The notes under the pieces: generated by a model
Told to the model about the DNA's origin: nothing
Databases searched by the model: none
The model's input: only the letters and a program-made list of their open reading frames with translations
Shown: positions 1 to 64,000 of the stretch, piece after piece
Layout: every line of letters begins with the position of its first letter
How positions within the stretch are numbered: position 1 is the stretch's first letter
Program-made: the position numbers and the translations under genes
Assembly: GCF_003704095.1 (NCBI RefSeq)
Contig: NW_020846122.1
Coordinates: forward strand, 310,001 to 374,000
DNA: 64,000 bases
DNA from: Pocillopora damicornis
Taxonomy: Eukaryota
Reading direction: 5' to 3'

Positions 1-2144
1 TCAAATTCAAGAGACGACGAGGAGTTTATGCTGGAAATGATGAGTGTTGCTTTTAAGAATATTATGAATTTCAATACTAGCTGTCCTTGTGCAGTCACCT
101 GGAGTATGGCAACACCTCTAAAAAACTAACTTAGTTTCTATGCGGGTTTTCAAGCTTGTACGTGATCAATTATTAAAGCATACCAATTTCATTTCGTTCT
201 GTCTACAGGTCTCTGTCGCCAACTATCGATTTAAACGAACTAAACTTAACTTTGGAAGAAACTATTACACTTTATAATTGAAATGATATCTGAGTTACTT
301 CCTCATTTCGCTTGGACCTGGCCGCCCACTGAGAAGTCTAAGAGGCAGATGCGAAAGTTGGGGGAAAGGAGGGAATTTGCATTTAAAGCGACAAAACAGC
401 ATTTCTTCCCATGGCACAGCAAAGCAAATAACTGATACGGATCAGAAACCTCTATTGCAGTATTATTCGCTTTTTGACCTGTATCCATAACAGTTGTATA
501 CATCTCACACCTTTTTTTTTCCTTTGCCGATAAATTTCACGCTCAGTTAGACCATTACCTACCTTGGTGTACTTTTGGTAAAAGGTTCTTCTTAAATGTG
601 TAGGTAACAAGATATTTCATTTATGTTTAGAACTGAAAGTCATAGCTTCAAACGTTTAAGGCCAGGTACTTAATAGCTTTCTTAGTATAAATGAAAGCAC
701 GATTTTTCAAATGAGCGCATGATACTTAAACCCAATCCATTAGAACGTGAAAAAAGATCATAATGAAGAAGTTTTTACCGGAACCACTCATTGTAAGGGG
801 GGACTTAGCAGTATCACACATTACTTTTTAAAAATGCTTTTAAAAGATGGCATTGATCAAATAGAGTCAGTTTGAGAAACCAAACAAAGAAGCAGCCGAA
901 TTCTAAAATAGAAAGTTGACAAAGTGCATTTCGCCAAAAGTAAATAAACCGTCTGTCTTTGAGGGCGCCGAAAGATTAATTTTGATTTGCATACTGATGA
1001 TACTTTTTGTAATAGGTAAGATTGTAAGAATTTGATGAACCTAAAAAAGAGCATTCTTTTGATGGTGGATAAGTTATGATATATTGACAGGAATATACGA
1101 AGAATCAGAGGGAGCTTTGGGAAAAATTGATTCAGTGAATCCATTTTCTGGGATTTGCATTGTGGTTCCCTTGTTCCATATAACTTGCCCACTGCTCCAC
1201 ATGTTGGATTGAATTTGTATTTAATCTTTTTGTTCAGAGAATATTATAAATAACTAGGATTTCAAAATAGTGAAAAAACTCGACGAGAAACGTATATGCT
1301 TCAAAGAGCTCTCAAAATATTTTCTGATGAAAGTGTTTTAGTTGAAATTTGTAATTCTAAATTTTGGGCTTCTTCCTCATACTCAGACGTCATTAATATA
1401 CACTAAAAAATACATCCCGCAGAGCCGTTCTTTTTCATTTCCTTTACTTTTCAAAATTAACATGGATAAAAACATGCTGTAATGGCTGCCATAAGCAGTA
1501 TCGTTTCTAGACCTTTCAAAGGACGTCAAAGTCTTCAGGGACGTACAATTCGTTTAACTTAATTCAGGAGCTAAAAGCTTGCGGGCTTGTTAAATTGTCC
1601 AAGACGCATCTATTGCTGTAAAAAGTGAAGAAATAAGCAGAAACCCGATGCTTTAGGTCTTGCTTCTCGTGCGACGGAAATGATTTTCTTAATGATCAAC
1701 CAGTCAACTGATTCCCGGCCAGTTTTTTTCCGAATTCATTACAGATCTAATTTCTGCGAGGATTTTCAGTCAGGCCCAAAGGCCACCACATCTACCCCTT
1801 GATGTTCTGTAAGGTTTGAGTAACTTTGGCGAAAGCTTTGAAAATCCTGGGTTACGTTTGCATAGTAATTTTGAAGCGTCAAACGTAATAACAGCGTTGT
1901 CTGGCGTAGAGTGAACGACTCGATGTTACAGCCAGTTCAGACAATTTACGTCACCCGTTTACCACTGGATTTGCAAAATTACCTTAAAATGAGTTGAAAC
2001 CTTAGGAAATTAGTTTTGAAACGGATAAGAACATCAAAAGAAGAAAAATGGATCAAAATGTAACATAGAAGAATAATGATAAAGAAGAAGAACAACAGAC
2101 TGAAAACAAAAAATTTCACATGATACATCTGAACGAGGAAAGCT

Positions 2145-2213
2145 AGAGAGACAGACAGATAGACAAACAGACAGACACACAGACGGGCAAATAGATAAAC
2201 AGACAGAGACAGA
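2145..2213. repeat. Imperfect (AGAC)n microsatellite
   Basis: agagacagacagatagacaaacagacagacacacagac... Confidence 0.8.
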
Positions 2214-3253
2214 AATGGGGGAATGGCTGGTCGTATAAGCCCGATTAAAGCGTATAGAAATGACAACGTTTTCAGTTAGGACAAAATGCTCGTAGTAGCG
2301 TTGGGGATGAGCTCGCATCCCTAACAAATTAAATTACCTTGGACCCTATCAGCTCACGTTTATCGCAGCCTTACGGCAAAAGTTAATTGTGAAACTTGCT
2401 TTTTACCATAATGGAAAGAAATTAGCCGTTAGCTACTGAATGGTCAAAATTCAGGACCGTTAGCCGTTAAACCATCGCCCCATTGAGACCGGCCCTAAAA
2501 AAAGGCAAGAACTTCACCGACAATGTATGGAAAAATAAAAAATCAAAACAGCCAATAGTCGAACCCGTTTTGATATGTTTAATAATATCCTAACACAATC
2601 TGTAAAAAATGAAATGTACAAAAATATTTGTAGTCATAAATTACACCACTCCTATCTGTTATTTCTTGGAAAATATATAAATATTCTCATCCTTTACACA
2701 AGTCTTCCGAGAGACTGGAGGAAGTTGAATTTCATTTGCACTTTGCATATTCCTTTCAATGTATCAAAAGTGTAGTATATGTATTTTACACGTATCGTAA
2801 CCATGTGGGTTGTTGTCATGTTATCATACTAAGCCAATTCCATACGATCTTCACTCTTTTAGATTGCAAACAACGTTTTTTTCAATAAATTTGATTAGCT
2901 GCTTAGAGAAGGTTCATTACGTTTCTTTAGGCAGCTGCGGAGGACTAAATAGCCGGCTGTGCCATAAAGCAAAACGCAAATACGAGAGCTTGCTCGCACG
3001 CCAAACAGACCGCGGTATGAGGACGGATGTTATTGATACCTATACACTGCCACGTGACACCAAAGTTCCTCTTTTCAAACGACTTGTGAAATCAACATGG
3101 AAATAATCAACTTAAAATTGCTATCTTCTATAAGAACGCTCTTAAGGACTGTGAACGAGTGAGCGGGTATAAAACAACGTAATGGAAATGTTTGCCATCG
3201 ATAACTAAGTATGCGATTTATAAATGTATTTACAAAGATTATTTTAAAAAAGT

Positions 3254-5802
3254 CTACTCTGACAAGTTGAGATGGCTACTGGCTGTCCATCTACTGATAT
3301 GCTGCGCGAAGACTCTGTCAAGAAGAGAAAAATGAAGGGAGCGAGAGAATTAAAAGATGTTCCCATATCAACACTTACTGATCCCATAGCTACAATTTTT
3401 AAATAAACAGTTGATTCCATGTTGCCGTGCCTCTGCTCCGTAACAGATCACGCCTGATGTCAAAATGTGGTATGAACATAAATATGGCACGCTAAGCGCC
3501 TCATAACTAGGATATCATTTAATTGCAGTTAAAGCTCCCTCACTTATGTCCAGAAATGCACGCAGTCGCGAAAGTGGCAGATTTGACGAAATTTCGTCAA
3601 ACGGAGTGAATGTTCGTGGATTTGACGATTTTGGGGAATTTTTAGTCAAGATCGTCAAAGCGAAATCAGCTCGGCGGAATTGACGGTTTTGACGCATTTT
3701 CACCATTTTCGTTACTGCATGCATTTCTGGATGTAAGTGAGGGGGTTTTAACTGCAATTAACTGATATCCTAGTTCTGAGGCGCGCCTTGTGCGCCACAT
3801 GTTTATTCTCTCTTTTTTTTACTTCATCTGCGATCTATTACAGAACAGAGGCATATGGCAATATGGAATCTATTTATTTAAAAATAATAATCTTAACGTA
3901 CATAAGATATATTGCGATAAATAGACCTAAATGTGTAAGCCAAACACCACTCTCAATTTACTAAACGCCTGCCGAGTTCATTTCTGCTTCACTGAACTAA
4001 AGGTAATAGTATCATTCAGCATCAAAACATAACTTTTAACGTCTACGACATGTCTCTGTGAAACTCACCTTCTTTCCATTTTTTGAAGCCTTTTAAAACG
4101 CTCTTTATCTTCATCAGTGAGATTTCGTCCTGGTGGACTTTCATCCGCAAATCTTACTCGAAGTTTTCTAGCGAGATGCTCCTAAAACAAAGAAAAAGTC
4201 TTGATAATTTAAATTTTGTAAAGGCGTAAAAACTGGAATATGGAATAGTGGTGAATGAGGTTAGACTCTAGATTAGATATGATTGGTTTAAAAGATAAAT
4301 ATCAATAATAATCATAGATTAATTGGTTGAGTAAACCAGTTTTCTAGATACGATTTTTCCCGATGATTACATCCACACTACGACATTTACTGTACTATTA
4401 TCTCAAAACTATTAATTCAAAATTTAAAAGCATTTTTGAGTAAGTAATGGAAATTGCATGAGTTCCAGCTCATTTTATCGGCACGAGTGATCTTTTGAAA
4501 GCTTTGGAACTGGACGAGTGCAATTTGAAAATATTTCAAAACATGGCTTAAAGCACGAAATCACAAGGAGTTCAAGCTGTCATCTATGCATTTTATTAGG
4601 AACAAAATCACTAGCCAAAGGGAATTTGTACGACGTCGCTGCACGTTACTCAACAAAATAGTTTTCAGCGCTTTAGAAAATGCTTCCACGTTAACTTTAT
4701 GACGATAGCTGTAACACACAAATCGAATATGAAGATTTTCAAAGTTTTTTTTTTAAGTAACATTGTTCAGCTTCAGCTTCAATTTCGAAGAAGTGCACTA
4801 CAGAAATCCGATCTTGCCATCCATAATCTATCTATGCATCGACCAATCAAGAACGAGAATTTTTGAGCACAAATCTATGGCTTTTTAAGTTCGTTTAAAG
4901 GTTTCTTACTCAACCAGGGAGATCCGAATTAAATTTCAAAACGTCTTACCGATTGTCTGCGGGTTGTCTCGAAAGTCTGTGACCTCCTCACGTGGTCAGT
5001 CGTAATCTGAGATTTTGGTTGAATCTAAGTGAAAATCAGCAACACTGTGTTATAGTGACTGTCAGCCTCAGTGGTGAATTCTCAACAGAGAGAGAATGCA
5101 AACCCGAAAAAATGAATAATGACTTGGAAAGAAAAATAACTAGGTTTATTGCAGAAGAAAGAGGAACATAGAAACTCAAGCGCCCAAAGGAAAGCAGAAA
5201 GAAGGAAGAAGTGCAAGTATTGTTACCGTCTGTCTGGTGGGTGTCCGTTCGCATTGTACTGGGCCGATAGCCATACTCTGTGACTTCGCATTTTGGCTGT
5301 GATTTGACTGATCTGAAGGCGGTTGTACTGGGCTGATAATTGTAATCTGGGGCTTTTGTTTGATCTGCACAAGAATTTGTGAGAATTTTGTGAGATGTTA
5401 TATCATCTGTTCCACCCCCTCTGGAATCAAATAGTCTGTCCCCTCCCCCTCAACCCCTCAGGAATCAAACAGTAGAAAAAAACGCTTGCTAACCTTGGAA
5501 CTTCGGCAAACTTACCGTGGTCTCCAAGAGTTTTTTCCTTTTCGTCTCCATCTTCTCGCTGTCGTAGAATTCATTAATCAGATGATTCTGCAACATCTGT
5601 AACTTGGGCAGAAGCATTTGTTTGAATCCCTGGTCACCAGGCTCCACCTCAAAATCGAACTCGTCTTGCCATTCAAGATCGCCAGTCGGTGAGTACCCAG
5701 GAGACAGAGCGCGATAAAGGTCACGTGTGGGTGATGGCGGAAACTCTTCTCGCACTTGACTTGTAACCACTCTCTGTCCAAGCAAACCAGTTTTTTCGTT
5801 CA
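3254..5802 (-). CDS. Cytoplasmic tail exons of the GAIN-domain gene (5 exons)
   Basis: Phase-matched hydrophilic exons [10 protein letters not shown]...KKLLETT / IKQKPQIT...TRQT / IQPKSQIT...RRQS / [17 protein letters not shown]...MER / [20 protein letters not shown]. Linkage to the upstream exons crosses a 500-N gap. Confidence 0.72.
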
Positions 5803-8800
5803 CTGAAAGAATTAATAAAAAGAATAAATGGTTAAATCAGAGAGAGTCGGATATGGTTTTAACAGAAACTTCTTCAAAAGAGTGGCAATAATGAAAACTA
5901 CTTTACGTTAAACTACTCAAGAAATCATAAGTCAATATCACTGAGCAGCGTAGTTCATAAAATTAGGGGTATAGATCATCAGGTGCTATTTTTAACAACA
6001 AATTTTAATTCTGAAAATGAATAACATCTAAGACATGAGGGTCTCAATGGGGTGATGGCTTTTACGGCTATCGGTTAAAATTTTGGCCAATTTCCGGCTT
6101 ACGGTTAACACCTTTCCATTGTTCCCACCAGAGATATTTTTACGGTTAACTTTTTTTACGACTAACGGTTAAAATTTGTCCATTTTTACGTCTAACGGCT
6201 AAATATTTTGGCCGTTTTACGGCTAAAGGTTAACCCCATTGGGACCCTCAGACATGTATCCTATGACCAGTCCAGTTTCACGTGCACTTAGATTTAAAAA
6301 CATTGGGAAATCTTGCCTACGAAAGCCGTGATGTTTGGCGAGTGCAAGGTTGGATAAAGCCGCACAACCCTGTTTATGGCCTTGCGAGATGTAAAATCAG
6401 GAGGAAAATATAGAGAAAGGGAAAAGGCAGTGGCCATATGATTAAGTGCTTATTAACCAATCGGGCCGAACCCACGAATATGATAAAGTTTCATAGCGTT
6501 TCGTCATCATAACATTTTCAGCCAAATATTTTCGCGTCCGACCCTCCCTAAATAAGCACTCAGTATGCTACAGAGGAAACTTGTCTCAAAGACATTACAT
6601 TTTACCACGATTATGTACGATCGCGCCATGAGAGGCATTCTTTCACGTGGTATATTTTGAATTACGGTCGCTATTTTTGAAAAANNNNNNNNNNNNNNNN
6701 NNNNNNNNNNNNNNNNNNNNNNNNNNNNNNNNNNNNNNNNNNNNNNNNNNNNNNNNNNNNNNNNNNNNNNNNNNNNNNNNNNNNNNNNNNNNNNNNNNNN
6801 NNNNNNNNNNNNNNNNNNNNNNNNNNNNNNNNNNNNNNNNNNNNNNNNNNNNNNNNNNNNNNNNNNNNNNNNNNNNNNNNNNNNNNNNNNNNNNNNNNNN
6901 NNNNNNNNNNNNNNNNNNNNNNNNNNNNNNNNNNNNNNNNNNNNNNNNNNNNNNNNNNNNNNNNNNNNNNNNNNNNNNNNNNNNNNNNNNNNNNNNNNNN
7001 NNNNNNNNNNNNNNNNNNNNNNNNNNNNNNNNNNNNNNNNNNNNNNNNNNNNNNNNNNNNNNNNNNNNNNNNNNNNNNNNNNNNNNNNNNNNNNNNNNNN
7101 NNNNNNNNNNNNNNNNNNNNNNNNNNNNNNNNNNNNNNNNNNNNNNNNNNNNNNNNNNNNNNNNNNNNNNNNNNNNNNNNNNNNCGGGAGGCCTCGTCAC
7201 ACTACTGGACATTCCTGATTTTCGATTCCTAAGTTTCATTGAGAAGAGGGAGAGAGATAGAGAGACAAGTGTTAACCATATAATTTTAGACAAATTATTC
7301 TCCTAACCCTTTTACCCGTGAGAGTTACTGGGCACTAATTTCTCCCCATAGCGTCACCCTTGATTCAAATGTTAAGGTCATAATTAAAAGGAAAATTATC
7401 ACCAATTCAAAAAGCGACTAATTGTCAAATAAATTGTTCATGTTAATGTCAAGGCAAATGTAAATATAACAGAGTGGGGAATATGAATATTGATGTTGGG
7501 GTGTAGAGGATTAATTAAGACGGAGTATCAAAGGTCAAGGGTTAATGAGGAACCTCACCAGCTAAAGGACATGTACAGGCCACCAATCACTCCCACGATA
7601 AGCACAGGAATACCAATCCACATCAAAGCCATTGTCCTCTCTCTTTTCTGTTCCTTTTGTGAGACCTGAAATTGTTAGAAAGGAAAGTATTGTCTCTCTT
7701 GGCACAGCCTCGACCTCAGATGTCTTAAGCGCAGGAAAACTCAATTATGTACAATCACTGCCACATACACTGTCCAGAATTATAATTACGCAAGGATTAT
7801 ACAACGAAAACGCGACGACAAAAAGTAAACTCACCTCGTCCGATGAGAGATCCATTAAAACGGCAAAGTTTGACAGATGACTACATTGACAAATTGAGTG
7901 GGTGTGGTTATTGTATGCTAGCCAGCAGCCACGTGATGACCACGCCCCGCCTCTGTGGGGACTGGTGAAATAAATATGAGAGACACTTACTTAGATCCAA
8001 AAGAAACTAATTTGTTGCGTTAAAATTGAGGAAAACAGAAATAAACGTGTCTCATTATCAGTGGAAAGACATTCTCCGATGGCAGAGTGTTTTCATGCGC
8101 TGGACTCAGGATCGAGAAAACTGGGCTCGAACCTGGACCATGTTTCCGTTATCTTAGCCTCAGTGCCTCTTTCTATTCAGGGTTATAAATGGGCGCCCAA
8201 AAGTCGTCCGTGATGGACTAGAATCCCAACCACTTTCAAAAACAAATAGAAAAACTCCTCTTCGCCGCCTGCCAATCTAACTCAGATGAGCCCCGCCTCC
8301 GTGGCACGGGCTTCTCAGTGCGCATGACAAAGGCTTTTAACGTTTACAGAAACATAGATGCTAACGAAATGAATGTTTGTCACAAACATACCTCAGTGCG
8401 TAATCCCAAAATACACATTTAGGATTTCCACGCTTTCGCTGTCAAAAAAAACGAGAAAAGAAATGGTTTATAGATTTTACTACTTGAGTTCATACACTTC
8501 TACAGGTTTCAAAATAAAAGGATGGCATTTCAATTTCCAAACTTTTTTAGACCTTCAACTATTATAAGTGACCAAGAAGGAATTTTTCCTTACAATATAA
8601 ACACGATACCAAGCAGGAATGCAATGAGAAAGAGGAAAAATACGAATAAGGGGATTACTAGTTGATCCAATAACAAATTCTCCAAACTAGCATCATACGA
8701 GTTGTGTGGCAGACAGTAACGAGAATTACTTAAGATATCTTGGGGGTTAAAAGGGATAAGATTGCATGAACCTGCCATCTTACCTTGATGTGACTAAGTA

Positions 8801-11769
8801 CTATAGTAACGGGTGGGGTAATCTTCCCTTGGGGGTGGGGGTGCAGTACCGTTGACATCACTTTGGAATTTGGACCAAGACCAGTACTGTGGGAAGACAT
8901 AAGTAACTTGTTAGCTAGAAACTAACATTGCTCGTGAGTTGTGTTGAAAGTCATGAAGTTCATATTGATCAATTTAATGTAAAGTCTTACCTGACGTTGG
9001 AATCGGGAAGCAAGTAAGGCAAACTTTTAAAACTGATTGTAGCAACACTCACATCTTTTGTAGCTGAAACATGAACGTAAATATTTTCTATTTAGTTGTA
9101 ACCTTTTGCACCCTGACATCAATATGTATATTCTCCATAATGTTTTCTATACGTTTCCTAAGGTGCTGACAAGGAGATTTTTTTAACAATCAAGAGCTTC
9201 TTTTGTCGGTGAAAAGTTCCTTTATTTTTCTGACCTTAATGTTTGATTCAGGGGTGTTATGGTAAGGATAAATTAGATGCCAGTCCCTCTCGGGGGTTAA
9301 AGAGTTAAATTTTAAGATGAATCACACACGCATTTTGATTGGTTCTAACTTGTACTCTATAGGGTGACAGACGCATCGATGACGTCATTAGTAAAATTTG
9401 GCTTTTTTATCATAGCAAACAAATAGATTCCATGTTACAAAGTCCAGTGATAACAACAGTGACAGACACGGCTGCACCTCGTGTGTCACATGTTTGCTCT
9501 TAACAAATTTTGACGTCATCTGTGATCTATTACTTAACAGATGGATGGCAACATGGAAACTATTTATTAATGGTACCATAGAAAATAGGCTTAAAGGGAA
9601 CTGATGTATTCCATTCCTTAAACATGGACTTACTTTGGGCAAACACAGAGGACGGAAGGGCAATGACGTCATGTCTCGCATCCCAGCGATTGACTCTTGG
9701 ATTAGCAAAGTCTGGGAAAGTAAGACCATCATCCCCTGCAGACTTTCTGTCCATCTTAATAACTATTAAAAAATGAAACAATTCATTAACTGAAAATGGT
9801 AGAAAGATAAAGAGGTAGAAGTCAGATTTCTAACAGGAGATAAACAAATGGACAGGTGTACTGTAAGTAAGGACGGACGAACTGCTTTATCAAGTTGGCA
9901 TCCATACACAGATGTCATTCGCGTGTGCTGTACGGTATGTTATAGAAAATGTTGGTCATCAGGGATTTGTAGATAAATGAATGTTTAATCGTTTCTTTCA
10001 TGATTTAAGGTCAGGCTCTCAATTGTTTTTACGTGTCCTATTCATATCAAAGGTATGTGGACAAAACTAGAAGTAGAAGATTATGGGTAAGGTGAAAGTT
10101 CGCTTTTACCGCATTCGTACCCGTTATTCTTGAACTCCTGAAATTTAATAGCCTTTGCTTTGTAAATGTAACTGAATTGCTACGGAAAAGAATTTCTAAA
10201 GATGACTTGGTCAGCGTTAGCCCTTCGTCAAACTTCTTGATAAATTCAAATTATATAGATTATACAGCCAGACTGATAGACAGACAGGAATTATCCTCAG
10301 CCGGGAAATCTTTGAGTGGTGGATATCCCATTCCTGTTAACGGTCCATCACGCGGAGGGATTGTGGTTCTTTGCTTCGTGATAAACCGAGAAAAAATGGA
10401 AATTCTGAGAAGCGATCTGGGCCTCTTTAAGTAAACCTGACTCACCGATATTGTTAGTGATGGTAGGTTCCGCCATATCTTCTCGGGAAAGACGTCGTGC
10501 CGCTTGAAGTGCAAACATTTCCATGGCTCGCAGAACATCCGCTGACCCCGGTTTATTCTATAACAATGCAAATATCAGTTCATGATTCACTAGGTAGGCA
10601 ANNNNNNNNNNNNNNNNNNNNNNNNNNNNNNNNNNNNNNNNNNNNNNNNNNNNNNNNNNNNNNNNNNNNNNNNNNNNNNNNNNNNNNNNNNNNNNNNNNN
10701 NNNNNNNNNNNTTTATTACCTTTTGGATATTGAACCATTCCTGCTGATTTGTCATATCCAGGAGATTACTGCTGGCTCTTACAAAATTCTGATCAGAAAT
10801 GTTGATAAATTATTATCAATTATGATTAAAAAAAAAACAGCTTTTAATTGCATTTCTTAATTTGTGAAATCTAAATAAGAATATTAAATAAATAAAGTAA
10901 TGGATAACAAAGATTTGTATCTTTCAGTCTTTTTTCTTTTTCTCTTGTTTGTATTTCTGCGGTTTAAAAAACACCAATGTTAAGTTCAGACTCTTCCTCA
11001 GTCTTTCCTCCAAAGAACTTGGCGAAAACGCATTTTATCAAAGAGTAGTTAAAAAAAGAGATTCTTAGCATACTTTGCACTCCCTAACGTGATATAATTG
11101 ACATAACTTCTCCCCATAGTTTTAACAACCAGGCATTGAATAGGTTTGCTTTATTTCACCGTTATTTATCAAGCTCGGTTTCGACATCTCGTATCATATC
11201 ACTTTCTCAACCACATCAGGTACAAAATTTAAACCGATCACCGCTTATTCTCTCGCGTCTTCCCGCGCCTCAGGCACTTGTCTGTTTCGTGGAATTCTCA
11301 TTGGCTGCTTATGATATATTCCATTGTTTTAATCGGCCATTGGGATCAATAAAGTTTTGATTTAATGACTCGCTATCGAAATGTGTTTCACACTATGCTA
11401 ACAAAATAAACGCAAACAAAGTTGGCGAATAATGTATATACCTCTACATCCTCTTTGGTCATCTCTAAGAATTCAGTTTGTCCGTTATGCTGTACTATAG
11501 CGGCCATAATATCTGTAGCTCGGTTTAGGTCTCCTCCGAATATCAAGGAATTGTCGATGTTCTGGGTTGTCAGCTGTGACAGTTCCCGTATGAGTGGGCT
11601 GGGGTCAGCTCCAGCGGCAAGCTTTCTAGACTGCAAAAATTTCGAAAGGTTTAAATGCGGAGTGGTTGGAATAATCAGTTTTAAACACTAGGTTTATTGA
11701 AAACTTAACGTCGATATGAGCACACCAGATTTAAAGCTGAGTTATAAGTTGGTTTTAGTAGGGAAAGCC

Positions 11770-11803
<34 letters not shown>

Positions 11804-14800
11804 ATATAACAGGGTAATTTAGTGTTATCAACTGAGTTGATAACACCAATTGGCCATCGTAAAGAGTTTAAAGGCAAGACTCTTTACGGTGGCCAATTTA
11901 CGTTATCAACTCGGTTGATAACATTAAATTACCCTATCATTTGGTTTTATCAACTGAATTGATGGTGTAAATTGGCCATGGTGGAAAATTCATGTTATTA
12001 ACTCAGTTGATTTAACCTACTGAATTATCTTGTAACACTCCCACCGACGCATGCGCAGCACCACAGTTTTCTTTTATAAACCAGCCCCTTTATAAAAGCT
12101 CAGTAGTCCGTTTCGATATGAGGTAAAAAGAACTGTTTTAAATATAGCATAAGCGGCTTCTCCATATCCTCGGTGTAAAGGAAGGGCTAGAAGACATACC
12201 CAGACCTTAAACTCCGTATTTCACCGCACTTATCATTATACCAACACGTCCTCTGCAGGTCCACCTATAAAATCGAACTTCTTTATTTTGCCTTGAGAAT
12301 TCAAAAGTGTTGGGAATGGATTCACTGTGGTCAGAGTATCCCAACATGCGCCTCAGAATATTGTTTTACCTTGTCATAGAGATCTTGATAGCCATTGGAC
12401 ACACAATCACTGAAGTCAGGCGGCATCCATCTTGAATCAGCTTCGCAACGCCGTCTTACAAAACCTAAAAGGTTTAAAAAAGATCAACGAAACGATCATT
12501 ACACGAAATGCAGATATCTGTAGTTTGAAATAACAATAACAATGGTAAGACAGATCATGTGCATCAGTTTTTCTATTCAGAAATACCTTTTGCGCCGCGT
12601 GGGCATGGATGGGCAGAGAAACGCCCAGCAATCGTTTTCTTCCACAATATTCCAAGAGCCTTTTCCATATCACAGACTTCGCGAATTCCTAAAATAAAGA
12701 CAGAGGAAAACGTCCTTTTTATGTGATTACTTAAGTTGTGGCGATGATATTGTGACCGAATGAGAACAAAAAGCTTTCAGTGAGCATCGAGAAGCGAAAT
12801 GGTGCAGAAGCATTCAACAAGCGTCTCGTCATACAACATAACAATTCCACTCGTTTCCAGTTACACAAGTAACAATACATTAAAATAATTTATATTAATT
12901 GTGGTTTAAGGTTTGAAATAGACGACACGTTACTGCAACAATAGCAAATGCGGAAGTAGTGATTAAAATAAGGTCTGAAAAATAATAAGGCTTCAACAGA
13001 ATTCAATACCTTGACGGTTAAAGGTCTAAGGTTCGATAAGTAAATCTTTTTTCTTTGTCCCACCTTCGTGAAAAGACAAAAAAACCTTTTCTTGAGTAAC
13101 AATCATTTAGAGGTCTGCTGCGTAATAAAATTACCTGAAGGAGAGACTTTGTCGTCCCATTCATCGTTCCCATCTTGATCTTGATCGTCTTAAACAGAAA
13201 TGATTTAGTGCTTAGGATCTGTGGTCGTATGCGACCTTTACTTTAACTCTGTAAAAACTTTGCATCCCCAAAAAATATTTCATAAAAAGATTTCGATGAC
13301 AATTGGTTACCTTTTTCTTCGTCACTTAAATGCCTTTTCACAAAACACATCCGAGGACTGAATATATCATCCAGGGACTCGGTGGTCTTGCACGAATCTT
13401 TATCAAAGCAGTTTACGAGAAAGCAAGTCTCTGCAGACTTAAAAGCCAGGTCGCATGTCTTCGTCTGACAGCACCTCTTGATACACATCTCGAAGTCGCC
13501 CACGTCGCCAATGTTGGTAAAGTTTCCCGCCTTTTTCCCTCGCAGTAAAGTGACGTCGTCTGTTGTCTTACCCGCCATGCAAATAGGAGCCCGGTGTTTC
13601 CGATGTTTCTTTCCTGTTTCTGTTTGAAAAAATATCGGGTTAGCTAAATATAGAAGAGAGTAAATTTTGAGCTCGAACGTTTTAAAATCCCAGTAGTACA
13701 TAGAAAGTGCGCCCCATATGAGCCTAATTATGACGCGGCTCTCCACAAAGATCTCTGTAGCTCAGTGGTAGAGCGTCAAAGCGCGGATTTCGGAAGTATG
13801 AAGTTCGAATCGCTAGGGGGAGTCTTAATCTTTCTTTGTCCACGAACGTGAAAAAACTAGAAAAACATTTTAATTTAAACCAGGTAAGTTCTGAACTCAA
13901 ACAATCTACTTTTTACAAGAAAACTTTCTTGGGTTTCCAAAATAAAAAAATGCGTATACTTCCTATATAGCTTTTTTCCTAACAAGAAAACAATCAATGC
14001 TATTCTCAGAACTGTCTCCTGACACAAGATTACTTTAGTTTCATTATTCCACCATTGGTGGCCCTGTTACAGGCATATAACTCGTACAAACTGAAACAAA
14101 AAAATCAACCGTAGGGGCTAGTGAGACCTAGTTTGCTTTCTTCATTCTAATCTCATCTTCCACCTATGTGTAACAGGTTCATGAATCAAAGGGTGTGTGG
14201 AGGATCCTGACTCAGGTAGCATAACAGAGTCAAAACATCTACCTGAAGAATCATCGGATTGAGAGACGTCTCCAAAGTTTGGTGCTGCTGCTGGAGTGTG
14301 TTCAGTGGTTGTCTGAGTGGTTGGCTTGGCAGTAGTTGTGGAGCTCTTTAGTGTGGGCGCTGTAGGCTTGTTGGTTCGATTTCCAGCCGCCTGTTGTGGA
14401 TTGGTACGATCTCCTGTCGTTTTATTTGTGACTTGGTTGGAAGGAGGTTTGGGTGGGGTATTGGTTGTTTGCGGCGTTAGACTGGCATGCTGCGAGGTGT
14501 TTCCTGTAATAATGGGGGACGGGTATAGCTTTAGGGACCAGAACTTAGAATTTTAGAGTTTCTGGAAAGTATCAAATATTTAAGGTATAAAGCTTTCTTT
14601 GGTCAGGAAGTACTCTACCACTGAAAGATAATCATTATACTTCGTCGAATAGGAACATAAATGGGAAAGAACGGAAAGGAATTGATGGTATATTGACACA
14701 AGCAGTCTTCTACATTGGGGCTCTGGATTTAAGTAGATGAAAAATAATACAATGCTCTACCTTGAGAACTTGTATTTTTTTCAGCTTGTCGATCCTCGCT

Positions 14801-17800
14801 CCTATTCGCAGGCCGTAAGATCTCTGACTTTTTCTTTCCATTTTTTTCTTCGTTGAAAAATCCATCCAGGCGGTTTCTATCTTTCAATTGATCCGTGGTG
14901 GTCAAGTTTGTCTTGGGAACTCCATCTTTGTTGGTAGTCGCATTGTGCAATATGTCTTGTTTGACAGTGGGAGCAACTTTGCTTGGTCGAAGGCCGGAAG
15001 TTGATGGAGGAGTGTTCAACTTATCCATAATTTTTTTGATCTGGTTGATATTTGTTGGGCCTGAAACTTGCGATGAAGAACCAGCTGGGTATTTCGGGCG
15101 ATTTGTAGGGTGAAACTTAGTCTGATTAAAAACTTTATTGAAGTTTTGTTGAGCAGGAGGAATATATTGTGATTGAACTCCTGTTGATTGTTGTCCACCA
15201 TCCTGCTTGGTTGCATTGATATTTCTCCACCGCTGCAACCCAGGTGCGGATGGGTTTCTCTGTGGTCCGTAACCACCCTGTTTTAAGTGAGGAGGGGGCC
15301 CATTTTTACTCCAGTCATTGTATTGTTTTTGGTTTTGATCCTCGCGCCCTGCGTGTCCTTGACTAGGATATTGATCTGAGGACCAGTTATTTTTCCCAAA
15401 GCTGTTTTGCGTCTGATCGGGTGGCTTCCACTGTGGATTTGTTGGTTGCCAACGGTTTGATGGATCTTCAGGATAAGGGGTAGGTATCGGTGGCATGCCA
15501 TTGTTGTAGTAAAATTTATTCCACTGGAAGTCTACAGGTTTGTTATCTTGAGATGCTGGCCAAGACGATTTTCTATTCCAGTGCTCGTTATGCGGGTACC
15601 ATCTAGAAGGTTTCGGTCTCCATCTATCATAGTTACCGTGGTGCTCTCTACGCCATTCAGAATATGAACGAAATTTAGACCTTGGCTTATAGTATCCATA
15701 TGGAGCTCTAGAATTGTGATAGTTGTAATTATAATAGTAGGGGTTTTGATTTCCATTACCCCAAAATTCATAGCTTTGCCTATGCTTACGATGTTTGTGC
15801 TTATAATGATTACGTCCCTGGTATTCCTGATTACCTTCACCACCATAATATTGATCGTCATCATCATTATTAGCATTGTAAACGCGCATCGACGCCGAAG
15901 AATCAAACGGGCCCCCAGTACCCTCAAAATCGTGTTGGTCTTTCTCATAGAAGTGATGGTGGTTCTTCCGGTGCCACTTCTTCCAGTGCCTCGGCTTGTG
16001 TTTGGAACCATGATCATAGTGCATCTCGTGGTCTCTGTTATCCTCGTACGGTTTCTCATCTTCATCTATCAGCCGGTGGTTGTGCGCTTGTTCATGTCTG
16101 TATGGAACATCTCCATTTTCATACTTATTCCCTTCAAAATCTTCTTTATTTTTCCACGCAACGCTATCGTCTTCAGGAAAGTGATGAAACTTTTCGTGAT
16201 GATGCTTTTTGTGTTTCTCTTCTCCAGATTCATCATTTGGTCTGCGTTCCTCAATTCTATCACGAGAGGGAATCTCTTCTATTTCCTCACGCTCTTTTTG
16301 ATAATCAGGGATATGTTCATCGATATGTTCCAGGTTTCTTCCATTATCGTCTTCGTTATTCCTTAAAGGATCCCGTTCATATGCTTCCTTATGCTCGTTA
16401 TGTTCCCTATACTCTTCTGTCGTCTTGTCATTTTTCCATTCCGGGCGTTTATGATGATAATGGTACTGTTTATGACTCCTTTGAAATTGTCTTTCATGGT
16501 TATCATTATTAGTTTCTTCATTTTCACCTTCTGCTTCATGATATTCCCTCCATTCCTTCTTCCTCTCTCTGTGATAAATCTTGGATTTTCTGAAATTTCG
16601 TCTATCATGTTTCAAGTTATTCTCCGCCTCAACGCCAAAATGATCACTATTATCATCGTCACTTGCCTTAGATTCAAAATGAGATTCATGGTGCTTGTGT
16701 CTAGATTCCCAATGTTTATGGTAAAAATGAAGTTTGTGATATTCCTTACGATTTCTATTTTTATGATACTCTTCCTCGTTGCTAGCATGTTCTTGTTCAT
16801 GGTAGTTGTGCTTATTCCAGTGTCCGTCAGCATCATGACTTTCCTCTGTTTGATTAGCTTCGTCTTCGTCCTCGTCTTCGGAATCGTCCCCTAAAACTAC
16901 TCTATTATTTTTCTTTCTTTCACTACCGTCGCTATGGTCATGTGCATTATCTTTGTCTTCCTCATTAACTTTGTCGTTGTCTTCTACCTCATCACTGTCA
17001 TCCTCTTTTTCTTCTTGCTTGTTTTCAGAAGATTCATCGGAATCATCGCCATTATCTTCATCGTGAGATGCCCTATGCCGACCTTTTTTAACCACTTCAT
17101 AATTTACGTCTGTTTTCTCTTCTACCCTTTCCTCTTTTTTCTTGTGAGTGTTCCCTCTGTGACTTGTTTGCTTTTTATCATTTTCGTCATCGTCATCACC
17201 CTCATGATTGTCATTAGATTTTTCCTTAAAATGTTTTTGCAGTTTTCTATTTTTAGTATCCTCGTCGCTATCGCTGTCCATTTCGTGCGCCTTAAAGGAA
17301 TTTTTCCGGTTATGGTGATTTTCTCGTGTTTCAGAGCGGTCATCATCGTTTTGAATTTTATGCTTGTGACGGTGATAATGTCGCTTCTTGGCATGGTCTT
17401 TGCTATACGTTATTTTTACTCGTCCAGGAATAACTTTTCCCTGCCAATGATTGTCATCATATTTTATTTTGGGTATATGGTCGTGATCCTTATGCTTATG
17501 GTGGCGTCGATGTTTCATCTTTTGATCATCACTTGAACGATCACTTTCGTCTCGTTCAACATGGTGGTGTTTTATATGCTTCCTAGCCTCCCTGTTATCC
17601 TCACCATCTTCTTCGTTGCTTTCCTTCTTTTTATGATGCAGATGTCCCTTATGTGCACTATGATGGTGATTCTCGTCTTCGTAGTCTTTCCGTTCCACAG
17701 TATTGGCATTATCATGATGCCTATGGTGATGACGCGATTTGCGCTCAGCATTTCGGTGACCATCTTCTTCTCTGGAGGTTCCCTCTTCATCTTCCTCGTT

Positions 17801-20800
17801 GGCATCTTTATCCTTTTCCTTGTGGGAATGATGATGGTGTCGATGGAGTTTGCCTTTGCTCGTTGCCTCACTTTGGTCTTTCTGTTTGTAGAACGATCCT
17901 TTAGCGTCATCATCTTCATCGTTACCATGGGAGTTGTGTTTCCTCTTTTTCTCTGTTCTACTATTATCATGGTTTTTGTTGCTTTTACTTGCATGTTTTT
18001 TATCTTTTCCCTTCGACTTCTTGGGTAAGTCCTTGTGAGGAATATCATTTGACATCATTATATCAAAATCAGCGTCTCCTAAGTCGTCCAAATCAACAGT
18101 TAAACGGTGCTTACTGCTAAGTTTATGGTGCTTTTCACTGGATTTAACTGAAAAATCGATACCATTACTACCACCACTATCGTTCACAAAATGACCCACG
18201 AACGTAGCCTTGGCGTCAGAGGCGTTGCTGTTGCTGCGTTGCTTTGCCGATATATTTACGTGGGAAGTATTTGTTTTTAAAGTATTTATGAATTGATGGG
18301 GCGAAAATGTAATGTGGGAGACAAATGAACGGTTTTCTTTAGAAGATAAGCTCCCTTCAGTAGAGGACAACATAAGGTCTTGATGAATACTGCCTTTTGA
18401 GTCCTTTATACGGTTTCCTTTCTCTGAGGTCGTGGTCGGTAGATGAAATATCGGCGCCCTCCGTCCATGCATACTATTTTGCTTCTTATGTGCGACATGA
18501 GGTTTTCGATGAAAACGCGGAACGTTGTTTTGCAGTGAGTCCTTTGGACTGGTCCCGTACTTTTTATCAACTTTCTTATGAGCCATTACTTTTATCGATG
18601 AACTGACTTTCTGTGCCGTTTTACCTTCAACATTGGAGCCGTTACGCCCGGCTATAACTTTTAGCGTTGTTTTATGCCTAACGGACACTTTCCGATGGGC
18701 ATATTGCATAAGATCACCAGTGTCCTTTATTGTGTAGTTGACATTTGACAACCTACTTTTCGTTTTCGTGCGACCCACTTTTTTGTTTCGCAATGTTGTA
18801 GGCTTCTCATTGTTTTCTGTCAAGGGTTTAACTTTGCTTTGTAAGCGGTGGCCTCCCTGGAATCCCACAAACTCTAGAGATTTCCGTTTCTTTTGGTTGA
18901 TTGCTTGATAACCCTTTCCCATCGATTTTTCCAGACTGGCTTTGCCATTAAGTTTTACCTGTTTTGCTTGATAATTCACAGTCAAGCCCTTCGTTGATGG
19001 TCTATGTGAAGTCGCATTGTCTCCTGTTCGAATGACCTTAGCTTTTCCTTTGCTACGGCGGCTAATTGATTTACCCTTGCGAACTATTCCCGTAGACATT
19101 GCTTTAGGAATAATCTGTGACGCCGTAGAGTTTGCTGCATTTCTGTTAACCTTGTTCCTTTTGATGATTATATTATGCTTATTACCCTCATTCCGTGCTC
19201 CATGAAAGAGCAACGGCTTAGTAGCTATGTCTGCAACGTTGTCTTTTGTTTTCATGAGTCGCCCAGACGAATTTCGGTCACTAGGCTTGGTGTGTTTCAC
19301 TGTGCTATTGACTGATTTCATCTTCGAACGCTTGTGCCCATCTTGAATTCTTTCCTTCCTTACCATCTTGTTGGTTAACAGTTCTGTCCTACCATAATTT
19401 TTCCTTTTCTTGGGATTTAACTTAGCTCTGACATTACTTGCTTTAACATCATGGCTTTCCGGTCGCAATTTACGTGATACTTTGGAACTTGATTGGTTCT
19501 TTATTTTACGAGACTGTTTTAAATCAAAGTGAACTTTCCTAGATTTCATTCTTTTATCTTTTCCTTTTTTGGTGTTCGGGTCCTTCTTTATACCAGACAC
19601 TATGACACGAGGAACTTTTACAACTTTCTTCGAGGTTTGCTTACTATGCACGCTGCTCTTATCTCCATCTGATCCAAGTTCTTCCAAATCTTTAATGAGA
19701 TCAATCTTTTTTCTCGCCATGTTCCCGTTTTTGTCTTCTCCCTGATACAATTTTGGCTTTGTTACATCATGATTTATCTTATATGGCCCATCCCCTTCTT
19801 CCGTGGAACCTACTTCACTTTTTCTACCGTTTTTTCCACTTTCATCTGAATTTTCTGCATATCCACCCACTCCAATATCACTTCCACTCAGGTCGGCATC
19901 ACTCAAATGATGTTCAACCGAACCATCGTCTCTCAGCACCTTAGCATTTTCCATTAAATCACTGCTATGCTTGCTCGAATCGCCACCACTACTATTCAAA
20001 TATTCATGGTTCCCACTCACATCGTCTTCGCCTACTCCACTGAAATCATCATGTACACTGAATCCATGTTCTTTATCGAAATATCCCTGATCTCCACTGA
20101 TATCGTCAAATCCACTTACTCCACTGAAAGCATTATGTCCGCTGAATTCACGGTCTTCTCCAGAATATCTGTGATCCCCACTGATACCATCAAATCCACT
20201 CAATGAACCTTCATCAACACGAGAGTTTCCTTCGTCCGTCCCCCCCACTAGACGTGCAGTGGACCCCTTGTGATGAGTATCGAGCCTTTTCGTACCAATT
20301 TCAAAACCTCTATCGCTTATTCGTGATACCTTTGAACTTTTCCTGCTGGGTTTCATCGCAGTAGTTGTCCTTGTAATTAGCTTCAGATTTTTGACATAAT
20401 GCTTTCCTTTAGGGTTTTCACCAGTTTCTATACTTTGAGTTCCTCGTCTGGTTTCAGCAGCCTTCCAAACTTTTACTGTTGGCTTTATTTTTGTAAATTT
20501 TCCACCTTTAGAGGGGCTCACCCTTTGCGCGAGTGTTGAGCTTAAGTGTTTCGTCAAACTTTTGTTGTTGGAATATATTTTGAATGCTCTGTTTTTGGAA
20601 AATGAAGGAGTCCCTGAAGGAGTCCTTCTACTTGCAACGCCTTTGAAATGAAATGGTACACCTTTTGTCTTAATATCCTTAGTAGTAGGAAATTTGGGAT
20701 GCTTAGTTCTTGATTGATTTGATAGATTTTGTTCATGCCCCATAGCAGTGGGCTGTGCCTCATGTTTTGTAGGTCCCATTGTCGGTATCCTCTTTGAGAA

Positions 20801-23800
20801 TACACTCTCCTTGGCTTTTGCGATTGTTTTTTTTGTATTTGAAAATATTTTGCCAACCTGTGACGTTTGTAGGTTGCCGTTGACTTCAGTTGGCCGAAGC
20901 CTAGGCAGTTTTGTATCTGACGACTTTATATCGCTGTCGTCGGAACCTATATCATCTGGATCTTCATCTCCATCATCCAAGCTTCTAGAAATCTCTGAGA
21001 GAAATAAATTGTTCATCAGTAAATCCAAATTTATACGCAAATGGTAAAGAATTTTACCTTTCCGTGGTACCAAGCAGTTAAAATACGGTTCAAATATTCT
21101 CTACCTTCGACGTTATTTGTCAGAAAGTCTATGGAGGGTCTGCTAAAAAAGCGGCGATGTAATTATAATGCTCAACAATATGCTGTGAAAATCGATTAAA
21201 GAACAGATTGATGCTTTTCTGAGTTCTATCTTGTATGTTTGTATAAATGGCTGGGAATTTCACCAGCTTTCCCACTACAATACAAACCCTCGAAGCAGAA
21301 TTAAAGCATATAAACACAGAAAAAGTGTCTTTGCTTTATGCTTTTTGCTTTTTTTTGACGATAACATCTGGTATTTTCTTTCTGGGGCTACTTCTGTTTG
21401 CTTCATTGCTTTCGTAGTGCGATATAAATATATATTCAATATCGAAAAAGAGCTTTGCCTTTAACCGCTCTACGGTTTGCAACGATATTGCACGGAACTC
21501 ATATTGACTAACCTTTATTTCGATCAATAATAGCGATTTCTAAACCAAGCGTAGGTTCTCGTGTACTATTTGTGCTGTTGCTATCAGCTGGTACACCAGT
21601 AACGCCATAACACTCTTCATCTTCGATGAAAGAGAGCAAGCATTCACGTGATCTACAGCACTGCGTATTGCATTGGCCTTCATCTTCCGACTGCTGAGAA
21701 AATTTGTAAAACTCGCGAGTTGTTCTGGCAGGGAGGAGAAGGACATGAAAGCTGGGTACAAAGCGTTTTGGACACCTCGGGTTGGTGACTTGTGACGTGT
21801 GCCTGATAAAGTCTGTTGTTCCTATAAGTAAAATTCAAATATAATTTCATTGAGTCGTAGTGCTAATATCCAATAATAAAATCAAAACGGGTAAGAAAAT
21901 AATACGTTTGTGACACGAAAAAGACTATGGTTTATAGGAAATAAAATTGTTGTTTGGATTCCATTTAGGAATAAAATCATACGTCAATAAATGCATGCGT
22001 GTTGAGCTTAACCAGGTAACCCTGCTATTTTATGTGATTAAACTGGTAGCTAGCAGCTGTCGACGGTTATCTTGCAGTGCTTTACTTATCGGTGGCAGAG
22101 AAAATTAAAGGAGGTTTCTTTACTAAAAGGCACTTAATGATTTAATTACGAGACTGTAAGAGTGCTCATATTCTCTAGGTGTCAGGAGAGCAGAGGTGGG
22201 ATTTTTCATTTGTAGACGATCACGATGCACCACCTGAACCGGTGTCAATTAATAATTTCACACCAATGTCGAAGCGTACTGGTGATAATAATTACTTTTT
22301 ACAATTTTATGGTATCCTATCGAAACAAAAGGAGAGGAATGGGGTAGACATGTTTGGGATTGGTTAGCAGTTGAATTTAAATCTCAAACTAGGCGATGCG
22401 CTGACGATGCTTAGATACCAAAATGAATAAAGTACTTATCGGTAGACTTCAAAAAAAGCCTGGCGTATTAAGTTTATTTAGTCACTCTTTACGTCTAGCG
22501 TAGGTTCAGTCTTTTGATTTATGTGCGATTTACAAGAGAATTCAGGTCCTACCCGAGGACAAAATTTCGGTATTAGACAGGTTGCATTTTATCAAAATGT
22601 CTTTCAACTACAAGAATTTTAACGCATACATCAAAATATTTGGCACACTCGTCTGTTTTAGGATCACCTCGAACCGCTTCGTTAGTCCTGGAGATCCTTG
22701 AGACGTGTGTTTGAGAGATTTTGTATAGTGCCACCTGTCCGAGCGATAAAATCCTTTCAAAATATTTCACGCAATTTAGCATTTCAATAACACTTTCACT
22801 TGAATAATTTGCACTCTGGCGTGTTTTTCTTCGCAAAGCAAAGTACAAGCCCCCTCAAAAAGCGCGTACATTGCCGTCCGTCTGAGGTTAAAATCTGCAA
22901 TCGTTTATTCTTCCTAAAGTAAGTCTTTCTACGCCAACTGATGAAATAAAAGTAACCCCATCTAACCGTCGTTTTCAACCTTGAAATTCGACCAAATATT
23001 ACAAGGCTTCAAATATGAGAGGAAAAATAGAAACCTAACGCATCCAGAAAATGATCAACAAAGCCTTCGAATGTCGAAAACGTCAAGTGACTTAAATATT
23101 TAAGAGACTTGAAATGTCTTGCAAAAGCCTTGAACAACCCAATCCAAAATGTTATCTTTTAAGATTCCATTTTCCTCATCTTCACGGACGTTTTGATTCT
23201 TTTAATTCCTTGACGATGGCACTCGAAATCTGAGCCTCTTCGCCAATTTTTTTCTTTTGTTCCAAGAAATGTTTATCTGCTTGATTAATTTGATGTGCTG
23301 CAGGCCAAATGTGTACTTTTTGTCGTTTCTGACACTACTGGCAATCGTATAGACTAATCACAATAAGGCTGTGATTGCTGTGGTTGACGTACGTGGAGCA
23401 GTTGGGGAAGGACTGAATTGAATCAAACGATAACTTAAACCTTCCCAGCGTACTGGGGAAGCACTGCATGCACTCATTTTAAAGAAGTCTTTACGTTTAT
23501 TGAAATGAATCAACAACCGAAACATTTTTTATTGTGACGATGAGGAAACTTAATCAGTTTTTCTCCGTCTACCCTCTGGAACGTCAATGAAAAAAATCAA
23601 ATGACAGTTAGCGCTTCGCTTCAAGACACGAGTTGGTTTTTCTTCCACTAAACTCACCTCAAATTGGCATATGGAGTTTTTTGGAGGACGGAAAACCGTG
23701 AACCCGTCGGAAAACATTATAGCTATGACGAGAACCAACAAAAAAACGTGATTTGAAGAGGGAACACCTCTTGGATAAGATCATATACGCCTTTTCCTCT

Positions 23801-24777
23801 CAGAACGTTATATCACAACATAACTAATTTTGCTTCACAAACTTGGAAGGTAATTTTAGGATTTTTAAGGTGACGAAGAGGAACAAGTTGATACATCGGA
23901 CTTAAAATTATGAAGTTAACTTAGGTCACACGTAAATCAAACTTTTCTTCACACTTTCCTAACGACAAAGCAGAACTATAAGTTATGTTGCATGATCTGG
24001 GTATGAAGTACAAAGTCGAAGTTTTAAGCAGGACTAAGAAAATTATTATTGTACTCTCTTTTGCAAAACGATTTGATACATGATACTTATTTTTGAAAAT
24101 AAGTAAATTAGGGCTTGAATATTTTGATACTGTCGAGAGAGAGAGAGAGAGAGAGAGAGAAAAGATATTGTCTTGTTACCGTAAACGTGGTTGCCCGGAA
24201 GAAATCACGCAAGAAAGTTTTAATCAGAAATCAAAATGATATACGAGTTTGTTGTTTTAATTTTTGTTTTCTAAAGCTGGTCAATTTTATCAAATATTTC
24301 ACCTGCATTTCTTGGGTTTCGCTGCAGCTGTCTTTCATCTTCCATTAACAATTTGTCCAGTATCTTGTGGCAAAGTTTCGGCTTGTCGCATGAAACACCA
24401 TAACAATGAAAACCGCGCGAAAGTATCGCCAGTTCGCACGCATCATCTCTACAACATATATCCACACAGTCCTCTAAACCCGTCACGTTTCCAAACTTGC
24501 GGAAATTAAACGAGTTCCTTTTTGCGGTCGATTGCTCTCCCGTGCACGAGTTCGACTGGAGATCGTTGGCCTCTGAGTAAAAATAAAAACAAACGATTGG
24601 AAACATGAAACAAAGTTGGATCTTAACGTAAAGAGCGAAATCCCTTGATGATCACGATTGTATCGAGGTAGTTACAAACAGCGATTCTTTACCGTGGCAT
24701 ACGGTGCATACTGCAAGGAGCCCCAAAATGAAAACATGTGTCCGAAAGCCGTAAGCATGTTGTGTGAATTCCAACAT
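3254..24777 (-). CDS. Giant adhesion-GPCR-like (HRM-GAIN-GPS) protein with three MANEC-like modules, a ~2080-aa low-complexity ectodomain and a single visible TM helix; multi-exon gene, about 3130 aa
   Basis: Phase-consistent GT-AG exon chain: 24777-24693, 24572-24303, 21821-21513, 20994-14761, 14503-14243, 13619-13311, 13188-13135, 12688-12587, 12464-12370, 11630-11442, 10788-10720, 10557-10446, 9762-9634, 9063-8991, 8886-8784, 8438-8392, 7961-7835, 7665-7559, 7228-<7185 (runs into gap), 5802-5516, 5364-5227, 5024-4950, 4181-4069, 3314-3254 (TAG). The GPS motif CVFWD...WSSRGC...[13 protein letters not shown] is unmistakable. Confidence 0.88.
3398..3883. mobile_element. Nested foldback MITE (outer palindromic family around an inner element 3541-3739)
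   Basis: The arms gattccatgttgccgtgcctctg..taactaggatatca..taattgcagttaaa..cacttatgtccagaaatgca are mirrored at the right end. The outer family recurs at about 9380-9570 and 62670-62900. Confidence 0.75.
6037..6249. mobile_element. MITE with TIRs GAGGGTCTCAATGGGG/CCCCATTGGGACCCTC and flanking direct repeat AGACAT
   Basis: TIRs and the 6-bp direct repeat (6031-6036, 6250-6255) are visible; internal ttacggctaacggttaa repeats; partial related copy at about 2370-2490. Confidence 0.8.
6685..7184. other. Assembly gap (500 N) interrupting the first post-TM exon of the GAIN gene; other gaps at 10602-10711, 27385-27573 and 46863-46962
   Basis: Runs of N. Confidence 1.
7303..7514. mobile_element. About 210-bp TTAA/CCCTT-ended MITE (piggyBac-like non-autonomous family)
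   Basis: Ends taacccttt...gaggattaa; close inverted relative at 9098-9308 and related elements at 8548-8759, 52431-52630 and 54712-54925. Confidence 0.65.
7559..7665 (-). CDS. Transmembrane helix exon directly after the GPS
   Basis: [36 protein letters not shown]; the next exon continues [14 protein letters not shown] (positive-inside, polar). Confidence 0.85.
7835..11630 (-). CDS. GAIN domain including GPS autoproteolysis motif (8 exons)
   Basis: [13 protein letters not shown]; [17 protein letters not shown]; [17 protein letters not shown]; FKSLPYLLP; [19 protein letters not shown]; PKCVFWDY; [17 protein letters not shown]|SNFAVLM. Confidence 0.93.
8078..8200 (+). mobile_element. Degenerate tRNA-derived SINE fragment
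   Basis: tggcagagtg..gcgctggactcaggatcgag..gggctcgaacctggacc..cagtgcctct..gttataaatggg, with A/B-box-like head. Confidence 0.45.
8548..8759. mobile_element. piggyBac-like MITE copy
   Basis: Reverse complement of the 52431-52630 element; ends gggggttaaaagggataa. Confidence 0.6.
9098..9308. mobile_element. piggyBac-like MITE copy
   Basis: taaccttt...gggggttaaagagttaa; inverted relative of 7303-7514. Confidence 0.65.
11755..12092. repeat. Foldback repeat built from the ttatcaactcagttgataa / ccgacgcagcaccacagtttctttagaaact family
   Basis: Terminal inverted arms (aagaaactgtggtgctgcgtcggtgggag / ctcccaccgacgc..gcagcaccacagttt) and nested internal palindromes; a single-arm relative lies at 39194-39351. 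Confidence 0.75.
12370..12688 (-). CDS. Hormone-receptor (HRM/HormR) domain, two exons
   Basis: [32 protein letters not shown]|[22 protein letters not shown] matches the C..W..T..G......CP....G...R.C....W..PD.S.C pattern of adhesion GPCR HRM domains. Confidence 0.88.
13311..13619 (-). CDS. MANEC/PAN-like cysteine module 3
   Basis: [67 protein letters not shown]; 309-nt phase 1-1 exon. Confidence 0.85.
13690..13872 (+). mobile_element. tRNA-derived SINE-like repeat
   Basis: A box tagctcagtggtagagc and B-box-like gttcgaatc followed by tail tttctttgtcc..cgtgaaaa; the tail recurs at about 13020-13093. Confidence 0.55.
14243..14503 (-). CDS. Thr/Pro-rich mucin-like stalk exon
   Basis: [21 protein letters not shown]...[18 protein letters not shown]; phase 1-1. 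Confidence 0.8.
14761..20994 (-). CDS. Giant 6234-nt exon encoding a ~2078-aa intrinsically disordered extracellular region
   Basis: Lies within the 2114-aa ORF 14729-21073; acceptor tctcag at 20995, donor G|gtagag at 14760. Contains Ser-Gly repeats, a Lys-rich block, a His/Asp/Glu-rich block and a Tyr/Trp/Asn/Gln/Pro-rich block, with no Cys. Confidence 0.92.
21513..21821 (-). CDS. MANEC/PAN-like cysteine module 2 (degenerate; not in ORF track)
   Basis: Open 309-nt phase 1-1 exon: ...PRCPKRF...[29 protein letters not shown]... Confidence 0.8.
24135..24160. repeat. (GA)n microsatellite
   Basis: About 13 GA units. Confidence 0.9.
24303..24572 (-). CDS. MANEC/PAN-like cysteine module 1
   Basis: [45 protein letters not shown], with C-x3-CC-x4-C spacing; phase 1-1 exon. 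Confidence 0.8.
24693..24777 (-). CDS. Exon 1 of GAIN-domain gene: signal peptide
   Basis: Reads [28 protein letters not shown] with a hydrophobic core. Its phase-1 donor G|gtaaag joins in frame to exon 24572. Confidence 0.75.
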
Positions 24778-25037
24778 AGAGCATTTGTGTGTTGTAACAA
24801 TGATACCGGTCAGGCGCTGAAGTCATACAAGCGAAACCAGCCTTCCTTTTAACCAACACCAATACTTCGCTTCACCATTGCAATTTTCAATCCACGTTAG
24901 AAACAAAAAGCCAGTGTTATGGTCAAATTTCGCTGAAACGCGACACGATTTTCGATTCTCTCGAATTAACTCCCGCGCTCGAATCCACAGTAAAAGCATT
25001 ACGTAAGTTTCGAGTTATTTTTAAATCGTGACAATTG

Positions 25038-25064
25038 TTTTATAAATTCAACCAATCAGGGCGG
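25038..25064 (-). promoter_or_regulatory. Candidate core promoter of the GAIN-domain gene (GC box, CCAAT, TATAAAA)
   Basis: GGGCGG 25059-25064, CCAAT 25052-25056 and minus-strand TATAAAA 25044-25038, about 260 nt upstream of ATG 24777. Confidence 0.4.
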
Positions 25065-27929
25065 TTCATTTTTATTTGCTTCACGCCCACTGGCTTAACC
25101 CTTTTCAGGTGGAAACATTTTTATCAGATCAGCTAATGAAAGAAAATCTTCGGACTTCTTTTAGCGCAATATTCAAATGTTCACAGCATTTCATAAGAAA
25201 TTTAATACCGATTCAAGTAGACTGTCGAAATATTTTGTCACCCATTAGATTTTACCAAAAAAATTTTAACCCAAACGTTTAAATGCATTTCCTCGCTTCA
25301 CCGAAGACAGAAAATAAATTACTCATTTCAATGTGATAGTTGCGATCTGCGTTCGATGAATGTGTTCTGGATCAGTGGTTGCCTGTTTCTCGTTCAGTGG
25401 AGCCCAAAAAAATAATATTGTTTTGAATACGCAAATAAATGGTTGTCGAACAAATATCATGATAGCTGGATAAATCTTTTGAATAGAGGATAACAAAAAA
25501 TAAATTTCATATCGAACGAGCAATTTCATGGCTGTGAAGCTCGACATAATGACAGTTGGGCAATCTTTTGAATAGAAGACACACAAACTATATCGCATTT
25601 AATTACTTTACCAAGCTCTCCTTTCCCAAGCGGGATAGATAGTGAAATATGACAGGTCCTAAAGGCAAAGGAACAAATATTTAAACAAGACTTGACGGAC
25701 ATATTTTTTGATTACTTCCATTGGCCAGACGACTGAGAATAAACTCATTTGCGTCTGTGGTTTGAATCTCCGCGACTAACTCAGATCTTTTTGTAGTCCG
25801 ATTCTCGTAACAAATAGATGACTCCTCTTAATTAAGTACATTGAGTCTAAATTTTCTTTCTCCCGAACAGGGTCTTGATTGAAAGTTTCTATCAGTCTCA
25901 AACCGCCAAGTCGATCAACCACTTCCCCCACCCACCCCTTCACAGGGCGCCTGTTGCGCAGATGAAACTGTAACTGACATTTTGATTGATGGATGAAATT
26001 AAAATGATTTTTTTCCTTGTCAACCAGTAGCCCTCATATAAAAATGTGTCTAGTCAACCGAGTCAACAATAGTAATGAGAATAAACGTCCCTGGCATTCA
26101 GAATTTCTGTGAACTTTAATTTCCATACTAATCTTAAGGCCTACGCTTAAAAAAACCTTCAAAATTCAATTCATGAAAGGGTTGAAAAAGTCGCACCAGT
26201 TTTGTCGCTTTTAAAATTCGTAAAATCGAGGTATTTATATAATATTTTTATAATCGGAAACCACTCAAATCTCACCGGAAGTTGTCAAAGAGTACAATCT
26301 TTCCACTTCATTTATTTATCATTAATGAACAATATTCAAAGTGAAGATTCCATGGAGACAAAAGCTTCCTTCAAAGTATTCTACAATGTTCTGTAGAATA
26401 TTTACCTTTCTGCGCTTTCCGTTTATGCATAATTACTTTCCGCCTTCAGAGAGTCTGAAATCAAAGAAAAGACAGAAGCGGTGTTTCATTCCATCGCTCG
26501 ATATCAGCCCTGGTTATAGAACACCTCAGTATTTATTTAAATCGAGTGACCGTAGATCGTCGAAAAGAGGCTAAAGAACCGGAGCACATCTCGAAAAGGT
26601 AGAGCGGGGATATTATTAACCAGCTGGTCGCTGACTTCACCACTGTGTTTACGGTGCAATTTGCACGTGGCGCAACGTTCTCTCTTGGAAGCATATCCTT
26701 GATTCAGATCTTTTTCGCTTCTATTCAGCATGTTTATGACATGTGACTCAGATGCAGCCGTATTTATATTGAACGTGTCATTAACAAGCACGTTTTGCCT
26801 TCGTCGCGAGTGTAAAAGCCTGAAGCCCGCCGTTGTGCTGCTTTTAGCCGTAAGTGATTGGTGCGCTGTTGTTGTGAGATCTTTTTATCGACTTTCTCGC
26901 GATAAAGACTTGTGGTTTGTTACCTCCTGCATCTGTGAACAACCTCAAGTTCTGCTTCAAACAGGTAACTACGTCTGATATTTATCTCATCTTTACTTTC
27001 AAGTAACTGTCTGGAAGTTTCGTTTTCGTCTTAGAGATTCAAAAACGGTACACGTACAGTTATGGTTTAAAGGACAAAAGCCCTTCTTTGTTATGTCTTA
27101 ACAAAACAAAGGAAAAATAAACATTCAAGATATTTGAATAACGCGGAAAAAATCTTTCCGGTTTTCAGTCGAAGTTTCGACGTACAGAAGATAAATTTTC
27201 TCATTAGCCATCGGGCAAAAACCCCCTCTGACTTGAATTCCACGTCAATGGTTGTACCCCAACAAAAAAGAAAAGGACTTACAGAGAATAGAAAAGAAAT
27301 TACCAAAATTTACTCATTTGTTGGCTTTCAATACCTTGTGACGTAGTCAAGGTGACAAAGAAGGCTGTCTCTATTATGCATGGANNNNNNNNNNNNNNNN
27401 NNNNNNNNNNNNNNNNNNNNNNNNNNNNNNNNNNNNNNNNNNNNNNNNNNNNNNNNNNNNNNNNNNNNNNNNNNNNNNNNNNNNNNNNNNNNNNNNNNNN
27501 NNNNNNNNNNNNNNNNNNNNNNNNNNNNNNNNNNNNNNNNNNNNNNNNNNNNNNNNNNNNNNNNNNNNNNNNNCCCCAGGTATTTTCGTGCTGAACGTAG
27601 TCGTCCTTATATTAAACAATGACCTCACAGAAACGGGGCACTTCATTAAACGCAGTTCTTACGTTCATCTTCTTCTCTTCAATTCGGCTTCAATCATTCT
27701 GGCAAATTCAATAACACGCGTGATAACACAAGCTATTGGTGATGTTGAGGGAGCCCTGGAGTCGAGTTATGTGTTTGGTACGTTTCTCCTTGGCGTTTAT
27801 AGAACAGTATTTCTCTTCTTGGACTCGCTTTATTTTACGTACGTGATCATCGGAGACAAGAGTAACATATGCATGCACAAATTAAGACTCGAGGAAAAGA
27901 CAGTCATCACCATTATCTAAGATCACAGA

Positions 27930-28106
27930 AGCCTGTTCCAGGAGTTCAGTTAGTAAAACGAAGCGCGGTAGTGGAAAAAAGAGGGAGTTTGGAACTGGTC
28001 GCGTAATGAACGACTCGACCCAAGCCCCTCCCTCCCGTTTTGGCTCGGCCGCTACTATCGCGCCGTTTACACTCCGGTTTATTCGCGGAAGGCCGGGAAC
28101 AGGCCA
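27930..28106. mobile_element. Small MITE with AGCCTGTTCCAGG / CCGGGAACAGGCC inverted termini
   Basis: Imperfect 13-bp TIRs around a GC-richer interior. Confidence 0.5.
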
Positions 28107-31100
28107 CGCTCAAGGAAATTTGAAATACTTGAACTCAATTTGCTGTGATCTTTGAAATCTAATGGCGACCTACCCGAGGAAATAATTATGGGAAAGAGAG
28201 GTTAATTTGGCAGCCAAAAGATACGTACAGGTCTAGATCTGTGGTCACTAGAGGATGCAATGAGATTATGTTGGCTCGAGTGGCTGTTGTGCCGAACTCC
28301 CTCGGCGCGGATATTAACTAGCACGTTGAGTGTTACTGCCTCTTTCTTTATTTTTTCAATGTTCCTTCCATCCATGCGCTTTTGAGTATTTTTATAGAAA
28401 AAGCGCAATATAAGTATTAAATATTATTATTATTATAAAAATTATCATTATCGTTATTAGTACTATGATTTCAATTATAATTGTCATTAGTTTTATTGTA
28501 GTTTCTTCAATTTCCGTTTTTAATTTCTTAGCATAACAAGGTGTAATGTTGGGTAACTACAATAATTAGGAAAAGGCTTAGCACGCTTTCTAAATTTTCT
28601 CTTCTCTCTCTCTCTCTCATTTATCCCCTTCCTCCCCCTCTCCCGTCAATGTTTCCCGGTGTTGGTGTTAAACAAATGATCACCACCAGGTAACATTGTT
28701 GGGGGGGAAGGGCTGACTTTCAAATAACTTTTTAGATAGGAATTACAGGATTTTTTTATTATATTGAATGGTGGATTGTCGAGCACTTAAAAAGGGGAGC
28801 GTGCCTATTACTTTTGCCATACATTGTAGTCTACCATTAAATTTCTGAATGGTAATCCCGCATTTGATATAAAGTCAAAGAGACTGACTAAGAACTTGTC
28901 AAATGATATCTGGACGACTTCGAAAACATTTTCTCAAAAATGTTTACCATGTAATGAAAAACATGGAATGGGGGAATGTCCAGCATATATTTTGAGGGAA
29001 AGTGAGACTACTTTTTCGTGGAAATAACCGTATCTGAAGCTTCCTCTGACTCGGTTGGATTTAAAAATAATTGGAAAGATGATGACTTTTGAACTCAGTC
29101 ATAAAACGTAGCAAGATGTTCTTCGTCTTACAACGACCATAAGAATCGAGTCTCCACCTTTATGGCGGATAGCGCGCCCCGAAGCTCTAAGATGAGTTTG
29201 GCCCTGAGAAGGTTCATATGCGTTCATACGCGTCTTTCTTGCAGCCAGGAGACAGCAAAGTTGAAGGCGTCAAATGAGTGACGAGACGAATAATCACATA
29301 TTTCTTCGTTAGCTGTCACTTGAAAACGATGGAGGAAACAAGGGAATTCAAAGTGGGTTAGCTTTGTTAATGTGATCAATAAACAAAATGGTATATCAAA
29401 CATTGTTCAGTTGCAGTTTTCATACGTTGCTTTCTGCCTTTTTCTTGCATGCTTCCACCCACCCTCTCCTACGCCCCACAGCTTAACCTATGTCTGGCTG
29501 TACGCCACACTGCGACAGATATGCAATTTGCAAAGTCGAAAACATAACAGTCTGTAACTCTAACCAAGAAACGAGGTTAAAAAAAAATAAACAACGGTCA
29601 AAGTTTGCGAGTCTGTTCTGTGTTTATTACGTAACAAAGAAAGGAAACAGAAACTAATATGTATTCAACATGATACCGAGAACTCATCAGTTTTCTTAAC
29701 AAACAGCCCTGAAACTCAACCGAAAGCTCGTAGTTAAGGCAGCCTCTTTGACCGCAAGTTACCTCACAGTATTAGCAAAAAAGTTTCCCAGAAGTATTTT
29801 CTCATCCGCAATTTGCAATCCGTGTACATCGTCTCCAGTTTAACCTTTCTTTCTCCTTCGTACCACTGATCAAACTTTTCAGTGCTCCCCTACGACAGCA
29901 TGAATAGAAAATCTGAAAAAAGAAAGGAGACGCGTTACACGAGAATAGGACAGGCGTGACATCGCTTCAACCTGCTAGTTGCAGAAGCTGGTAGTTCAGT
30001 GCTGAACAGAGTCTTCGGAGGACGCCTCTGATCAAAGATACAAAATCCAGTGAAATGAACAGCGCGAGAGAGCATAAGTGTTACGCTATCTTGGCATTAC
30101 TCAAGCTACAGAATTTATCTCTAGTTAAATTGAAACATCAAGGCAATTTTTTAAGAAGTCATAATCCGCCACTACGCTCAGTCGATGCTTTAACTATAGC
30201 ATTGGGCGGCCTAAAATTATACAGGTATAATTACTCCGACCCTCTGTTTTACAAGTCGTCAAAACCATTAAACATATCGTTACTCGGTTTCTTCAAAATA
30301 ATGACCTAATTCGAATAGTGGTAGGTCGACTTTGTAATACGAGTTCGACTTCCATTTGTTTCTAAGCTCCCATGAGCGGAAATAGCTTACATGGTGCTTA
30401 CTTCTGACATTTAGAACCTTGTTTTGACATTCTTAGCAAACAAAACAAAAACCGACAACTAGAGCAAGGTTTGATGCAATCCACAGTAAAAGTTGTACTT
30501 TCTACAGAGAAATGGTTCAATGCTAAGTGCACCTTCAGATAGGAAGGGATATTTTTATAAATTATATGACAAACCACAAAATGCTTCTGATAAGCAGCTC
30601 GTTTTACCATCAAAACTGCTCCGTTTTCTTATGAAAAATTCCAACATTGCGATTGTCATGGAACAAACCGATAGCATAGGCTAATGGCATTCGAAATTAT
30701 GCGCTTTCGGTGGGTAAGACAACATACTATTTACGACTCTTGTGGCATATTAATTTTCATTGCTTTTACATCATCTGATTCAACTAAATTATTCCTTCGT
30801 AGAGAGTAAATAAGTTTTTTTTTCACTATTAAGTTGCTGGAATAATTTGCGTAGTTTTCCTAGCCTAGGATTTAGAGAAGTTGAAATTATTTCAATCCGA
30901 TTAACGGTCGACCGAAACTTATGAAATGTGCAAAAGTAAGTATCCTTTACAGTCATACATTTGCATTTAATTGAAATGTGATGAAAATAAAAGTTTGAGT
31001 TCTTTAACACAATTATCTCTTATTTTAGAAGTAGAGCACAATATTGGCTTGTGAGAATTTACTGCAACGATGGGGCAAAAGGCCAAGTTAAGAAAAAAAA

Positions 31101-31220
31101 ATCATGTTTTTTCCTGTCTACCTTTCAATCTTTGGAAGCTTATAATCATTATCGATCAACGCTGGGTGCAAAACTAGCCAGAATAAACAAACTTAAAATT
31201 AACCATAAATGAGCTGTCCC

Positions 31221-31416
31221 TTTAACTCAACAGTAATCCTCACAAAATCAATACATTAGTTGCTTCACTCAGTAAGAGAACGGAAGTTTGATTGCTTTGT
31301 AACACCCATTTAGAAACCTTTAACTCAACAGTAATCCTCACAAAGTCAATACATTACTTGCTTCACTCGGTAAGAGGGCGGAAGTTTGATCGCTTTGTAA
31401 CGCCCATTTAGAAACG
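31221..31416. repeat. 98-bp direct tandem duplication
   Basis: tttaactcaacagtaatcctcacaaa...catttagaaac at 31221 and again at 31319, with a few substitutions. Confidence 0.9.
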
Positions 31417-34400
31417 TTTGCGTCTCTTGGAGTCAATTTTGTAGTATGACACTGAGTCACCTCCCTTACATAACCACAAAATAGCGGTAGCAAACGTAAA
31501 AGAGGGTTGGTACTGGGAAAAGCCAAGGAAAATTAATGCTAAATGAAGACGGAGAAACATAACAAATGGAAACATTGATAATGACACATGTAAGTTTATC
31601 TTTTTTCCATATCCACAATCTATGACAACGCTTCCGTAAGTCTGTTCCATACAAACGTATATAGGATTGAACAAATTCAATTCTTCTTATATTTAAATGG
31701 TTATACTCGTTAATTCTAAATTGAATCATGTAATTGTGAACAGATGGATATAGTTCGTGATATTTATCAAATTCTGCCTAGCATGTGTAGATGACTTAGC
31801 AAACAAATGTATCGCTAGAGTTTATGTTTCACAAGGTCAAGTGGTTTTACTATAACCTTTTATTGACTTTCGCTAATTGCGATATTAGTTTTTACGGCAG
31901 AGGGATTTTCTGTGCTCTTTTGAGTACCAGGTCAACGCTACCCAAGGGGAACACGAAACTGTGGGTGCTCAAGAGAGAAGAGAGAAGAGAAGACGCAGAG
32001 GATATCTACCATTTCCCTTTGGAATGTAATTAAGTTTCAACGCTTTTTCTTGGGAGCAAGAAAAAAAAGCATCACTCCTTAATTCTCATTTTCGTATTCT
32101 TCTTTAGTTGTTTAGGAATTTTGGGTCATCCTCGGTTAGAGGACCTGTTGCGTTAGTGAGTGACGTGGAACTAAAAAAAGCCACAATAAAGAGCTTAAGA
32201 TAATAACAGTCGCAATGATAAGTTCACAGTCTCTTCCACCCAGGTGAACCGGAGTTTTACTACTTGAAATCCCATTACTGCCACGATTGACCTTAACAAA
32301 AAACCTTGATAATTCCAAACGATTTTGAAAACAATTTGCGCAGATTGGAATGCATATGGAATGTAACAGGTTTAGAGTTAAAATTATAACTATTGACAAA
32401 TTCCAAACGTACATAAATCATATGGATTACATTGCTGGAAAATTTATTCTTGCGCGTTTACTACGAAACAATTGTTTCCATGTTTTAACATATTTCTTTG
32501 CATTTTTCTGGCACAGTTAATAACTAAAATGAAAAAGTTAAGTTAAGTTAACGCTACATTTGAGAACTTCGAAATTCGGCACTTTAATTTTAACGCTGAC
32601 CGAAACTTTCTAACCTGCTACAACAAAGTCAGCTCTGATATTCCTTGGGACCTAAGGGACAATGAAGTTAGTTATGGATCATAAACACAAACTCAATTAT
32701 CAAACCATTCACTCTTGAGAATTGACTGCTACAACTACAAAAGGAAGTATGATTATGTAAATCCTGTTGGTCTTAAAAAAGATCTGACAAGGCTAAAAAT
32801 ATTTGTGAGAATACGTCACGAATGAACATAATCTGATGACACTTCAGAGCGAAAACTGATTTAGCTGATTTCACATTTTCTCGGACAGCCTTGTAAACAG
32901 TTAAAAAAATAGTACAAATTTATATCGAATTGACTAATTGAGTTTACTCGAAGTGATGGACATTTATGATATTTATATCTGTTCCCAATCAACAGGATTT
33001 GACTCCTATCACCTCTGAATGGTGCAAAATTCCTCACGTTGGTTAATGATAATTACAAAACCAAAAACAAGGAGCGAAAAGTCGTACCTGCATCAAAGAT
33101 ATGCGTACTTGTTAATACAAAATTTCAAAATTTTGAAGTAGAACACAATTTTGGAAAAAAAATGGACTTAACGTAAAGTTTTCTTTTGTCTAGGAACTAC
33201 TCCATTGCTGGAAAATTTTTGTTGGGACAGAATGTATCGTGATTGACCAGGGTTAAAAAGAAATAAAAAGGCAGAATAGGATTAACACCTTCTGCTATCA
33301 AAACATTTGATCCCGGATATTATCGTCTGCTATACGAAACTGCCATTGTCTATGAACCAGATGCCATTGAGTAACCATTTGGGTGTTAATGGAAAACAAG
33401 AAAAGCATATTCTATTACGTTCCCCTAATAGAAAGGCAACAAGAGAAAATGAGGGTGAGCGAATTGGCACTTGGTTATTCAACATTACTAAACGTGAAAT
33501 TGCAAAATCTTTCTGTCTGATTGAGTCAGGTCTGAAATTCTTTTAGTTTCCTTGTAAGGTGCAAACTTGGCGTTCCACAGAAAACAAGGGCAGAATGATA
33601 AGACTAAAAGCCGAAATATAAAAAACGCTACGAGCAAGGCAGAACCACGCTTATTTTCTGCAGATAAGACCGAATTAAAGTTCTTCTAACAGAGTGGAAT
33701 GAGGAAAAATTGAGTTATCATAGGTTATTTGAAGCAAGCCCATGAAAGAACAAAAATTAGATAATTCTATCCACCGGGATGTACCGAACAATCACCTCTT
33801 TCACCACAAGACCACTGTTAACACTACACTAGAGGAAACGTCCAATTATAAAGGATGGTTCTTCTCATTATAACGTGATGCCAAACTTTGAAATCTACAA
33901 CGAATTACAAGACCTAGAATTGCTCCGGTGAACTCGGACTTTAATGAGTAACGCACACAGTACCCATCTGATTAACGCGGTTCTTTCCTTCGCGATGTTT
34001 AACGATCATTTGACGAATTTGCACAAAATATCGTGATTTGTCATGGTCACTGGCGAGCTTATGAAGTGTTTGGCTAAGAGAAAGGAGAGTAGCATACAAT
34101 TGATCCGCGAGACACGAATAAACAACTTTACTCGATTCCCAACTCCGAATGCATTTCTAGTGTTCTGATTGGCTCATTCAATTGCGGTTATCAGATCATA
34201 TACCAAATCACATTATATGGAAAGTAATTTAATCAAGTGTTGCTAAGCTGCATTTTTGGCGGGAAGCAAGGGAGGAAGAAAGCAATGGAAACAAGTAGAT
34301 GCTTTACCAATGAACGCTCTACCAGAACCTTTAGTTACAAAAGCTCACCTTTGAAGTCTGCTCGAGTAGCCTTAATAGTCGTCTCTTCCGTTCACGCGCT

Positions 34401-37400
34401 ACCACAGAACAATTGCCCCACAGGGCATCTGTAAATATGCACATTGCCTCTGGACAAGCTAGAACTTTTATAAATTAAACCGAATACTTCTCTCAGTAAT
34501 TCGTAACTCGTACAACCAGAGTGACAATTTGAGTTCAGGATATTTAAACCAAACGAGGTATCCTCGATCACTTGCTGTGTTCAGGTCCAGATCAACAAAA
34601 CACTTGAAAAAACTGTGCACAACTTTTCTGCCGCATTCATCATTTCGTTACCAAGTCAATTTTTCAGATTTCTTCTCGAGAATCAATATCTGACAGCCGA
34701 GGGGAGCGATCTGCCATTTTCATCGGAAGAGCCTGGAAACAACTACAAATGAGATGAATACAATTTGCAGCGTATCATTGTTGGTTGGTACTGCGCATGC
34801 ACAGAAAACTGCTTATTTACGCAAGTCCAGAGGTGGGCAACGGAAAGGAAGAGTAATTGTTCGAGGATGTTTTCAAATATATATTTTTTTAGGGGAAAGG
34901 AAAATATTGCTATAATACACAGTTAGTTTAAAGCAGTTTGAAAAATCATAAAATGTTACAGAAGAGGGGCATGTGGGGTTCCAATTTTCCTTACTTGAAT
35001 TAACAAGCTTTTGGTTCTTTCAAGTACTTGTCCTTTATCACTTTTTTAAAAAATTAACGATATAAAAGGGAAATCGCCAGTGTGTGTGTTATTCAAATGA
35101 ATGAAAGACCCTGTTCCTCACTGTTTGGCATCAAAGCTATTCGTTATTTTTATGAAAAACTACGTGACTAAGCCAAACCCATAATCCTTACAGCCATGCA
35201 CTCTGTTGAGTCATCACGGTCATCCATCGAAGGCCTTTAAGGAGGAATGAGGCGATCCGGAAGATTTAATAAGGACCAGGCTACATGCTTCTGTTTTTAA
35301 TTCATTTACAAATTGTTTCTGATGCATCTTTTGCAATTGTTTGATTAAAGAAAGAAAAAAAAAACAGCGTGGGAGATGTGACATAACTTGGTCCGCAGTT
35401 TCCACCTTGGGTTTCTTCCGTATGTTTATCTTTTTGATCTGCTTTCCAGACCGTCCTCGGCATACCTGTTTTTGTCCCACGTTAGTCCCACGTTCCGCCT
35501 GATCATTATTCCCTCTTCTCACCTTTATATTTTTGTTACTTCTTGAAGGCTGCCTATGGTGACCTTAGAGCTGAGGAAAAGAGTTGATCCAGTTTTCTTG
35601 AAGATATTTAAACAGTTTTAAACTGAAGACGTAATTTGTCCTACATTTTTCTTTTCACACCTCTGTGTCCATTATTACTAAATCAAATAATTTAACAATG
35701 ATTATAGACAATTTCGTGATGTTCTCGACGAAAGGGCAGTTCTATCCTTTGTCCTACACAAGAGACAAAGACAAGTAAAAACGTCTGCTGACAGGATGAC
35801 AATAAAAAACTTTAGTCTACCGAATCGAGAAAATTTATTGCTGTCTTTTATGGCACAGTAGAAGCCTTCTGACTTTAAGATCAACAACTAACATTCTCTC
35901 TGACAGGAAATTCATTCGTGACTCTCTCCTTTCCTGGCGGACGAATCATAAGCCTTACAAATGACTGATGAAAGATTGCTAGAGCTATTGATAACCAGAA
36001 TCTTTATCGATTGCTTTAATGACAAATTGAACGATTTGCCACGTTATCGTTTCTAGATATTGATGGATGTCGATAACGAAATTATTTTCAAGAAATGGAA
36101 AATAGAGGAATGCAAAGATATTGGAAAGGAAAATTGTGTGAGGGACATTGCTGATTGTGAGCTAGAAAATCTGACACATCACTGACTGTAGCCTTTCATT
36201 GAAACCAGATTTTTCCTGTTTTCCCTCTTCATCACGGTAAACCCTCGTGAATAAATCCAATATGCCTCACCACGATCACCTGGAGGATTGCAATCGAATA
36301 GGAATTTGTAATCATCACAGTAAACTGATGAGTGAAAGTAGCAATCCCTTGACAAAACACACACACACAAAAATGGGTTTCTCTCCATCAGACGAGAATA
36401 CTCTTTACAATGTTTTGTGCTGGGACAGACATGAGAAATTAGCGCAAAGCTAATCCTCTTACGGCCTCCAAACAAAATATTCTTCATTTTTTTCTTTCGT
36501 GACACCAAGGCTACGTAATCAACGCACCTTAAAGCACAGAACATTGTGCGTTCGTGCGACACGTGCTGACTATTTGGCTGTGGAATTGACGAGAAAGAAA
36601 AGAAGCGTTCACGTAGTGACGGCTAGACAATGAGACAAAAATACCAATATCAGTAACACTGATGGTATTAAAATATTTAGATGGACTTACCGCGAGATAT
36701 GACATCTTTATATCCCTAGTCTTATTTGGCTACAAAAACAAAGATAATTTCCGCTTCGTACGACTTTGGCCCACCCACACGCATGTTACCTTCTTGATCA
36801 GGAATAAAATAAGAACCTGGAGAGAGATCAAAAGGAAAAGATTAATTTTTGCAGCTGGTCTGTAATTACACAAGAAAGTGGCATGTTGAGAATTCCATCG
36901 AAGGTTGTTCAAGTCTAGGGTTGGTAAAGATTGTTGTCTTGTTAGTTTTTTGCATTTCGTGACAGTTTTAAATAGAGTTGTTAATTCAAGCTTCAAGCCA
37001 TGTGTGACTTTGAGGGAATGACGTCATAATAGACGACCACCAGAACGCATTGGTTCATGAAGTGTGAAAGTTGTTATTAAAAATACGTTTATACCACCGA
37101 ATTCGTAAGGCTGAGAAGACTCACTAAAAACCGAGGACTTAAAAAAGTATATTCATAATTTTTGGGTGATAGAATGTGACCTACAGTTGCCACAAATCCT
37201 CTTTAGCATTTAGTTTTAAATACTTGAAATAGGTAACTGTCACCTAACTTTGTGAAAAAGAGCTCAAAATTTGTACAAACCATACTAAATTTTGGAAATA
37301 TTTTCTTCTTTCCAACATATTTTCTCAGAGACTTGCTGACAACTGGGAATTACGTATCGCAATAGAGTCCAAAGATAATATTTCTTATCCACTTCAGACG

Positions 37401-39193
37401 AGAGAAACGTGAAACTATGACGGAGATGCATGAAATTAAAACCACGATATTTTATCAAAACTGAAAGTTAAAAGTCAGTTCACAAAAGGAGACTGTCCTT
37501 TGTATATTAACAGGTCCGGGCAAGTGACATTCCGTCCTTGTTACTAGCTCATTACGTGTGGTATATATCATTCGTGTTTTCATTTGTCATAAAAAAAAAG
37601 TTACATAAAAAAATATATGAAAATACGGTGGTATAAGTAGTGAGAAAACAAATAATGGATTAAAAAAAGCTATATATAGCTAAGAACATGCGCACAGAAA
37701 AAACCATACAAAGGGAAAAAAATTTTGATCATCCCTTTCCTGGCGGTTTACTAGGGAGAAAATCACGATATGTTCTGTTTAATTCAGCAAATATAAGCAA
37801 GCTAAAAGGATTGTCAATTATTTGTAATTTTTTCCAAAGCTGAGAAGGAGATTAAGAATTTTTGGAGCAAAATCCTTATTATTCTAATCCGATTATCTTA
37901 GTGTATGATTTCTTTCACTGTATTTCCATGGGATTATACCGGAGATTTTGTTTTCACGACTACGCAACACAAAGATTGAAATAATGAGACATCTTTGTTA
38001 CGTGGCAACAATTTACAAGTAACGTGTATTGATCTACTTAGCAGACCCTATAAATTTAAGGGAACACAAAACTTCATCACACAACACCAGTCTGTACTTG
38101 CTCCGAAAAGAAATGTTTTCGTCAAGTTATGTCTCTTTAGTAACCTGGCACGTGTGGATAACAAGCTCAAGAGGTTTCACAAATCGGGACAGACTTATTG
38201 TTAGCTTAATATAGTTCTTAGTTATCTATTTTTGAAATGAGCGCTTGGCGTTCCTTAGTGGGTAATACCACATACCACATTGATGAGGAGGCTAAAATGA
38301 TACATAAGAACCCAAAGAGACATTTTCATGTGATAGTTACGATCATTTGTCATAATAATAATAATAATAAAATCGCTTCGAATATGTCAGTGAAAACGAT
38401 ATGGATAAGCAAAGGTCACTACTCTAGTTGCTGATACAATCACACACACACGAACACACACACAGGCTCTAGACAGTTGTGATCGCCACAAACAGGGGGT
38501 TTAGTTCAAATATCAAGACCTTATGTTATGGACATCTCTTCAAAATGTCCACAATTTTCAGACAGCCCTTGACCAGATCCTCTGACCTAAAACTGAACTT
38601 CGAAATGATTCTTTTCCACGAGGAGTAATTGCACGAGAAAATATTTAGGAAATCTGGTGATTCCTAAGATAATTTTTGCGTATTTATATACATGTATGGC
38701 ATGACATAAAGCCATCTGAAAATGTACTCATCTTGGAGAATCTTTAACGCGTTTAGCAACCATCGATTGAACTTCTCATGATCAGATTTTATTGATTGGT
38801 TATTTCCTTCATTTAACAAGAAAAGGTTGCCCTGATTGTTCTAGTATTTCCTTTTAATTCTTAGACACTCGAACCTACGACTAAACACTTAAAAGTAGAC
38901 AAGATATCTACAAAAACAAGGATAACAATGGAAGGAGAGCAGCTCGGAAATATTGTCTCAAACTGATTAAGTTGATTTTGAGAGGAAATAGGTAACAGAC
39001 CCATACGTTTGTCGAGTTTAAAATATTTCAATCGCAAAATGCTTCTTCGCATATAGCAAAGAAGCGCTTCAACGATAAAAAAACCGTGAGAATTGAAAGA
39101 CTAAATTTCACAATGTTGGCTTTTGATAAGACTCTCAAAGAAATTTGCTACCCAAAATTAAATTAGGTTCACTCAAATTATATTTGTGTTTCC

Positions 39194-39351
39194 ATTTGTT
39201 CTGGCGAAGGGCTAACGCTCGAAACGCCAGCTTTTAAACGGTTCTTTACAGTGGCCAATTTACGTAATCAACTCAGTTGATAAGACCAAATTAGCCTGTT
39301 ATATTCTCCCATCGACGCAGCACCAGTTTCTTTAGAAACTTACCCCCTTTA
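39194..39351 (+). mobile_element. Repeat carrying a degenerate minimal hammerhead-ribozyme core (Penelope-like element/retrozyme remnant)
   Basis: CTGGCGA-AGGGC-TAAC-GCTC-GAAAC-GCC at 39201-39228, versus hammerhead CUGANGA..GAAA..UH. The minus-strand fragment at about 10212-10230 has the unmutated TGACGAAGGGCTAACGCT. Confidence 0.5.
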
Positions 39352-41062
39352 CACATGTCTGTGTTAAGTTGAGTTGGGGTAATAAATAACAAAATAATCC
39401 AAAGAACTCTGCTGAGGCTTGTATCATTGATCAAGAAAAATAAACCTTTTCACTGCTGAAAGATGTTTTTCATTTGTTTGTTTAATTGTTTTCCCTTTCT
39501 GAGCTCGAATATTCAATATTCGAAGAAGATCGAATATTCACATGAAAAAATATAATTAATCTTAGTTCGAGAGACGTCACCCAGAAATAAAAGCGGTCAT
39601 AATAGACTAAATATGTGGGTTTTATCTTGAAACTAGGTTAAAAAAAAAAGAGCCCAATAGTCTTAAAACGAAAAAAAAAAGGGAAAAAAAGCAACATATC
39701 TGGCTGGTACACAAGTGGAATTAGTCGAATTTTGATTTCTAAATTGCTTTAGAATTCTAAACAAACGAACAATACTGAAAGGGGTGAGATTTGTTCCATA
39801 AATCATTACGCATTGCAGCAAAAACTGTGAACAGTTCTTTAATTGTGTTTTCATTACTCATGTCAGCTTAACACCTTATAATTTTTTTTTAAAGCGTAAC
39901 GGTTGGCAAGGATCCTGTTCATAATGGCGTCCATAAACGAAGAAGTACTTAATTGTCTTTGTTTTTCTCTTCCAGTGAACTGGAAATTCAAAGTTCACCG
40001 CGTAGCCTAAATGAGATAAAAAGGTCGGCACTGAAGATTTTTTCCCCCTGGCAGCAAATACCGTGTCAGAAGCGAGGTTATTGGACAGTGTTGACGTCTA
40101 CACTTTTAAAAGATAACACGATAAGCAGTAATTAAAGAAATAACTCTAGGCAACAAGAGAAGTTACTTTAACAAGGTTATGCTACTTCAGCGTCGCGCTA
40201 CACATGTTTTGAGAGATTTGGTGACTTATTCAAATTGCTCAAAATTAAGCCAATTTTTTTGGGCCTTGTCTTCAGGCGCCGCTCTGACTGGGCTCATTCA
40301 AGAGCTCATTCTTGATAATGAATTGAATAAACTTGGCACTTACTGCTGAAATCCTTTCCAAATTACACCCATCCGTTGTGTGTTATGCTCACAGCACAGA
40401 AACAAATCAATAACATTCAAGAGAAGTTCAACAACGGGAAATTGGCTCGATACGCCAGACAGATAAATGAAGGCATGCGATGAGTACAAATTCAAACATG
40501 CGAAAATCATAGAGATCGCTATCAATAACCTGCAAACGATTATGCACAACACCTTTGATGTATTGAAATCGGGAGCAAACAAAGAACTCGCTAGACAAAT
40601 AAAGCAAAGAGAAAAATACACAACTATACACCACTTACAGAATAACCCTCGTGGTATAAAACAATCGACAAAGCTTAACTTAAACTCAATCTTCTACACC
40701 GATAACTGGCTACATACGAGCCATTGACACACACATACAAACTCTCACTATGGGATCGTGTTATGTAAATCGCTGTTGACAGCTTGACCTGTTTTGAGTA
40801 TGGCAGCGATGATAAATGATCAAGCAACCCAAAGGTATGTTTGAAATGAACCAGCTTCTGGTGATAGGCAGTGATTAATGTCATTCGGTCATCGATTAGT
40901 GTTCGCGTGCTCAACACTATGCACCACAAGTAATATATCACAGAAGCCTTCTTCTCCTCCCCCGATCGTCGGCGGCGCCTGCGTGGCGAGAAATTTGCGA
41001 GTCTTTGTGACGGAAGTGGGAAAAGTCCGTTGAAAAGCGACACACATACGCTCAATTGTCAT

Positions 41063-41069
41063 TATATAA
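41063..41069 (+). promoter_or_regulatory. TATA box of BMPER-like gene
   Basis: TATATAA about 90 nt upstream of ATG 41159, preceded by a GC-rich patch (40960-40990) containing GGCGCC. Confidence 0.5.
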
Positions 41070-41158
41070 GCCCAAGCTAGAACACTTAAGATGCAGTGAA
41101 GTGGAAGTCGTAATCGGGTTAAGGTTGACTTGACTATATTTTAGAAAATCGTTTTGGC

Positions 41159-44100
41159 ATGTTTGACTCAAGGCAAGGTAATTTGCGGCTGTCGAGTTCG
41201 CTCGCTTTTTTGCTCCTCATTTCCTCTGTTGCTGGTGGCGGCGTGGCACCGGGATTTAAAATACAAGGTTTGTGTGTACATTATAGAGATTTTAGTGTTC
41301 AAAACCGCAGGAGAGCAAATTTAGAGCCACTGACTGCGACATTATCTACTCCTAGGGAGCCTGGCTTCGTGCACTGTTGAGAACGCAGTCATTGAGCTAC
41401 CAATTTTGGCGGGAAATCCATGTTTTGTGTGCCGATGCAAGGTTAGTGGAAGCCCTGAGTTTTTCTTTTTAAAGAATTTATAACCAGTTCGTGACATCAT
41501 TGTTCAGAGTGTTTCGATAAGAACTGCCTACAGTGACAACCTTGGCAGGAAACACAAACGCGTCTATAAAAAGGCGAGCGAAGTTTTTATAGGATTAGGA
41601 AATGGTCAAAATTGCTGTTCAAATTTCAACGTAAACATTCGGTGGGAGGAAGGCAAAGACACTTATTTACTTTTCAGATGGAGGAAAAATTATCACTGAT
41701 AGCTGATGGAGCTGATGATGGCTCATTCCGTCTAGTCCTAGTAAAATCATTGGCTACAGACGCGTGCAAATATTTGGAATATGTCCATAGAACGCACCAT
41801 CACTTGTCCAATTTGTCTACCACCGTGCACACTAATTGAACATAAGTGAAGTAACACTCGCACGCGGTTTAGTTTTTGTGTATATGCTTTATTTAGATAA
41901 ATCAGCAAGCTAAATAAAGAACGGGGCTCGCGTATCTAAACAGAAAATTCGACAGCTTGGGATAGTTTGTAAGTGGGAGAGATAACAAAGAAAAAAAGTA
42001 ACTAAGAGAGTCGAGAACTGATCAACTCGTGTTCATCTTATCGGGAAGGGGTCGAGATTGAAATCATCATAAGCTCGTCAACAACAATTTACTCTTGAAC
42101 TGTTTCGTGGTTGAATAGCTTCCCTTGTTATTTGAAGTAAATTGCTTTCCGTTTGCTATGCGAAAAACGTCAACTTCACAAAAGTACACTTTAGCCTGTC
42201 CGTTAAATGACAATAGGCAAAGAGTAGAATCATTAACGCACTTGAGAATCACTCAGGCTACTACTAATGGCACAACAAACAACAAGTGCTTTTTCCACTT
42301 TTGATTCAGCTGGTTCGTGTTCAAATATATTACCGAGGAATACGGAATTTGTTTCTACAAAGACGAAGACACGATGCGATTAGCGGGAAAACACCAAGTC
42401 ACGTACACTTTAGGCGATATTGCAAATGCCTTCCTTGGGTTGGGGTTAAAATAAAAGGTTATAAGTTCTCATCTGTATTTCTTCCTCTGTATCACATGTG
42501 TTCTCGCTAGCGGTCAACTTTTTCCTAGGTTAGGAATTCCTAATATACACATATCTGAATGATTTCGAGTTGATGGATTTTCTAGTGGTGGGCATAAATT
42601 TTTTGAACAGCCTCGCCCGTTCCTCTAATCCGTCACTATTTGAAAACAAATTTCTTACCTTCGTGAGCAGAATGAGTATCTTGTAGCAGTTTTGAACTGA
42701 AAAAAAATCAGTCGCAATAGTTCCTTAGACTATTAATCCGAAAAATGTGCTTTGAGTTTCATTCTCACCTCAACACGTTGTGATTGACGAATTACGAAAT
42801 ACATGCCTGAATATAATTAGGAGATTTGGGTGAAAAAATTATTTCAGTTGTTACTCTTGCCGTACGAACACATTTCGAGGTTGCGTCTCAACTACGAGAA
42901 TGCCTCCAAAACGAAGGGAAAATTCCATTCAATACGAAAGCGAGAGGTTGGGTGTTTTCGTACTAAAGGGTTCAGTTATTTGAAGAATGCGAAACTTCAG
43001 CTATAAAAAGTGAAATTGAAAGACATGGCTGATAAAACAATCAATCTGATAAATAACTGACACTAGAAGCCTAAAACGAACATAGCAGACACGTTTGATG
43101 GCTAAATTACTCCAAACCGCGACTTTAAAAATCAGTTTTGGCACGAAGGTAACTGTCTTTCACAAATCAGTCGAAAATCCACTGATGAAATGATGGACAT
43201 AAAAGCCGGTTTCAGTTCTCCTTCTTTCCCGTCCTGAGTTTCCAATACCTTTTTAATCATTTTAGCCTTTTTTTAATTACCTACACGTAGCTTCAGTCGT
43301 TGCTCCAGACAGAAAAATAAATTAACTGTACTTCACCTGAAGAGAACACGATATAATTTAATTTTGACAGTGTAATTCATAACTGAGTTGCTTTCATCCA
43401 TCTTTTCATTCAAGTCAAAAGTGATTGATTGGCACATTTCCGAAGGATTACTCTAGGAATGATTGGCAATTTTTAACGTCGTCTGTTTCTCGTTTCTTCT
43501 TTAAGATACAGCGAGAAATCACATGCAAGATAGTTATCACACCCTTTCCTTCCTAAGATTTGACATTCTGATATCCTTTCGTGTATTTTGAGTCACAAGT
43601 CACTGGTATTTGTTATGTTCTCCTCTTTATTAACGTCAGCGGCAACAAGATTAGAAACATTTGCATTGATAAGATGATAAGTTTTCTCAGTGCTGTATCT
43701 TTTATCAGTCTACGACTCAATAACAGGCTTTGGCATGCTAATACAAAAATCCAATTTAACCTCCCATGTTATTGCTTAAGATAATTTGCATAACTAAAAT
43801 TGTATCAAATATTTTCTTCTCATGAAATCGCATGCAGAAATATCCAAAAACACGTGGATTTATCCCAAAGAAGCGAGTTGTGAGCCGATCTCACCTAACC
43901 GTCAACTATAACACGAAAAAAGTGTTAAATTTCTTTCATTATTTCCATCTTTTTGCCTTAAAACGGATTCCCAAGATGTTTTTTAATAAAAAGAGAAGGA
44001 ATCTGACCCAGAAACAGTCACACAAGATAAAAACAGTGTTTGTTTAACCAAGTGACTTTTCGTGCAATTCTTACGTCAAAGAATCTTCCACACCTCATCG

Positions 44101-47100
44101 TGGCCACGGAGACAGAAAGTGAAAAGGGTTTTGAACCCAAATACGGAAAATATCTGTGTATCAATAAAAAAAAATGTTATGGTAACACAGATTGCAACGG
44201 AAAAAAAAAAACAAATCTTTTTGAACACCGCAGAAGAAAATCGTGATCCGTCGAAGTTAACTTTCATGTGGTTCGATGTCACTCATCACATCAAAGAGGT
44301 ACCCACAAGCAAATAAAGAAAATCTCAACGGTCTTCCTTTAAAAGAACGTCGTGTTAACGTAGTCAGGTTCTTTCTCAAGCATTCGTTTATTTTTCCTGT
44401 TATCTTATGAGTAACCTTCCAAGCGTTTTAAACCTATGGAATTTGTCCCCTAGAGACTTTTATTAACCCTAAGTTACCACTGTAACATAAAATAAAAGCC
44501 CAAATTATGGGTTCTGCCATGACGGTTTCTGTGATGGAAGAATTTAACGATTGTTGGCAAAAATTAAAATTGAAATCATTAAAAAACCTTCAACTTAGAA
44601 ATATCATGTTGAATGCAGTTTAGTCATCCAATATGACGAAGTGAGGAATCATTACTTTAACACGCTTAGATCCTTTAATTTTGGTCGAATTACCACAGTT
44701 TAAAATAGCCAGTGAATTAAAAAAAAGCCATCAGAAAATTAGCTTATATTTCCCACGAGAAAATAAATGGGAAAAATTTTATCCTTCTATCTTAAAGTAA
44801 TCCGTGTAAGAGACTACAAAAAATGAAGTAATCAAATTATGTAACACTATGTGGTACCGTTTATTGACTTGCATTAAGAATCTATCGTGCACAGCATGAC
44901 AGTATAAGTCAAGTGCTTCGATGTGGCGCTTTTTCCTCCCTTGCAAGGGATCGTCATAAGCCCCACAGGGTCGCCCTTAATAGTTCAAAGTACTGCAGAG
45001 AGGTTTTGATACGTAAAGACAAGCTCAGAATATCTTACTATTTAAGTGCTTGGCTATGTTGCTGTTTTGTACACGTTTGTTATTTTTTCATCAGTCGAAG
45101 ACACTTTCCAGTATAAAGGGAGATTTTTGAAAATGCAAGTTCTTTAAACGTTGACTCGGATGGCTTATAGGTGCGGCCTGTAGTTCATAATTCATCAAGC
45201 GTTAGGACGCCATGATTAAATATAATTTTCCAGAGTTGGTCTCTCTTCGTTACGTTCGATAGACACTAAAACCGTTATCTATCCAAGTGCTTCGATTACT
45301 TCACCACTAAAAATCGTTCGTTTCATTGTAGGAAATTGCAATGTCTAAGTTCGATGACATACAACCCAAATAAGACCTGTAGAAGTAGTAGAAGAAGAAG
45401 TACAAAATGATTTCGACTAAAACGTATCAAATCTTCGTGCCGTGTCAGTAGGGTAGCTCTTCCGTTTCAAAACGCTGATATTTTATCTTGAGAATGATTA
45501 CTAGTGCTTATAAGGACTACATAGTAAGCCCCCTTGTGACTACAATTAACAGCAAGGATATCGCAAGAGACTTCAAATTATTTGGATCATTACATGCCTG
45601 TGGTTTACTTATTATAATGGTGGTATGAGAGTTTAAGCCGAGGAGAAAAACAGCTGATGGGTCAATAGCATTTACGCAAAAGACGTTTCCTTTAGGGGGA
45701 GCCTTTCTTTTAGCCTGTCTGTAAACATGAAACAAGATACGGGTGTGTATAACCTCTTATGCCGCTGCAGAGTGGCATCAGCAATCGCACTATCGTTGAA
45801 AAACAAGCAACTAATCGCTATAATCTTGGCACTTGTTCACTTTGTTGGGGGCCTTTTCTCTGTTTGATGTGTCACGTATTATCATCAATTCTGTGAGACA
45901 TATCGATATTGCCCCAAGGGTGGTATTAAAATTCAGACAAAATAACATTAAGTACTTCAATTTATTTACCTCGAATTCCGTGCTGCACGCATTATTCACA
46001 TAACTTAACAAGTACGTTGTAGTGCTCAGGAAATCCAGTCAAGATCATTTGCCAATTGTCATTGCTTAATACCTCGCGGGAAATGTTTTTCAGGAAACAA
46101 TTATATTTGCTGATCAGAAAGATATTTCGATTCACAAATACAAAAAAGGAAAGATAGATAAGATCTCTGAGCTAAAGACCACAACCTCCTTGGAATCTCT
46201 TTCTCTGTCAAGTTCTCCAAAAAGATACCGTTGCAGCAATAAGTCAAACAGATAATAAAGGAAGTAGAAAATATTTCTCCATCGGTTAAGTGGGAGTCAG
46301 ACCCCAACTGACTGCGATCCTTGACAGTATAAACTGATTAATTGTGCCACAGGCGCCCTTCATTCTTAGATGAAGTGACATACCAATTCAGACTTGATAT
46401 ATTTGAAAAAATTCAACAGTTGTTTAGTCTCCTATTTCTGATCTGAACGAACTGAAACCCAAGATCCTTAGGCTAACAAACTCCAAACATCTACCACATT
46501 AAACAGGTAAAAACCGAGATTTGGCAAACAACCATAAAATAAGTGTCACAAGACAACTCTGTAGGTTATATTGCCCTCTTATTTTAGTCAGCTATCATGC
46601 CTTTCTCCCAATCCTTCCCTTCCCCCCGCCCCTCGGGAAAAGACATATCAAAATAGCTTTGTCAGTATATTAAGAGTCAACTTGTAGAAAACATTCAAAC
46701 CATTCCTCTAGTAATGGAAAGAAACTTAAGGAAGTGGATTCTGACGGACGTTTGACGAACATTTAACACCCATGGAGAAATCAATATAGAAATTCTAGGC
46801 GTGAATCGAGAACTTAATAAGGAACAACTAAGCATCGACCAATTATAGATCAGTTATCAATTNNNNNNNNNNNNNNNNNNNNNNNNNNNNNNNNNNNNNN
46901 NNNNNNNNNNNNNNNNNNNNNNNNNNNNNNNNNNNNNNNNNNNNNNNNNNNNNNNNNNNNNNGTCAAATATTTCCCAAACGATCTGATGATTACATTTCC
47001 ATTTTGGTTTCATTTGAACAGCTAGTCAGAGGTGAAAAATTCAGCTATGTCTTCCTGTATTGATCTTTTGTTCCTCAGTGCAATGCGTATGCGTCCTTGC

Positions 47101-50100
47101 ACCTTTTTAAAAATGAATTTTTTTCACAGCTTCACACATGTATGGACTGGCCAATTGATTTTCGTCCGGAAATACTTGTAGATAATATTGGCAGTGTTGT
47201 GAAGCAGCCAACGACTAGCATGAAAATCTTGGTTTGGAGAGAATTAGCAACCGTGACAAATGCCATGGGAGCTTTCTTGACATTGACATTTCTATAAACT
47301 CAAGCACTTTCGACAAGGATGATATCACATTAGACTTTCCACTCGTTTTTAACTTTCTCACTAGCGCTTAAATTATTACGAATAGTTTACTGCGAGATAC
47401 AAGTCAAGGAGAACAAGCGCACAATTTATAATTTGAGTCGTGTAATTTCAGCACGAGTAAATCTATTATAGCACCGCCTCAAGGGAAATTTTCACGATAT
47501 TTTTTATTTGTTCTCTTCTATGGGCAAACTGATCCTTAACGCTATGGAAACCAATAAAAAAATATTTTGTAAGACAAAAAAAGCAGTAGAGTTGAATTAG
47601 TGACTAGACAACGAGCTAGGATCGCTAGGGGTGCAGAAGATTGACATGGATTAAACAGCCGATTCAAAAAATTCAAGCCAGATTTTCAGGATCCATAAAC
47701 AGCTACACAGCTGCTGTAATTTCAATGTCATTTTCGACAACCTGATGCTACTCTATACTCTCGTGTGAATCAGTTTCTTCCTTTTTCTTTTCACTCTTGT
47801 AAAATGATGGGCGGCATTTAAAAGCAATGTGAGCAGCCGCATAACCGATTCAGTAACCATCATCCTTTATCTTTAACAGATAATCTTAGCTAACATTCTA
47901 ATGATGCCACAAAAATTAGTAAGGATTTCTTATTTATGGCATCATTCATGTCGTTTCAATTCTTATCTTGACCAAACGATCCAGCTTTAATTGGTTTTGT
48001 TGAATAAGCGTGCCATAAACGAGATTACAAAGGGCATATATTTAAAACGTAAAGGGTGGCGTGCTGTGCTAACGATCCTAGGACACGAGAACCCAAACTT
48101 CTCTCCCTTCCCGACTTTCGCATCTTAATTAAGGAAAGGTACTTCTGGAGAGTAAAGTTTTATATATTGTGGCTGTTGCTTCTGACAAAAAAAAAAACCA
48201 AAGATGTTATTTGACGTTTTTGCAAAGCGAAAAACAAATGACTCCAAAGAAAACTTTTATTAATAATGAACAGCAAAGGGTCAACATAAACAGAACAAGA
48301 ATAGGTAAACAGAAGTTTATGCTAGATTGCAATCTGACAAGATTGATAAATTAAGCTTTCTTAAGGCTTAAGCGGTGTCTGGATAAGACTGGGTAACAAA
48401 CTCAAAACAGTCTTGAGTCAAAACTTAACGCTTTGCCATAGAGATTATTGAACGTTGTGAGCTTAAATTCAACGCAAGATCCACGGTGAAATATATAATG
48501 ACATTCAGATGTTGTGAAAAGTACTATGTAGTTCATCTAGCGGTCCCTTAGTGATACTAATATCCTAGATCTCAGAATATAACACTTATCCCGGAAACAA
48601 GAAGATCTGGTATACATCAAGGATATCTAAAAGTATATGAGAGTATTATGTGAGCGATCTTTTCAAACATTTTTCATCTTTTTTAGAACAAATCTGTGGA
48701 ATGTTCGCGCGAGGTCTGTCCAAGGACGAACGCATGCAAGGGAACTCTGAAGAGAGAGAAAGGCAAATGCTGTCCCGTTTGCAATGAAAACCAAGGTAAT
48801 AATCCTCCGCGTAAGAAATAAAGAACTTTCGTCACTTTGGGTGTTCATGTTGATCATTAGAAGAAAATTTCAACACAGCATCTGCAAGGAATCTGTGCGC
48901 CTCTGTCTCACCGCTAATCAGATACAGACTTAGGACAAAAAGAAAAGAAAGAATTGTAAACTAAGATAGTCAGGCCACCATGAAGATGTCAAGATAAAGA
49001 AAAATTTCGAGAAGACATCGTTAATTGTTTCCATAAATTTTCATTTAAGTGCTCTTAGTTCGAAAGTGCTCTAGAGCCCACGGAGTAGAAAAGCAAGGCA
49101 AGGTGATGTGCTTTAAATGAATCTTACCGGGCAGTATTAAAATTTGAATTTGGCAGCGGAAACTCAATGATCAATGCGCCCTGTCAGAAAAGGAGAATAC
49201 GTGGAGTTCTAAACCCGGATTATTAAATTTGAAATTATAGTCCATAAGAAAATATTTGTTTTCAACAAATCTTTGTTAAGAAAACACTAAGAAAAAAGCT
49301 TGAGACATGCGAACCACTTTGGACAGCTCCTTCTCCAAGTCCTTATTTTCACGATTCAGTTTTCGTTCATGGTGTTTTCCTTTTCAAGGTTTTGTTTATC
49401 TATTTACTTATTCATTTTTGTTGGGTCTTCCTCTGCGGCACTAAAGGATATAAAAGAAGAGCCGCGTTCGGTAACCTCGACCGAGGTCTTCACAGGTCTT
49501 CTTTCGCTTGCGACACAGTTCACTTCGTTTCCAGCAAATTCTTTGAACTCTAGCATCCAATACTAATGATGCAACTTATCATATGCAACTTATAAATATA
49601 TATATATATTTTATTATTTTTCTAATGAATCTTTTGATTGGAAAGACCTGAAAATTTGCTCCTAAAAAACCTTTGTTCTAACCCACTTTCGAGAAAGTTT
49701 CGCAAATTAAAGTTACATTTGAACCTAAATAACCCTCGCGTTTGACCGGACTTTGGAATGAACTGCTCAATTCAAACATTTGATTGTTTATTCTTAATCA
49801 TGGTTAAATATGCGTTTGTTTGTCAGTATTTAGCCCGAACAAATATTTGTTTAGATATTCAATCAGCGCGGCTGTCCAATTGAAATCGTATCATAAAACC
49901 CGCTTTGCAAGCTTTCTTTAAGCGTAAACAGAAGAAACATCAAATATGTCTCCTTTAATCTAAAACACCTACTTGGCAATTCCGATCCTCTTGAAATGAA
50001 ACCATAATAGCCTTTTGTTAAAACAAATCATTTCTTGTGCCGACATGGGGTCGGCTAGAGCGATTAAATGTGCTTGCGGAGAGGTGTTTGATCCTACCGC

Positions 50101-53100
50101 CCATGGCGACAAGTCGACTGTGGAGTCGTTCTAAGTATCTCGTCTGTATCCGTTAATTAGACACATTACTTCATCTAACAGCTTATTTAAGGAAATTAAA
50201 TTTTTGGTCAGTTAAGACTTTACCTCAGTTTATTTTCAACTACCTGAGAACAAAGCCCTAAAAGCTCATCGTAAACCACGCATTCCAAACAGCTTTTTTT
50301 TCTTCAGCTTGCAATAAATTCTGTTTGAAATTAAATTCGCAGCTCGATTTAATCTGCTAATTAAATTATTGAACAAACAATTACGGCCAAGTAGCCTCAA
50401 GCTGTAATATCGATATAATTGACCGCACAAATAAACATTTCACTTACCAGTTTTGATTACTCAACTTAATTCAGTGTCTATTACTCAACTTAATTCAGTG
50501 TCTAATATGTTACTATCTCTTTTGAATAATTAATTAAATTCTCTTTCTGTTATTATGTTTTAAAAAAGGTAAATAGTAAGCAAAAGCCTAGAGTTTAGAT
50601 CCCCTCTGGCTCATCTCTGTTTCGCATTAAAAGAAGATTACAGGAAATTTGTTGCCATCTACCGCAGAATTTGTATCTCATTTCCTGACAGGATATTTCA
50701 TGGCCCAAACAGTGCCCGAGGGAGGATAAATACAGATAAATACTACAATACTCTCAGATTAAAGGTTGAACTCAGGCGCCTCTTGGTCTCCGCCGTTTGT
50801 GTGATCCTGATTTACAAATGCATCTATGTTGATGTACAAACGGGCTGAAAAAATGAGATGATGACAACATCCATCATTCAATTATTGCACCTTTCATTTA
50901 GTTTGACTTTCGAAAGTAATTATCTTTGCAGAAAAGTGACATATGCGATGTTATGCTCCAAAGAGTGTCTCTTTAAATCATGCTAAGTCTTAAAGACGTC
51001 TTCTTATCCTTTTGCAAACAAGAAGAATTATAAATAACAAAAGCAAATTTCATCATTCCACTTCATGGCTGATCCAGAGATGTTTGAGAGCCCCCTAGAA
51101 AACACAGAAATTCTGTTTTACACCATTGGCCCTATGGGCAAAATAAGCTTAGAAACATTTCAAGACAACTAAATTTTAAACACTTCATATTAAGTTGCTG
51201 CATGCGATCCTGACATAGCGACGATTCACTGCTCCTGAGGAGTGCCTCACGAATTGTTATAGTGTCCAAATTTTGAAACGGCGGACGCTTGTTCCATTAG
51301 AACTTCGCCGCATTCATTTAATATACGGAAGCTTCATCCCACAAAGCAATGGAGAACTTTGTTTCTCTCCTTTTTTTGAAGAAGGATAATGAGCCGTGCA
51401 TTTATCCTTGAGAACGAATAAACGGCTTTGGGTTTAAATAGCGCAGATAGAGGGCTAACGTGGCGTCACATTTAACGGAAAAACACAGAATCCGGTGCAC
51501 ATCCGAAACATGTTTTTCTTTCCGAGCTGACACAAGTATTTATAACCAGCGGTATGGAAACAACTGAAAAGCCTTGCTAAGCAGATATCCTTTGTTCTAG
51601 TATTACTCAAAATAAAATGCGCAGAAAAGTGATTTTCATTAGCCTAAACGGATTTCTAATTCCTGGTTGACTTTAACTTAAAGGATTCGTGGTCGCAAGC
51701 TGAAATAATATATGGAACATCTAATTATACTCTGATGATTTCTGCCTAACATTTAGATACCTAGAAAAAATAGTAAGTGAACCTTTATCCTGTTGTATTC
51801 AGAAAATATATTGAAAACCGATTACCCACGATGCTCTCTTAAAACCGACTTCCCATTAACAGATCATCTCTATCGGCATGGCCTAGAGGCCGATTGTTCT
51901 TTATAAGAATTGTTTTCAGGACGAGATGAAATGTAAAATATGGTAAATCTATTAAAACGCTTAATGTAAACATGAATTCCTTTATTAGAACGAATATACT
52001 CTTTTCGAAAATGGAACGCCTTGGTTTGTGTTTCACATCCAAGTATCTGGCAAATTGACATTTAAGCAGTTTAACACTTAGCCCTTCTTCCACATAAAAA
52101 CCTTGCGTGACATCCATGTCTGTTCGATTTGTGTATGTACCACCACCTACTTAGAGTAAGAGATTTCGAAGTTTCGTTGTTTTAGGTGCTTGTGATGACC
52201 ATTGTAATGCAAAAAGTCTAAGTGTTTGACTCATAAGAACACATCTACCAACCCTACCACGATCATGCTATCTAAGAAGGCGATTCGCAAAGAAACAAGG
52301 GAGAACTAGCAGAACTAAAACAAAATAACATTAGTAAACTTGTGCCTTCTTTTTCCTTTGTTAGGACCGGCTTCGTGTACACATCAAGGGAGAACTTATA
52401 AGGTACCACTAATCTTAATCAAGTCAATGAATAACGTTGATCCCAAGATTTCATGACTAATTTTCCTTACGGTCTGCCATGCAATTTATGTGATGTTAGT
52501 TTGGAACTGGATCAACCAATAATCCCCCAATTGATATTTTTCTTTATTCTCATTACTTGCCTGCTTGATATTGTACTGATAGTGTAAGGAGAAATTCTGT
52601 CTAGGTCACTGGTGGGACTTAAAGGGTTAAAGTCACACAAACAAACATTTTTCCATATCTAAAGAAACGCAATGCATGACCAATGGATGAATAACATGCA
52701 GTCTTGTTGTCCCCATCCCACTAAACAACTTATTCGTTCATATTTTGACCCTTACTGTATTCAAAAGTAATAAATAAATCTCACTCCAAAAATCTCCGAT
52801 TTGGTGCGGAACAAACATCTAGTTTGGACTCCTAAAACTATTTTAATCATGGCAAGTTTCTCTTTCATAGTTCACTTCCGTTTAAATTAAGGTACATAAC
52901 TGCGCTCGGAAAGAATTATCATAACCCAAACATGGCCAACAAACAAGTACAAGAAAATGAGTGAGACTGACCATGCAAGCCAATAATTGTACGCAAATTC
53001 GTGGCATTAGTAATTAAACTGAAAAAGCGTTTTTTCTTTCTATGAATAAACAGCACAACGATTCTTGGTTTGCAAAGGAATGCAAAATCTGCTTTTGCAC

Positions 53101-56100
53101 AAATGGAACTGTCTCATGCCAGCTTCAAAAATGCAGCCCAAAAAATTCACTTAGATGCCCGGAGGTAGGTACTGTTCTTAAAAAAGGAAAGTCCGTTGTC
53201 ATCAGCTATGTTCCATTTTTTCCTCAAATGTAATGTTTGACCAGCTTTTACTAGTTTGCGTTTTCGTGGGCAAATATACAACAAAACAAACACACTGAGT
53301 ATTTTCATTTCCTGGCATGAGATCATTTTATGAATGCCTTTCTCTGTTAAAAGAGGGGGTGTTTCTCAGGAGTAATAGAGTCTCCTGTGGCCTAAAATAA
53401 GTACTAATTTAAAACGATGAAGCAGCCAAATATGCCCTTGAATTCTACAAAATGCCTGTGTACGACCCCCCCCCCCAAACAATACCAATGCAGGCTCTTA
53501 AATTGCCATGATAATAGAATACTGATATGCTTGCTGAGAAAAGAGAGCTTCAAAAATCATAAAAATGCTTCTGTCCACTCTCTTATTTACTTTTAATTGA
53601 TTTGTTTATTTGTTTTCTTAAGGGCAAGGCACCAGGTCTGGTTCCAGGGGCTTGCTGCCTTCAATGTGTAGAGAGTGAGTAATGGTGGAGTTTTTTATTG
53701 TGGTGAATTAATGGCTGTAAATATATGAAAATCATATATATGAGCTGCGGATAAAGACGTGAATATGAAAGCAATCTTCAAAGTAATGAACTCTACTCAG
53801 GCAGAAGTGAAAATAAGCCCTAAAAATTTTATTCACCACTTCATGGGTTTATTTGGAACTAACATAAGGACCAGCTCCCAGTTGGCTTGTTAGCTCAGTT
53901 GGTAGAGCACTGAACTGGTATTGCAGAGGTCATGGGTTCAAATCCTGTACAAGCCTGAATTTTTTCAGGCCTTATTTTCACTACTGCTTAAGTAGTGTTC
54001 ATTACTGTGAAGATCGCATCCATATTCATTACTTTATCCCCAGTTCATTTATATGATTTTCATATATTTATAAAGCAAATTATTGATACAGCAACTATTT
54101 ACACTGCAAAGGGTTTGAACATGGCAGTAACATGTGACTGTGTAGTTTAATACTCTGGCTGAGAGTAGTCCTGAGGAGCACTGTTGTTGGTAGTAGTAGT
54201 GACCGACATTTTAACAACTTGAGCAGAAGTCATCATCAGAGTGAGGTGAAGGGTTGTTGTTGGTCAAATGTACAAAGTCTAGATTAAGTGAATTGATTGG
54301 AGTGAATTAATTGGTCAGTACAGCAGACTTTATGATCCCAACACCATATCTCACACAATGTGATGAGTATCTCTACCTGCACAACATTTCCTTATAAATT
54401 TGGCAGAGAGTTTTTTTTGTCTATCAAAAAAACACCCTTCTCAATTTAAGATTCTTTCATCTATTGATTATATATTTATTTGCTGTTTATTTCCAAGAAT
54501 TTGTTTTTTTTTTCATTTGGGAAATTTGCCTCGCTTTTCAAACTTCTCATAACTTGTTTGCCTAATAACTTAAGGCATTTGTATTAAGTAATTACATTTG
54601 ATCACTTCTAGGGGTGGAATATTTAATCATATTTGAGATTTTTCAGTTTGACAAGGAATGATAAACCTTGAATGGTGTGCATGAAAGACAATTTTTTCAA
54701 CTATAACCAGCTTCAACTCTTTAACTTCCAAAAGTGATTAACGAGCAACTTCTCCCAATCATACCAGTACATTATTCCGCAAAAAGGCAATGAGAATACC
54801 TCAACTTATCAGGTAGAGTTTGTTTTCTTGATCGAACACTAAATTCTCGCAACAATTTTAGGAGGAAATGTTTTAGAAGCTAGAGGGGAGAGTTAACAAT
54901 CAGATCTTAGGAGTTGAAGGGTTAACGAACTATAGGAAGTCTCACATACCTCTCGCTACCGTTATTGTCAATCTATCATGGTTTAAACTATTTTCTTTAT
55001 CAAATAGCACTTTTTCAGCAATATTTTGAATAGGATACCCAATATCTATTCAGTAGTCTTACCCGCGAAAGCACAACCAATGATACCAGCTTCGAGGCGA
55101 ATTCCAATTTCTCGGTTTTGAGGCGTTGAAACGTCCCCTGTTGATTTACCAGCTTTTGTGCACCGAAATACTGTTTCTCCGTGAACTGCCCGTTCGATTT
55201 GACAGGACATTTTACCAGAAGTTCGAAAAGTCATCACCCATTGCCGCCATTTTGTTTTTTCTCACAACAGCCATAAATGGACATAATGCCAATCCACTCG
55301 CCAAATATGGAAACTATCAAAAAACACCAAAGGGGGTGGGTTGGGGTGGAACTGTTTCAATCTTGTTTTTCATCTCTATTGCCACTACGGAAAAAGTAAA
55401 AAACTGGAAGATCATGATAAAAGAAAGGCAAGATGAATTCAATAAAACCAATCCAAAAGCAAAAATTGAAAGAAAGAATATATTTTCATTTCCTTGTTTA
55501 TCGGGAATACTTCGTTGCATTTCAAGAGTGCAGTTGTTCGTAGAGTTTTAAAAGTGTTCGACTGCACCTGTTTTGGCAGATATGTGATCCTTCTTCCAAC
55601 TCCACAGGGACTCCACAGAAAGCTCACTAAATCTTGGTTGCTCAATAAAAAATTAACTCAAAAAGCTCGCTCGTAGGACTCTCGTGGCGTCCTCTGCATC
55701 TTCGAGAAGACTCTTGCGTTTACCGGGAATACTCCGTTGCATTTCAAAAGTATAGTAATGATCCTCTAAGCGCTTCAAACTCCAATGAACACAGACACAT
55801 TCCCTTCATTTGATCAGGCTCGCAGACACGCTGTAGACCGGGGCCAAACACCATCTGCTCCGCCGCTGACCTTTCCTACACCTTGCGCACGTGCATTAGA
55901 CGTCTGAGGGCGATTTGCAACAGGAAGGAACTGAAACCTTCTCATTTTAATACTCAGGCTCTCCTGTGGACGCCCGAGAAAAAAAGGAAATAAAAAGGAG
56001 AAGCAAAAATTAAAAGAAAAATAATCCATACCTGGTGTAAATTGCATCAGAATACAGCTTGGCTCTCTTTGATCATATGTTTCCCCGCTGGCCATAGAAG

Positions 56101-57452
56101 CCCCAAAAGCTATTCGAGAGGAGTTGCTCGCAGTCTAAACTTCTTGAATTGAAACTAAATTATTTTTTAAACAGCTGTAGGCTTTCTTCATAACTTGTTT
56201 GTTGGTTTGCCTTTTTAGAGACTGGTGTTTGTACATCGTATGGAGACCCACATTATCGAACATTCGATGGTCAAATGTTCAACTTTCATGGCACTTGTCG
56301 ATACCAACTCACGTCAGACAACGCAAACTTTACCATACGCATGCGTAATGATCGGCGATACACCAAAGTCTACGCTTGGTCCAAGGCCTTGGCGATCCAT
56401 TTGGTTGACTCCTCGATTGTTTTACATAAGGACCTGCAAGTGAAAGTGAATAAGTCGGATGTGAAGCTACCATACTATCATCTGCCTTATTTTCAGATAA
56501 CGAAGGGTAGTTTTACCATAACCCTTGTGTCCAACATGGGAGTTCAGGTCCAGTGGGATGGTAAGGGTTTCATTGAGATAAGAGTGCCGAAGAGTCTTAT
56601 GGGTAAAGTCGACGGGCTGTGTGGGAATTTCAACGGTAACTCAAAAGACGACTTTAATCTGAAAAACGGCAGGCGCGCTACGTCCGCTCAAGAATTTGGA
56701 GAAAGTTGGTCATTGGGTCGAAGAAATCACGGGTGCAAGAAAGCCCCTTCAGAACCAGTGAAGTCAACGATGTCACAATGTCGTTTGCGGAGACTCATTA
56801 GTGGTCGTAAACGATGCTCTGTTATCAAGAAGCAGTTTGCAAACTGTCACGGAAAGGTGAAGCCGGACGCATATTACTCGTCGTGCGTTTCGGCGGTCTG
56901 TCAGTGTACAGGAAGGCGGTGCGAATGTGACGCTGTTCTGGCTTACAAAAACAAGTGTAAAAGCGAAGGAATCACAGTGAACTGGGGCAGGAATTGGAAA
57001 ACTTATTGTGGTAAGTGTTAGAGTACTTTTCACGCTAGTAGAGCTATATGGGTTTATACGGTTCGCGTAATGACATACCAGACAAAACCTTAGGTACTCG
57101 CAAATGCTATCCTAAGACAGGTGCACAAAAATAAATGAGATAGCACTTTGCACTCACTGCACGACATTTATCAAAAAGAAATTCCAAGATAAATTTTGAG
57201 TTACTGTTTTCCTGCTTGTAAGGAGTCTCTTGCGCTGTCAAAGGCGCCGTCTTTGATGACTGTGCTCCTGCCTGTCAGCGGACGTGCGACAACAAGGATG
57301 ACGTAAGTGTTCCGTGTCCCAGCAGCTCTTGCGTGCCTGGTTGTCTGTGTCCGGTGGGAACTGTATGGAACAGTCAAAGGACAAAATGTATTCATCCGGA
57401 GAAATGCCCTCCACAGGTGAGATGGCTGCGGGGAAGATGTGCTTATAAGTAA
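41159..57452 (+). CDS. BMPER: BMP-binding endothelial regulator / Crossveinless-2-like secreted protein (SP-vWC-vWD-C8-TIL, about 443 aa)
   Basis: Exons 41159-41267 (signal peptide), 52365-52402, 53054-53164, 53623-53674 (one vWC: CTHQGRTYKHNDSWFAKECKICFCTNGTVSC...CCLQC), 56219-57010 (KTGVCTSYGDPHYRTFDG; GLCGNFNGNSKDD; C8) and 57223-57452 (TIL). All phases match. The CCxxCxEKxGVCxxxGDPHY junction is typical of BMPER/Cv2. The 3' end might instead splice at CAG|gtgaga 57416. Confidence 0.85.
50456..50503. repeat. 24-bp perfect tandem duplication
   Basis: attactcaacttaattcagtgtct twice. Confidence 0.9.
50775..50789 (+). promoter_or_regulatory. BMP-responsive Smad element GGCGCC-N5-GTCT in intron 1 of BMPER-like gene
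   Basis: Exact GGCGCC TCTTG GTCT, matching the GRCGNC(N5)GTCT Mad/Smad1-Medea/Smad4 composite site. Confidence 0.55.
52431..52630. mobile_element. piggyBac-like MITE copy in BMPER intron 2
   Basis: Ends aaagggttaa; homologous to 8548-8759. Confidence 0.6.
53718..54070. mobile_element. Composite repeat: about 110-bp terminal inverted repeats enclosing a tRNA-like cloverleaf
   Basis: The left arm taaatatatgaaaatcatata...gtgaaaataagccctaaaaa is the imperfect reverse complement of the right arm ending catatattta. Confidence 0.8.
53884..53956 (+). pseudogene. tRNA-Thr(GGT)-like cloverleaf, probably repeat-borne rather than a functional tRNA
   Basis: GGCTTGT/ACAAGCC acceptor stem, GCTC/GAGC D stem, loop CTGGTAT and TTCAAAT T loop; A-G mismatch in the anticodon stem. 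GGT is an atypical eukaryotic Thr anticodon, and the cloverleaf sits inside a TIR element. Confidence 0.6.
54134..54270 (-). mobile_element. Second repeat family with a decayed hammerhead-like core
   Basis: Minus strand reads ctCTGATGAtgacttctgctcaagttgttAAAAtGTCggtcac; the GAAA box appears lost through CpG-type transitions. Confidence 0.4.
54712..54925. mobile_element. piggyBac-like MITE copy in BMPER intron 4
   Basis: tcaactctttaact...gagttgaagggttaa termini. Confidence 0.6.
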
Positions 57453-60400
57453 ACAATCTGATGTCGCAAAAGAACTTGCAAACACACCAAAACCTTTCGG
57501 CAAATCTCTCTATTTGCTTCGCAGAAGAAAACACAACAAGTCCTTAATCTGAAACATTCTCCAAGAAAAGAACGATAGCATCTTTTTCTCACCTCCTCGA
57601 AAAATTCTGTTTTGCATCCGAAGTTTTAACGCCTTTGATGTTATTTAAACATACTAGGTGCTTTTCGAAAAAAAGCTACCGTGAATCATATCACTTTGAA
57701 TTTCGTAGACTCTTCCACCGTCAAAGAATTGTTAATGCTCCGTATTACACCACTGGTACTCAAATTTCTAAATATAGAAAGCAGCATTTACCACCGCTCA
57801 GTGAAAAAACATCGAAATGAAACTTTCAATCAGTGCCTTGTCTAAAGAATCAGACACATTGAGACAAATGAACAATTACTAGAACGGAGAAATTGATAAA
57901 GGTCACGCAGTTGGTGGTGCAAAGTGCTGTGTGGCAACGATGATGAAGGCGCCTATGCCGTAGAAAGCATTTATCATTTTCACTACCCTACGTTATGACG
58001 CGAGTGTGTTATCAGCTTCAAAAGACTTTTTCTATCTGATGAAGTTTGCCTTCAAAGTAGCATACATCGTCACTTTCAAATCTGGCTTGGCAGCCTGATC
58101 GCTTATCTTCGACGTAACAACGTTTCACTCCTCTTTTCCCTTAAAGGTGGCCGGCCCTGTCACTGTGTTGTTTTCAAAATGGCGGCTTCCCTGATCGAAT
58201 TTCTGACACATCTGAAGACATTTTTTCTAATCGTAAGCTTACCATTTAGAATCTCAGAACACCTTGATCAATTGACTTCAATATACAACGTTAAATGGCG
58301 GAGATAAAAATTTAATGCTTTTTTCAAATCTACGTCTCTATTAACAATGATAAAGTTACACATATTTCACTAGCCTTCGTCTAACCTTTTGTTGTAACTT
58401 GAAAATCCAACAGCTGTCGTCCATTCAGGGTAAACTACGAAGAGCGGCTGTGAGTTTGAAGAGGAGTCACAAGTGGATGATCAGACAACTGAAGAATAAC
58501 GATGGAAGATAAAGATAGTTTTAGCCGACAACATTTGCATTCAATAACTCATATATGAACCAGCTGGTCAGTACTTCGATGAAACACGTGTATGCGCGCG
58601 CATAGTCGCAAGGATTCGTCCAATTCATATGACAGGAGAGAAAGGAGAGATGGACGGTTTCCATTGACTGCTCAGCAGCAACAATAACTTTACAAATTAC
58701 ACCCATGGACTGTGAAGCTATCAACGAGACCATACATATGTAACGAAGTCTATGGTTTCACAAATAGTTTTAATCTTACACATCGCTATCAGTTGCGTAG
58801 CATTAGTCATCACACGCGCGTATCGAACTAATATATATTTTTTATCTCAAAGGATATATATTTTCTCACCGAAACCTGAGTGGTGGATATCAAATCATCC
58901 ATAGAAGAACTCCCTTTAGAACTACCCCTCCCCCTAACTCAACATTAACCCTAACTTGTTACACTTGACTGTTGTTCAGTTAGGGGAGGGGTAGGTGCGA
59001 AGTTTCTTTGATACTGACATTGCTTAATGTTGACATTCGAAACCTCGTCATATCTGTAATAATCCTATAAATGACAACGTATATTATTTATGAATCTTTA
59101 AATTGTCTTACTCATCTGTTGCATCAGGAACCAATAACTATTAACCCGTGGTCTCAAAGAATACCTTACAAATATTTTTACCAAATAAGACTGAAATTTT
59201 CCTTAGACTTTTAACAGTGTCATGTAAGCATTTGCCCTGGTTTCAACTAAAGTACAACCCAAAATTTGAATGTAATTTTTAGTGAAAAGTTTACCACATA
59301 AAATTTTTTCCACTTATTAAGGAACCAAGCCTTATACTAAAGAAAGGCTGGGGTCATTTCAAAAGGGATCACAATATGAAATCACTTGGAAAACCTTGTC
59401 ATTATATCCTCTTAAAACTGGAATTAAGATCGATGGTATTTAATTCTTAGTTTAAAAACTGTAAAGGGTTGATTTCATACCTATTTGATGATTCCATGTA
59501 AAAAAAAATTGTAATTGAATTGTATAAACGTCCAATTTTACGTGTAACGCTCTTTTCTCAGGAAGTGAAGTTTAGCATAGGAGTTACGTTTCTACCTCTT
59601 TACGTTTCGTGGTGTCCATGTCTTAATTAACTGAAAAGGCATTTAATTTAACACACTCACGAGGCCATACAAACTGACGACTACGTAAAATAGGTGAATT
59701 AATTCACCGTAGTAAGTTTTGATCATGACCGGTTTTTTTAGCAAACAAGGTAATAAAGTTTCGCTAATAAAACGAGAGCGCTTTTCAATTGAATGTATTG
59801 TGTAGTAAAATCTCGACCAAAGTTATCACAGTGGCTAATCAGACGATAACTCATAACAAACAGCTGATGAGAATTCCAGATCAATTTAAGGAACCCATTC
59901 AAAGCGCGAGAAAACGTGAGAGGCCAAGCCGCCATTAGTTTTGGTGTTACACTTGATTGGTCGAGGAAGCGGCAAGAGTTTTCTGAACCAGTTATAACTC
60001 TCTTGCGGTCAGGTGTTCATTTGAGGCGTGGGCAGTGGCGAAGTAGTGTGAATGTGAGACGCTATAGTAAAACCACCTTTTTTCAACTCGTTGATGATGT
60101 AAATTTGAAAAAAAAAGTCGCTTTGCTCGTAATCTTTTATTTTTAATTTGGACGCAAAATTGCTCATCAACCTCAACTCTCGGGGCGAATAATGGCTAAA
60201 TCAAACATGGTGGTCTAATCCACTATGACACAGTCCACATAAGAATTCTTAACGGCTGAATATGAGAATTTTGTCTTCTTGCTTAAGTTAAAAAGTAGCA
60301 GGATGATAGTTGTGGTATTCTGACGAGCTCTCCTGTCCGAGTCTTATTTTACAACATTCTACAACTTTAAATTACAGATCACTGATTCTTCAGTCCATAT

Positions 60401-61313
60401 ACAATATTGTACACTCCTCCATTCGGAGTCTAAGCTTTACATTAAATAACGTTACGCAAGAAAAAACGAGGAATGAGGGCACAGAGAACAATTAGGGCGT
60501 TACCTGGGATGTGTCCACTCCATTAAAGATACATTAGGTCAAGTGTAAATCTACTTGCTTGCTATCTCAAATAGAACGCTTGAATTCTTCCCTAAAAAAG
60601 ATCATTTCTCTTCCTTTCCAATGTCGTTTCCATTGTTTAAAATAATCGCCCCGTTTTTTGCCGTCGGGTCAAGACTTCATGCGATACACCAAGTGTCCAT
60701 TCAAGGGACTATCTATAAAAAATTATTCATCCTAGTGCCTAGATCAGGAGATTTTACCGTTGTCCGTTCATTTTCTCCTGCTTCTTCGGACTAGGATAGT
60801 AAAATACATCGTGATCTTTTACTTATTTGTAAACAGTAACATTACATTACCATCAAATACTGAGCTTATCTAAAGAAAAATCAGTTATTGATGGGAATCA
60901 ACTTTCGCTGCGTACGCTCAGCTTACATCATCATCACCACTCGCCCCTGGATAAATTGAGCCCTACCTGCTAAGCAGGCCATGTACGAATGAGATCAAGA
61001 AAAAAAAAGTTAAGTCACGGGATACCAAAAAGATGTTTTCCAACGATAAAGGGTACGTTGTACTTTACAAACATGTAATCCTGAACGTAAAATTATTGGT
61101 TGTACATCAAATCTTTAAATACTTAAAGGAGGCACCCACATAAGATTGCTTCTTGTTTAATTTTGCGTGACAAACTCAAGGAGACTGTACAAAGAGTGTT
61201 TTGCCACGTGTGTATCATACATGTTGGTGTGACATGTTGTGGAGCGGACTTGCTGTGACAATGACAGGAGTGACCAACATGCGTTGTGTGACCATCAGAG
61301 GCCAGTGATTGCG

Positions 61314-63617
61314 CTACAATGCTCTTTCGTGATCTTCAGGTAAACCATTCGCCAAGGACGCAGCACCAATTCCTTTCAACACCATACTTTCTTCATCAGA
61401 TCCGGGAGTAACCAGTAGTCTCTTGTTCAAATCTGGCGGAGGTTTCCGTGAGTGATTGAGTTGCGGTAATCGAGGTGGCACCTTCCCGCCACTCGACACA
61501 GACTCCGTGTCGGAGATCTCAGACGAACGGTCGCTGTCTAACGTGGAGGATGCGGATGAACCATCTGGAAACAAAGCAAATAATCGTCAGTAAGTCTGGT
61601 ATCGAGCCCAGAGGCACACGAGGCTAAAGCTTTACCCTTGGTTGCGTGGGATAAACTGACTACTGCTCGGGATATCGGGTGCTTGTGCTTGGCCCCTAGT
61701 GGGCCCGCCAACATGCGCGTAGGTCTATCAAATAGGAAGACAAACAATTTTTTTTACCCAGTAAAGCCATAAGTTCAACCTACGTTGCAAAAAAGGTAAG
61801 GCGTGGAACAATTGACTCGAACCCGCCGTTATTTTGAGATCATTTCCGTTATACGATGTACTCACTATCTGTTCGTTAGAAAGTGAATTAAAATTGTGAA
61901 AAGAAATGAAAATCTCATCTGTTGCGTTTTATACCTGTCTCATCTTCTTCCTCCTGCATCTCGCTGAGCGGTTCTAGCGGTGTGACCGCTTTCTGTTGTT
62001 GCTGCTGTACAAGGGGTTCGCCCGTTTGCGATGATAGAGATAAATCCAGCTTGCCGCCCTTATTGAGCCTGTCACACATCAGCGCAATGTGTTTCTTTAG
62101 CTTGCTTGTATCTTTAGGAATCTTCATGGCTGAAACACCAACTGTAGGCAGAGTCAAAGAACACTGAGCGAGATTTGTACACACGGTTGGTGCAAGTTTT
62201 TTCCAAAAAAATTCCAAACCTCTTTTTTTTTTTTTTCCAAAAAATTATTTCAACGTTCAGACTCATTAAATCAGAGACAATTTAAAATTAAACGGAGGTA
62301 CTAACCAGCCTGATCCTTTGCACTTTTTGCCAAACAGGTCCGCAATAGGTGCGTAATTGCAGCATCTGTAATTTCCTCCCAGCCCTGAACACAAGGAAAG
62401 ACACAGAATTACATAAGCGATGTATTTCAACAATCTGAAACAGCAAATTACAGATGTAACTTGTTTACCACCGTTACAAGAAAGAGTACTAGTGACACTG
62501 TTTACGTTCACCGAAACGAATTGAAAATGAATTGGAGGGAGGAGGAGAGGTGAATCCCCGAAGCAAGGAAGACTCCTGGAAATTAGCTGATATTTCATGA
62601 TAAGCTGACTTAAACACGCGTTTTGAGTGGTTCTTACCCATGATGCATTGGAGGGCAGACGCATAGATGACGTCACCATTAACAACCTTTTCTTTTTTAT
62701 TATTGAAAACAAATTGATTCCATGTTGCGGTGGCTCGAGACTATAAAAGATCGCAAAAAAAGTCAAAATGTGGTAAGAACATCAGCGACACACACAGCTG
62801 CGCCTAGTGTGCTAAATTTTCGGTCTTACCACATTTTAACGTCATTTGTGATCTATTACTAAACAGACGCACGGAAACATGGAATCTATTTGTTTAATGG
62901 AAACCAGATACACGACTTGAAATTGGCAGTAGTCGCTTTTTACGTTCGTTTTATCCTCTTGCTTTTTGCTTTTAGTTTGTGTCTGCTTTGTTGTATCGTT
63001 TTGATTTGTTTTTAACAACTCCGTTAATCCCACATAATTATTAAAAAGTTTGCGAGAATTATGAATGCTATAAAATTATCAAAGCTTATCTTTTCAGTTC
63101 CCTTTTTCATTTTCTTGTTCTTTTTTTTAAAGGATGTCACCTGACATTTCAAACTACGGATGCGAAGAAGACGAGTGATTTAAAAATTGCCAGAGAGGGA
63201 AAACCACATAATGTTCGCGACAAAAATTTGTCTCCTGTTGTTGTTCCTTTATGTGTATGTGTCTTTTCTTTTTTAACCGAATATATTTTGTACTTAAATC
63301 ACGCCATGAAACTGATACCTCACTTTTGTAAAATATTAGGAGCCTGTAGCTCGCATAAGTCTCTTGGTTTCCCTACTGGTTTCCTCGCTCCATGCTAAAT
63401 CTTCAGGTATATCATATTAATGTAAATGTAATTCCTCTGTTATTTTCACCGATGTATCATAATTAAAAAATGACAAAATAAAGAACAAACAATAAGAAAA
63501 TAATAATAAAATAAAAAAATACGATTGTAAAATACCTGTTCCCGTGATTCAGATACTTCGGGAGAAAGCGCAGTCTGAAGAACCTCAAAATCTTTATCTG
63601 ACATGTTGGTCCAAAGC
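61314..63617 (-). CDS. BBS9: Bardet-Biedl syndrome 9 protein (PTHB1), last four coding exons; gene continues beyond the window end
   Basis: Exons 63617-63536 (LWTNMSDKDFEVLQTALSPEVSESREQ), 62384-62306 (GWEEITDAAITHLLRTCLAKSAKDQA), 62141-61935 (MKIPKDTSKLKKHIALMCDRLNKGGKL) and 61564-61314 (stop). These match the PTHB1 C-terminus as I recall it (GWEETVDAAISHLLKTCLSKS..IPKDTSQLKKHITLLCDRLSKGGRL). Confidence 0.92.
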
Positions 63618-64000
63618 CTGTGGAGTAATTAAAAAAGATGAAAACAGATGACGTGAACAAATTCCTATATGGCGTGACATATGATGCCAGCATGGCGTAA
63701 CATGGCATAAAGTTGCGTTCGATCCTCATACGGAATGTCACGCAAAGAATACACAGACCTTGCCTAAAACACATCGTTCAGAGCCACATCCAAGTGCGAA
63801 AAATTCAACTCGCTAACGCGAAGTGGAGTGTTTCTTTTAAACCCGCTCGAGAAAAATTCTTTCACGTTTTCTTACATATTCTCTGGTGTCGTTAAGAGCA
63901 ACTTTCAAGCGAGCGTCAGAGGTAATAAGGGACTGCCTTGTTTTTTTCTTCGCGTCACTGTGCGTCCAGAAAACTTGCGCCACTTTTTAATCCAATCAGA

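Follow-up and report, generated by a model that had tools for sequence, protein, structure and literature searches.

A gene of the coral Pocillopora damicornis carries the extracellular head of an adhesion GPCR, with a HormR (HRM) domain, a complete GAIN domain, a canonical cleavage site and a Stachel, on a single membrane-spanning helix with no seven-transmembrane (7TM) domain behind it. The window, that is the whole stretch of 64,000 nucleotides analysed (contig NW_020846122.1, positions 310,001 to 374,000), holds on its minus strand one expressed single-copy gene whose product is a type I single-pass membrane protein. The coding span runs as one gene from about 24777 to 3254 in window coordinates, and tblastn with the 3,181-aa orthologue from Stylophora (P0024) is collinear with 24777-3257, from which a protein of roughly 3,150-3,200 aa is predicted. 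Its parts, from the N to the C terminus, are a signal peptide and N-terminal cysteine domains, a charged disordered region of ~2,080 aa, a short Pro/Thr/Ser-rich linker, KIAA0319_N/MANEC and HormR. GAIN comes next, with its canonical GPS (H-L|S) and Stachel, and a stalk of 24 residues leads from it to a single TM helix and a ~240-aa cytoplasmic tail. Exon reading of the window and profile searches found every element of the earlier sequence-only reading where it had been placed. The evidence supports its proposal that this is a dedicated one-helix (1TM) GAIN gene instead of a splice variant, as neither 7TM or PLAT exons in the assembly gap nor a different gene at the tail exons came to light. 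As a whole, the dedicated gene together with the origin and mechanism proposed below is very probably the best explanation of the locus.

The start codon (24775-24777, on the minus strand like all features below) and a signal-peptide-like hydrophobic stretch, which lie outside the finding itself, were placed by tblastn of P0024 residue 1 to 24777 and by the open frame. An N-terminal hydrophobic segment is also present in the orthologues P0024 and P0050, and the window maps collinearly to the part of the Stylophora protein with the N-terminal cysteine domains. A giant single exon (14753-20995), read as a stop-free frame 69% identical to P0024, encodes ~2,080 aa containing 19% K+R, 16% D+E, 7% H, 18% S+T+P and no cysteine, and by this composition it is probably a highly charged, His-rich and disordered part of the ectodomain. 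Just before the HormR exons, exon 13303-13623 encodes a KIAA0319_N/MANEC (MANSC-type) cysteine domain (tblastn HSP of 92.5% identity; Pfam PF23597 and PF07502 in orthologues).

HormR is encoded by exons 12587-12688 (Pfam HRM profile positions 2-35; AG/GT splice sites) and 12370-12464 (profile positions 39-66; splice sites read). Because the domain is split over two exons, Pfam matches each part of it separately in the window (19.6 and 15.9 bits), against 33.7-39.5 bits for the undivided domain of the orthologues. GAIN follows as seven exons between 11630 and 8392. The helical subdomain A begins in exon 1 (11442-11630; weak Pfam GAIN match, tblastn 91% to P0024), followed by exon 2 (10720-10788; Pfam GAIN profile positions 50-73 and sequence reading), whose donor adjoins a 110-N gap, and exon 3 (10446-10557; tblastn and splice sites). 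The beta subdomain B begins in exon 4 (9634-9762; tblastn 95.6%, splice sites) and is followed by exon 5 (8991-9063; tblastn, splice sites), exon 6 (8784-8886; tblastn 92%, splice sites) and exon 7 (8392-8438; tblastn, splice sites), the last with the first GPS cysteine and tryptophan. The 110-N gap (10602-10711) is intronic: it borders directly on the donor gtaataaa (10719-10712), the acceptor lies at 10559-10558, and the flanking exons are adjacent in all orthologous proteins with zero residues missing.

The GPS exon (7835-7961; Pfam GPS 5e-12; RNA joint 7665<->7835) carries the cleavage triad H-L|S and the Stachel core S-N-F-A-V-L-M. The string H-L-S-N-F-A-V-L-M is encoded exactly at 7879-7853 and is invariant in five species, and the GPS was recovered again in a genome profile scan (C2757:317856-317957, contig coordinates). 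In orthologues, Pfam matched GAIN at 4e-27 to 4e-31 and GPS at 5e-15 to 2e-17, together with HRM and KIAA0319_N. Pfam, exon reading and the genome scan thus confirm the HRM, complete GAIN and HL|SNFAVLM site first read from the letters. The adhesion GPCR arrangement of GAIN and GPS directly before the membrane is present by Pfam on window and orthologues and by fold match, and the cleavage triad H-L|S/T with the Stachel consensus is present at the sequence level.

The AlphaFold model of the Nematostella HormR-GAIN region (pLDDT ~70-90), in which the Stachel forms the last strand, found its best structural matches in BAI3 (4DLO; TM 0.78, E 3e-23), BAI2 (8OEK; TM 0.80), CELSR1 and latrophilin-1, and a sequence search reached BAI3 at 9e-35. 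Judged by sequence and predicted fold, the module has its nearest counterparts in BAI, CELSR and latrophilin. In ADGRB/BAI, ADGRC/CELSR and ADGRL/latrophilin, as here, a complete GAIN immediately follows HormR, has H-L|S at the GPS and carries a Stachel of TxFAVLM type, and the ectodomain is large and multi-domain; unlike these receptors, the coral protein lacks TM2-7 and has a ~240-aa tail unrelated to known domains.

Membership of the polycystin-1/REJ branch rather than the adhesion-GPCR branch is highly unlikely. In sea-urchin SpREJ proteins, of the PKD1 family, a GPS precedes the first of 1-11 TM segments (PMC1934368), and they resemble the coral protein as GPS-bearing non-7TM membrane proteins. 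However, HormR is missing from them, and they are marked by a REJ module and lectin or PKD repeats, none of which the coral protein has. Its HormR adjoins GAIN, an order known from BAI, CELSR and latrophilin, and its top sequence and fold matches are all adhesion GPCRs. Pfam found no REJ, PLAT or PKD_channel match in P0004, P0010, P0024 and P0050, and no PKD-repeat or C-lectin match in the orthologues; the polycystin-1/REJ arrangement of PLAT/LH2 after TM1 with a further TM or channel-like domain is absent. The earlier statement that GAIN precedes either a 7TM or TM1 plus PLAT stands in a softened form, as anchors that are neither 7TM nor PLAT are known from SpREJ (PMC1934368) and Drosophila Cirl 1TM.

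Autocleavage at H-L|S is likely from the sequence, as H-L-S, the four GPS cysteines and the tryptophans are invariant in all species compared. This invariance is harder to reconcile with an uncleaved GAIN in a one-chain adhesion or glycocalyx molecule, in which HormR-GAIN would do no more than hold up the giant charged ectodomain as a rigid stalk next to the membrane. Conservation of the TM helix and proximal tail above that of GAIN also argues against such a molecule, as a passive anchor needs no such conservation. Nevertheless, uncleaved GAIN domains exist, some with a good consensus, including BAI2, crystallised uncleaved according to the title of 8OEK; the ectodomain is huge and disordered; and a structural role would explain the conservation of the Stachel, which doubles as a strand in the core of GAIN, so that its conservation is no evidence of agonist function. 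We consider an uncleaved, one-chain molecule unlikely.

Returning to the predicted two-chain protein, the GPS exon is followed by exon 7559-7665 (translation; RNA joints on both sides), which encodes the charged stalk and the sole TM helix, with a glycine face (GxxxG) and a Kyte-Doolittle (KD) 19-residue maximum of 2.29. The alignment with ADGRL3 (latrophilin-3) extends through TM1, with W-[IV]-G-I in common. A polar juxtamembrane exon (7185-7228, plus 6 nt into a 500-N gap; RNA joints 7228<->7559 and 5802<->7185, four runs) leads into five tail exons. The first (5516-5802; RNA joints; ten homologues at E < 1e-10), single copy in a genome search, encodes a conserved proximal cytoplasmic segment that includes SP sites and a Y-x-x-L motif. 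The genome likewise yielded no close paralogue of the HormR/GAIN-A part. The second tail exon (5227-5364; RNA joints, KD scan) is polar and poorly conserved and is followed by a third (4950-5024; RNA joints); the fourth (4069-4181; RNA joints) encodes a [KR]-x(0,1)-V-x-F (RVxF-type) motif kept in five species and a basic helix. The last coding exon (3254-3314; RNA joint 3314<->4069; C-termini compared) ends with a TAG stop at 3256-3254. All tail exons are hydrophilic (KD maximum -0.02 or lower) and phase-matched, and the KD scan and RNA joints bear out the earlier description of one helix after the GPS, a polar stretch and a ~240-aa hydrophilic tail down to the stop at 3254. The tail had no Pfam or atlas match in the window or orthologues and is disordered in the structural model. 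Its C-terminus is conserved among scleractinian orthologues, and the anemone protein extends beyond the conserved motif. The tail motifs are short and could be chance matches, yet they are kept across a long evolutionary distance.

In the RNA contigs, the GPS, TM and polar exons and the five exons of the tail are spliced in frame to a single transcript; it ends at the stop at 3254, and a 3' UTR of ~550 nt follows. Contigs of 3,631, 1,145 and 1,462 nt, from three polyA runs of two studies, each cover all the junctions between the GPS exon and a point past the stop, in frame and with GT-AG introns. A fourth run, from a third study, contains three of the junctions, including 5802<->7185 across the gap. 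The junctions over exons 7665-5516 are thereby seen in RNA, and exons 5802-3254, which might have belonged to a different gene, are part of this one. The same tail also belongs to this gene in RefSeq/GenBank models of Stylophora, three Acropora, two Montipora, Desmophyllum and Nematostella.

The 500-N gap (6685-7184) had left room for doubt, as the polar exon runs directly into it and assembly gap sizes can be placeholders, so that an ordinary 7TM adhesion GPCR could have had TM2-7 hidden there or lost by misassembly. However, in X1, X2, X5 and X9 of the RNA data (four runs), only 6 letters lie between the two sides of the joint 5802<->7185. The coding content at the gap is therefore 1 nt (7185) plus 6 plus 2 nt (5802-5801), or three whole codons, which keeps the reading frame, and with only 6 transcript nucleotides inside the gap TM2-7 cannot be hidden in it. 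By the RNA contigs, the gap takes in the last 6 nt of the polar exon and otherwise intron, and its letters are left unfilled here. Orthologues in at least seven species have three residues at this site and no 7tm_2. A class B receptor is expected to have a short first loop, whereas the helix here is followed by a long polar segment with proline in it. The probability of a hidden 7TM domain is close to nil, and the earlier caveat about the gap is resolved.

No 7tm_2 match lies on this contig (C2757) among the 150 listed of 174 matches in a genome-wide profile search, the other 24 being weak, and Pfam found neither 7tm_2 nor PLAT in the orthologues. By our reading of the scan lists, ~45 of ~62 strong GPS exons elsewhere in the genome have a 7tm_2 exon 0.3-2.2 kb downstream. 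The 7TM domain of adhesion GPCRs is therefore absent here, the mRNA having no room for it and the protein having only one hydrophobic segment, and without it the protein cannot couple to G proteins by itself. The gene might still encode 7TM receptors as well, using exons elsewhere on the contig, and the 1TM transcript would then be a single isoform among others, in the manner of Cirl: 1TM isoforms are common among adhesion GPCRs, and the RNA data, being assembled contigs rather than single molecules, would miss rare variants. The absence of 7tm_2 among the listed matches on the contig and the conserved stop with its 3' UTR argue against this, as do RefSeq isoforms X1-X3 of Stylophora, Acropora, Montipora and Nematostella, all with one TM helix or none. 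We judge such an isoform to be very improbable.

The dedicated 1TM gene recurs in other species. Full-length orthologues (~3,100-3,650 aa) are present in Stylophora, three species of Acropora, two of Montipora and Nematostella, and the Desmophyllum model is partial; where scanned, they contain KIAA0319_N/MANEC, HormR, GAIN and GPS and a tail without a known domain. Some GenBank records name these proteins "CELSR2" or "ADGRB1". Every isoform with a GPS has exactly one hydrophobic helix after it, as do 18/18 database proteins that contain a GPS. Between Stylophora and Nematostella, identity is 100% in the Stachel (seven residues), 92% in the TM helix, 88% in the stalk, 74% in the proximal tail, 63-66% in GAIN and 10% in the middle tail, which places the TM helix among the best-conserved segments, above GAIN (92% vs ~65%). 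By sequence comparison, the GAIN-1TM-tail architecture is conserved across Hexacorallia, in robust and complex stony corals and in the anemone Nematostella, as the earlier reading had suggested checking. No orthologues outside Hexacorallia were found in the databases searched, whose coverage of other cnidarian proteomes is uncertain.

The gene very probably descends from an adhesion GPCR of the BAI/CELSR/latrophilin type, with TM1 kept and TM2-7 replaced by a new tail. Drosophila Cirl and mouse GPR126 1TM isoforms are intron-retention products of genes that mainly encode 7TM forms, and in Cirl the 1TM form binds to the 7TM form and mechanosensing requires it (Bormann et al., bioRxiv 10.1101/2023.01.11.521585; also Cell Rep 2025, as cited in PMC13197933). 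This precedent shows that a form of this kind can work alongside a 7TM partner, and the coral gene is in effect a stand-alone counterpart of the Cirl isoforms. Both place a GAIN ectodomain on TM1 alone, followed in the isoforms by an alternative intracellular region of ~200 aa. However, the coral 1TM form has a single-copy gene to itself, its tail exons are spliced and it is conserved across Hexacorallia; no 7tm_2 lies on the contig among the matches listed, and the annotated isoforms in four genera all lack a 7TM domain. It is thus nearer in logic to a separately encoded RAMP-like subunit, with which the Cirl authors contrast their isoforms (bioRxiv 10.1101/2023.01.11.521585). Our literature search brought up no publication on a gene family of the stand-alone HormR-GAIN-1TM type.

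In its workings, the protein may also be compared with SEA-domain transmembrane mucins of the MUC1 type, for which PMC10556640 gives background. Common to both would be a very long disordered ectodomain, autoproteolysis in a domain next to the membrane that makes a force-separable protein of two chains, a single TM helix and a short tail for signalling, cleavage of the coral protein being predicted. The autoproteolytic domain is GAIN instead of SEA, for which Pfam found no match in orthologues, and the giant region, with S+T+P at only 18%, is a charged His-rich polyampholyte instead of a mucin domain of Pro/Thr/Ser tandem repeats.

In the proposed mechanism, autocleavage would leave two fragments held together non-covalently, the N-terminal one huge and the C-terminal one small and made up of Stachel, TM helix and tail. 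Force on the long ectodomain would then detach the N-terminal fragment and leave a 24-residue stub on the helix. Output could then pass through the conserved tail, by its proximal SP, Y-x-x-L and acidic-aromatic block and by the distal RVxF-type candidate phosphatase-1 docking motif followed by the basic helix. Additionally or alternatively, the nearly invariant TM helix, with its glycine face and proline, may make sequence-specific contacts with a membrane partner. Ectodomain shedding, Stachel presentation in trans and tail signalling are all plausible candidate functions. More speculatively, and with a low probability, the C-terminal fragment may act after cleavage as a separately encoded RAMP-like subunit, docking through its helix on a 7TM adhesion GPCR or other partner and supplying the tethered agonist in trans or tuning mechanosensitivity. 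If so, two separate genes would have embodied the Cirl 1TM/7TM principle ever since stony corals and sea anemones shared an ancestor.

The roles of GAIN and Stachel apart from the 7TM domain, including trans functions and 1TM isoforms, are a long-standing question in the adhesion GPCR field, and they are hard to separate in model animals because one gene encodes them together with the 7TM. In the coral gene, evolution has made this separation, keeping HormR, GAIN, an invariant cleavage site, the Stachel and a TM1-like helix without a 7TM. Records naming these proteins as the seven-pass receptors CELSR2 and ADGRB1 are consequently wrong. As the arrangement is kept in stony corals and a sea anemone, it offers a natural case for the function of the head without the receptor body. 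Nematostella is a genetically tractable animal, and the presence of the gene there makes receptor-independent outputs of GAIN cleavage and Stachel exposure testable, as well as the binding partner of the conserved helix and the coupling of the giant charged ectodomain to the coral cell interior.

The exons of the gene were located by sequence reading and by translation of stop-to-stop frames, and all lie on the minus strand. The HRM is encoded by two exons (12688-12587 and 12464-12370) and the GAIN domain by seven exons within 11630-8392, in each case with AG/GT borders and translated frames. The GPS exon (7961-7835) matched Pfam GPS at 5e-12, and the same exon was recovered by a six-frame scan of the genome; the H-L-S-N-F-A-V-L-M cleavage motif lies exactly at 7879-7853, where the sequence-only reading had placed it. 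Downstream, one exon (7665-7559) translates to a charged stalk plus one hydrophobic helix. It is followed by a polar exon (7228-7185), which is interrupted by a 500-N gap, and by five hydrophilic, phase-matched tail exons, the last ending at a TAG stop codon (3256-3254). An exon-by-exon Kyte-Doolittle scan found one helix, with a maximum of 2.29, and all tail exons scored -0.02 or lower. When single window exons were submitted to Pfam, the HRM and GAIN matches were only partial, as these domains are split across exons, and the tail exons had no match. The window exons share 80-97% protein identity with Stylophora pistillata, which marks the source as a pocilloporid stony coral, and the Stylophora protein is collinear with the window from 24777 to 3257.

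The giant ectodomain exon (14753-20995) encodes about 2,080 residues without a single cysteine; by composition, the product is not a mucin but a polyampholyte that is charged and rich in His. The resemblance to SEA-type transmembrane mucins is thus limited to architecture and does not extend to composition. Within this exon, residues 1001-1800 (window 15930-18050) contain 10-17% His and 17-32% Asp plus Glu, and strongly basic blocks flank this region.

Two readings would have undermined a single-pass architecture, namely that further transmembrane or PLAT exons are hidden in the 500-N gap, or that the tail exons belong to a different gene. Both were examined with RNA contigs from Logan (four runs, three studies), which are assemblies and not single molecules, aligned to window 3200-8100. 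Contigs X1, X2, and X5 (3,631, 1,145, and 1,462 nt) each span all junctions between the GPS exon and the 3' UTR, with CT..AC (that is, GT..AG) borders throughout, and X9 independently contains three of the joints; the tail is therefore part of the same transcript as the GPS exon. The joint between 5802 and 7185 across the gap was present in all four runs with six letters between the two sides, leaving no further transmembrane or PLAT exon there in the mRNA. One base (7185), these six letters, and two bases (5802-5801) make three whole codons, so the frame is kept, and this position is occupied by exactly three residues in the orthologues. The six letters were only counted and the gap sequence was left unfilled; irrespective of how long the gap really is, its remainder is intronic. 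A second gap (10602-10711) begins 8 nt past a donor site and is likewise intronic, and the exons on either side of it are contiguous in every orthologous protein.

The introns of this region also contain repeats. An interspersed repeat of about 210 bp occupies window 7300-7515, between the transmembrane and polar exons; it is found at least 40 times in the genome, spread over many contigs at 70-75% identity, and showed high-depth RNA contig coverage in one run. In the intron past the gap, RNA contig depth reaches 733 at window 5990-6310, where internal joints and loose ends are numerous. The element here is multi-copy, consists of short taaccgt-type units, is transcribed from elsewhere, and does not belong to the mRNA of the gene. 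The last intron harbors a MITE-like element (window ~3510-3775) whose terminal inverted repeats measure about 50 bp, as judged by eye.

In order to identify orthologues, searches were performed with individual window exons, and full-length analyses were carried out on database orthologues. Tail exon 1 (5516-5802), used as the query in an exhaustive HMMER search, gave ten homologues, two of which were looked up by name, Desmophyllum pertusum KAJ7390600 (944 aa, partial) and Nematostella EDO45883/A7RRT9 (862 aa, partial), the others being unnamed fragments. The two weakest matches to this exon, P0011 and P0012, were rejected as chance matches to bacterial Ig/PQQ repeat proteins. Full-length RefSeq models were obtained with the giant exon and the Stylophora C-terminal part as queries: Stylophora LOC111332124 (3,181 aa), Nematostella LOC5517900 (3,629 aa), Acropora millepora LOC114975600, and models from A. 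palmata, A. muricata, Montipora capricornis, and M. foliosa. Pfam analysis, covering four scanned proteins and precomputed database lists for the others, identified KIAA0319_N/MANEC, HRM, GAIN, and GPS in the orthologues and no 7tm_2, PLAT, REJ, or channel domains. Exactly one hydrophobic segment follows the GPS in every GPS-holding protein (18 of 18), and the Stylophora and Nematostella proteins have a signal-like segment at the N terminus. The orthologues are named "uncharacterized" or "GPS domain-containing" in the databases, and the names CELSR2 and ADGRB1, given to them in two GenBank records, are wrong.

Some individual records deserve mention. The Stylophora protein PFX24105.1 (P0051) has a single helix after the GPS, and Acropora cervicornis KAK2551612.1 (P0055) is a fragment that has neither the GPS motif nor any helix. 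Two predicted isoforms, A. millepora X3 (P0054) and A. muricata X2 (P0060), stop just past the GAIN exon 6 boundary and lack the final strands of GAIN as well as the GPS and the transmembrane helix. Judged from these gene models, the product would be secreted, consisting of the ectodomain with part of its GAIN domain missing.

The absence of a 7TM domain was further examined across the assembly (234,350,878 bases in 4,393 contigs). A genome-wide six-frame Pfam search gave 174 matches to 7tm_2, and none of the 150 listed, the other 24 being weak, lies on contig C2757, which carries the gene. In an approximate cross-tabulation by eye against these 150 of 174 matches, a 7tm_2 exon lies 0.3-2.2 kb downstream of some 45 of the approximately 62 strong GPS exons in the genome, and the 4.6 kb of transcript downstream of the window GPS exon contains no 7tm_2. 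The tail exon is single copy, and no second locus resembling the HormR/GAIN-A part was found in the genome. Other strong GPS exons without a nearby 7tm_2 among the matches listed, again by eye, are at C629:12223, C4119:8114, C4184:93959, C3840:22542 and 27272, C2476:18458 and 72964, and C4347:71580. These exons may lie at contig ends, belong to pseudogenes, or encode additional non-7TM GAIN proteins.

The HormR-GAIN region resembles that of adhesion GPCRs. The best sequence matches of the Nematostella HormR-GAIN region were BAI3 (4DLO, 9e-35), CELSR1, BAI2, and latrophilin-3, and the nearest database proteins beyond the orthologues were 7TM latrophilin-like and ADGRD-like receptors at ~24-37% identity. 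An AlphaFold model built from an 11-sequence alignment, with pLDDT of ~70-90 across residues 21-360, showed six helices followed by a beta sandwich with the Stachel, the residues after the cleavage site, as the last strand. Target TM-scores against the BAI3, BAI2, CELSR1, and latrophilin-1 crystal constructs were 0.70-0.80. Beyond HormR-GAIN, the model runs through the membrane segment as a single long helix, and its tail is largely disordered apart from two helices. With the C-terminal fragment of one orthologue (P0004) as query, the ESM Atlas gave meaningless structural neighbors (TM <0.3) and no usable feature match. The phmmer alignment to latrophilin-3 (ADGRL3) extends via the stalk into TM1, with W-[IV]-G-I in common, and the BLASTP alignment to a Limulus latrophilin-like receptor ends at the Stachel, short of TM1. 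Homology of the single helix to adhesion-GPCR TM1 is suggested by the phmmer alignment, the only one to reach TM1. The gene likely descends from a HormR-GAIN adhesion GPCR with TM1 kept.

Segment identities between Stylophora and Nematostella were 100% for the Stachel, 92% for the transmembrane helix, 88% for the stalk, 74% for the proximal tail, 63-66% for HRM and GAIN, 40% for the distal tail, and 10% for the middle tail. The helix has a glycine face at helix positions 7, 14, and 18 (GxxxG), with a G>A change in the anemone, and a conserved proline. As these features would be superfluous in a plain anchor, we infer a sequence-specific intramembrane contact. In the proximal tail, the conserved features are SP sites, a Y-x-x-L motif, and an acidic-aromatic block. 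In the distal tail, the RVxF-type motif noted earlier in tail exon 4 (window 4143-4169) is retained as [KR]-x(0,1)-V-x-F by each of the five species aligned (Stylophora, Desmophyllum, Montipora, Acropora, and Nematostella) and is followed by a basic helix. The whole tail had no Pfam or atlas match.

Since the cleavage triad, cysteines, and tryptophans are intact, the GAIN domain probably undergoes autoproteolysis at the GPS. Cleavage would give two fragments, a giant N-terminal one and a small C-terminal one, that stay together through non-covalent contacts. If the ectodomain were pulled, the N-terminal fragment could come off with a 24-residue stub left behind, and output could then proceed via the tail or via the helix to a partner. 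Single-pass isoforms are known for Cirl and GPR126 (bioRxiv 10.1101/2023.01.11.521585), and sea-urchin REJ proteins have 1-11 transmembrane segments with the GPS ahead of the first (PMC1934368). A 2026 consortium review gives only the Cirl isoform under single-pass forms, and our literature search found the Cirl isoform work and the REJ family but no description of a stand-alone HormR-GAIN-1TM gene family. The 1TM GAIN form of Cirl binds the 7TM form and is needed for mechanosensing, and its authors liken it to RAMPs, which are products of separate genes (bioRxiv 10.1101/2023.01.11.521585). The coral gene would be a separate-gene version of the Cirl 1TM form.

What the first reader, a model, noticed from the sequence alone, without database searches (positions are those of the whole stretch)
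14761..20994. 6.2-kb single exon encoding a charge-blocked, ~2080-aa cysteine-free disordered ectodomain
Seen: one uninterrupted exon organised like a block copolymer. In order: basic Ser/Thr/Lys block, acidic Ser-Gly repeats (~20210-19850), very Lys/Arg-rich block (~19640-18450), His/Asp/Glu/Lys polyampholyte block (~18050-15930), then an aromatic/polar block (~15860-15130). It is flanked by MANEC-like modules. Inference: an extracellular coacervate, adhesive or mineral-interacting tether attached to a self-cleaving receptor. In a coral this could link cells to skeleton, mesoglea or mucus and act as a force sensor.
Basis: partly seen in the sequence, partly recalled or inferred. Interest (0 to 1): 0.8.

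Follow-up and report, generated by a model that had tools for sequence, protein, structure and literature searches.

The report
Giant disordered tether exon, GAIN receptor
One 6.2-kb coral exon encodes a 2,077-residue floppy, cysteine-free, charge-patterned extracellular linker of a self-cleaving surface receptor. A skeleton-less sea anemone has the same exon, so it is an old tether and not a skeleton-building device.

Summary
Window 14761-20994 (minus strand) is one internal coding exon of 6,234 nt, phase 1-1, with AG/GT borders, no stop codon and no cysteine, and with the charge blocks in the order described.

MANEC-like modules flank it on both sides. The gene (24777-3257) matches unnamed NCBI models in Pocillopora, Stylophora, Acropora and Montipora.

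It also matches Nematostella vectensis LOC5517900. There the region is again a single exon (2,274 codons), in the same gene position and with the same block order.

Across 24 orthologous exons only one cysteine falls among about 55,000 residues. dN/dS is about 0.4-0.5, and AlphaFold2 predicts disorder. Only one stretch of sequence survives from coral to anemone: an invariant 16-residue motif, DLGDADFDI(M/Q)MSNDIP, at the boundary between the basic half and the His/acidic half.

Best reading: an ancient extracellular tether, spring or polyelectrolyte arm that joins two distal MANEC heads to a GAIN/GPS single-pass receptor. A skeleton-specific role is not supported. The anemone has the exon, and the Stylophora ortholog is absent from a published skeletal proteome. 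Coacervation and adhesion remain untested. No earlier follow-up of this stretch exists in the scan.

The parts
24694..24777 (-). Exon 1a: start codon and signal-peptide-like hydrophobic N-terminus (borders approximate)
   Evidence: tblastn of Pocillopora verrucosa XP_058963348.1 (P0028) aa 1-28, followed by an in-frame 120-nt intron that holds a stop
24301..24573 (-). Exon 1b: distal MANEC/KIAA0319_N-like Cys module 1
   Evidence: Pfam KIAA0319_N 27.9 bits (cut-off 27), MANEC 21.2 bits; tblastn
21513..21822 (-). Exon 2: distal MANEC-like Cys module 2; ends in phase 1 (AAA G|gt)
   Evidence: 100% tblastn match to P0028 aa 119-221; sub-threshold KIAA0319_N/MANEC/PAN_3 hits; donor read
14761..20994 (-). 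The giant exon: 6,234 nt, phase 1-1, 2,077 whole codons, 0 Cys, 0 stops; a disordered, charge-blocked linker
   Evidence: RNA contigs cover it and splice its 3' end at 14760|14502
20318..20992 (-). Block 1 (aa 1-225): short acidic start, then basic Ser/Thr/Lys-rich
   Evidence: net charge +27 at pH 8.1
19793..20317 (-). Block 2 (aa 226-400): acidic Ser-Gly block with 12 acidic-context Ser-Gly sites in 200 aa; candidate glycosaminoglycan attachment cluster
   Evidence: the cluster of 9-12 sites is kept in most scleractinian orthologs but not in Nematostella or L004
18293..19792 (-). Block 3 (aa 401-900): Lys/Arg-rich polycation, net about +84 at pH 8.1
18023..18193 (-). Conserved island (aa 934-990) at the boundary between the basic half and the His/acidic half
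   Evidence: The only significant BLASTP match between the coral exon and the Nematostella protein, E 4e-10 and collinear; alignment A1
18038..18085 (-). 16-residue motif [16 protein letters not shown]: invariant in the 24 orthologous exons except a conservative D-to-E change at the first residue in most orthologs, I for L at residue 2 in one lineage (P0021-P0024), and Q for the first M in Nematostella
   Evidence: short helix with pLDDT 75-78 in an otherwise low-confidence model; a profile search of 1.84 billion proteins finds it only in this family; single copy in the genome
15893..17992 (-). Block 5 (aa 1001-1700): His/Asp/Glu/Lys polyampholyte; computed net charge +46 at pH 5.5, about 0 at pH 6.5, -44 at pH 8.1
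   Evidence: His runs of 3 or more enriched (7 against 1.9 expected)
15143..15892 (-). Block 6 (aa 1701-1950): Tyr/Trp/Asn/Gln/Pro block; Trp and Tyr are its best-kept residues
   Evidence: W 0.85 and Y 0.69 identity among distant orthologs; AF2 mean pLDDT 41; lowest dN/dS of any block, 0.23
14762..15142 (-). Block 7 (aa 1951-2077): Ser/Thr/Lys/Asn tail with two short conserved helix-prone islands ([15 protein letters not shown] and [20 protein letters not shown])
14244..14503 (-). Exon 4: Ser/Thr/Pro-rich mucin-like stalk
   Evidence: tblastn; RNA joints 14760|14502 and 14243|13619; acceptor read; no Pfam hit
13303..13623 (-). Exon 5: membrane-proximal MANEC/KIAA0319_N module 3
   Evidence: Pfam 40.4 bits; RNA joints
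12370..12689 (-). Two HRM (hormone receptor motif) exons (12585-12689 and 12370-12465), preceded by a 55-nt micro-exon at 13134-13188
   Evidence: tblastn; RNA joints 13311|13188, 13134|12687, 12585|12462 and 12370|11630; Pfam HRM on orthologs
7829..11633 (-). GAIN and GPS exons (GPS at 7829-7972, with the CQCSHL|SNFAVLMD site in the orthologs); an N run at 10602-10711 was left untouched
   Evidence: tblastn; Pfam GAIN and GPS on P0002 and P0028; N runs listed
3257..7668 (-). Transmembrane exon (7558-7668) and cytoplasmic-tail exons down to the stop codon; an N run at 6685-7184 was left untouched
   Evidence: tblastn; the P0028 sequence shows a single hydrophobic segment after the GPS

Best explanation
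Window 14761-20994 is an included internal exon of a hexacorallian surface receptor. No listed NCBI isoform skips it.

The protein runs in this order:
- signal peptide
- two distal MANEC/PAN-like Cys modules
- this 2,077-residue disordered linker
- a short Ser/Thr/Pro stalk
- a third MANEC module
- HRM
- GAIN/GPS with a canonical HL|S site
- one transmembrane helix
- a cytoplasmic tail of about 270 aa

Shown:
- The exon is real and spliced to the receptor exons.
- It is extracellular by topology, predicted disordered and non-repetitive.
- It is kept free of cysteine and under moderate purifying selection.
- Its length, single-exon structure and block order predate the split of stony corals and sea anemones. 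The order is a basic S/T/K half, the invariant 16-mer, a His/Asp/Glu/Lys polyampholyte, and a Trp/Tyr/Pro/Asn/Gln block.

Inferred mechanism: the linker is a long polyelectrolyte tether and entropic spring. At 2,077 residues x about 0.37 nm its contour length is about 0.75 um, while the relaxed coil would span only tens of nm.
- It holds the distal MANEC heads far from the membrane.
- Its oppositely charged blocks and conserved aromatic 'stickers' give reversible self-association, or association with polyanionic matrix or mucus.
- Its His-rich block changes sign between secretory-pathway pH and seawater pH.
- The invariant motif docks an unknown partner.
- Pulling on the distal end would be passed to the GAIN domain and could separate the cleaved fragments, as in adhesion GPCRs. 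Here the output would be a single-pass stub and its tail.

Cysteine exclusion fits a long unfolded chain in an oxidising compartment, where a free thiol would cross-link.
For: Exon and frame.

RNA: in four polyA or RNA-seq runs from three studies, single contigs run from inside the exon across 14760|14502, 14243|13619, 13311|13188, 13134|12687, 12585|12462 and 12370|11630, all with GT..AG ends on the minus strand. Four intron bins show essentially no depth in all four runs: 12800-12999 and 13800-13999 read 0, 12000-12199 reads 1.88 in one run, and 14000-14199 reads 0.35 in one run.

Architecture: Pfam finds KIAA0319_N/MANEC, HRM, GAIN and GPS, and no 7tm_2, on the orthologs P0002, P0028 and P0048. 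The window's own flanking exons hit MANEC models.

Orthologs: Stylophora XP_022793143.1, P. verrucosa XP_058963348.1, A. millepora LOC114975600, Montipora, and Nematostella LOC5517900. All listed NCBI isoforms are longer than 3,000 aa, so none skips the exon.

Nematostella: the linker is one exon of 2,274 codons at the same place in the gene, with the same block order.

Cysteine: one Cys falls inside about 55,000 aligned exon residues of 24 orthologs. Seven more lie past the donor site, in intron read-through.

Selection: dN/dS is 0.48 at dS 0.028 and 0.40 at dS 0.72, and 0.23-0.65 by block.

Disorder: no Pfam family matches. Mean hydropathy is -1.62 and no TM-like segment is present. AF2 gives pLDDT 57 and 41, with pTM 0.14 for both models, and only short helices at the conserved islands.

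Charge and stickers: charge blockiness z=14-24, and the His-block charge flips from +46 to -44. Trp and Tyr are the best-conserved residues.

Motif: invariant apart from three conservative substitutions and found only in this family among 1.84 billion representatives.
Against: - No protein-level, localisation or cell-type data were reachable, so every functional step beyond the anatomy is inference.
- The 5' junction (exon 2 to the giant exon) and possible exon skipping were not examined in reads. The exon is phase 1-1, so skipping would keep the frame.
- The AF2 alignments were shallow (6-7 sequences).
- GPS cleavage is assumed from the motif only.
- The complex prediction of the motif against MANEC3-HRM-GAIN gave no answer.
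- dN/dS of 0.4-0.5 is weak constraint. Much of the chain may matter only through its length and composition.
Confidence: 0.55

Rival explanations
1. After GPS cleavage, the N-terminal fragment that carries the exon is shed and acts as a material. Its polycation and polyanion blocks and its aromatic stickers would drive complex coacervation into an adhesive, mucus or matrix phase.
For: - Strong long-range charge segregation (z=14-24) and a pH-switchable His block.
- Conserved Trp/Tyr stickers with variable spacers.
- A clustered acidic Ser-Gly block that could carry polyanionic GAG chains next to an 84-charge polycation.
- A canonical HL|S GPS site that would allow release.
Against: - No proteomic or expression evidence.
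- The Nematostella matrisome supplements held as text contain none of MANEC, GAIN or KIAA0319, a weak negative.
- One membrane-anchored gene copy with ordinary RNA contig depth (about 10-18x, which is no measure of expression level) does not look like a bulk structural secretion.
- Unlike most adhesive or cement proteins, it has no tandem repeats.
Confidence: 0.15
2. A glycocalyx brush or proteoglycan core. The exon would mainly carry glycans (GAG chains on the Ser-Gly cluster, plus O- and N-glycans) and work sterically, as a hydrated spacer, lubricant or barrier on the epithelial surface. Any signalling would be secondary.
For: - 12 acidic-context Ser-Gly sites lie within 200 aa, and the cluster is conserved in most scleractinian orthologs.
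- 24 N-x-S/T sequons.
- Ser+Thr is 19-24% in the N-terminal half.
- A true Ser/Thr/Pro stalk follows in exon 4.
Against: - The Ser-Gly cluster is absent from Nematostella and from L004, so it cannot explain the ancient conserved part.
- Sequons are not enriched over shuffles (24 against 20.3).
- Pro is only 4% and there are no PTS tandem repeats.
- The His/acidic block has only 5-10% Ser+Thr.
Confidence: 0.15
3. A skeleton- or mineral-interacting tether of calcifying cells, that is, a calicoblast or desmocyte anchor to aragonite.
For: - Sub-blocks reach 37-39% Asp+Glu, which recalls coral acid-rich proteins.
- His/Lys clusters resemble surface-binding segments. This resemblance is from my own knowledge and was not tested.
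Against: - The same exon, block order and motif exist in skeleton-less Nematostella.
- XP_022793141/3 and PFX24105 are absent from the accession tables of the Stylophora skeletal proteome paper, although those tables are in the searched text.
- Nothing comparable is mentioned in the A. millepora skeletal proteome paper.
Confidence: 0.07
4. An essentially passive spacer. Only its length and solubility matter, and the blocks are frozen accidents of an ancient low-complexity expansion.
For: - Sequence identity falls to 25-43% among corals, and to nothing outside one island against Nematostella.
- dN/dS reaches 0.6-0.65 in two blocks.
- The length of the pre-island half varies from 850 to 2,073 aa.
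Against: - Block composition and order are reproduced almost to the percent across all orthologs, including Nematostella.
- Cysteine is excluded from about 55,000 residues.
- Trp and Tyr positions and several islands are invariant.
- The post-island His/acidic segment keeps a narrow length of 600-800 aa.
Confidence: 0.08

Closest known systems
Adhesion GPCRs (class B2), e.g. latrophilin/ADGRL, BAI/ADGRB and CELSR, with an HRM-GAIN-GPS head and often a Ser/Thr-rich stalk
   Same: - HRM, GAIN and GPS are found by Pfam, with an HL|S site followed by a Stachel-like SNFAVLMD.
- A long extracellular region sits N-terminal to the GAIN domain.
- Automatic annotations named relatives 'CELSR2' and 'ADGRB1'.
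   Different: - There is no 7TM domain, only one transmembrane helix and a tail of about 270 aa.
- The extracellular arm is not a chain of folded adhesion domains. It is a 2,077-residue cysteine-free polyampholyte encoded by one exon.
Yeast cell-wall stress sensors Wsc1/Mid2: Cys-rich head, Ser/Thr-rich 'nanospring', single TM and a signalling tail
   Same: The logic is the same: a Cys-rich distal head, a long disordered extensible stalk, a single TM and a cytoplasmic tail. Wsc1 is described as a mechanosensor in PMC7915640. The nanospring measurement is from my own knowledge.
   Different: - There is no homology.
- The Wsc stalk is about 10 times shorter, is a plain O-mannosylated Ser/Thr region without charge blocks, and has no autoproteolytic GAIN domain.
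KIAA0319 / KIAA0319L (AAVR): MANEC-PKD single-pass proteins
   Same: Both have MANEC/KIAA0319_N modules at the N-terminus of a type I membrane protein. KIAA0319 is heavily glycosylated and proteolytically processed (PMC3000997).
   Different: No PKD domains were found here, and KIAA0319 has no GAIN/GPS, HRM or giant disordered linker.
Polycystin-1 / LOV-1 / sea-urchin REJ family (GAIN/GPS proteins outside the GPCRs)
   Same: A GAIN/GPS autoproteolysis module sits on a non-GPCR membrane protein with a large ectodomain. This is from my own knowledge.
   Different: Those proteins have 11 TM segments and PLAT/REJ domains. None of these was reported by Pfam here.
Charged or His-rich disordered segments: titin PEVK, histidine-rich glycoprotein, kininogen domain 5, and sandcastle-worm or mussel coacervating adhesive proteins
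   Same: The resemblance is compositional and physical only: an entropic-spring polyampholyte, His/Lys clusters with pH- or metal-dependent binding to polyanions, and oppositely charged blocks. This is from my own knowledge and was not tested.
   Different: - No sequence relationship was found: Pfam and the ESM Atlas gave nothing.
- Those proteins are repetitive, whereas this exon is essentially non-repetitive.
- PEVK is intracellular.

Membership tests
Adhesion GPCR (class B2) | GAIN domain with a GPS motif next to the membrane | tested here: met
   On ortholog P0028, GAIN scores 95-98 bits and GPS 56 bits; P0002 and P0048 give similar hits. The window exons map to these regions at 86-100% identity.
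Adhesion GPCR (class B2) | Seven-transmembrane secretin-like domain (7tm_2) | tested here: not met
   No 7tm_2 hit in P0002, P0028 or P0048 at E<=0.1. One hydrophobic segment follows the GPS.
Adhesion GPCR (class B2) | Autoproteolysis at HL|S/T | not testable with these tools
   The motif CQCSHL|SNFAVLMD is present in P0028. Cleavage itself needs a protein experiment.
Mucin / mucin-like domain | Pro/Thr/Ser-rich tandem repeats | tested here: not met
   Pro is 4% and Ser+Thr 14% overall. TRF finds only one 2-copy 84-nt repeat. Only exon 4 and the last ~130 aa are PTS-like.
Proteoglycan core protein | Clustered Ser-Gly sites in acidic context | tested here: inconclusive
   The window has 12 such sites in 200 aa, and most scleractinian orthologs have 9-11. 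A. millepora has 4, and Nematostella and L004 have 3. GAG attachment itself cannot be tested here.
Coral skeletal organic matrix proteins (SOMP/CARP/SAARP) | Detected in cleaned skeleton by mass spectrometry | tested here: not met
   The Stylophora accessions are absent from the tables of PMC7115838, which do list 74 XP_/PFX accessions. The caveat is that tryptic MS handles K/R-rich, glycosylated disordered regions poorly.
Coral skeletal organic matrix proteins (SOMP/CARP/SAARP) | Restricted to calcifying lineages or linked to calcification | tested here: not met
   Nematostella has an ortholog with the same giant exon.
KIAA0319/AAVR family | MANEC followed by PKD domains | tested here: not met
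   MANEC/KIAA0319_N is present, but no PKD domain was reported.
Intrinsically disordered region | No stable fold: low hydrophobicity, no domain, low-confidence structure prediction | tested here: met
   No Pfam match. Mean Kyte-Doolittle hydropathy is -1.62. AF2 gives pLDDT 57 and 41, with pTM 0.14 for both models. The alignments were shallow.
Phase-separating sticker-spacer or complex-coacervate polypeptide | Blocky opposite charges and conserved aromatic stickers | tested here: met
   Charge blockiness z=14-24. W identity is 0.85 and Y 0.69 in the aromatic block.
Phase-separating sticker-spacer or complex-coacervate polypeptide | Actual condensate formation | not testable with these tools
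   This needs recombinant protein and turbidity or microscopy assays.

The most novel reading that the evidence does not exclude
The exon would be a programmable extracellular mechano-chemical switch, conserved since before the anemone-coral split.
- Its basic half and its His/acidic half would zip together electrostatically into a compact globule while the His block is protonated, in the acidic secretory pathway or under local acidification or metal binding.
- They would spring apart at seawater pH, when the His block turns net negative.
- This would change the reach and tension of the tether on the GAIN domain.
- The invariant 16-mer at the hinge between the two halves would be the latch or a tethered ligand.

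If true, this would be a disordered polyampholyte acting as the sensing element of a GAIN-type receptor that signals through a single-pass stub and not a 7TM domain.
Probability: 0.12. Interest if true: 0.85.

Novelty: new variant of a known kind. Interest (0 to 1): 0.55.

Why it matters
GAIN-domain receptors are thought to sense force through their extracellular arms, which are usually chains of folded adhesion domains. Here the arm is a 2,000-residue disordered polyampholyte. Its sequence has dissolved over evolution, yet several features have been held since the common ancestor of stony corals and sea anemones:
- its length
- its single-exon coding
- its freedom from cysteine
- the order of its charge blocks
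- its aromatic positions
- one invariant 16-residue motif

That makes it an unusually clean natural case of conserved 'molecular grammar' in an extracellular disordered region. It is attached to a GAIN domain that ends in a single-pass stub with no 7TM domain.

Nematostella is genetically tractable, so the questions can be tested directly. Does charge patterning matter, what binds the motif, and does the GAIN domain release under load?

For coral biology the result is a caution. The gene is not a calcification gene, and acid-rich or His-rich composition alone should not be read as mineral binding.

Tried and rejected
Searches that found nothing:
- Pfam on the whole exon gave no family.
- The ESM Atlas on the His block gave no usable hit.
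- The word-index search with the Nematostella exon found only itself.
- The profile search with the island found 13 hits in 1.84 billion proteins. All are this family, except one spurious 38-bit hit and three short ORFs that look like calls on bisulfite-converted DNA.

Complex prediction: the island against MANEC3-HRM-GAIN of P0028 gave 'no answer', score 0.00. This is evidence neither for nor against binding.

Peptide-precursor idea rejected: there are 0 furin R-x-[KR]-R sites (1.8 expected), and dibasic sites are not enriched.

Hidden membrane segment rejected: the maximum 19-residue hydropathy is 0.53.

Paralog check: the island is single copy in the 234-Mb genome.

Literature:
- No paper holds any of the six accession or LOC identifiers, nor LOC5517900 or LOC114975600.
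- The Stylophora cell-atlas paper and its held supplements do not mention the gene or its domains.
- The Nematostella matrisome paper and its supplements do not mention MANEC, GAIN or KIAA0319.

DNA look-ups for P0002, P0044 and P0043 failed because only the longest isoform is indexed. Isoform X1 of Nematostella worked.

Full report
**1. The observation**

The minus strand carries a stop-free frame of 2,114 codons at 14729-21073. No other ORF in the 64-kb window exceeds about 250 aa.

A polypyrimidine tract and CAG precede base 20994, and CAAG|GTAGAG follows base 14761. Exon 2 ends AAA-G|gt at 21513, and exon 4 begins at 14503 after an AG. The exon is therefore 6,234 nt and phase 1 at both ends, with 2,077 whole codons.

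From position-specific base composition one expects about 85 stop codons and 26.5 Cys codons. Both counts are zero, P(0 Cys) is 3e-12, and 374 codons lie one substitution from Cys.

The exon is essentially non-repetitive. TRF finds only a 2-copy 84-nt repeat in the Ser-Gly block.

**2. The gene**

The word-index search found Stylophora pistillata XP_022793143.1 (3,181 aa, 69% identical over the exon) and a 97%-identical cluster that includes Pocillopora verrucosa XP_058963348.1. The genome has 234.35 Mb in 4,393 contigs. From memory this fits a Pocillopora assembly.

Mapping these proteins onto the window places the whole gene on the minus strand from 24777 to 3257, in about 22 exons. On the orthologs Pfam finds KIAA0319_N/MANEC, HRM, GAIN and GPS, and no 7TM domain. 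One hydrophobic segment and a tail of about 270 aa follow a canonical CQCSHL|SNFAVLMD site.

The window's own exons either side of the giant exon hit the MANEC/KIAA0319_N models, which confirms 'flanked by MANEC-like modules'. N runs at 6685-7184 and 10602-10711 lie inside the gene and were left alone.

**3. Expression and splicing**

Nine runs on record as RNA, among 18 listed runs from six studies, hold more than half of the exon's words. I laid Logan contigs of four runs (three studies; polyA, oligo-dT or PCR libraries) on 11400-17399.

In every run a single contig runs from inside the exon across six joints: 14760|14502, 14243|13619, 13311|13188, 13134|12687, 12585|12462 and 12370|11630. 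All have GT..AG ends on the minus strand. Intron bins 12800-12999 and 13800-13999 have zero depth in all four runs. Bins 12000-12199 and 14000-14199 are zero except for 1.88 and 0.35 in one run each.

All NCBI isoforms in Stylophora, Pocillopora, Acropora and Nematostella exceed 3,000 aa, so none skips the exon. The 5' junction and rare skipping were not examined in reads.

**4. Evolution**

Twenty-four orthologous exon-sized ORFs were recovered, mostly from unannotated coral assemblies. Identity to the window falls from 71% to 25%, yet composition is nearly constant.

Within about 55,000 aligned residues there are eight Cys. Seven lie beyond the donor site in intron read-through, leaving one inside the exon.

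dN/dS is 0.48 against a congener (dS 0.028) and 0.40 against a more distant coral (dS 0.72). By block it ranges from 0.23 (aromatic block) to 0.65.

A domain-anchored search added Montipora, Acropora millepora LOC114975600 and the sea anemone Nematostella vectensis LOC5517900. In Nematostella the Cys-free linker (aa 212-2485) is again one exon of 2,274 codons. It sits directly after the second MANEC exon and before a short stalk exon and the third MANEC exon.

The Nematostella composition profile reproduces the coral one:
- a net-basic, Ser/Thr-rich, His-poor first half (net charge per residue +0.10, His 4%)
- then a His-rich acidic polyampholyte (His 12%, Asp+Glu 22%)
- then a Pro/N/Q/S/T tail

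Only one stretch is alignable between coral and anemone (BLASTP E 4e-10, collinear). It sits exactly at the boundary of the two halves. Its core, DLGDADFDI(M/Q)MSNDIP, is essentially invariant in every sequence seen. The only changes are a D/E swap at the first residue, I for L at residue 2 in P0021-P0024, and Q for M in Nematostella.

The motif is single copy in this genome. A profile search of 1.84 billion representatives finds it only in this family.

**5. Physical character**

No Pfam family matches the exon. Mean hydropathy is -1.62 and there is no TM-like segment.

AlphaFold2 gives mean pLDDT 57 for the island region and 41 for the best-conserved C-terminal 387 aa, with pTM 0.14 for both. 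Short helices appear only at the conserved islands, with pLDDT about 75. This is the pattern of binding motifs embedded in disorder. The alignments were shallow (6-7 sequences).

Computed net charges at pH 8.1 are +27, -23, +84, -44 and +12 for blocks 1, 2, 3, 5 and 6. The His block is +46 at pH 5.5 and about 0 at pH 6.5.

In the aromatic block Trp (0.85) and Tyr (0.69) are the most conserved residues among distant orthologs, which is a sticker-and-spacer pattern. The Ser-Gly block holds 12 acidic-context Ser-Gly sites in 200 aa. Most scleractinian orthologs keep 9-11 there, but Nematostella does not. From general knowledge this resembles glycosaminoglycan attachment sites. It is a lead, not a finding.

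**6. Mechanism**

Shown: a transcribed, conserved, cysteine-free, disordered, charge-blocked linker that is extracellular by topology. It lies between two distal MANEC heads and a MANEC-HRM-GAIN/GPS-TM unit.

Inferred: it is a tether and entropic spring with a contour length of about 0.75 um. Its blocks would give reversible electrostatic and aromatic self- or matrix-association. Its invariant motif would dock a partner. Tension on the arm would load the GAIN domain.

The nearest working analogies are adhesion-GPCR ectodomains and the yeast Wsc1 'head, spring, single TM' sensors (PMC7915640). Neither is a family membership, because the 7TM criterion for adhesion GPCRs is tested and not met.

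**7.

A skeleton link is unlikely as the conserved function because the anemone has the same exon. The Stylophora accessions are absent from the accession tables of a Stylophora skeletal proteome that was searched against the NCBI protein set. The Acropora skeletal proteome paper mentions no such protein.

These proteomic negatives are weak, because trypsin would shred this K/R-rich exon. Coacervate, adhesive and glycocalyx readings remain open and are listed as rivals. A furin-processed peptide precursor is unlikely, with 0 sites.

**8. Novelty**

The gene is annotated only as 'uncharacterized', or mis-named CELSR2 or ADGRB1. No paper in the library holds its identifiers.

I rate it a new variant of a known kind: a GAIN-domain surface receptor with a stalk. 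The unusual features are the single-pass ending, the size and charge grammar of the disordered arm, its single-exon conservation across orders, and the invariant hinge motif.

Interest is moderate to high for researchers working on disordered proteins and adhesion receptors. It is limited by the lack of any functional or localisation data.

Noticed in passing
G000:C2933, about 34.7-47.4 kb and 52-56 kb (minus strand); also C1147 42-59 kb and C247 439-471 kb: The MANEC/KIAA0319_N-like module has at least 75 matches in this genome. One locus has a single open frame of 6,666 aa holding 15 or more such modules, and another has an open frame of 1,601 aa. This is a large expansion of MANEC arrays, some in giant exons.
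   Followed up: no
window 11770-11940 (intron of the gene): A short element with summed RNA-contig depth in the thousands, hundreds of loose ends and many odd joints in all four runs. It is most likely a high-copy, transcribed repeat.
   Followed up: no
P0066, P0067, P0069 (protein library entries): Short 'proteins' that are the conserved island with H>Y, S>L/F, A>V and P>L/F changes throughout. They look like ORFs called on bisulfite-converted (C>T) coral DNA, a database artefact that can pose as divergent homologs.
   Followed up: partly
L008:12143-16272 (Nematostella ortholog locus, opposite strand): Gene models with PAN_1 and fn2 domains are nested antisense in the long intron between the MANEC3 and HRM exons of the Nematostella gene. 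The corresponding Pocillopora intron is only about 450 nt and holds nothing.
   Followed up: no
P0045 / P0063 (ENA assemblies): A paralog-like protein of about 3,600 aa. Several 8-Cys MANEC modules flank a different 2,437-residue Cys-free region rich in Ser/Thr/Asn/Gln. 'MANEC heads on a giant disordered arm' may be a recurring design.
   Followed up: no
Annotation of orthologs (P0026, P0051, P0053): Stylophora PFX24105.1 is named 'Cadherin EGF LAG seven-pass G-type receptor 2'. In Acropora cervicornis the gene is split into 'Adhesion G protein-coupled receptor B1' (971 aa) and a 'hypothetical protein' (1,957 aa). Both names are misleading, because no 7TM or cadherin domain was found.
   Followed up: partly
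window 15716-18028, plus strand: Four antisense ORFs of 155-216 aa lie opposite the His/acidic block. The region has extreme strand skew (AT skew -0.43), so they are most likely by-products of the purine-rich coding strand and not genes.
   Followed up: no

What the first reader, a model, noticed from the sequence alone, without database searches (positions are those of the whole stretch)
41159..64000. BMPER-BBS9 neighbourhood shared with human: possible ancient microsynteny or genomic regulatory block
Seen: a BMPER/Cv2-like gene ends about 3.9 kb from the BBS9 stop codon, tail to tail. Established: human BBS9 and BMPER are neighbouring genes on 7p14.3 (same orientation there, as I recall). 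Inference: the linkage has been kept since the cnidarian-bilaterian ancestor, with a local inversion. This supports orthology and may reflect BMPER enhancers residing in BBS9 (bystander-gene model).
Basis: partly seen in the sequence, partly recalled or inferred. Interest (0 to 1): 0.75.

Follow-up and report, generated by a model that had tools for sequence, protein, structure and literature searches.

The report
Ancient BMPER-BBS9 gene neighbourhood in coral
In this stony-coral genome the BMP regulator gene BMPER/Crossveinless-2 and the cilium gene BBS9 lie end to end, the same pair that are neighbours in vertebrates (where BMPER's switches sit inside BBS9) and lie close together in the fruit fly, so the neighbourhood is probably older than the split between corals and bilateral animals.

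Summary
On the + strand there is a 9-exon BMPER/CV2-like gene (ATG 41159, stop 58510-58512). It encodes a signal peptide, 2 VWC, VWD, C8 and TIL. On the - strand lies single-copy BBS9.

RNA contigs show one more BBS9 coding exon than the open frame at 61915 suggests; the true stop is at 61314-61316. The stops are 2.8 kb apart, and mRNA 3' ends are only about 0.3-0.4 kb apart. The N gap lies in intron 2, and no coding sequence is missing there.

Orthology to BMPER/CV2 is supported:
- by named best hits;
- by a reciprocal best hit in this genome;
- by a starred clade that excludes every mucin- or FCGBP-type row;
- by a VWC1 match to solved Crossveinless-2 VWC1.

KCP and vertebrate BMPER were not in the tree.

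The linkage recurs in another coral contig, with the same tail-to-tail order. In Drosophila, both genes are in the 20-gene interval 57D4-57E1. Papers report it in vertebrates. An ancient microsynteny is therefore likely (about 0.8).

The regulatory-block explanation is established only in vertebrates. In coral, the conserved non-coding blocks I found lie in BMPER's own intron 3. I found no printed mention of the pair beyond vertebrates; supplementary lists were closed.

The parts
41159..41269 (+). BMPER/CV2-like exon 1 (start codon, signal-peptide-like hydrophobic N-terminus)
   Evidence: tblastn of P0037 and P0168; boundary +-3 nt
41357..41441 (+). BMPER-like exon 2 (first half of VWC1)
   Evidence: GT follows 41441
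46863..46962 (.). assembly gap (N) inside intron 2; no coding sequence missing
48687..48797 (+). BMPER-like exon 3 (second half of VWC1)
   Evidence: 100% identical to P0168
49805..50068 (.). conserved non-coding block in intron 3 (67-68% identity to two other corals)
   Evidence: blastn against L008 and L010
50359..50420 (.). second conserved non-coding block in intron 3 (78-79% identity)
50775..50789 (+). BMP-response-element-like motif GGCGCC-N5-GTCT, kept at the collinear place in two other corals
   Evidence: (1 match, 0.01 expected)
52364..52402 (+). BMPER-like exon 4 (start of VWC2)
53051..53164 (+). BMPER-like exon 5 (VWC2)
53620..53673 (+). BMPER-like exon 6 (end of VWC2)
56218..57012 (+). 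BMPER-like exon 7 (VWD with GDPH, C8)
57222..57412 (+). BMPER-like exon 8 (TIL)
   Evidence: RNA joint 57412>58410 in 4 of 4 runs (the cut can lie up to 4 nt further on)
58411..58512 (+). BMPER-like exon 9 coding part (basic tail, TAA at 58510-58512)
58513..59790 (+). BMPER-like 3' UTR; end is approximate (contig ends at 59731; AATAAA at 59752 and 59766)
58930..59004 (.). short repeat inside the UTR region where RNA contigs break (depth spike, loose ends)
   Evidence: tables 2 and 7
60087..61313 (-). BBS9 3' UTR (contigs begin at 60087, 60108 and 60181; AATAAA on the - strand at 60141-60136); in run X1 the contig runs on to 58931
61314..61564 (-). BBS9 last coding exon (Ser/acidic-rich tail, stop at 61314-61316), kept in coral L008 at 78% identity
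61935..62141 (-). BBS9 penultimate exon (end of PTHB1_CtH)
62306..62387 (-). BBS9 exon (PTHB1_CtH positions 23-49)
63539..63621 (-). next BBS9 exon upstream (low-coordinate edge from the RNA loose end; high-coordinate edge not determined; conserved in L008)

Best explanation
The window holds the coral orthologues of BMPER/Crossveinless-2 and of BBS9. The BMPER form is reduced: signal peptide, 2 VWC, VWD, C8, TIL and a basic tail. The two genes are transcribed towards each other, and their mRNA 3' ends lie about 0.3-0.4 kb apart. I read the adjacency as inherited from the common ancestor of cnidarians and bilaterians, that is, as an ancient microsyntenic pair. The same two genes are neighbours in another stony coral and in vertebrates, and lie in one small interval in Drosophila. 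One gene was inverted relative to the other somewhere along the way. The most likely reason for the retention is that the cis-regulatory landscape of BMPER, a dosage-sensitive developmental regulator, overlaps the neighbouring, broadly needed BBS9. Breaks between them are then selected against. That overlap is shown experimentally only in vertebrates. In coral, the near absence of untranscribed DNA between the two genes also leaves almost no place for a harmless break. Shown here: both gene models, their orientation and distance, BMPER-clade membership, and the linkage in a second coral. Taken from papers: the fly and vertebrate linkage, and the vertebrate enhancers. Inferred: ancestry of the linkage (about 0.8), and regulatory constraint as its cause (about 0.4 for the coral lineage). 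The confidence given for this explanation as a whole is 0.6.
For: Gene models come, with RNA joints in 4 of 4 runs from 4 studies. Orthology: the best non-cnidarian hits of P0037 are named BMPER or cv-2 (Owenia unnamed; Mizuhopecten, Dermacentor, Mytilus, Mya, Antedon, Hydra, Helicoverpa, Coccinella, Bugula). The scallop BMPER-like P0175 hits this VWD exon best in the whole assembly, 194.6 bits against 103.4 for the next locus. In a 62-row tree, a clade with support 97/87* holds all 13 anthozoan rows, Hydra BMPER, 12 further named or BMPER-like rows and 2 unlabelled rows, and none of the 20 multi-VWD rows. VWC1 matches solved Crossveinless-2 VWC1 chains 2mbk and 3bk3 at E 1e-6. Linkage: contig L008 (75% identity in the VWD exon) carries BMPER-like exons on + and the last three BBS9 exons on -, with stops about 4.2 kb apart. 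In Drosophila, CG15666 = BBS9 and cv-2 = CG15671 = BMPER are both among the 20 genes listed for 57D4-57E1, written '...dom, CG15666, CG9822, CG17974, cv-2'. The order NPSR1-BMPER-BBS9-NT5C3A holds in human, Xenopus and axolotl, and the synteny is stated for mammals to zebrafish. For the mechanism in vertebrates, there are enhancers in BBS9 introns and one TAD, and a pig deletion in BBS9 that lowers BMPER expression. Transphyletic conserved elements are assigned to Bmper in deuterostomes.
Against: The orientation differs from vertebrates. In the fly, two genes appear to lie between the pair. No other 7p14 neighbour was found on this contig: UMPH-1/NT5C3A gave no hit, and Dpy19 lies on other contigs. 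The genes flanking the pair are unrelated: a MANEC/GAIN gene, C-type lectins and a BTB-BACK gene. In coral, no non-exonic block is conserved between window 57000-64000 and L008. The conserved blocks that I did find lie in BMPER's own intron. The coral protein has 2 VWC where Owenia has 5 and Hydra and Mizuhopecten have 4 detected. No vertebrate BMPER or KCP sequence was in the tree.
Confidence: 0.6

Rival explanations
1. The linkage is ancestral but kept passively. Scleractinian genomes rearrange slowly, and the two genes are packed so tightly (3' ends 0.3-0.4 kb apart) that few breaks can fall between them. In coral, BBS9 carries no BMPER regulatory elements, and the vertebrate regulatory block is a later elaboration.
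For: All 2.8 kb between the stops is transcribed. No conserved non-exonic block was found in the compared 3' part of BBS9. Conserved blocks and the BRE-like motif lie inside BMPER intron 3. Coral BBS9 is compact, with about 18.9 kb of coding span.
Against: Drosophila has a strongly rearranged genome, yet it still has both genes in one 20-gene interval. The orientation changed between lineages, so breaks next to the pair did happen without separating it. Only about 1.5 kb of BBS9 intron could be compared.
Confidence: 0.35
2. The adjacency arose independently, by chance or convergence, in coral, fly and vertebrates and says nothing about the ancestor.
For: The orientation differs, the fly has intervening genes, and no extended synteny was found.
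Against: My own rough estimate, not a tool result: with random gene order, the chance that a given pair is adjacent in a genome of about 25,000 genes is near 1e-4. The chance that it falls within one 20-gene interval in the fly is near 1e-3. Even over several thousand human neighbour pairs, fewer than one such triple coincidence is expected. The arrangement is also kept between two coral families.
Confidence: 0.1
3. The + strand gene is not the BMPER orthologue but a cnidarian VWC-VWD protein closer to kielin/KCP or to mucin/FCGBP-type proteins, so the shared neighbourhood is only apparent.
For: It has only 2 VWC. The word search could not see proteins longer than 922 aa, so KCP-sized proteins were excluded. 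The unrestricted search was swamped by multi-VWD giants. The PDB and Atlas best hits for the VWD exon alone are FCGBP, VWF and mucins.
Against: A starred BMPER clade excludes all 20 multi-VWD rows and the mucin-like rows. It is the reciprocal best hit. VWC1 matches Crossveinless-2 VWC1 best. The architecture order VWC-VWD-C8-TIL with one VWD equals BMPER. No second single-VWD candidate locus appeared in the assembly.
Confidence: 0.07

Closest known systems
Vertebrate BBS9-BMPER regulatory domain (human 7p14.3; craniosynostosis risk locus)
   Same: It is the same two orthologous genes as direct neighbours. In vertebrates, BMPER enhancers lie in BBS9 introns and in the intergenic DNA, and both genes share one TAD. 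A pig deletion within BBS9 lowers BMPER expression.
   Different: In mammals the 3' end of BBS9 faces the 5' end of BMPER, and the domain spans hundreds of kb. Here the genes are convergent, each under 20 kb, with 3' ends 0.3-0.4 kb apart. No enhancer in coral BBS9 is shown.
Ancient metazoan microsyntenic pairs / genomic regulatory blocks (Irimia et al. 2012, PMC3514665; target gene plus bystander gene)
   Same: A developmental regulator (BMPER) stays linked to an unrelated, broadly needed gene (BBS9) across phyla, regardless of orientation.
   Different: The pair is not named in the main text of that paper (0 mentions of BMPER, BBS9, cv-2 or PTHB1). The defining conserved non-coding elements inside the bystander are not shown outside vertebrates.
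Drosophila cv-2 (CG15671) and BBS9 (CG15666) at 57D-E
   Same: Both orthologues lie in the 20-gene interval 57D4-57E1 and are written three places apart in the list. CG15666 is at 2R:21.34 Mb.
   Different: Two genes (CG9822, CG17974) appear to lie between them. I could not obtain the orientation or the position of cv-2, and that the list is in chromosomal order is my reading of it.
BMPER/Crossveinless-2 protein family
   Same: It has an N-terminal signal-like segment, a VWC1 similar to the BMP-binding VWC1 of CV2, one VWD with GDPH, C8 and TIL, and it sits in the BMPER clade.
   Different: It has only 2 VWC domains, against 5 in Owenia and 4 detected in Hydra and Mizuhopecten, and it carries a short basic C-terminal tail.

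Membership tests
BMPER / Crossveinless-2 | Single VWD followed by C8 and TIL at the C-terminal half | tested here: met
   Pfam on window exons and on P0168: VWD E 1.7e-35, C8 1.1e-14, TIL 3e-7, one stretch each
BMPER / Crossveinless-2 | Five N-terminal VWC (chordin-type cysteine-rich) domains | tested here: not met
   2 VWC stretches in P0168. Exons 2-6 of the window encode just two. Four intronless transcript contigs of other corals show the same. Owenia has 5; Hydra and Mizuhopecten have 4 detected
BMPER / Crossveinless-2 | VWC1 of the BMP-binding type | tested here: met
   Residues 34-98 of P0168 match the full length of solved Crossveinless-2 VWC1 chains 2mbk_A (E 1.3e-6) and 3bk3_C (E 2e-6). 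Binding itself was not tested
BMPER / Crossveinless-2 | Groups with BMPER/CV2 rather than mucin, FCGBP, VWF or KCP in a VWD tree | tested here: inconclusive
   The window's gene lies inside a 28-row clade (support 97/87*) with BMPER/cv-2-named rows, and all 20 multi-VWD and mucin-like rows lie outside it. No bona fide KCP and no vertebrate BMPER were available, so the BMPER-versus-KCP part is untested
BMPER / Crossveinless-2 | Reciprocal best hit within the genome | tested here: met
   P0175 (Mizuhopecten BMPER-like) hits window 56221-56991 at 194.6 bits, and the next locus at 103.4
BMPER / Crossveinless-2 | GDPH autocleavage motif in the VWD (its significance is recalled, not from a call) | tested here: met
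   The exon 7 translation reads ...CTSYGDPHYRTFDG. Cleavage was not tested
BBS9 / PTHB1 | PTHB1 domains in order (N-terminal beta-propeller, GAE, platform, hairpin, C-terminal helix bundle) | tested here: met
   PHTB1_N (6 exon hits, best E 6.9e-23), PTHB1_pf, PTHB1_hp (E 1.3e-18) and PTHB1_CtH lie collinear on the - strand of one locus only. PTHB1_GAE gave no hit at E<=0.001
BBS9 / PTHB1 | Single-copy gene | tested here: met
   All hits of four PTHB1 families in the 234-Mb assembly fall at C2757:372065-390240
Ancient microsyntenic pair / genomic regulatory block | The same two orthologues linked in several distant lineages | tested here: met
   This coral and coral L008 directly. Drosophila and vertebrates from papers. 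Other phyla were not testable
Ancient microsyntenic pair / genomic regulatory block | Conserved non-coding elements of the target gene inside the bystander gene | tested here: inconclusive
   None between window 57000-64000 and L008 apart from exons, but only about 1.5 kb of BBS9 intron was comparable. Shown in vertebrates by papers
Ancient microsyntenic pair / genomic regulatory block | Enhancer-promoter contacts or a shared chromatin domain | not testable with these tools
   No ATAC or Hi-C data were reachable for this genome

The most novel reading that the evidence does not exclude
BBS9-BMPER is a regulatory block more than 600 million years old. Already in the cnidarian-bilaterian ancestor, BMPER's cis-regulatory elements reached into or across BBS9. 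The human craniosynostosis risk landscape inside BBS9 would then be the expanded descendant of that arrangement. In corals the two convergent genes may also be coupled through overlapping 3' UTRs.
Probability: 0.25. Interest if true: 0.7.

Novelty: new member of a known kind. Interest (0 to 1): 0.5.

Why it matters
The BBS9-BMPER pair matters medically. Risk variants for sagittal craniosynostosis lie in a BBS9 intron and appear to act on BMPER, and a pig deletion in BBS9 is lethal through BMPER. If the linkage reaches back to the cnidarian-bilaterian ancestor, and survives in fly, coral and vertebrates despite changed orientation, it adds a well-defined, disease-relevant case to the ancient microsyntenic pairs. 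It also offers compact genomes in which to test whether a BMP modulator's regulation really depends on its cilium-gene neighbour: about 40 kb in coral against about 1 Mb in human. The synteny in turn supports calling the reduced 2-VWC coral protein the true BMPER/CV2 orthologue. That bears on how BMP signalling is tuned in cnidarian axis patterning.

Tried and rejected
1. The unrestricted HMMER search with the VWD-C8 exon listed almost only multi-VWD giants, whose scores are summed over many domains. It said nothing on BMPER versus KCP. It did give P0037, which served as a natural full-length query.

2. The Atlas search and the PDB search with the VWD exon alone gave FCGBP, VWF and mucin hits. 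They were uninformative for orthology, because no BMPER VWD is solved.

As a substitute I compared the 'longest_contig' lengths of BMPER-exon hits with those of BBS9-exon hits. No length was shared, which says nothing either way, since clusters show one contig only.

4. In the metagenome scan, 80 loci were kept of 159 relatives. Only 1 of the 80 (L008) held both genes. Most loci are short, are transcripts or are paralogues, so the other 79 are not evidence of absence. BBS9 fragments P0218-P0270 found nothing in these loci.

5. Extended synteny with other human 7p14 neighbours was not found. UMPH-1 gave no hit, and Dpy19 lies on contigs C279 and C2155. Flanking genes are unrelated.

6. Prior print was sought with these searches: 'BBS9, BMPER, synteny' (3 papers, vertebrate only); 'BBS9, microsynteny' (0); 'BMPER, microsynteny' (3, none on the pair); and 'BBS9 / genomic regulatory block / bystander / crossveinless / PTHB1' (no listed paper joins BBS9 with a block or bystander term). 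The main text of Irimia 2012 has 0 mentions. Supplementary tables of such surveys were closed and may list the pair.

7. I rejected the reading that BBS9 ends at 61915, because RNA joints contradict it.

8. Whether the two mRNAs really overlap is left open. One contig in run X1 spans 58931-61564, but contigs cannot show a single transcript or a strand.

Full report
**Where the window lies**

The window is G000:C2757:310001-374000, on a 496-kb contig of a 234.35-Mb assembly in 4393 contigs. The nearest named relatives of its proteins are stony corals: Stylophora pistillata, Oculina patagonica and Porites harrisoni. From recall only, the assembly size and contig number fit a Pocillopora assembly. 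A Logan transcript protein (P0168) is 99.6% identical to the VWD exon.

**The gap**

The N run at 46863-46962 lies in intron 2 of the + strand gene, between exon 2 (ends 41441) and exon 3 (starts 48687). Three kinds of sequence read from the last residues of exon 2 straight into exon 3:
- the natural proteins P0037 (Stylophora, 527 aa) and P0168 (529 aa);
- the four intronless transcript contigs of other corals, L005, L006, L007 and L009.

No coding sequence is therefore missing, and only the intron length is uncertain.

**The + strand gene**

- Pfam finds VWC at 48687-48818 and 53018-53230, VWD+C8 at 56275-57021 and TIL at 57222-57449.
- Laying P0037 and P0168 on the window gives nine exons, from ATG 41159 to TAA 58510-58512.
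- RNA contigs of 4 of 4 runs from 4 studies confirm the last intron, 57412>58410, with GT..AG ends.
- The protein has a hydrophobic N-terminus, two VWC, one VWD with GDPH, C8, TIL and a basic tail.
- Owenia has 5 VWC stretches, and Mizuhopecten and Hydra have 4 detected. The coral form is therefore reduced.

**Is it BMPER?**

For:
- The best non-cnidarian hits of P0037 carry BMPER or cv-2 names from their sources.
- The scallop BMPER-like protein P0175 finds this VWD exon as its best match in the whole assembly, at 194.6 bits. The next locus, part of a multi-VWD gene, scores 103.4.
- I built a 62-row IQ-TREE tree of the VWD-C8 region. One clade (support 97/87, starred) holds all 13 anthozoan rows, Hydra BMPER, 12 further BMPER/cv-2-type rows and two unlabelled rows.
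- None of the 20 multi-VWD rows or the mucin-like rows falls inside that clade. Cnidarian rows group together within it (86/85).
- The first VWC matches the solved Crossveinless-2 VWC1 chains 2mbk and 3bk3 over their full length, at E 1e-6.

Against or missing:
- Neither vertebrate BMPER nor bona fide KCP was in the tree.
- The word search could not see proteins over 922 aa, which excludes KCP-sized proteins.
- The unrestricted search was swamped by multi-VWD proteins.
- One pair, a spider protein that its source names kielin/chordin-like and a Mytilus coruscus protein, sits just outside the clade (92/67).

I put orthology to BMPER/CV2 at about 0.9.

**The - strand gene**

- Four PTHB1 Pfam families hit only this locus in the assembly, in collinear order on the - strand. 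They run from contig position 390240, where an open frame begins MSLFKARDWW, down to the window.
- PTHB1_GAE gave no hit.
- RNA contigs show the joints 62141>62306 and 61564>61935 in 4 of 4 runs.
- The exon 61935-62141 therefore does not run on to the stop at 61915. It is spliced to a further exon that starts at 61564.
- The phase fits. One base is left at 61935, the split codon is completed by 61564-61563, and the next codon starts at 61562, in the frame of the open frame 61317-61586 (arithmetic).
- The stop is at 61314-61316. The same last exon is present in coral contig L008 at 78% identity.

**Geometry**

- The stops are 2801 nt apart (58513-61313).
- RNA contigs cover nearly all of this. 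The neighbouring introns are empty or nearly so: 61600-61783 has depth 0 in all four runs, and 57552-58287 has depth at most 3. This speaks for spliced RNA rather than DNA carry-over.
- The BMPER-linked contig of run X5 ends at 59731, and AATAAA stands at 59752 and 59766.
- BBS9-linked contigs begin at 60087, 60108 and 60181, and AATAAA on the - strand stands at 60141-60136.
- The two 3' ends are thus about 0.3-0.4 kb apart.
- In run X1 one contig runs from BBS9 down to 58931. That would overlap the BMPER UTR, but contigs cannot prove one transcript or give a strand.

**Linkage elsewhere**

Direct evidence:
- Of the 80 metagenome loci kept, one, L008 (OMLO01000148.1, 36 kb), holds both genes. 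Its VWD exon is 75% identical to the window's, and it is nearest to the unnamed P0003 and to Oculina.
- L008 has the BMPER-like exons on + (3368 to 13110) and the last three BBS9 exons on - (18148 to 17315). It is tail to tail as here, with stops about 4.2 kb apart.
- The other 79 loci are short, transcripts or paralogues.

Evidence from papers (passages read):
- In Drosophila, CG15666 is the BBS9 homologue (PMC2375033) and lies at 2R:21.34 Mb (PMC9122502).
- cv-2 is CG15671, with BMPER as its human orthologue (PMC7973098).
- A deficiency table lists the 20 genes of 57D4-57E1, ending 'dom, CG15666, CG9822, CG17974, cv-2' (PMC4321029). The list is not alphabetical and looks positional, but the paper does not say so.
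- In vertebrates the order NPSR1-BMPER-BBS9-NT5C3A-RP9 holds in human, Xenopus and axolotl (PMC12529555).
- The synteny is stated to hold from mammals to zebrafish (bioRxiv 10.1101/2022.09.01.506150), and both genes flank a locus in notothenioid fishes (PMC9985337).

I could not test Nematostella, Hydra, placozoans, molluscs or amphioxus.

**How it most likely works**

- In vertebrates, BMPER enhancers lie in BBS9 introns and in the DNA between BBS9 and BMPER. The two genes share a TAD, and a pig deletion in BBS9 lowers BMPER expression.
- Deeply conserved candidate elements are assigned to Bmper across deuterostomes (PMC13317027).
- This is the target-plus-bystander pattern of genomic regulatory blocks, and it explains why a break between the genes would be harmful.
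- The pair survived in fly, coral and vertebrates with different orientations. That fits enhancers, which are orientation-independent, better than a shared promoter or terminator.

In coral, however, nothing yet shows elements in BBS9:
- Between window 57000-64000 and L008, only exons are conserved.
- The conserved non-coding blocks that I found (49805-50068 and 50359-50420) lie in BMPER's own intron 3.
- So does a GGCGCC-N5-GTCT motif. It occurs once in the window (0.01 expected) and once each in L008 and L010, at the collinear place.

Passive retention through tight packing and slow rearrangement therefore remains a serious rival for the coral lineage.

**Novelty**

The vertebrate regulatory domain is published. 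I found no main-text mention of the pair outside vertebrates. Supplementary lists of microsynteny surveys were closed and may contain it. I class the finding as a new member of a known kind.

**Scores**

- Interest is 0.5. It is a clean, disease-linked example, but one among hundreds of ancient microsyntenic pairs.
- Ancestral linkage is at about 0.8.
- A regulatory cause in the coral lineage is at about 0.4.
- The best explanation as a whole is at 0.6.

Noticed in passing
window 50775-50789; L008 5533-5547; L010 3790-3804: A BMP-response-element-like motif, GGCGCC-N5-GTCT, occurs once in each of three coral sequences. It sits at the collinear place in intron 3 of the BMPER-like gene, with conserved flanks. 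This suggests direct BMP/SMAD feedback on this BMP modulator.
   Followed up: partly
window 49805-50068 and 50359-50420: Two non-coding blocks in intron 3 are conserved with L008 and L010 (67-79% identity). They are candidate intronic enhancers.
   Followed up: partly
window 41159-53673 (exons 1-6): The scleractinian BMPER-like protein has 2 VWC domains. Owenia has 5, and Hydra and Mizuhopecten have 4 detected. Transcript contigs of other corals show the same short form.
   Followed up: partly
window 61314-61564 (-); L008 17315-17578: BBS9 has an extra last coding exon encoding a Ser/acidic-rich tail of about 83 aa. It is conserved at 78% identity in another coral and has no Pfam match. An open-frame reading ending at 61915 misses it.
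   Followed up: partly
window 58930-59004: A short repeat lies inside the 3' UTR region. RNA contigs of all four runs break here, with a depth spike and many loose ends.
   Followed up: no
window about 63229-63520: An interspersed repeat in a BBS9 intron has about 25 or more copies at 70-89% identity on other contigs of the assembly.
   Followed up: no
L003 2448-5117 (contig C2757:396448-399117, +): An open frame of 890 aa has no Pfam family at E<=0.01. It lies beyond BBS9, between C-type lectin exons and a BTB-BACK gene.
   Followed up: no
L003 9702 to L004 1764 (contig C2757:403702-405764, +): A gene has an N-terminal MGGSTS start, BTB (2 stretches) and BACK domains. It is not a known 7p14 neighbour, as far as I can tell.
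   Followed up: no
tree: A spider protein that its source names kielin/chordin-like (P0182) and a Mytilus coruscus protein (P0190) form a starred pair just outside the BMPER clade. They may be a second BMPER-like paralogue in protostomes.
   Followed up: no
window 13246-27000 (-): The upstream neighbour on the - strand has MANEC/KIAA0319_N-type domains and a 2123-aa open exon without Pfam hits. Other findings of this scan cover it.
   Followed up: no
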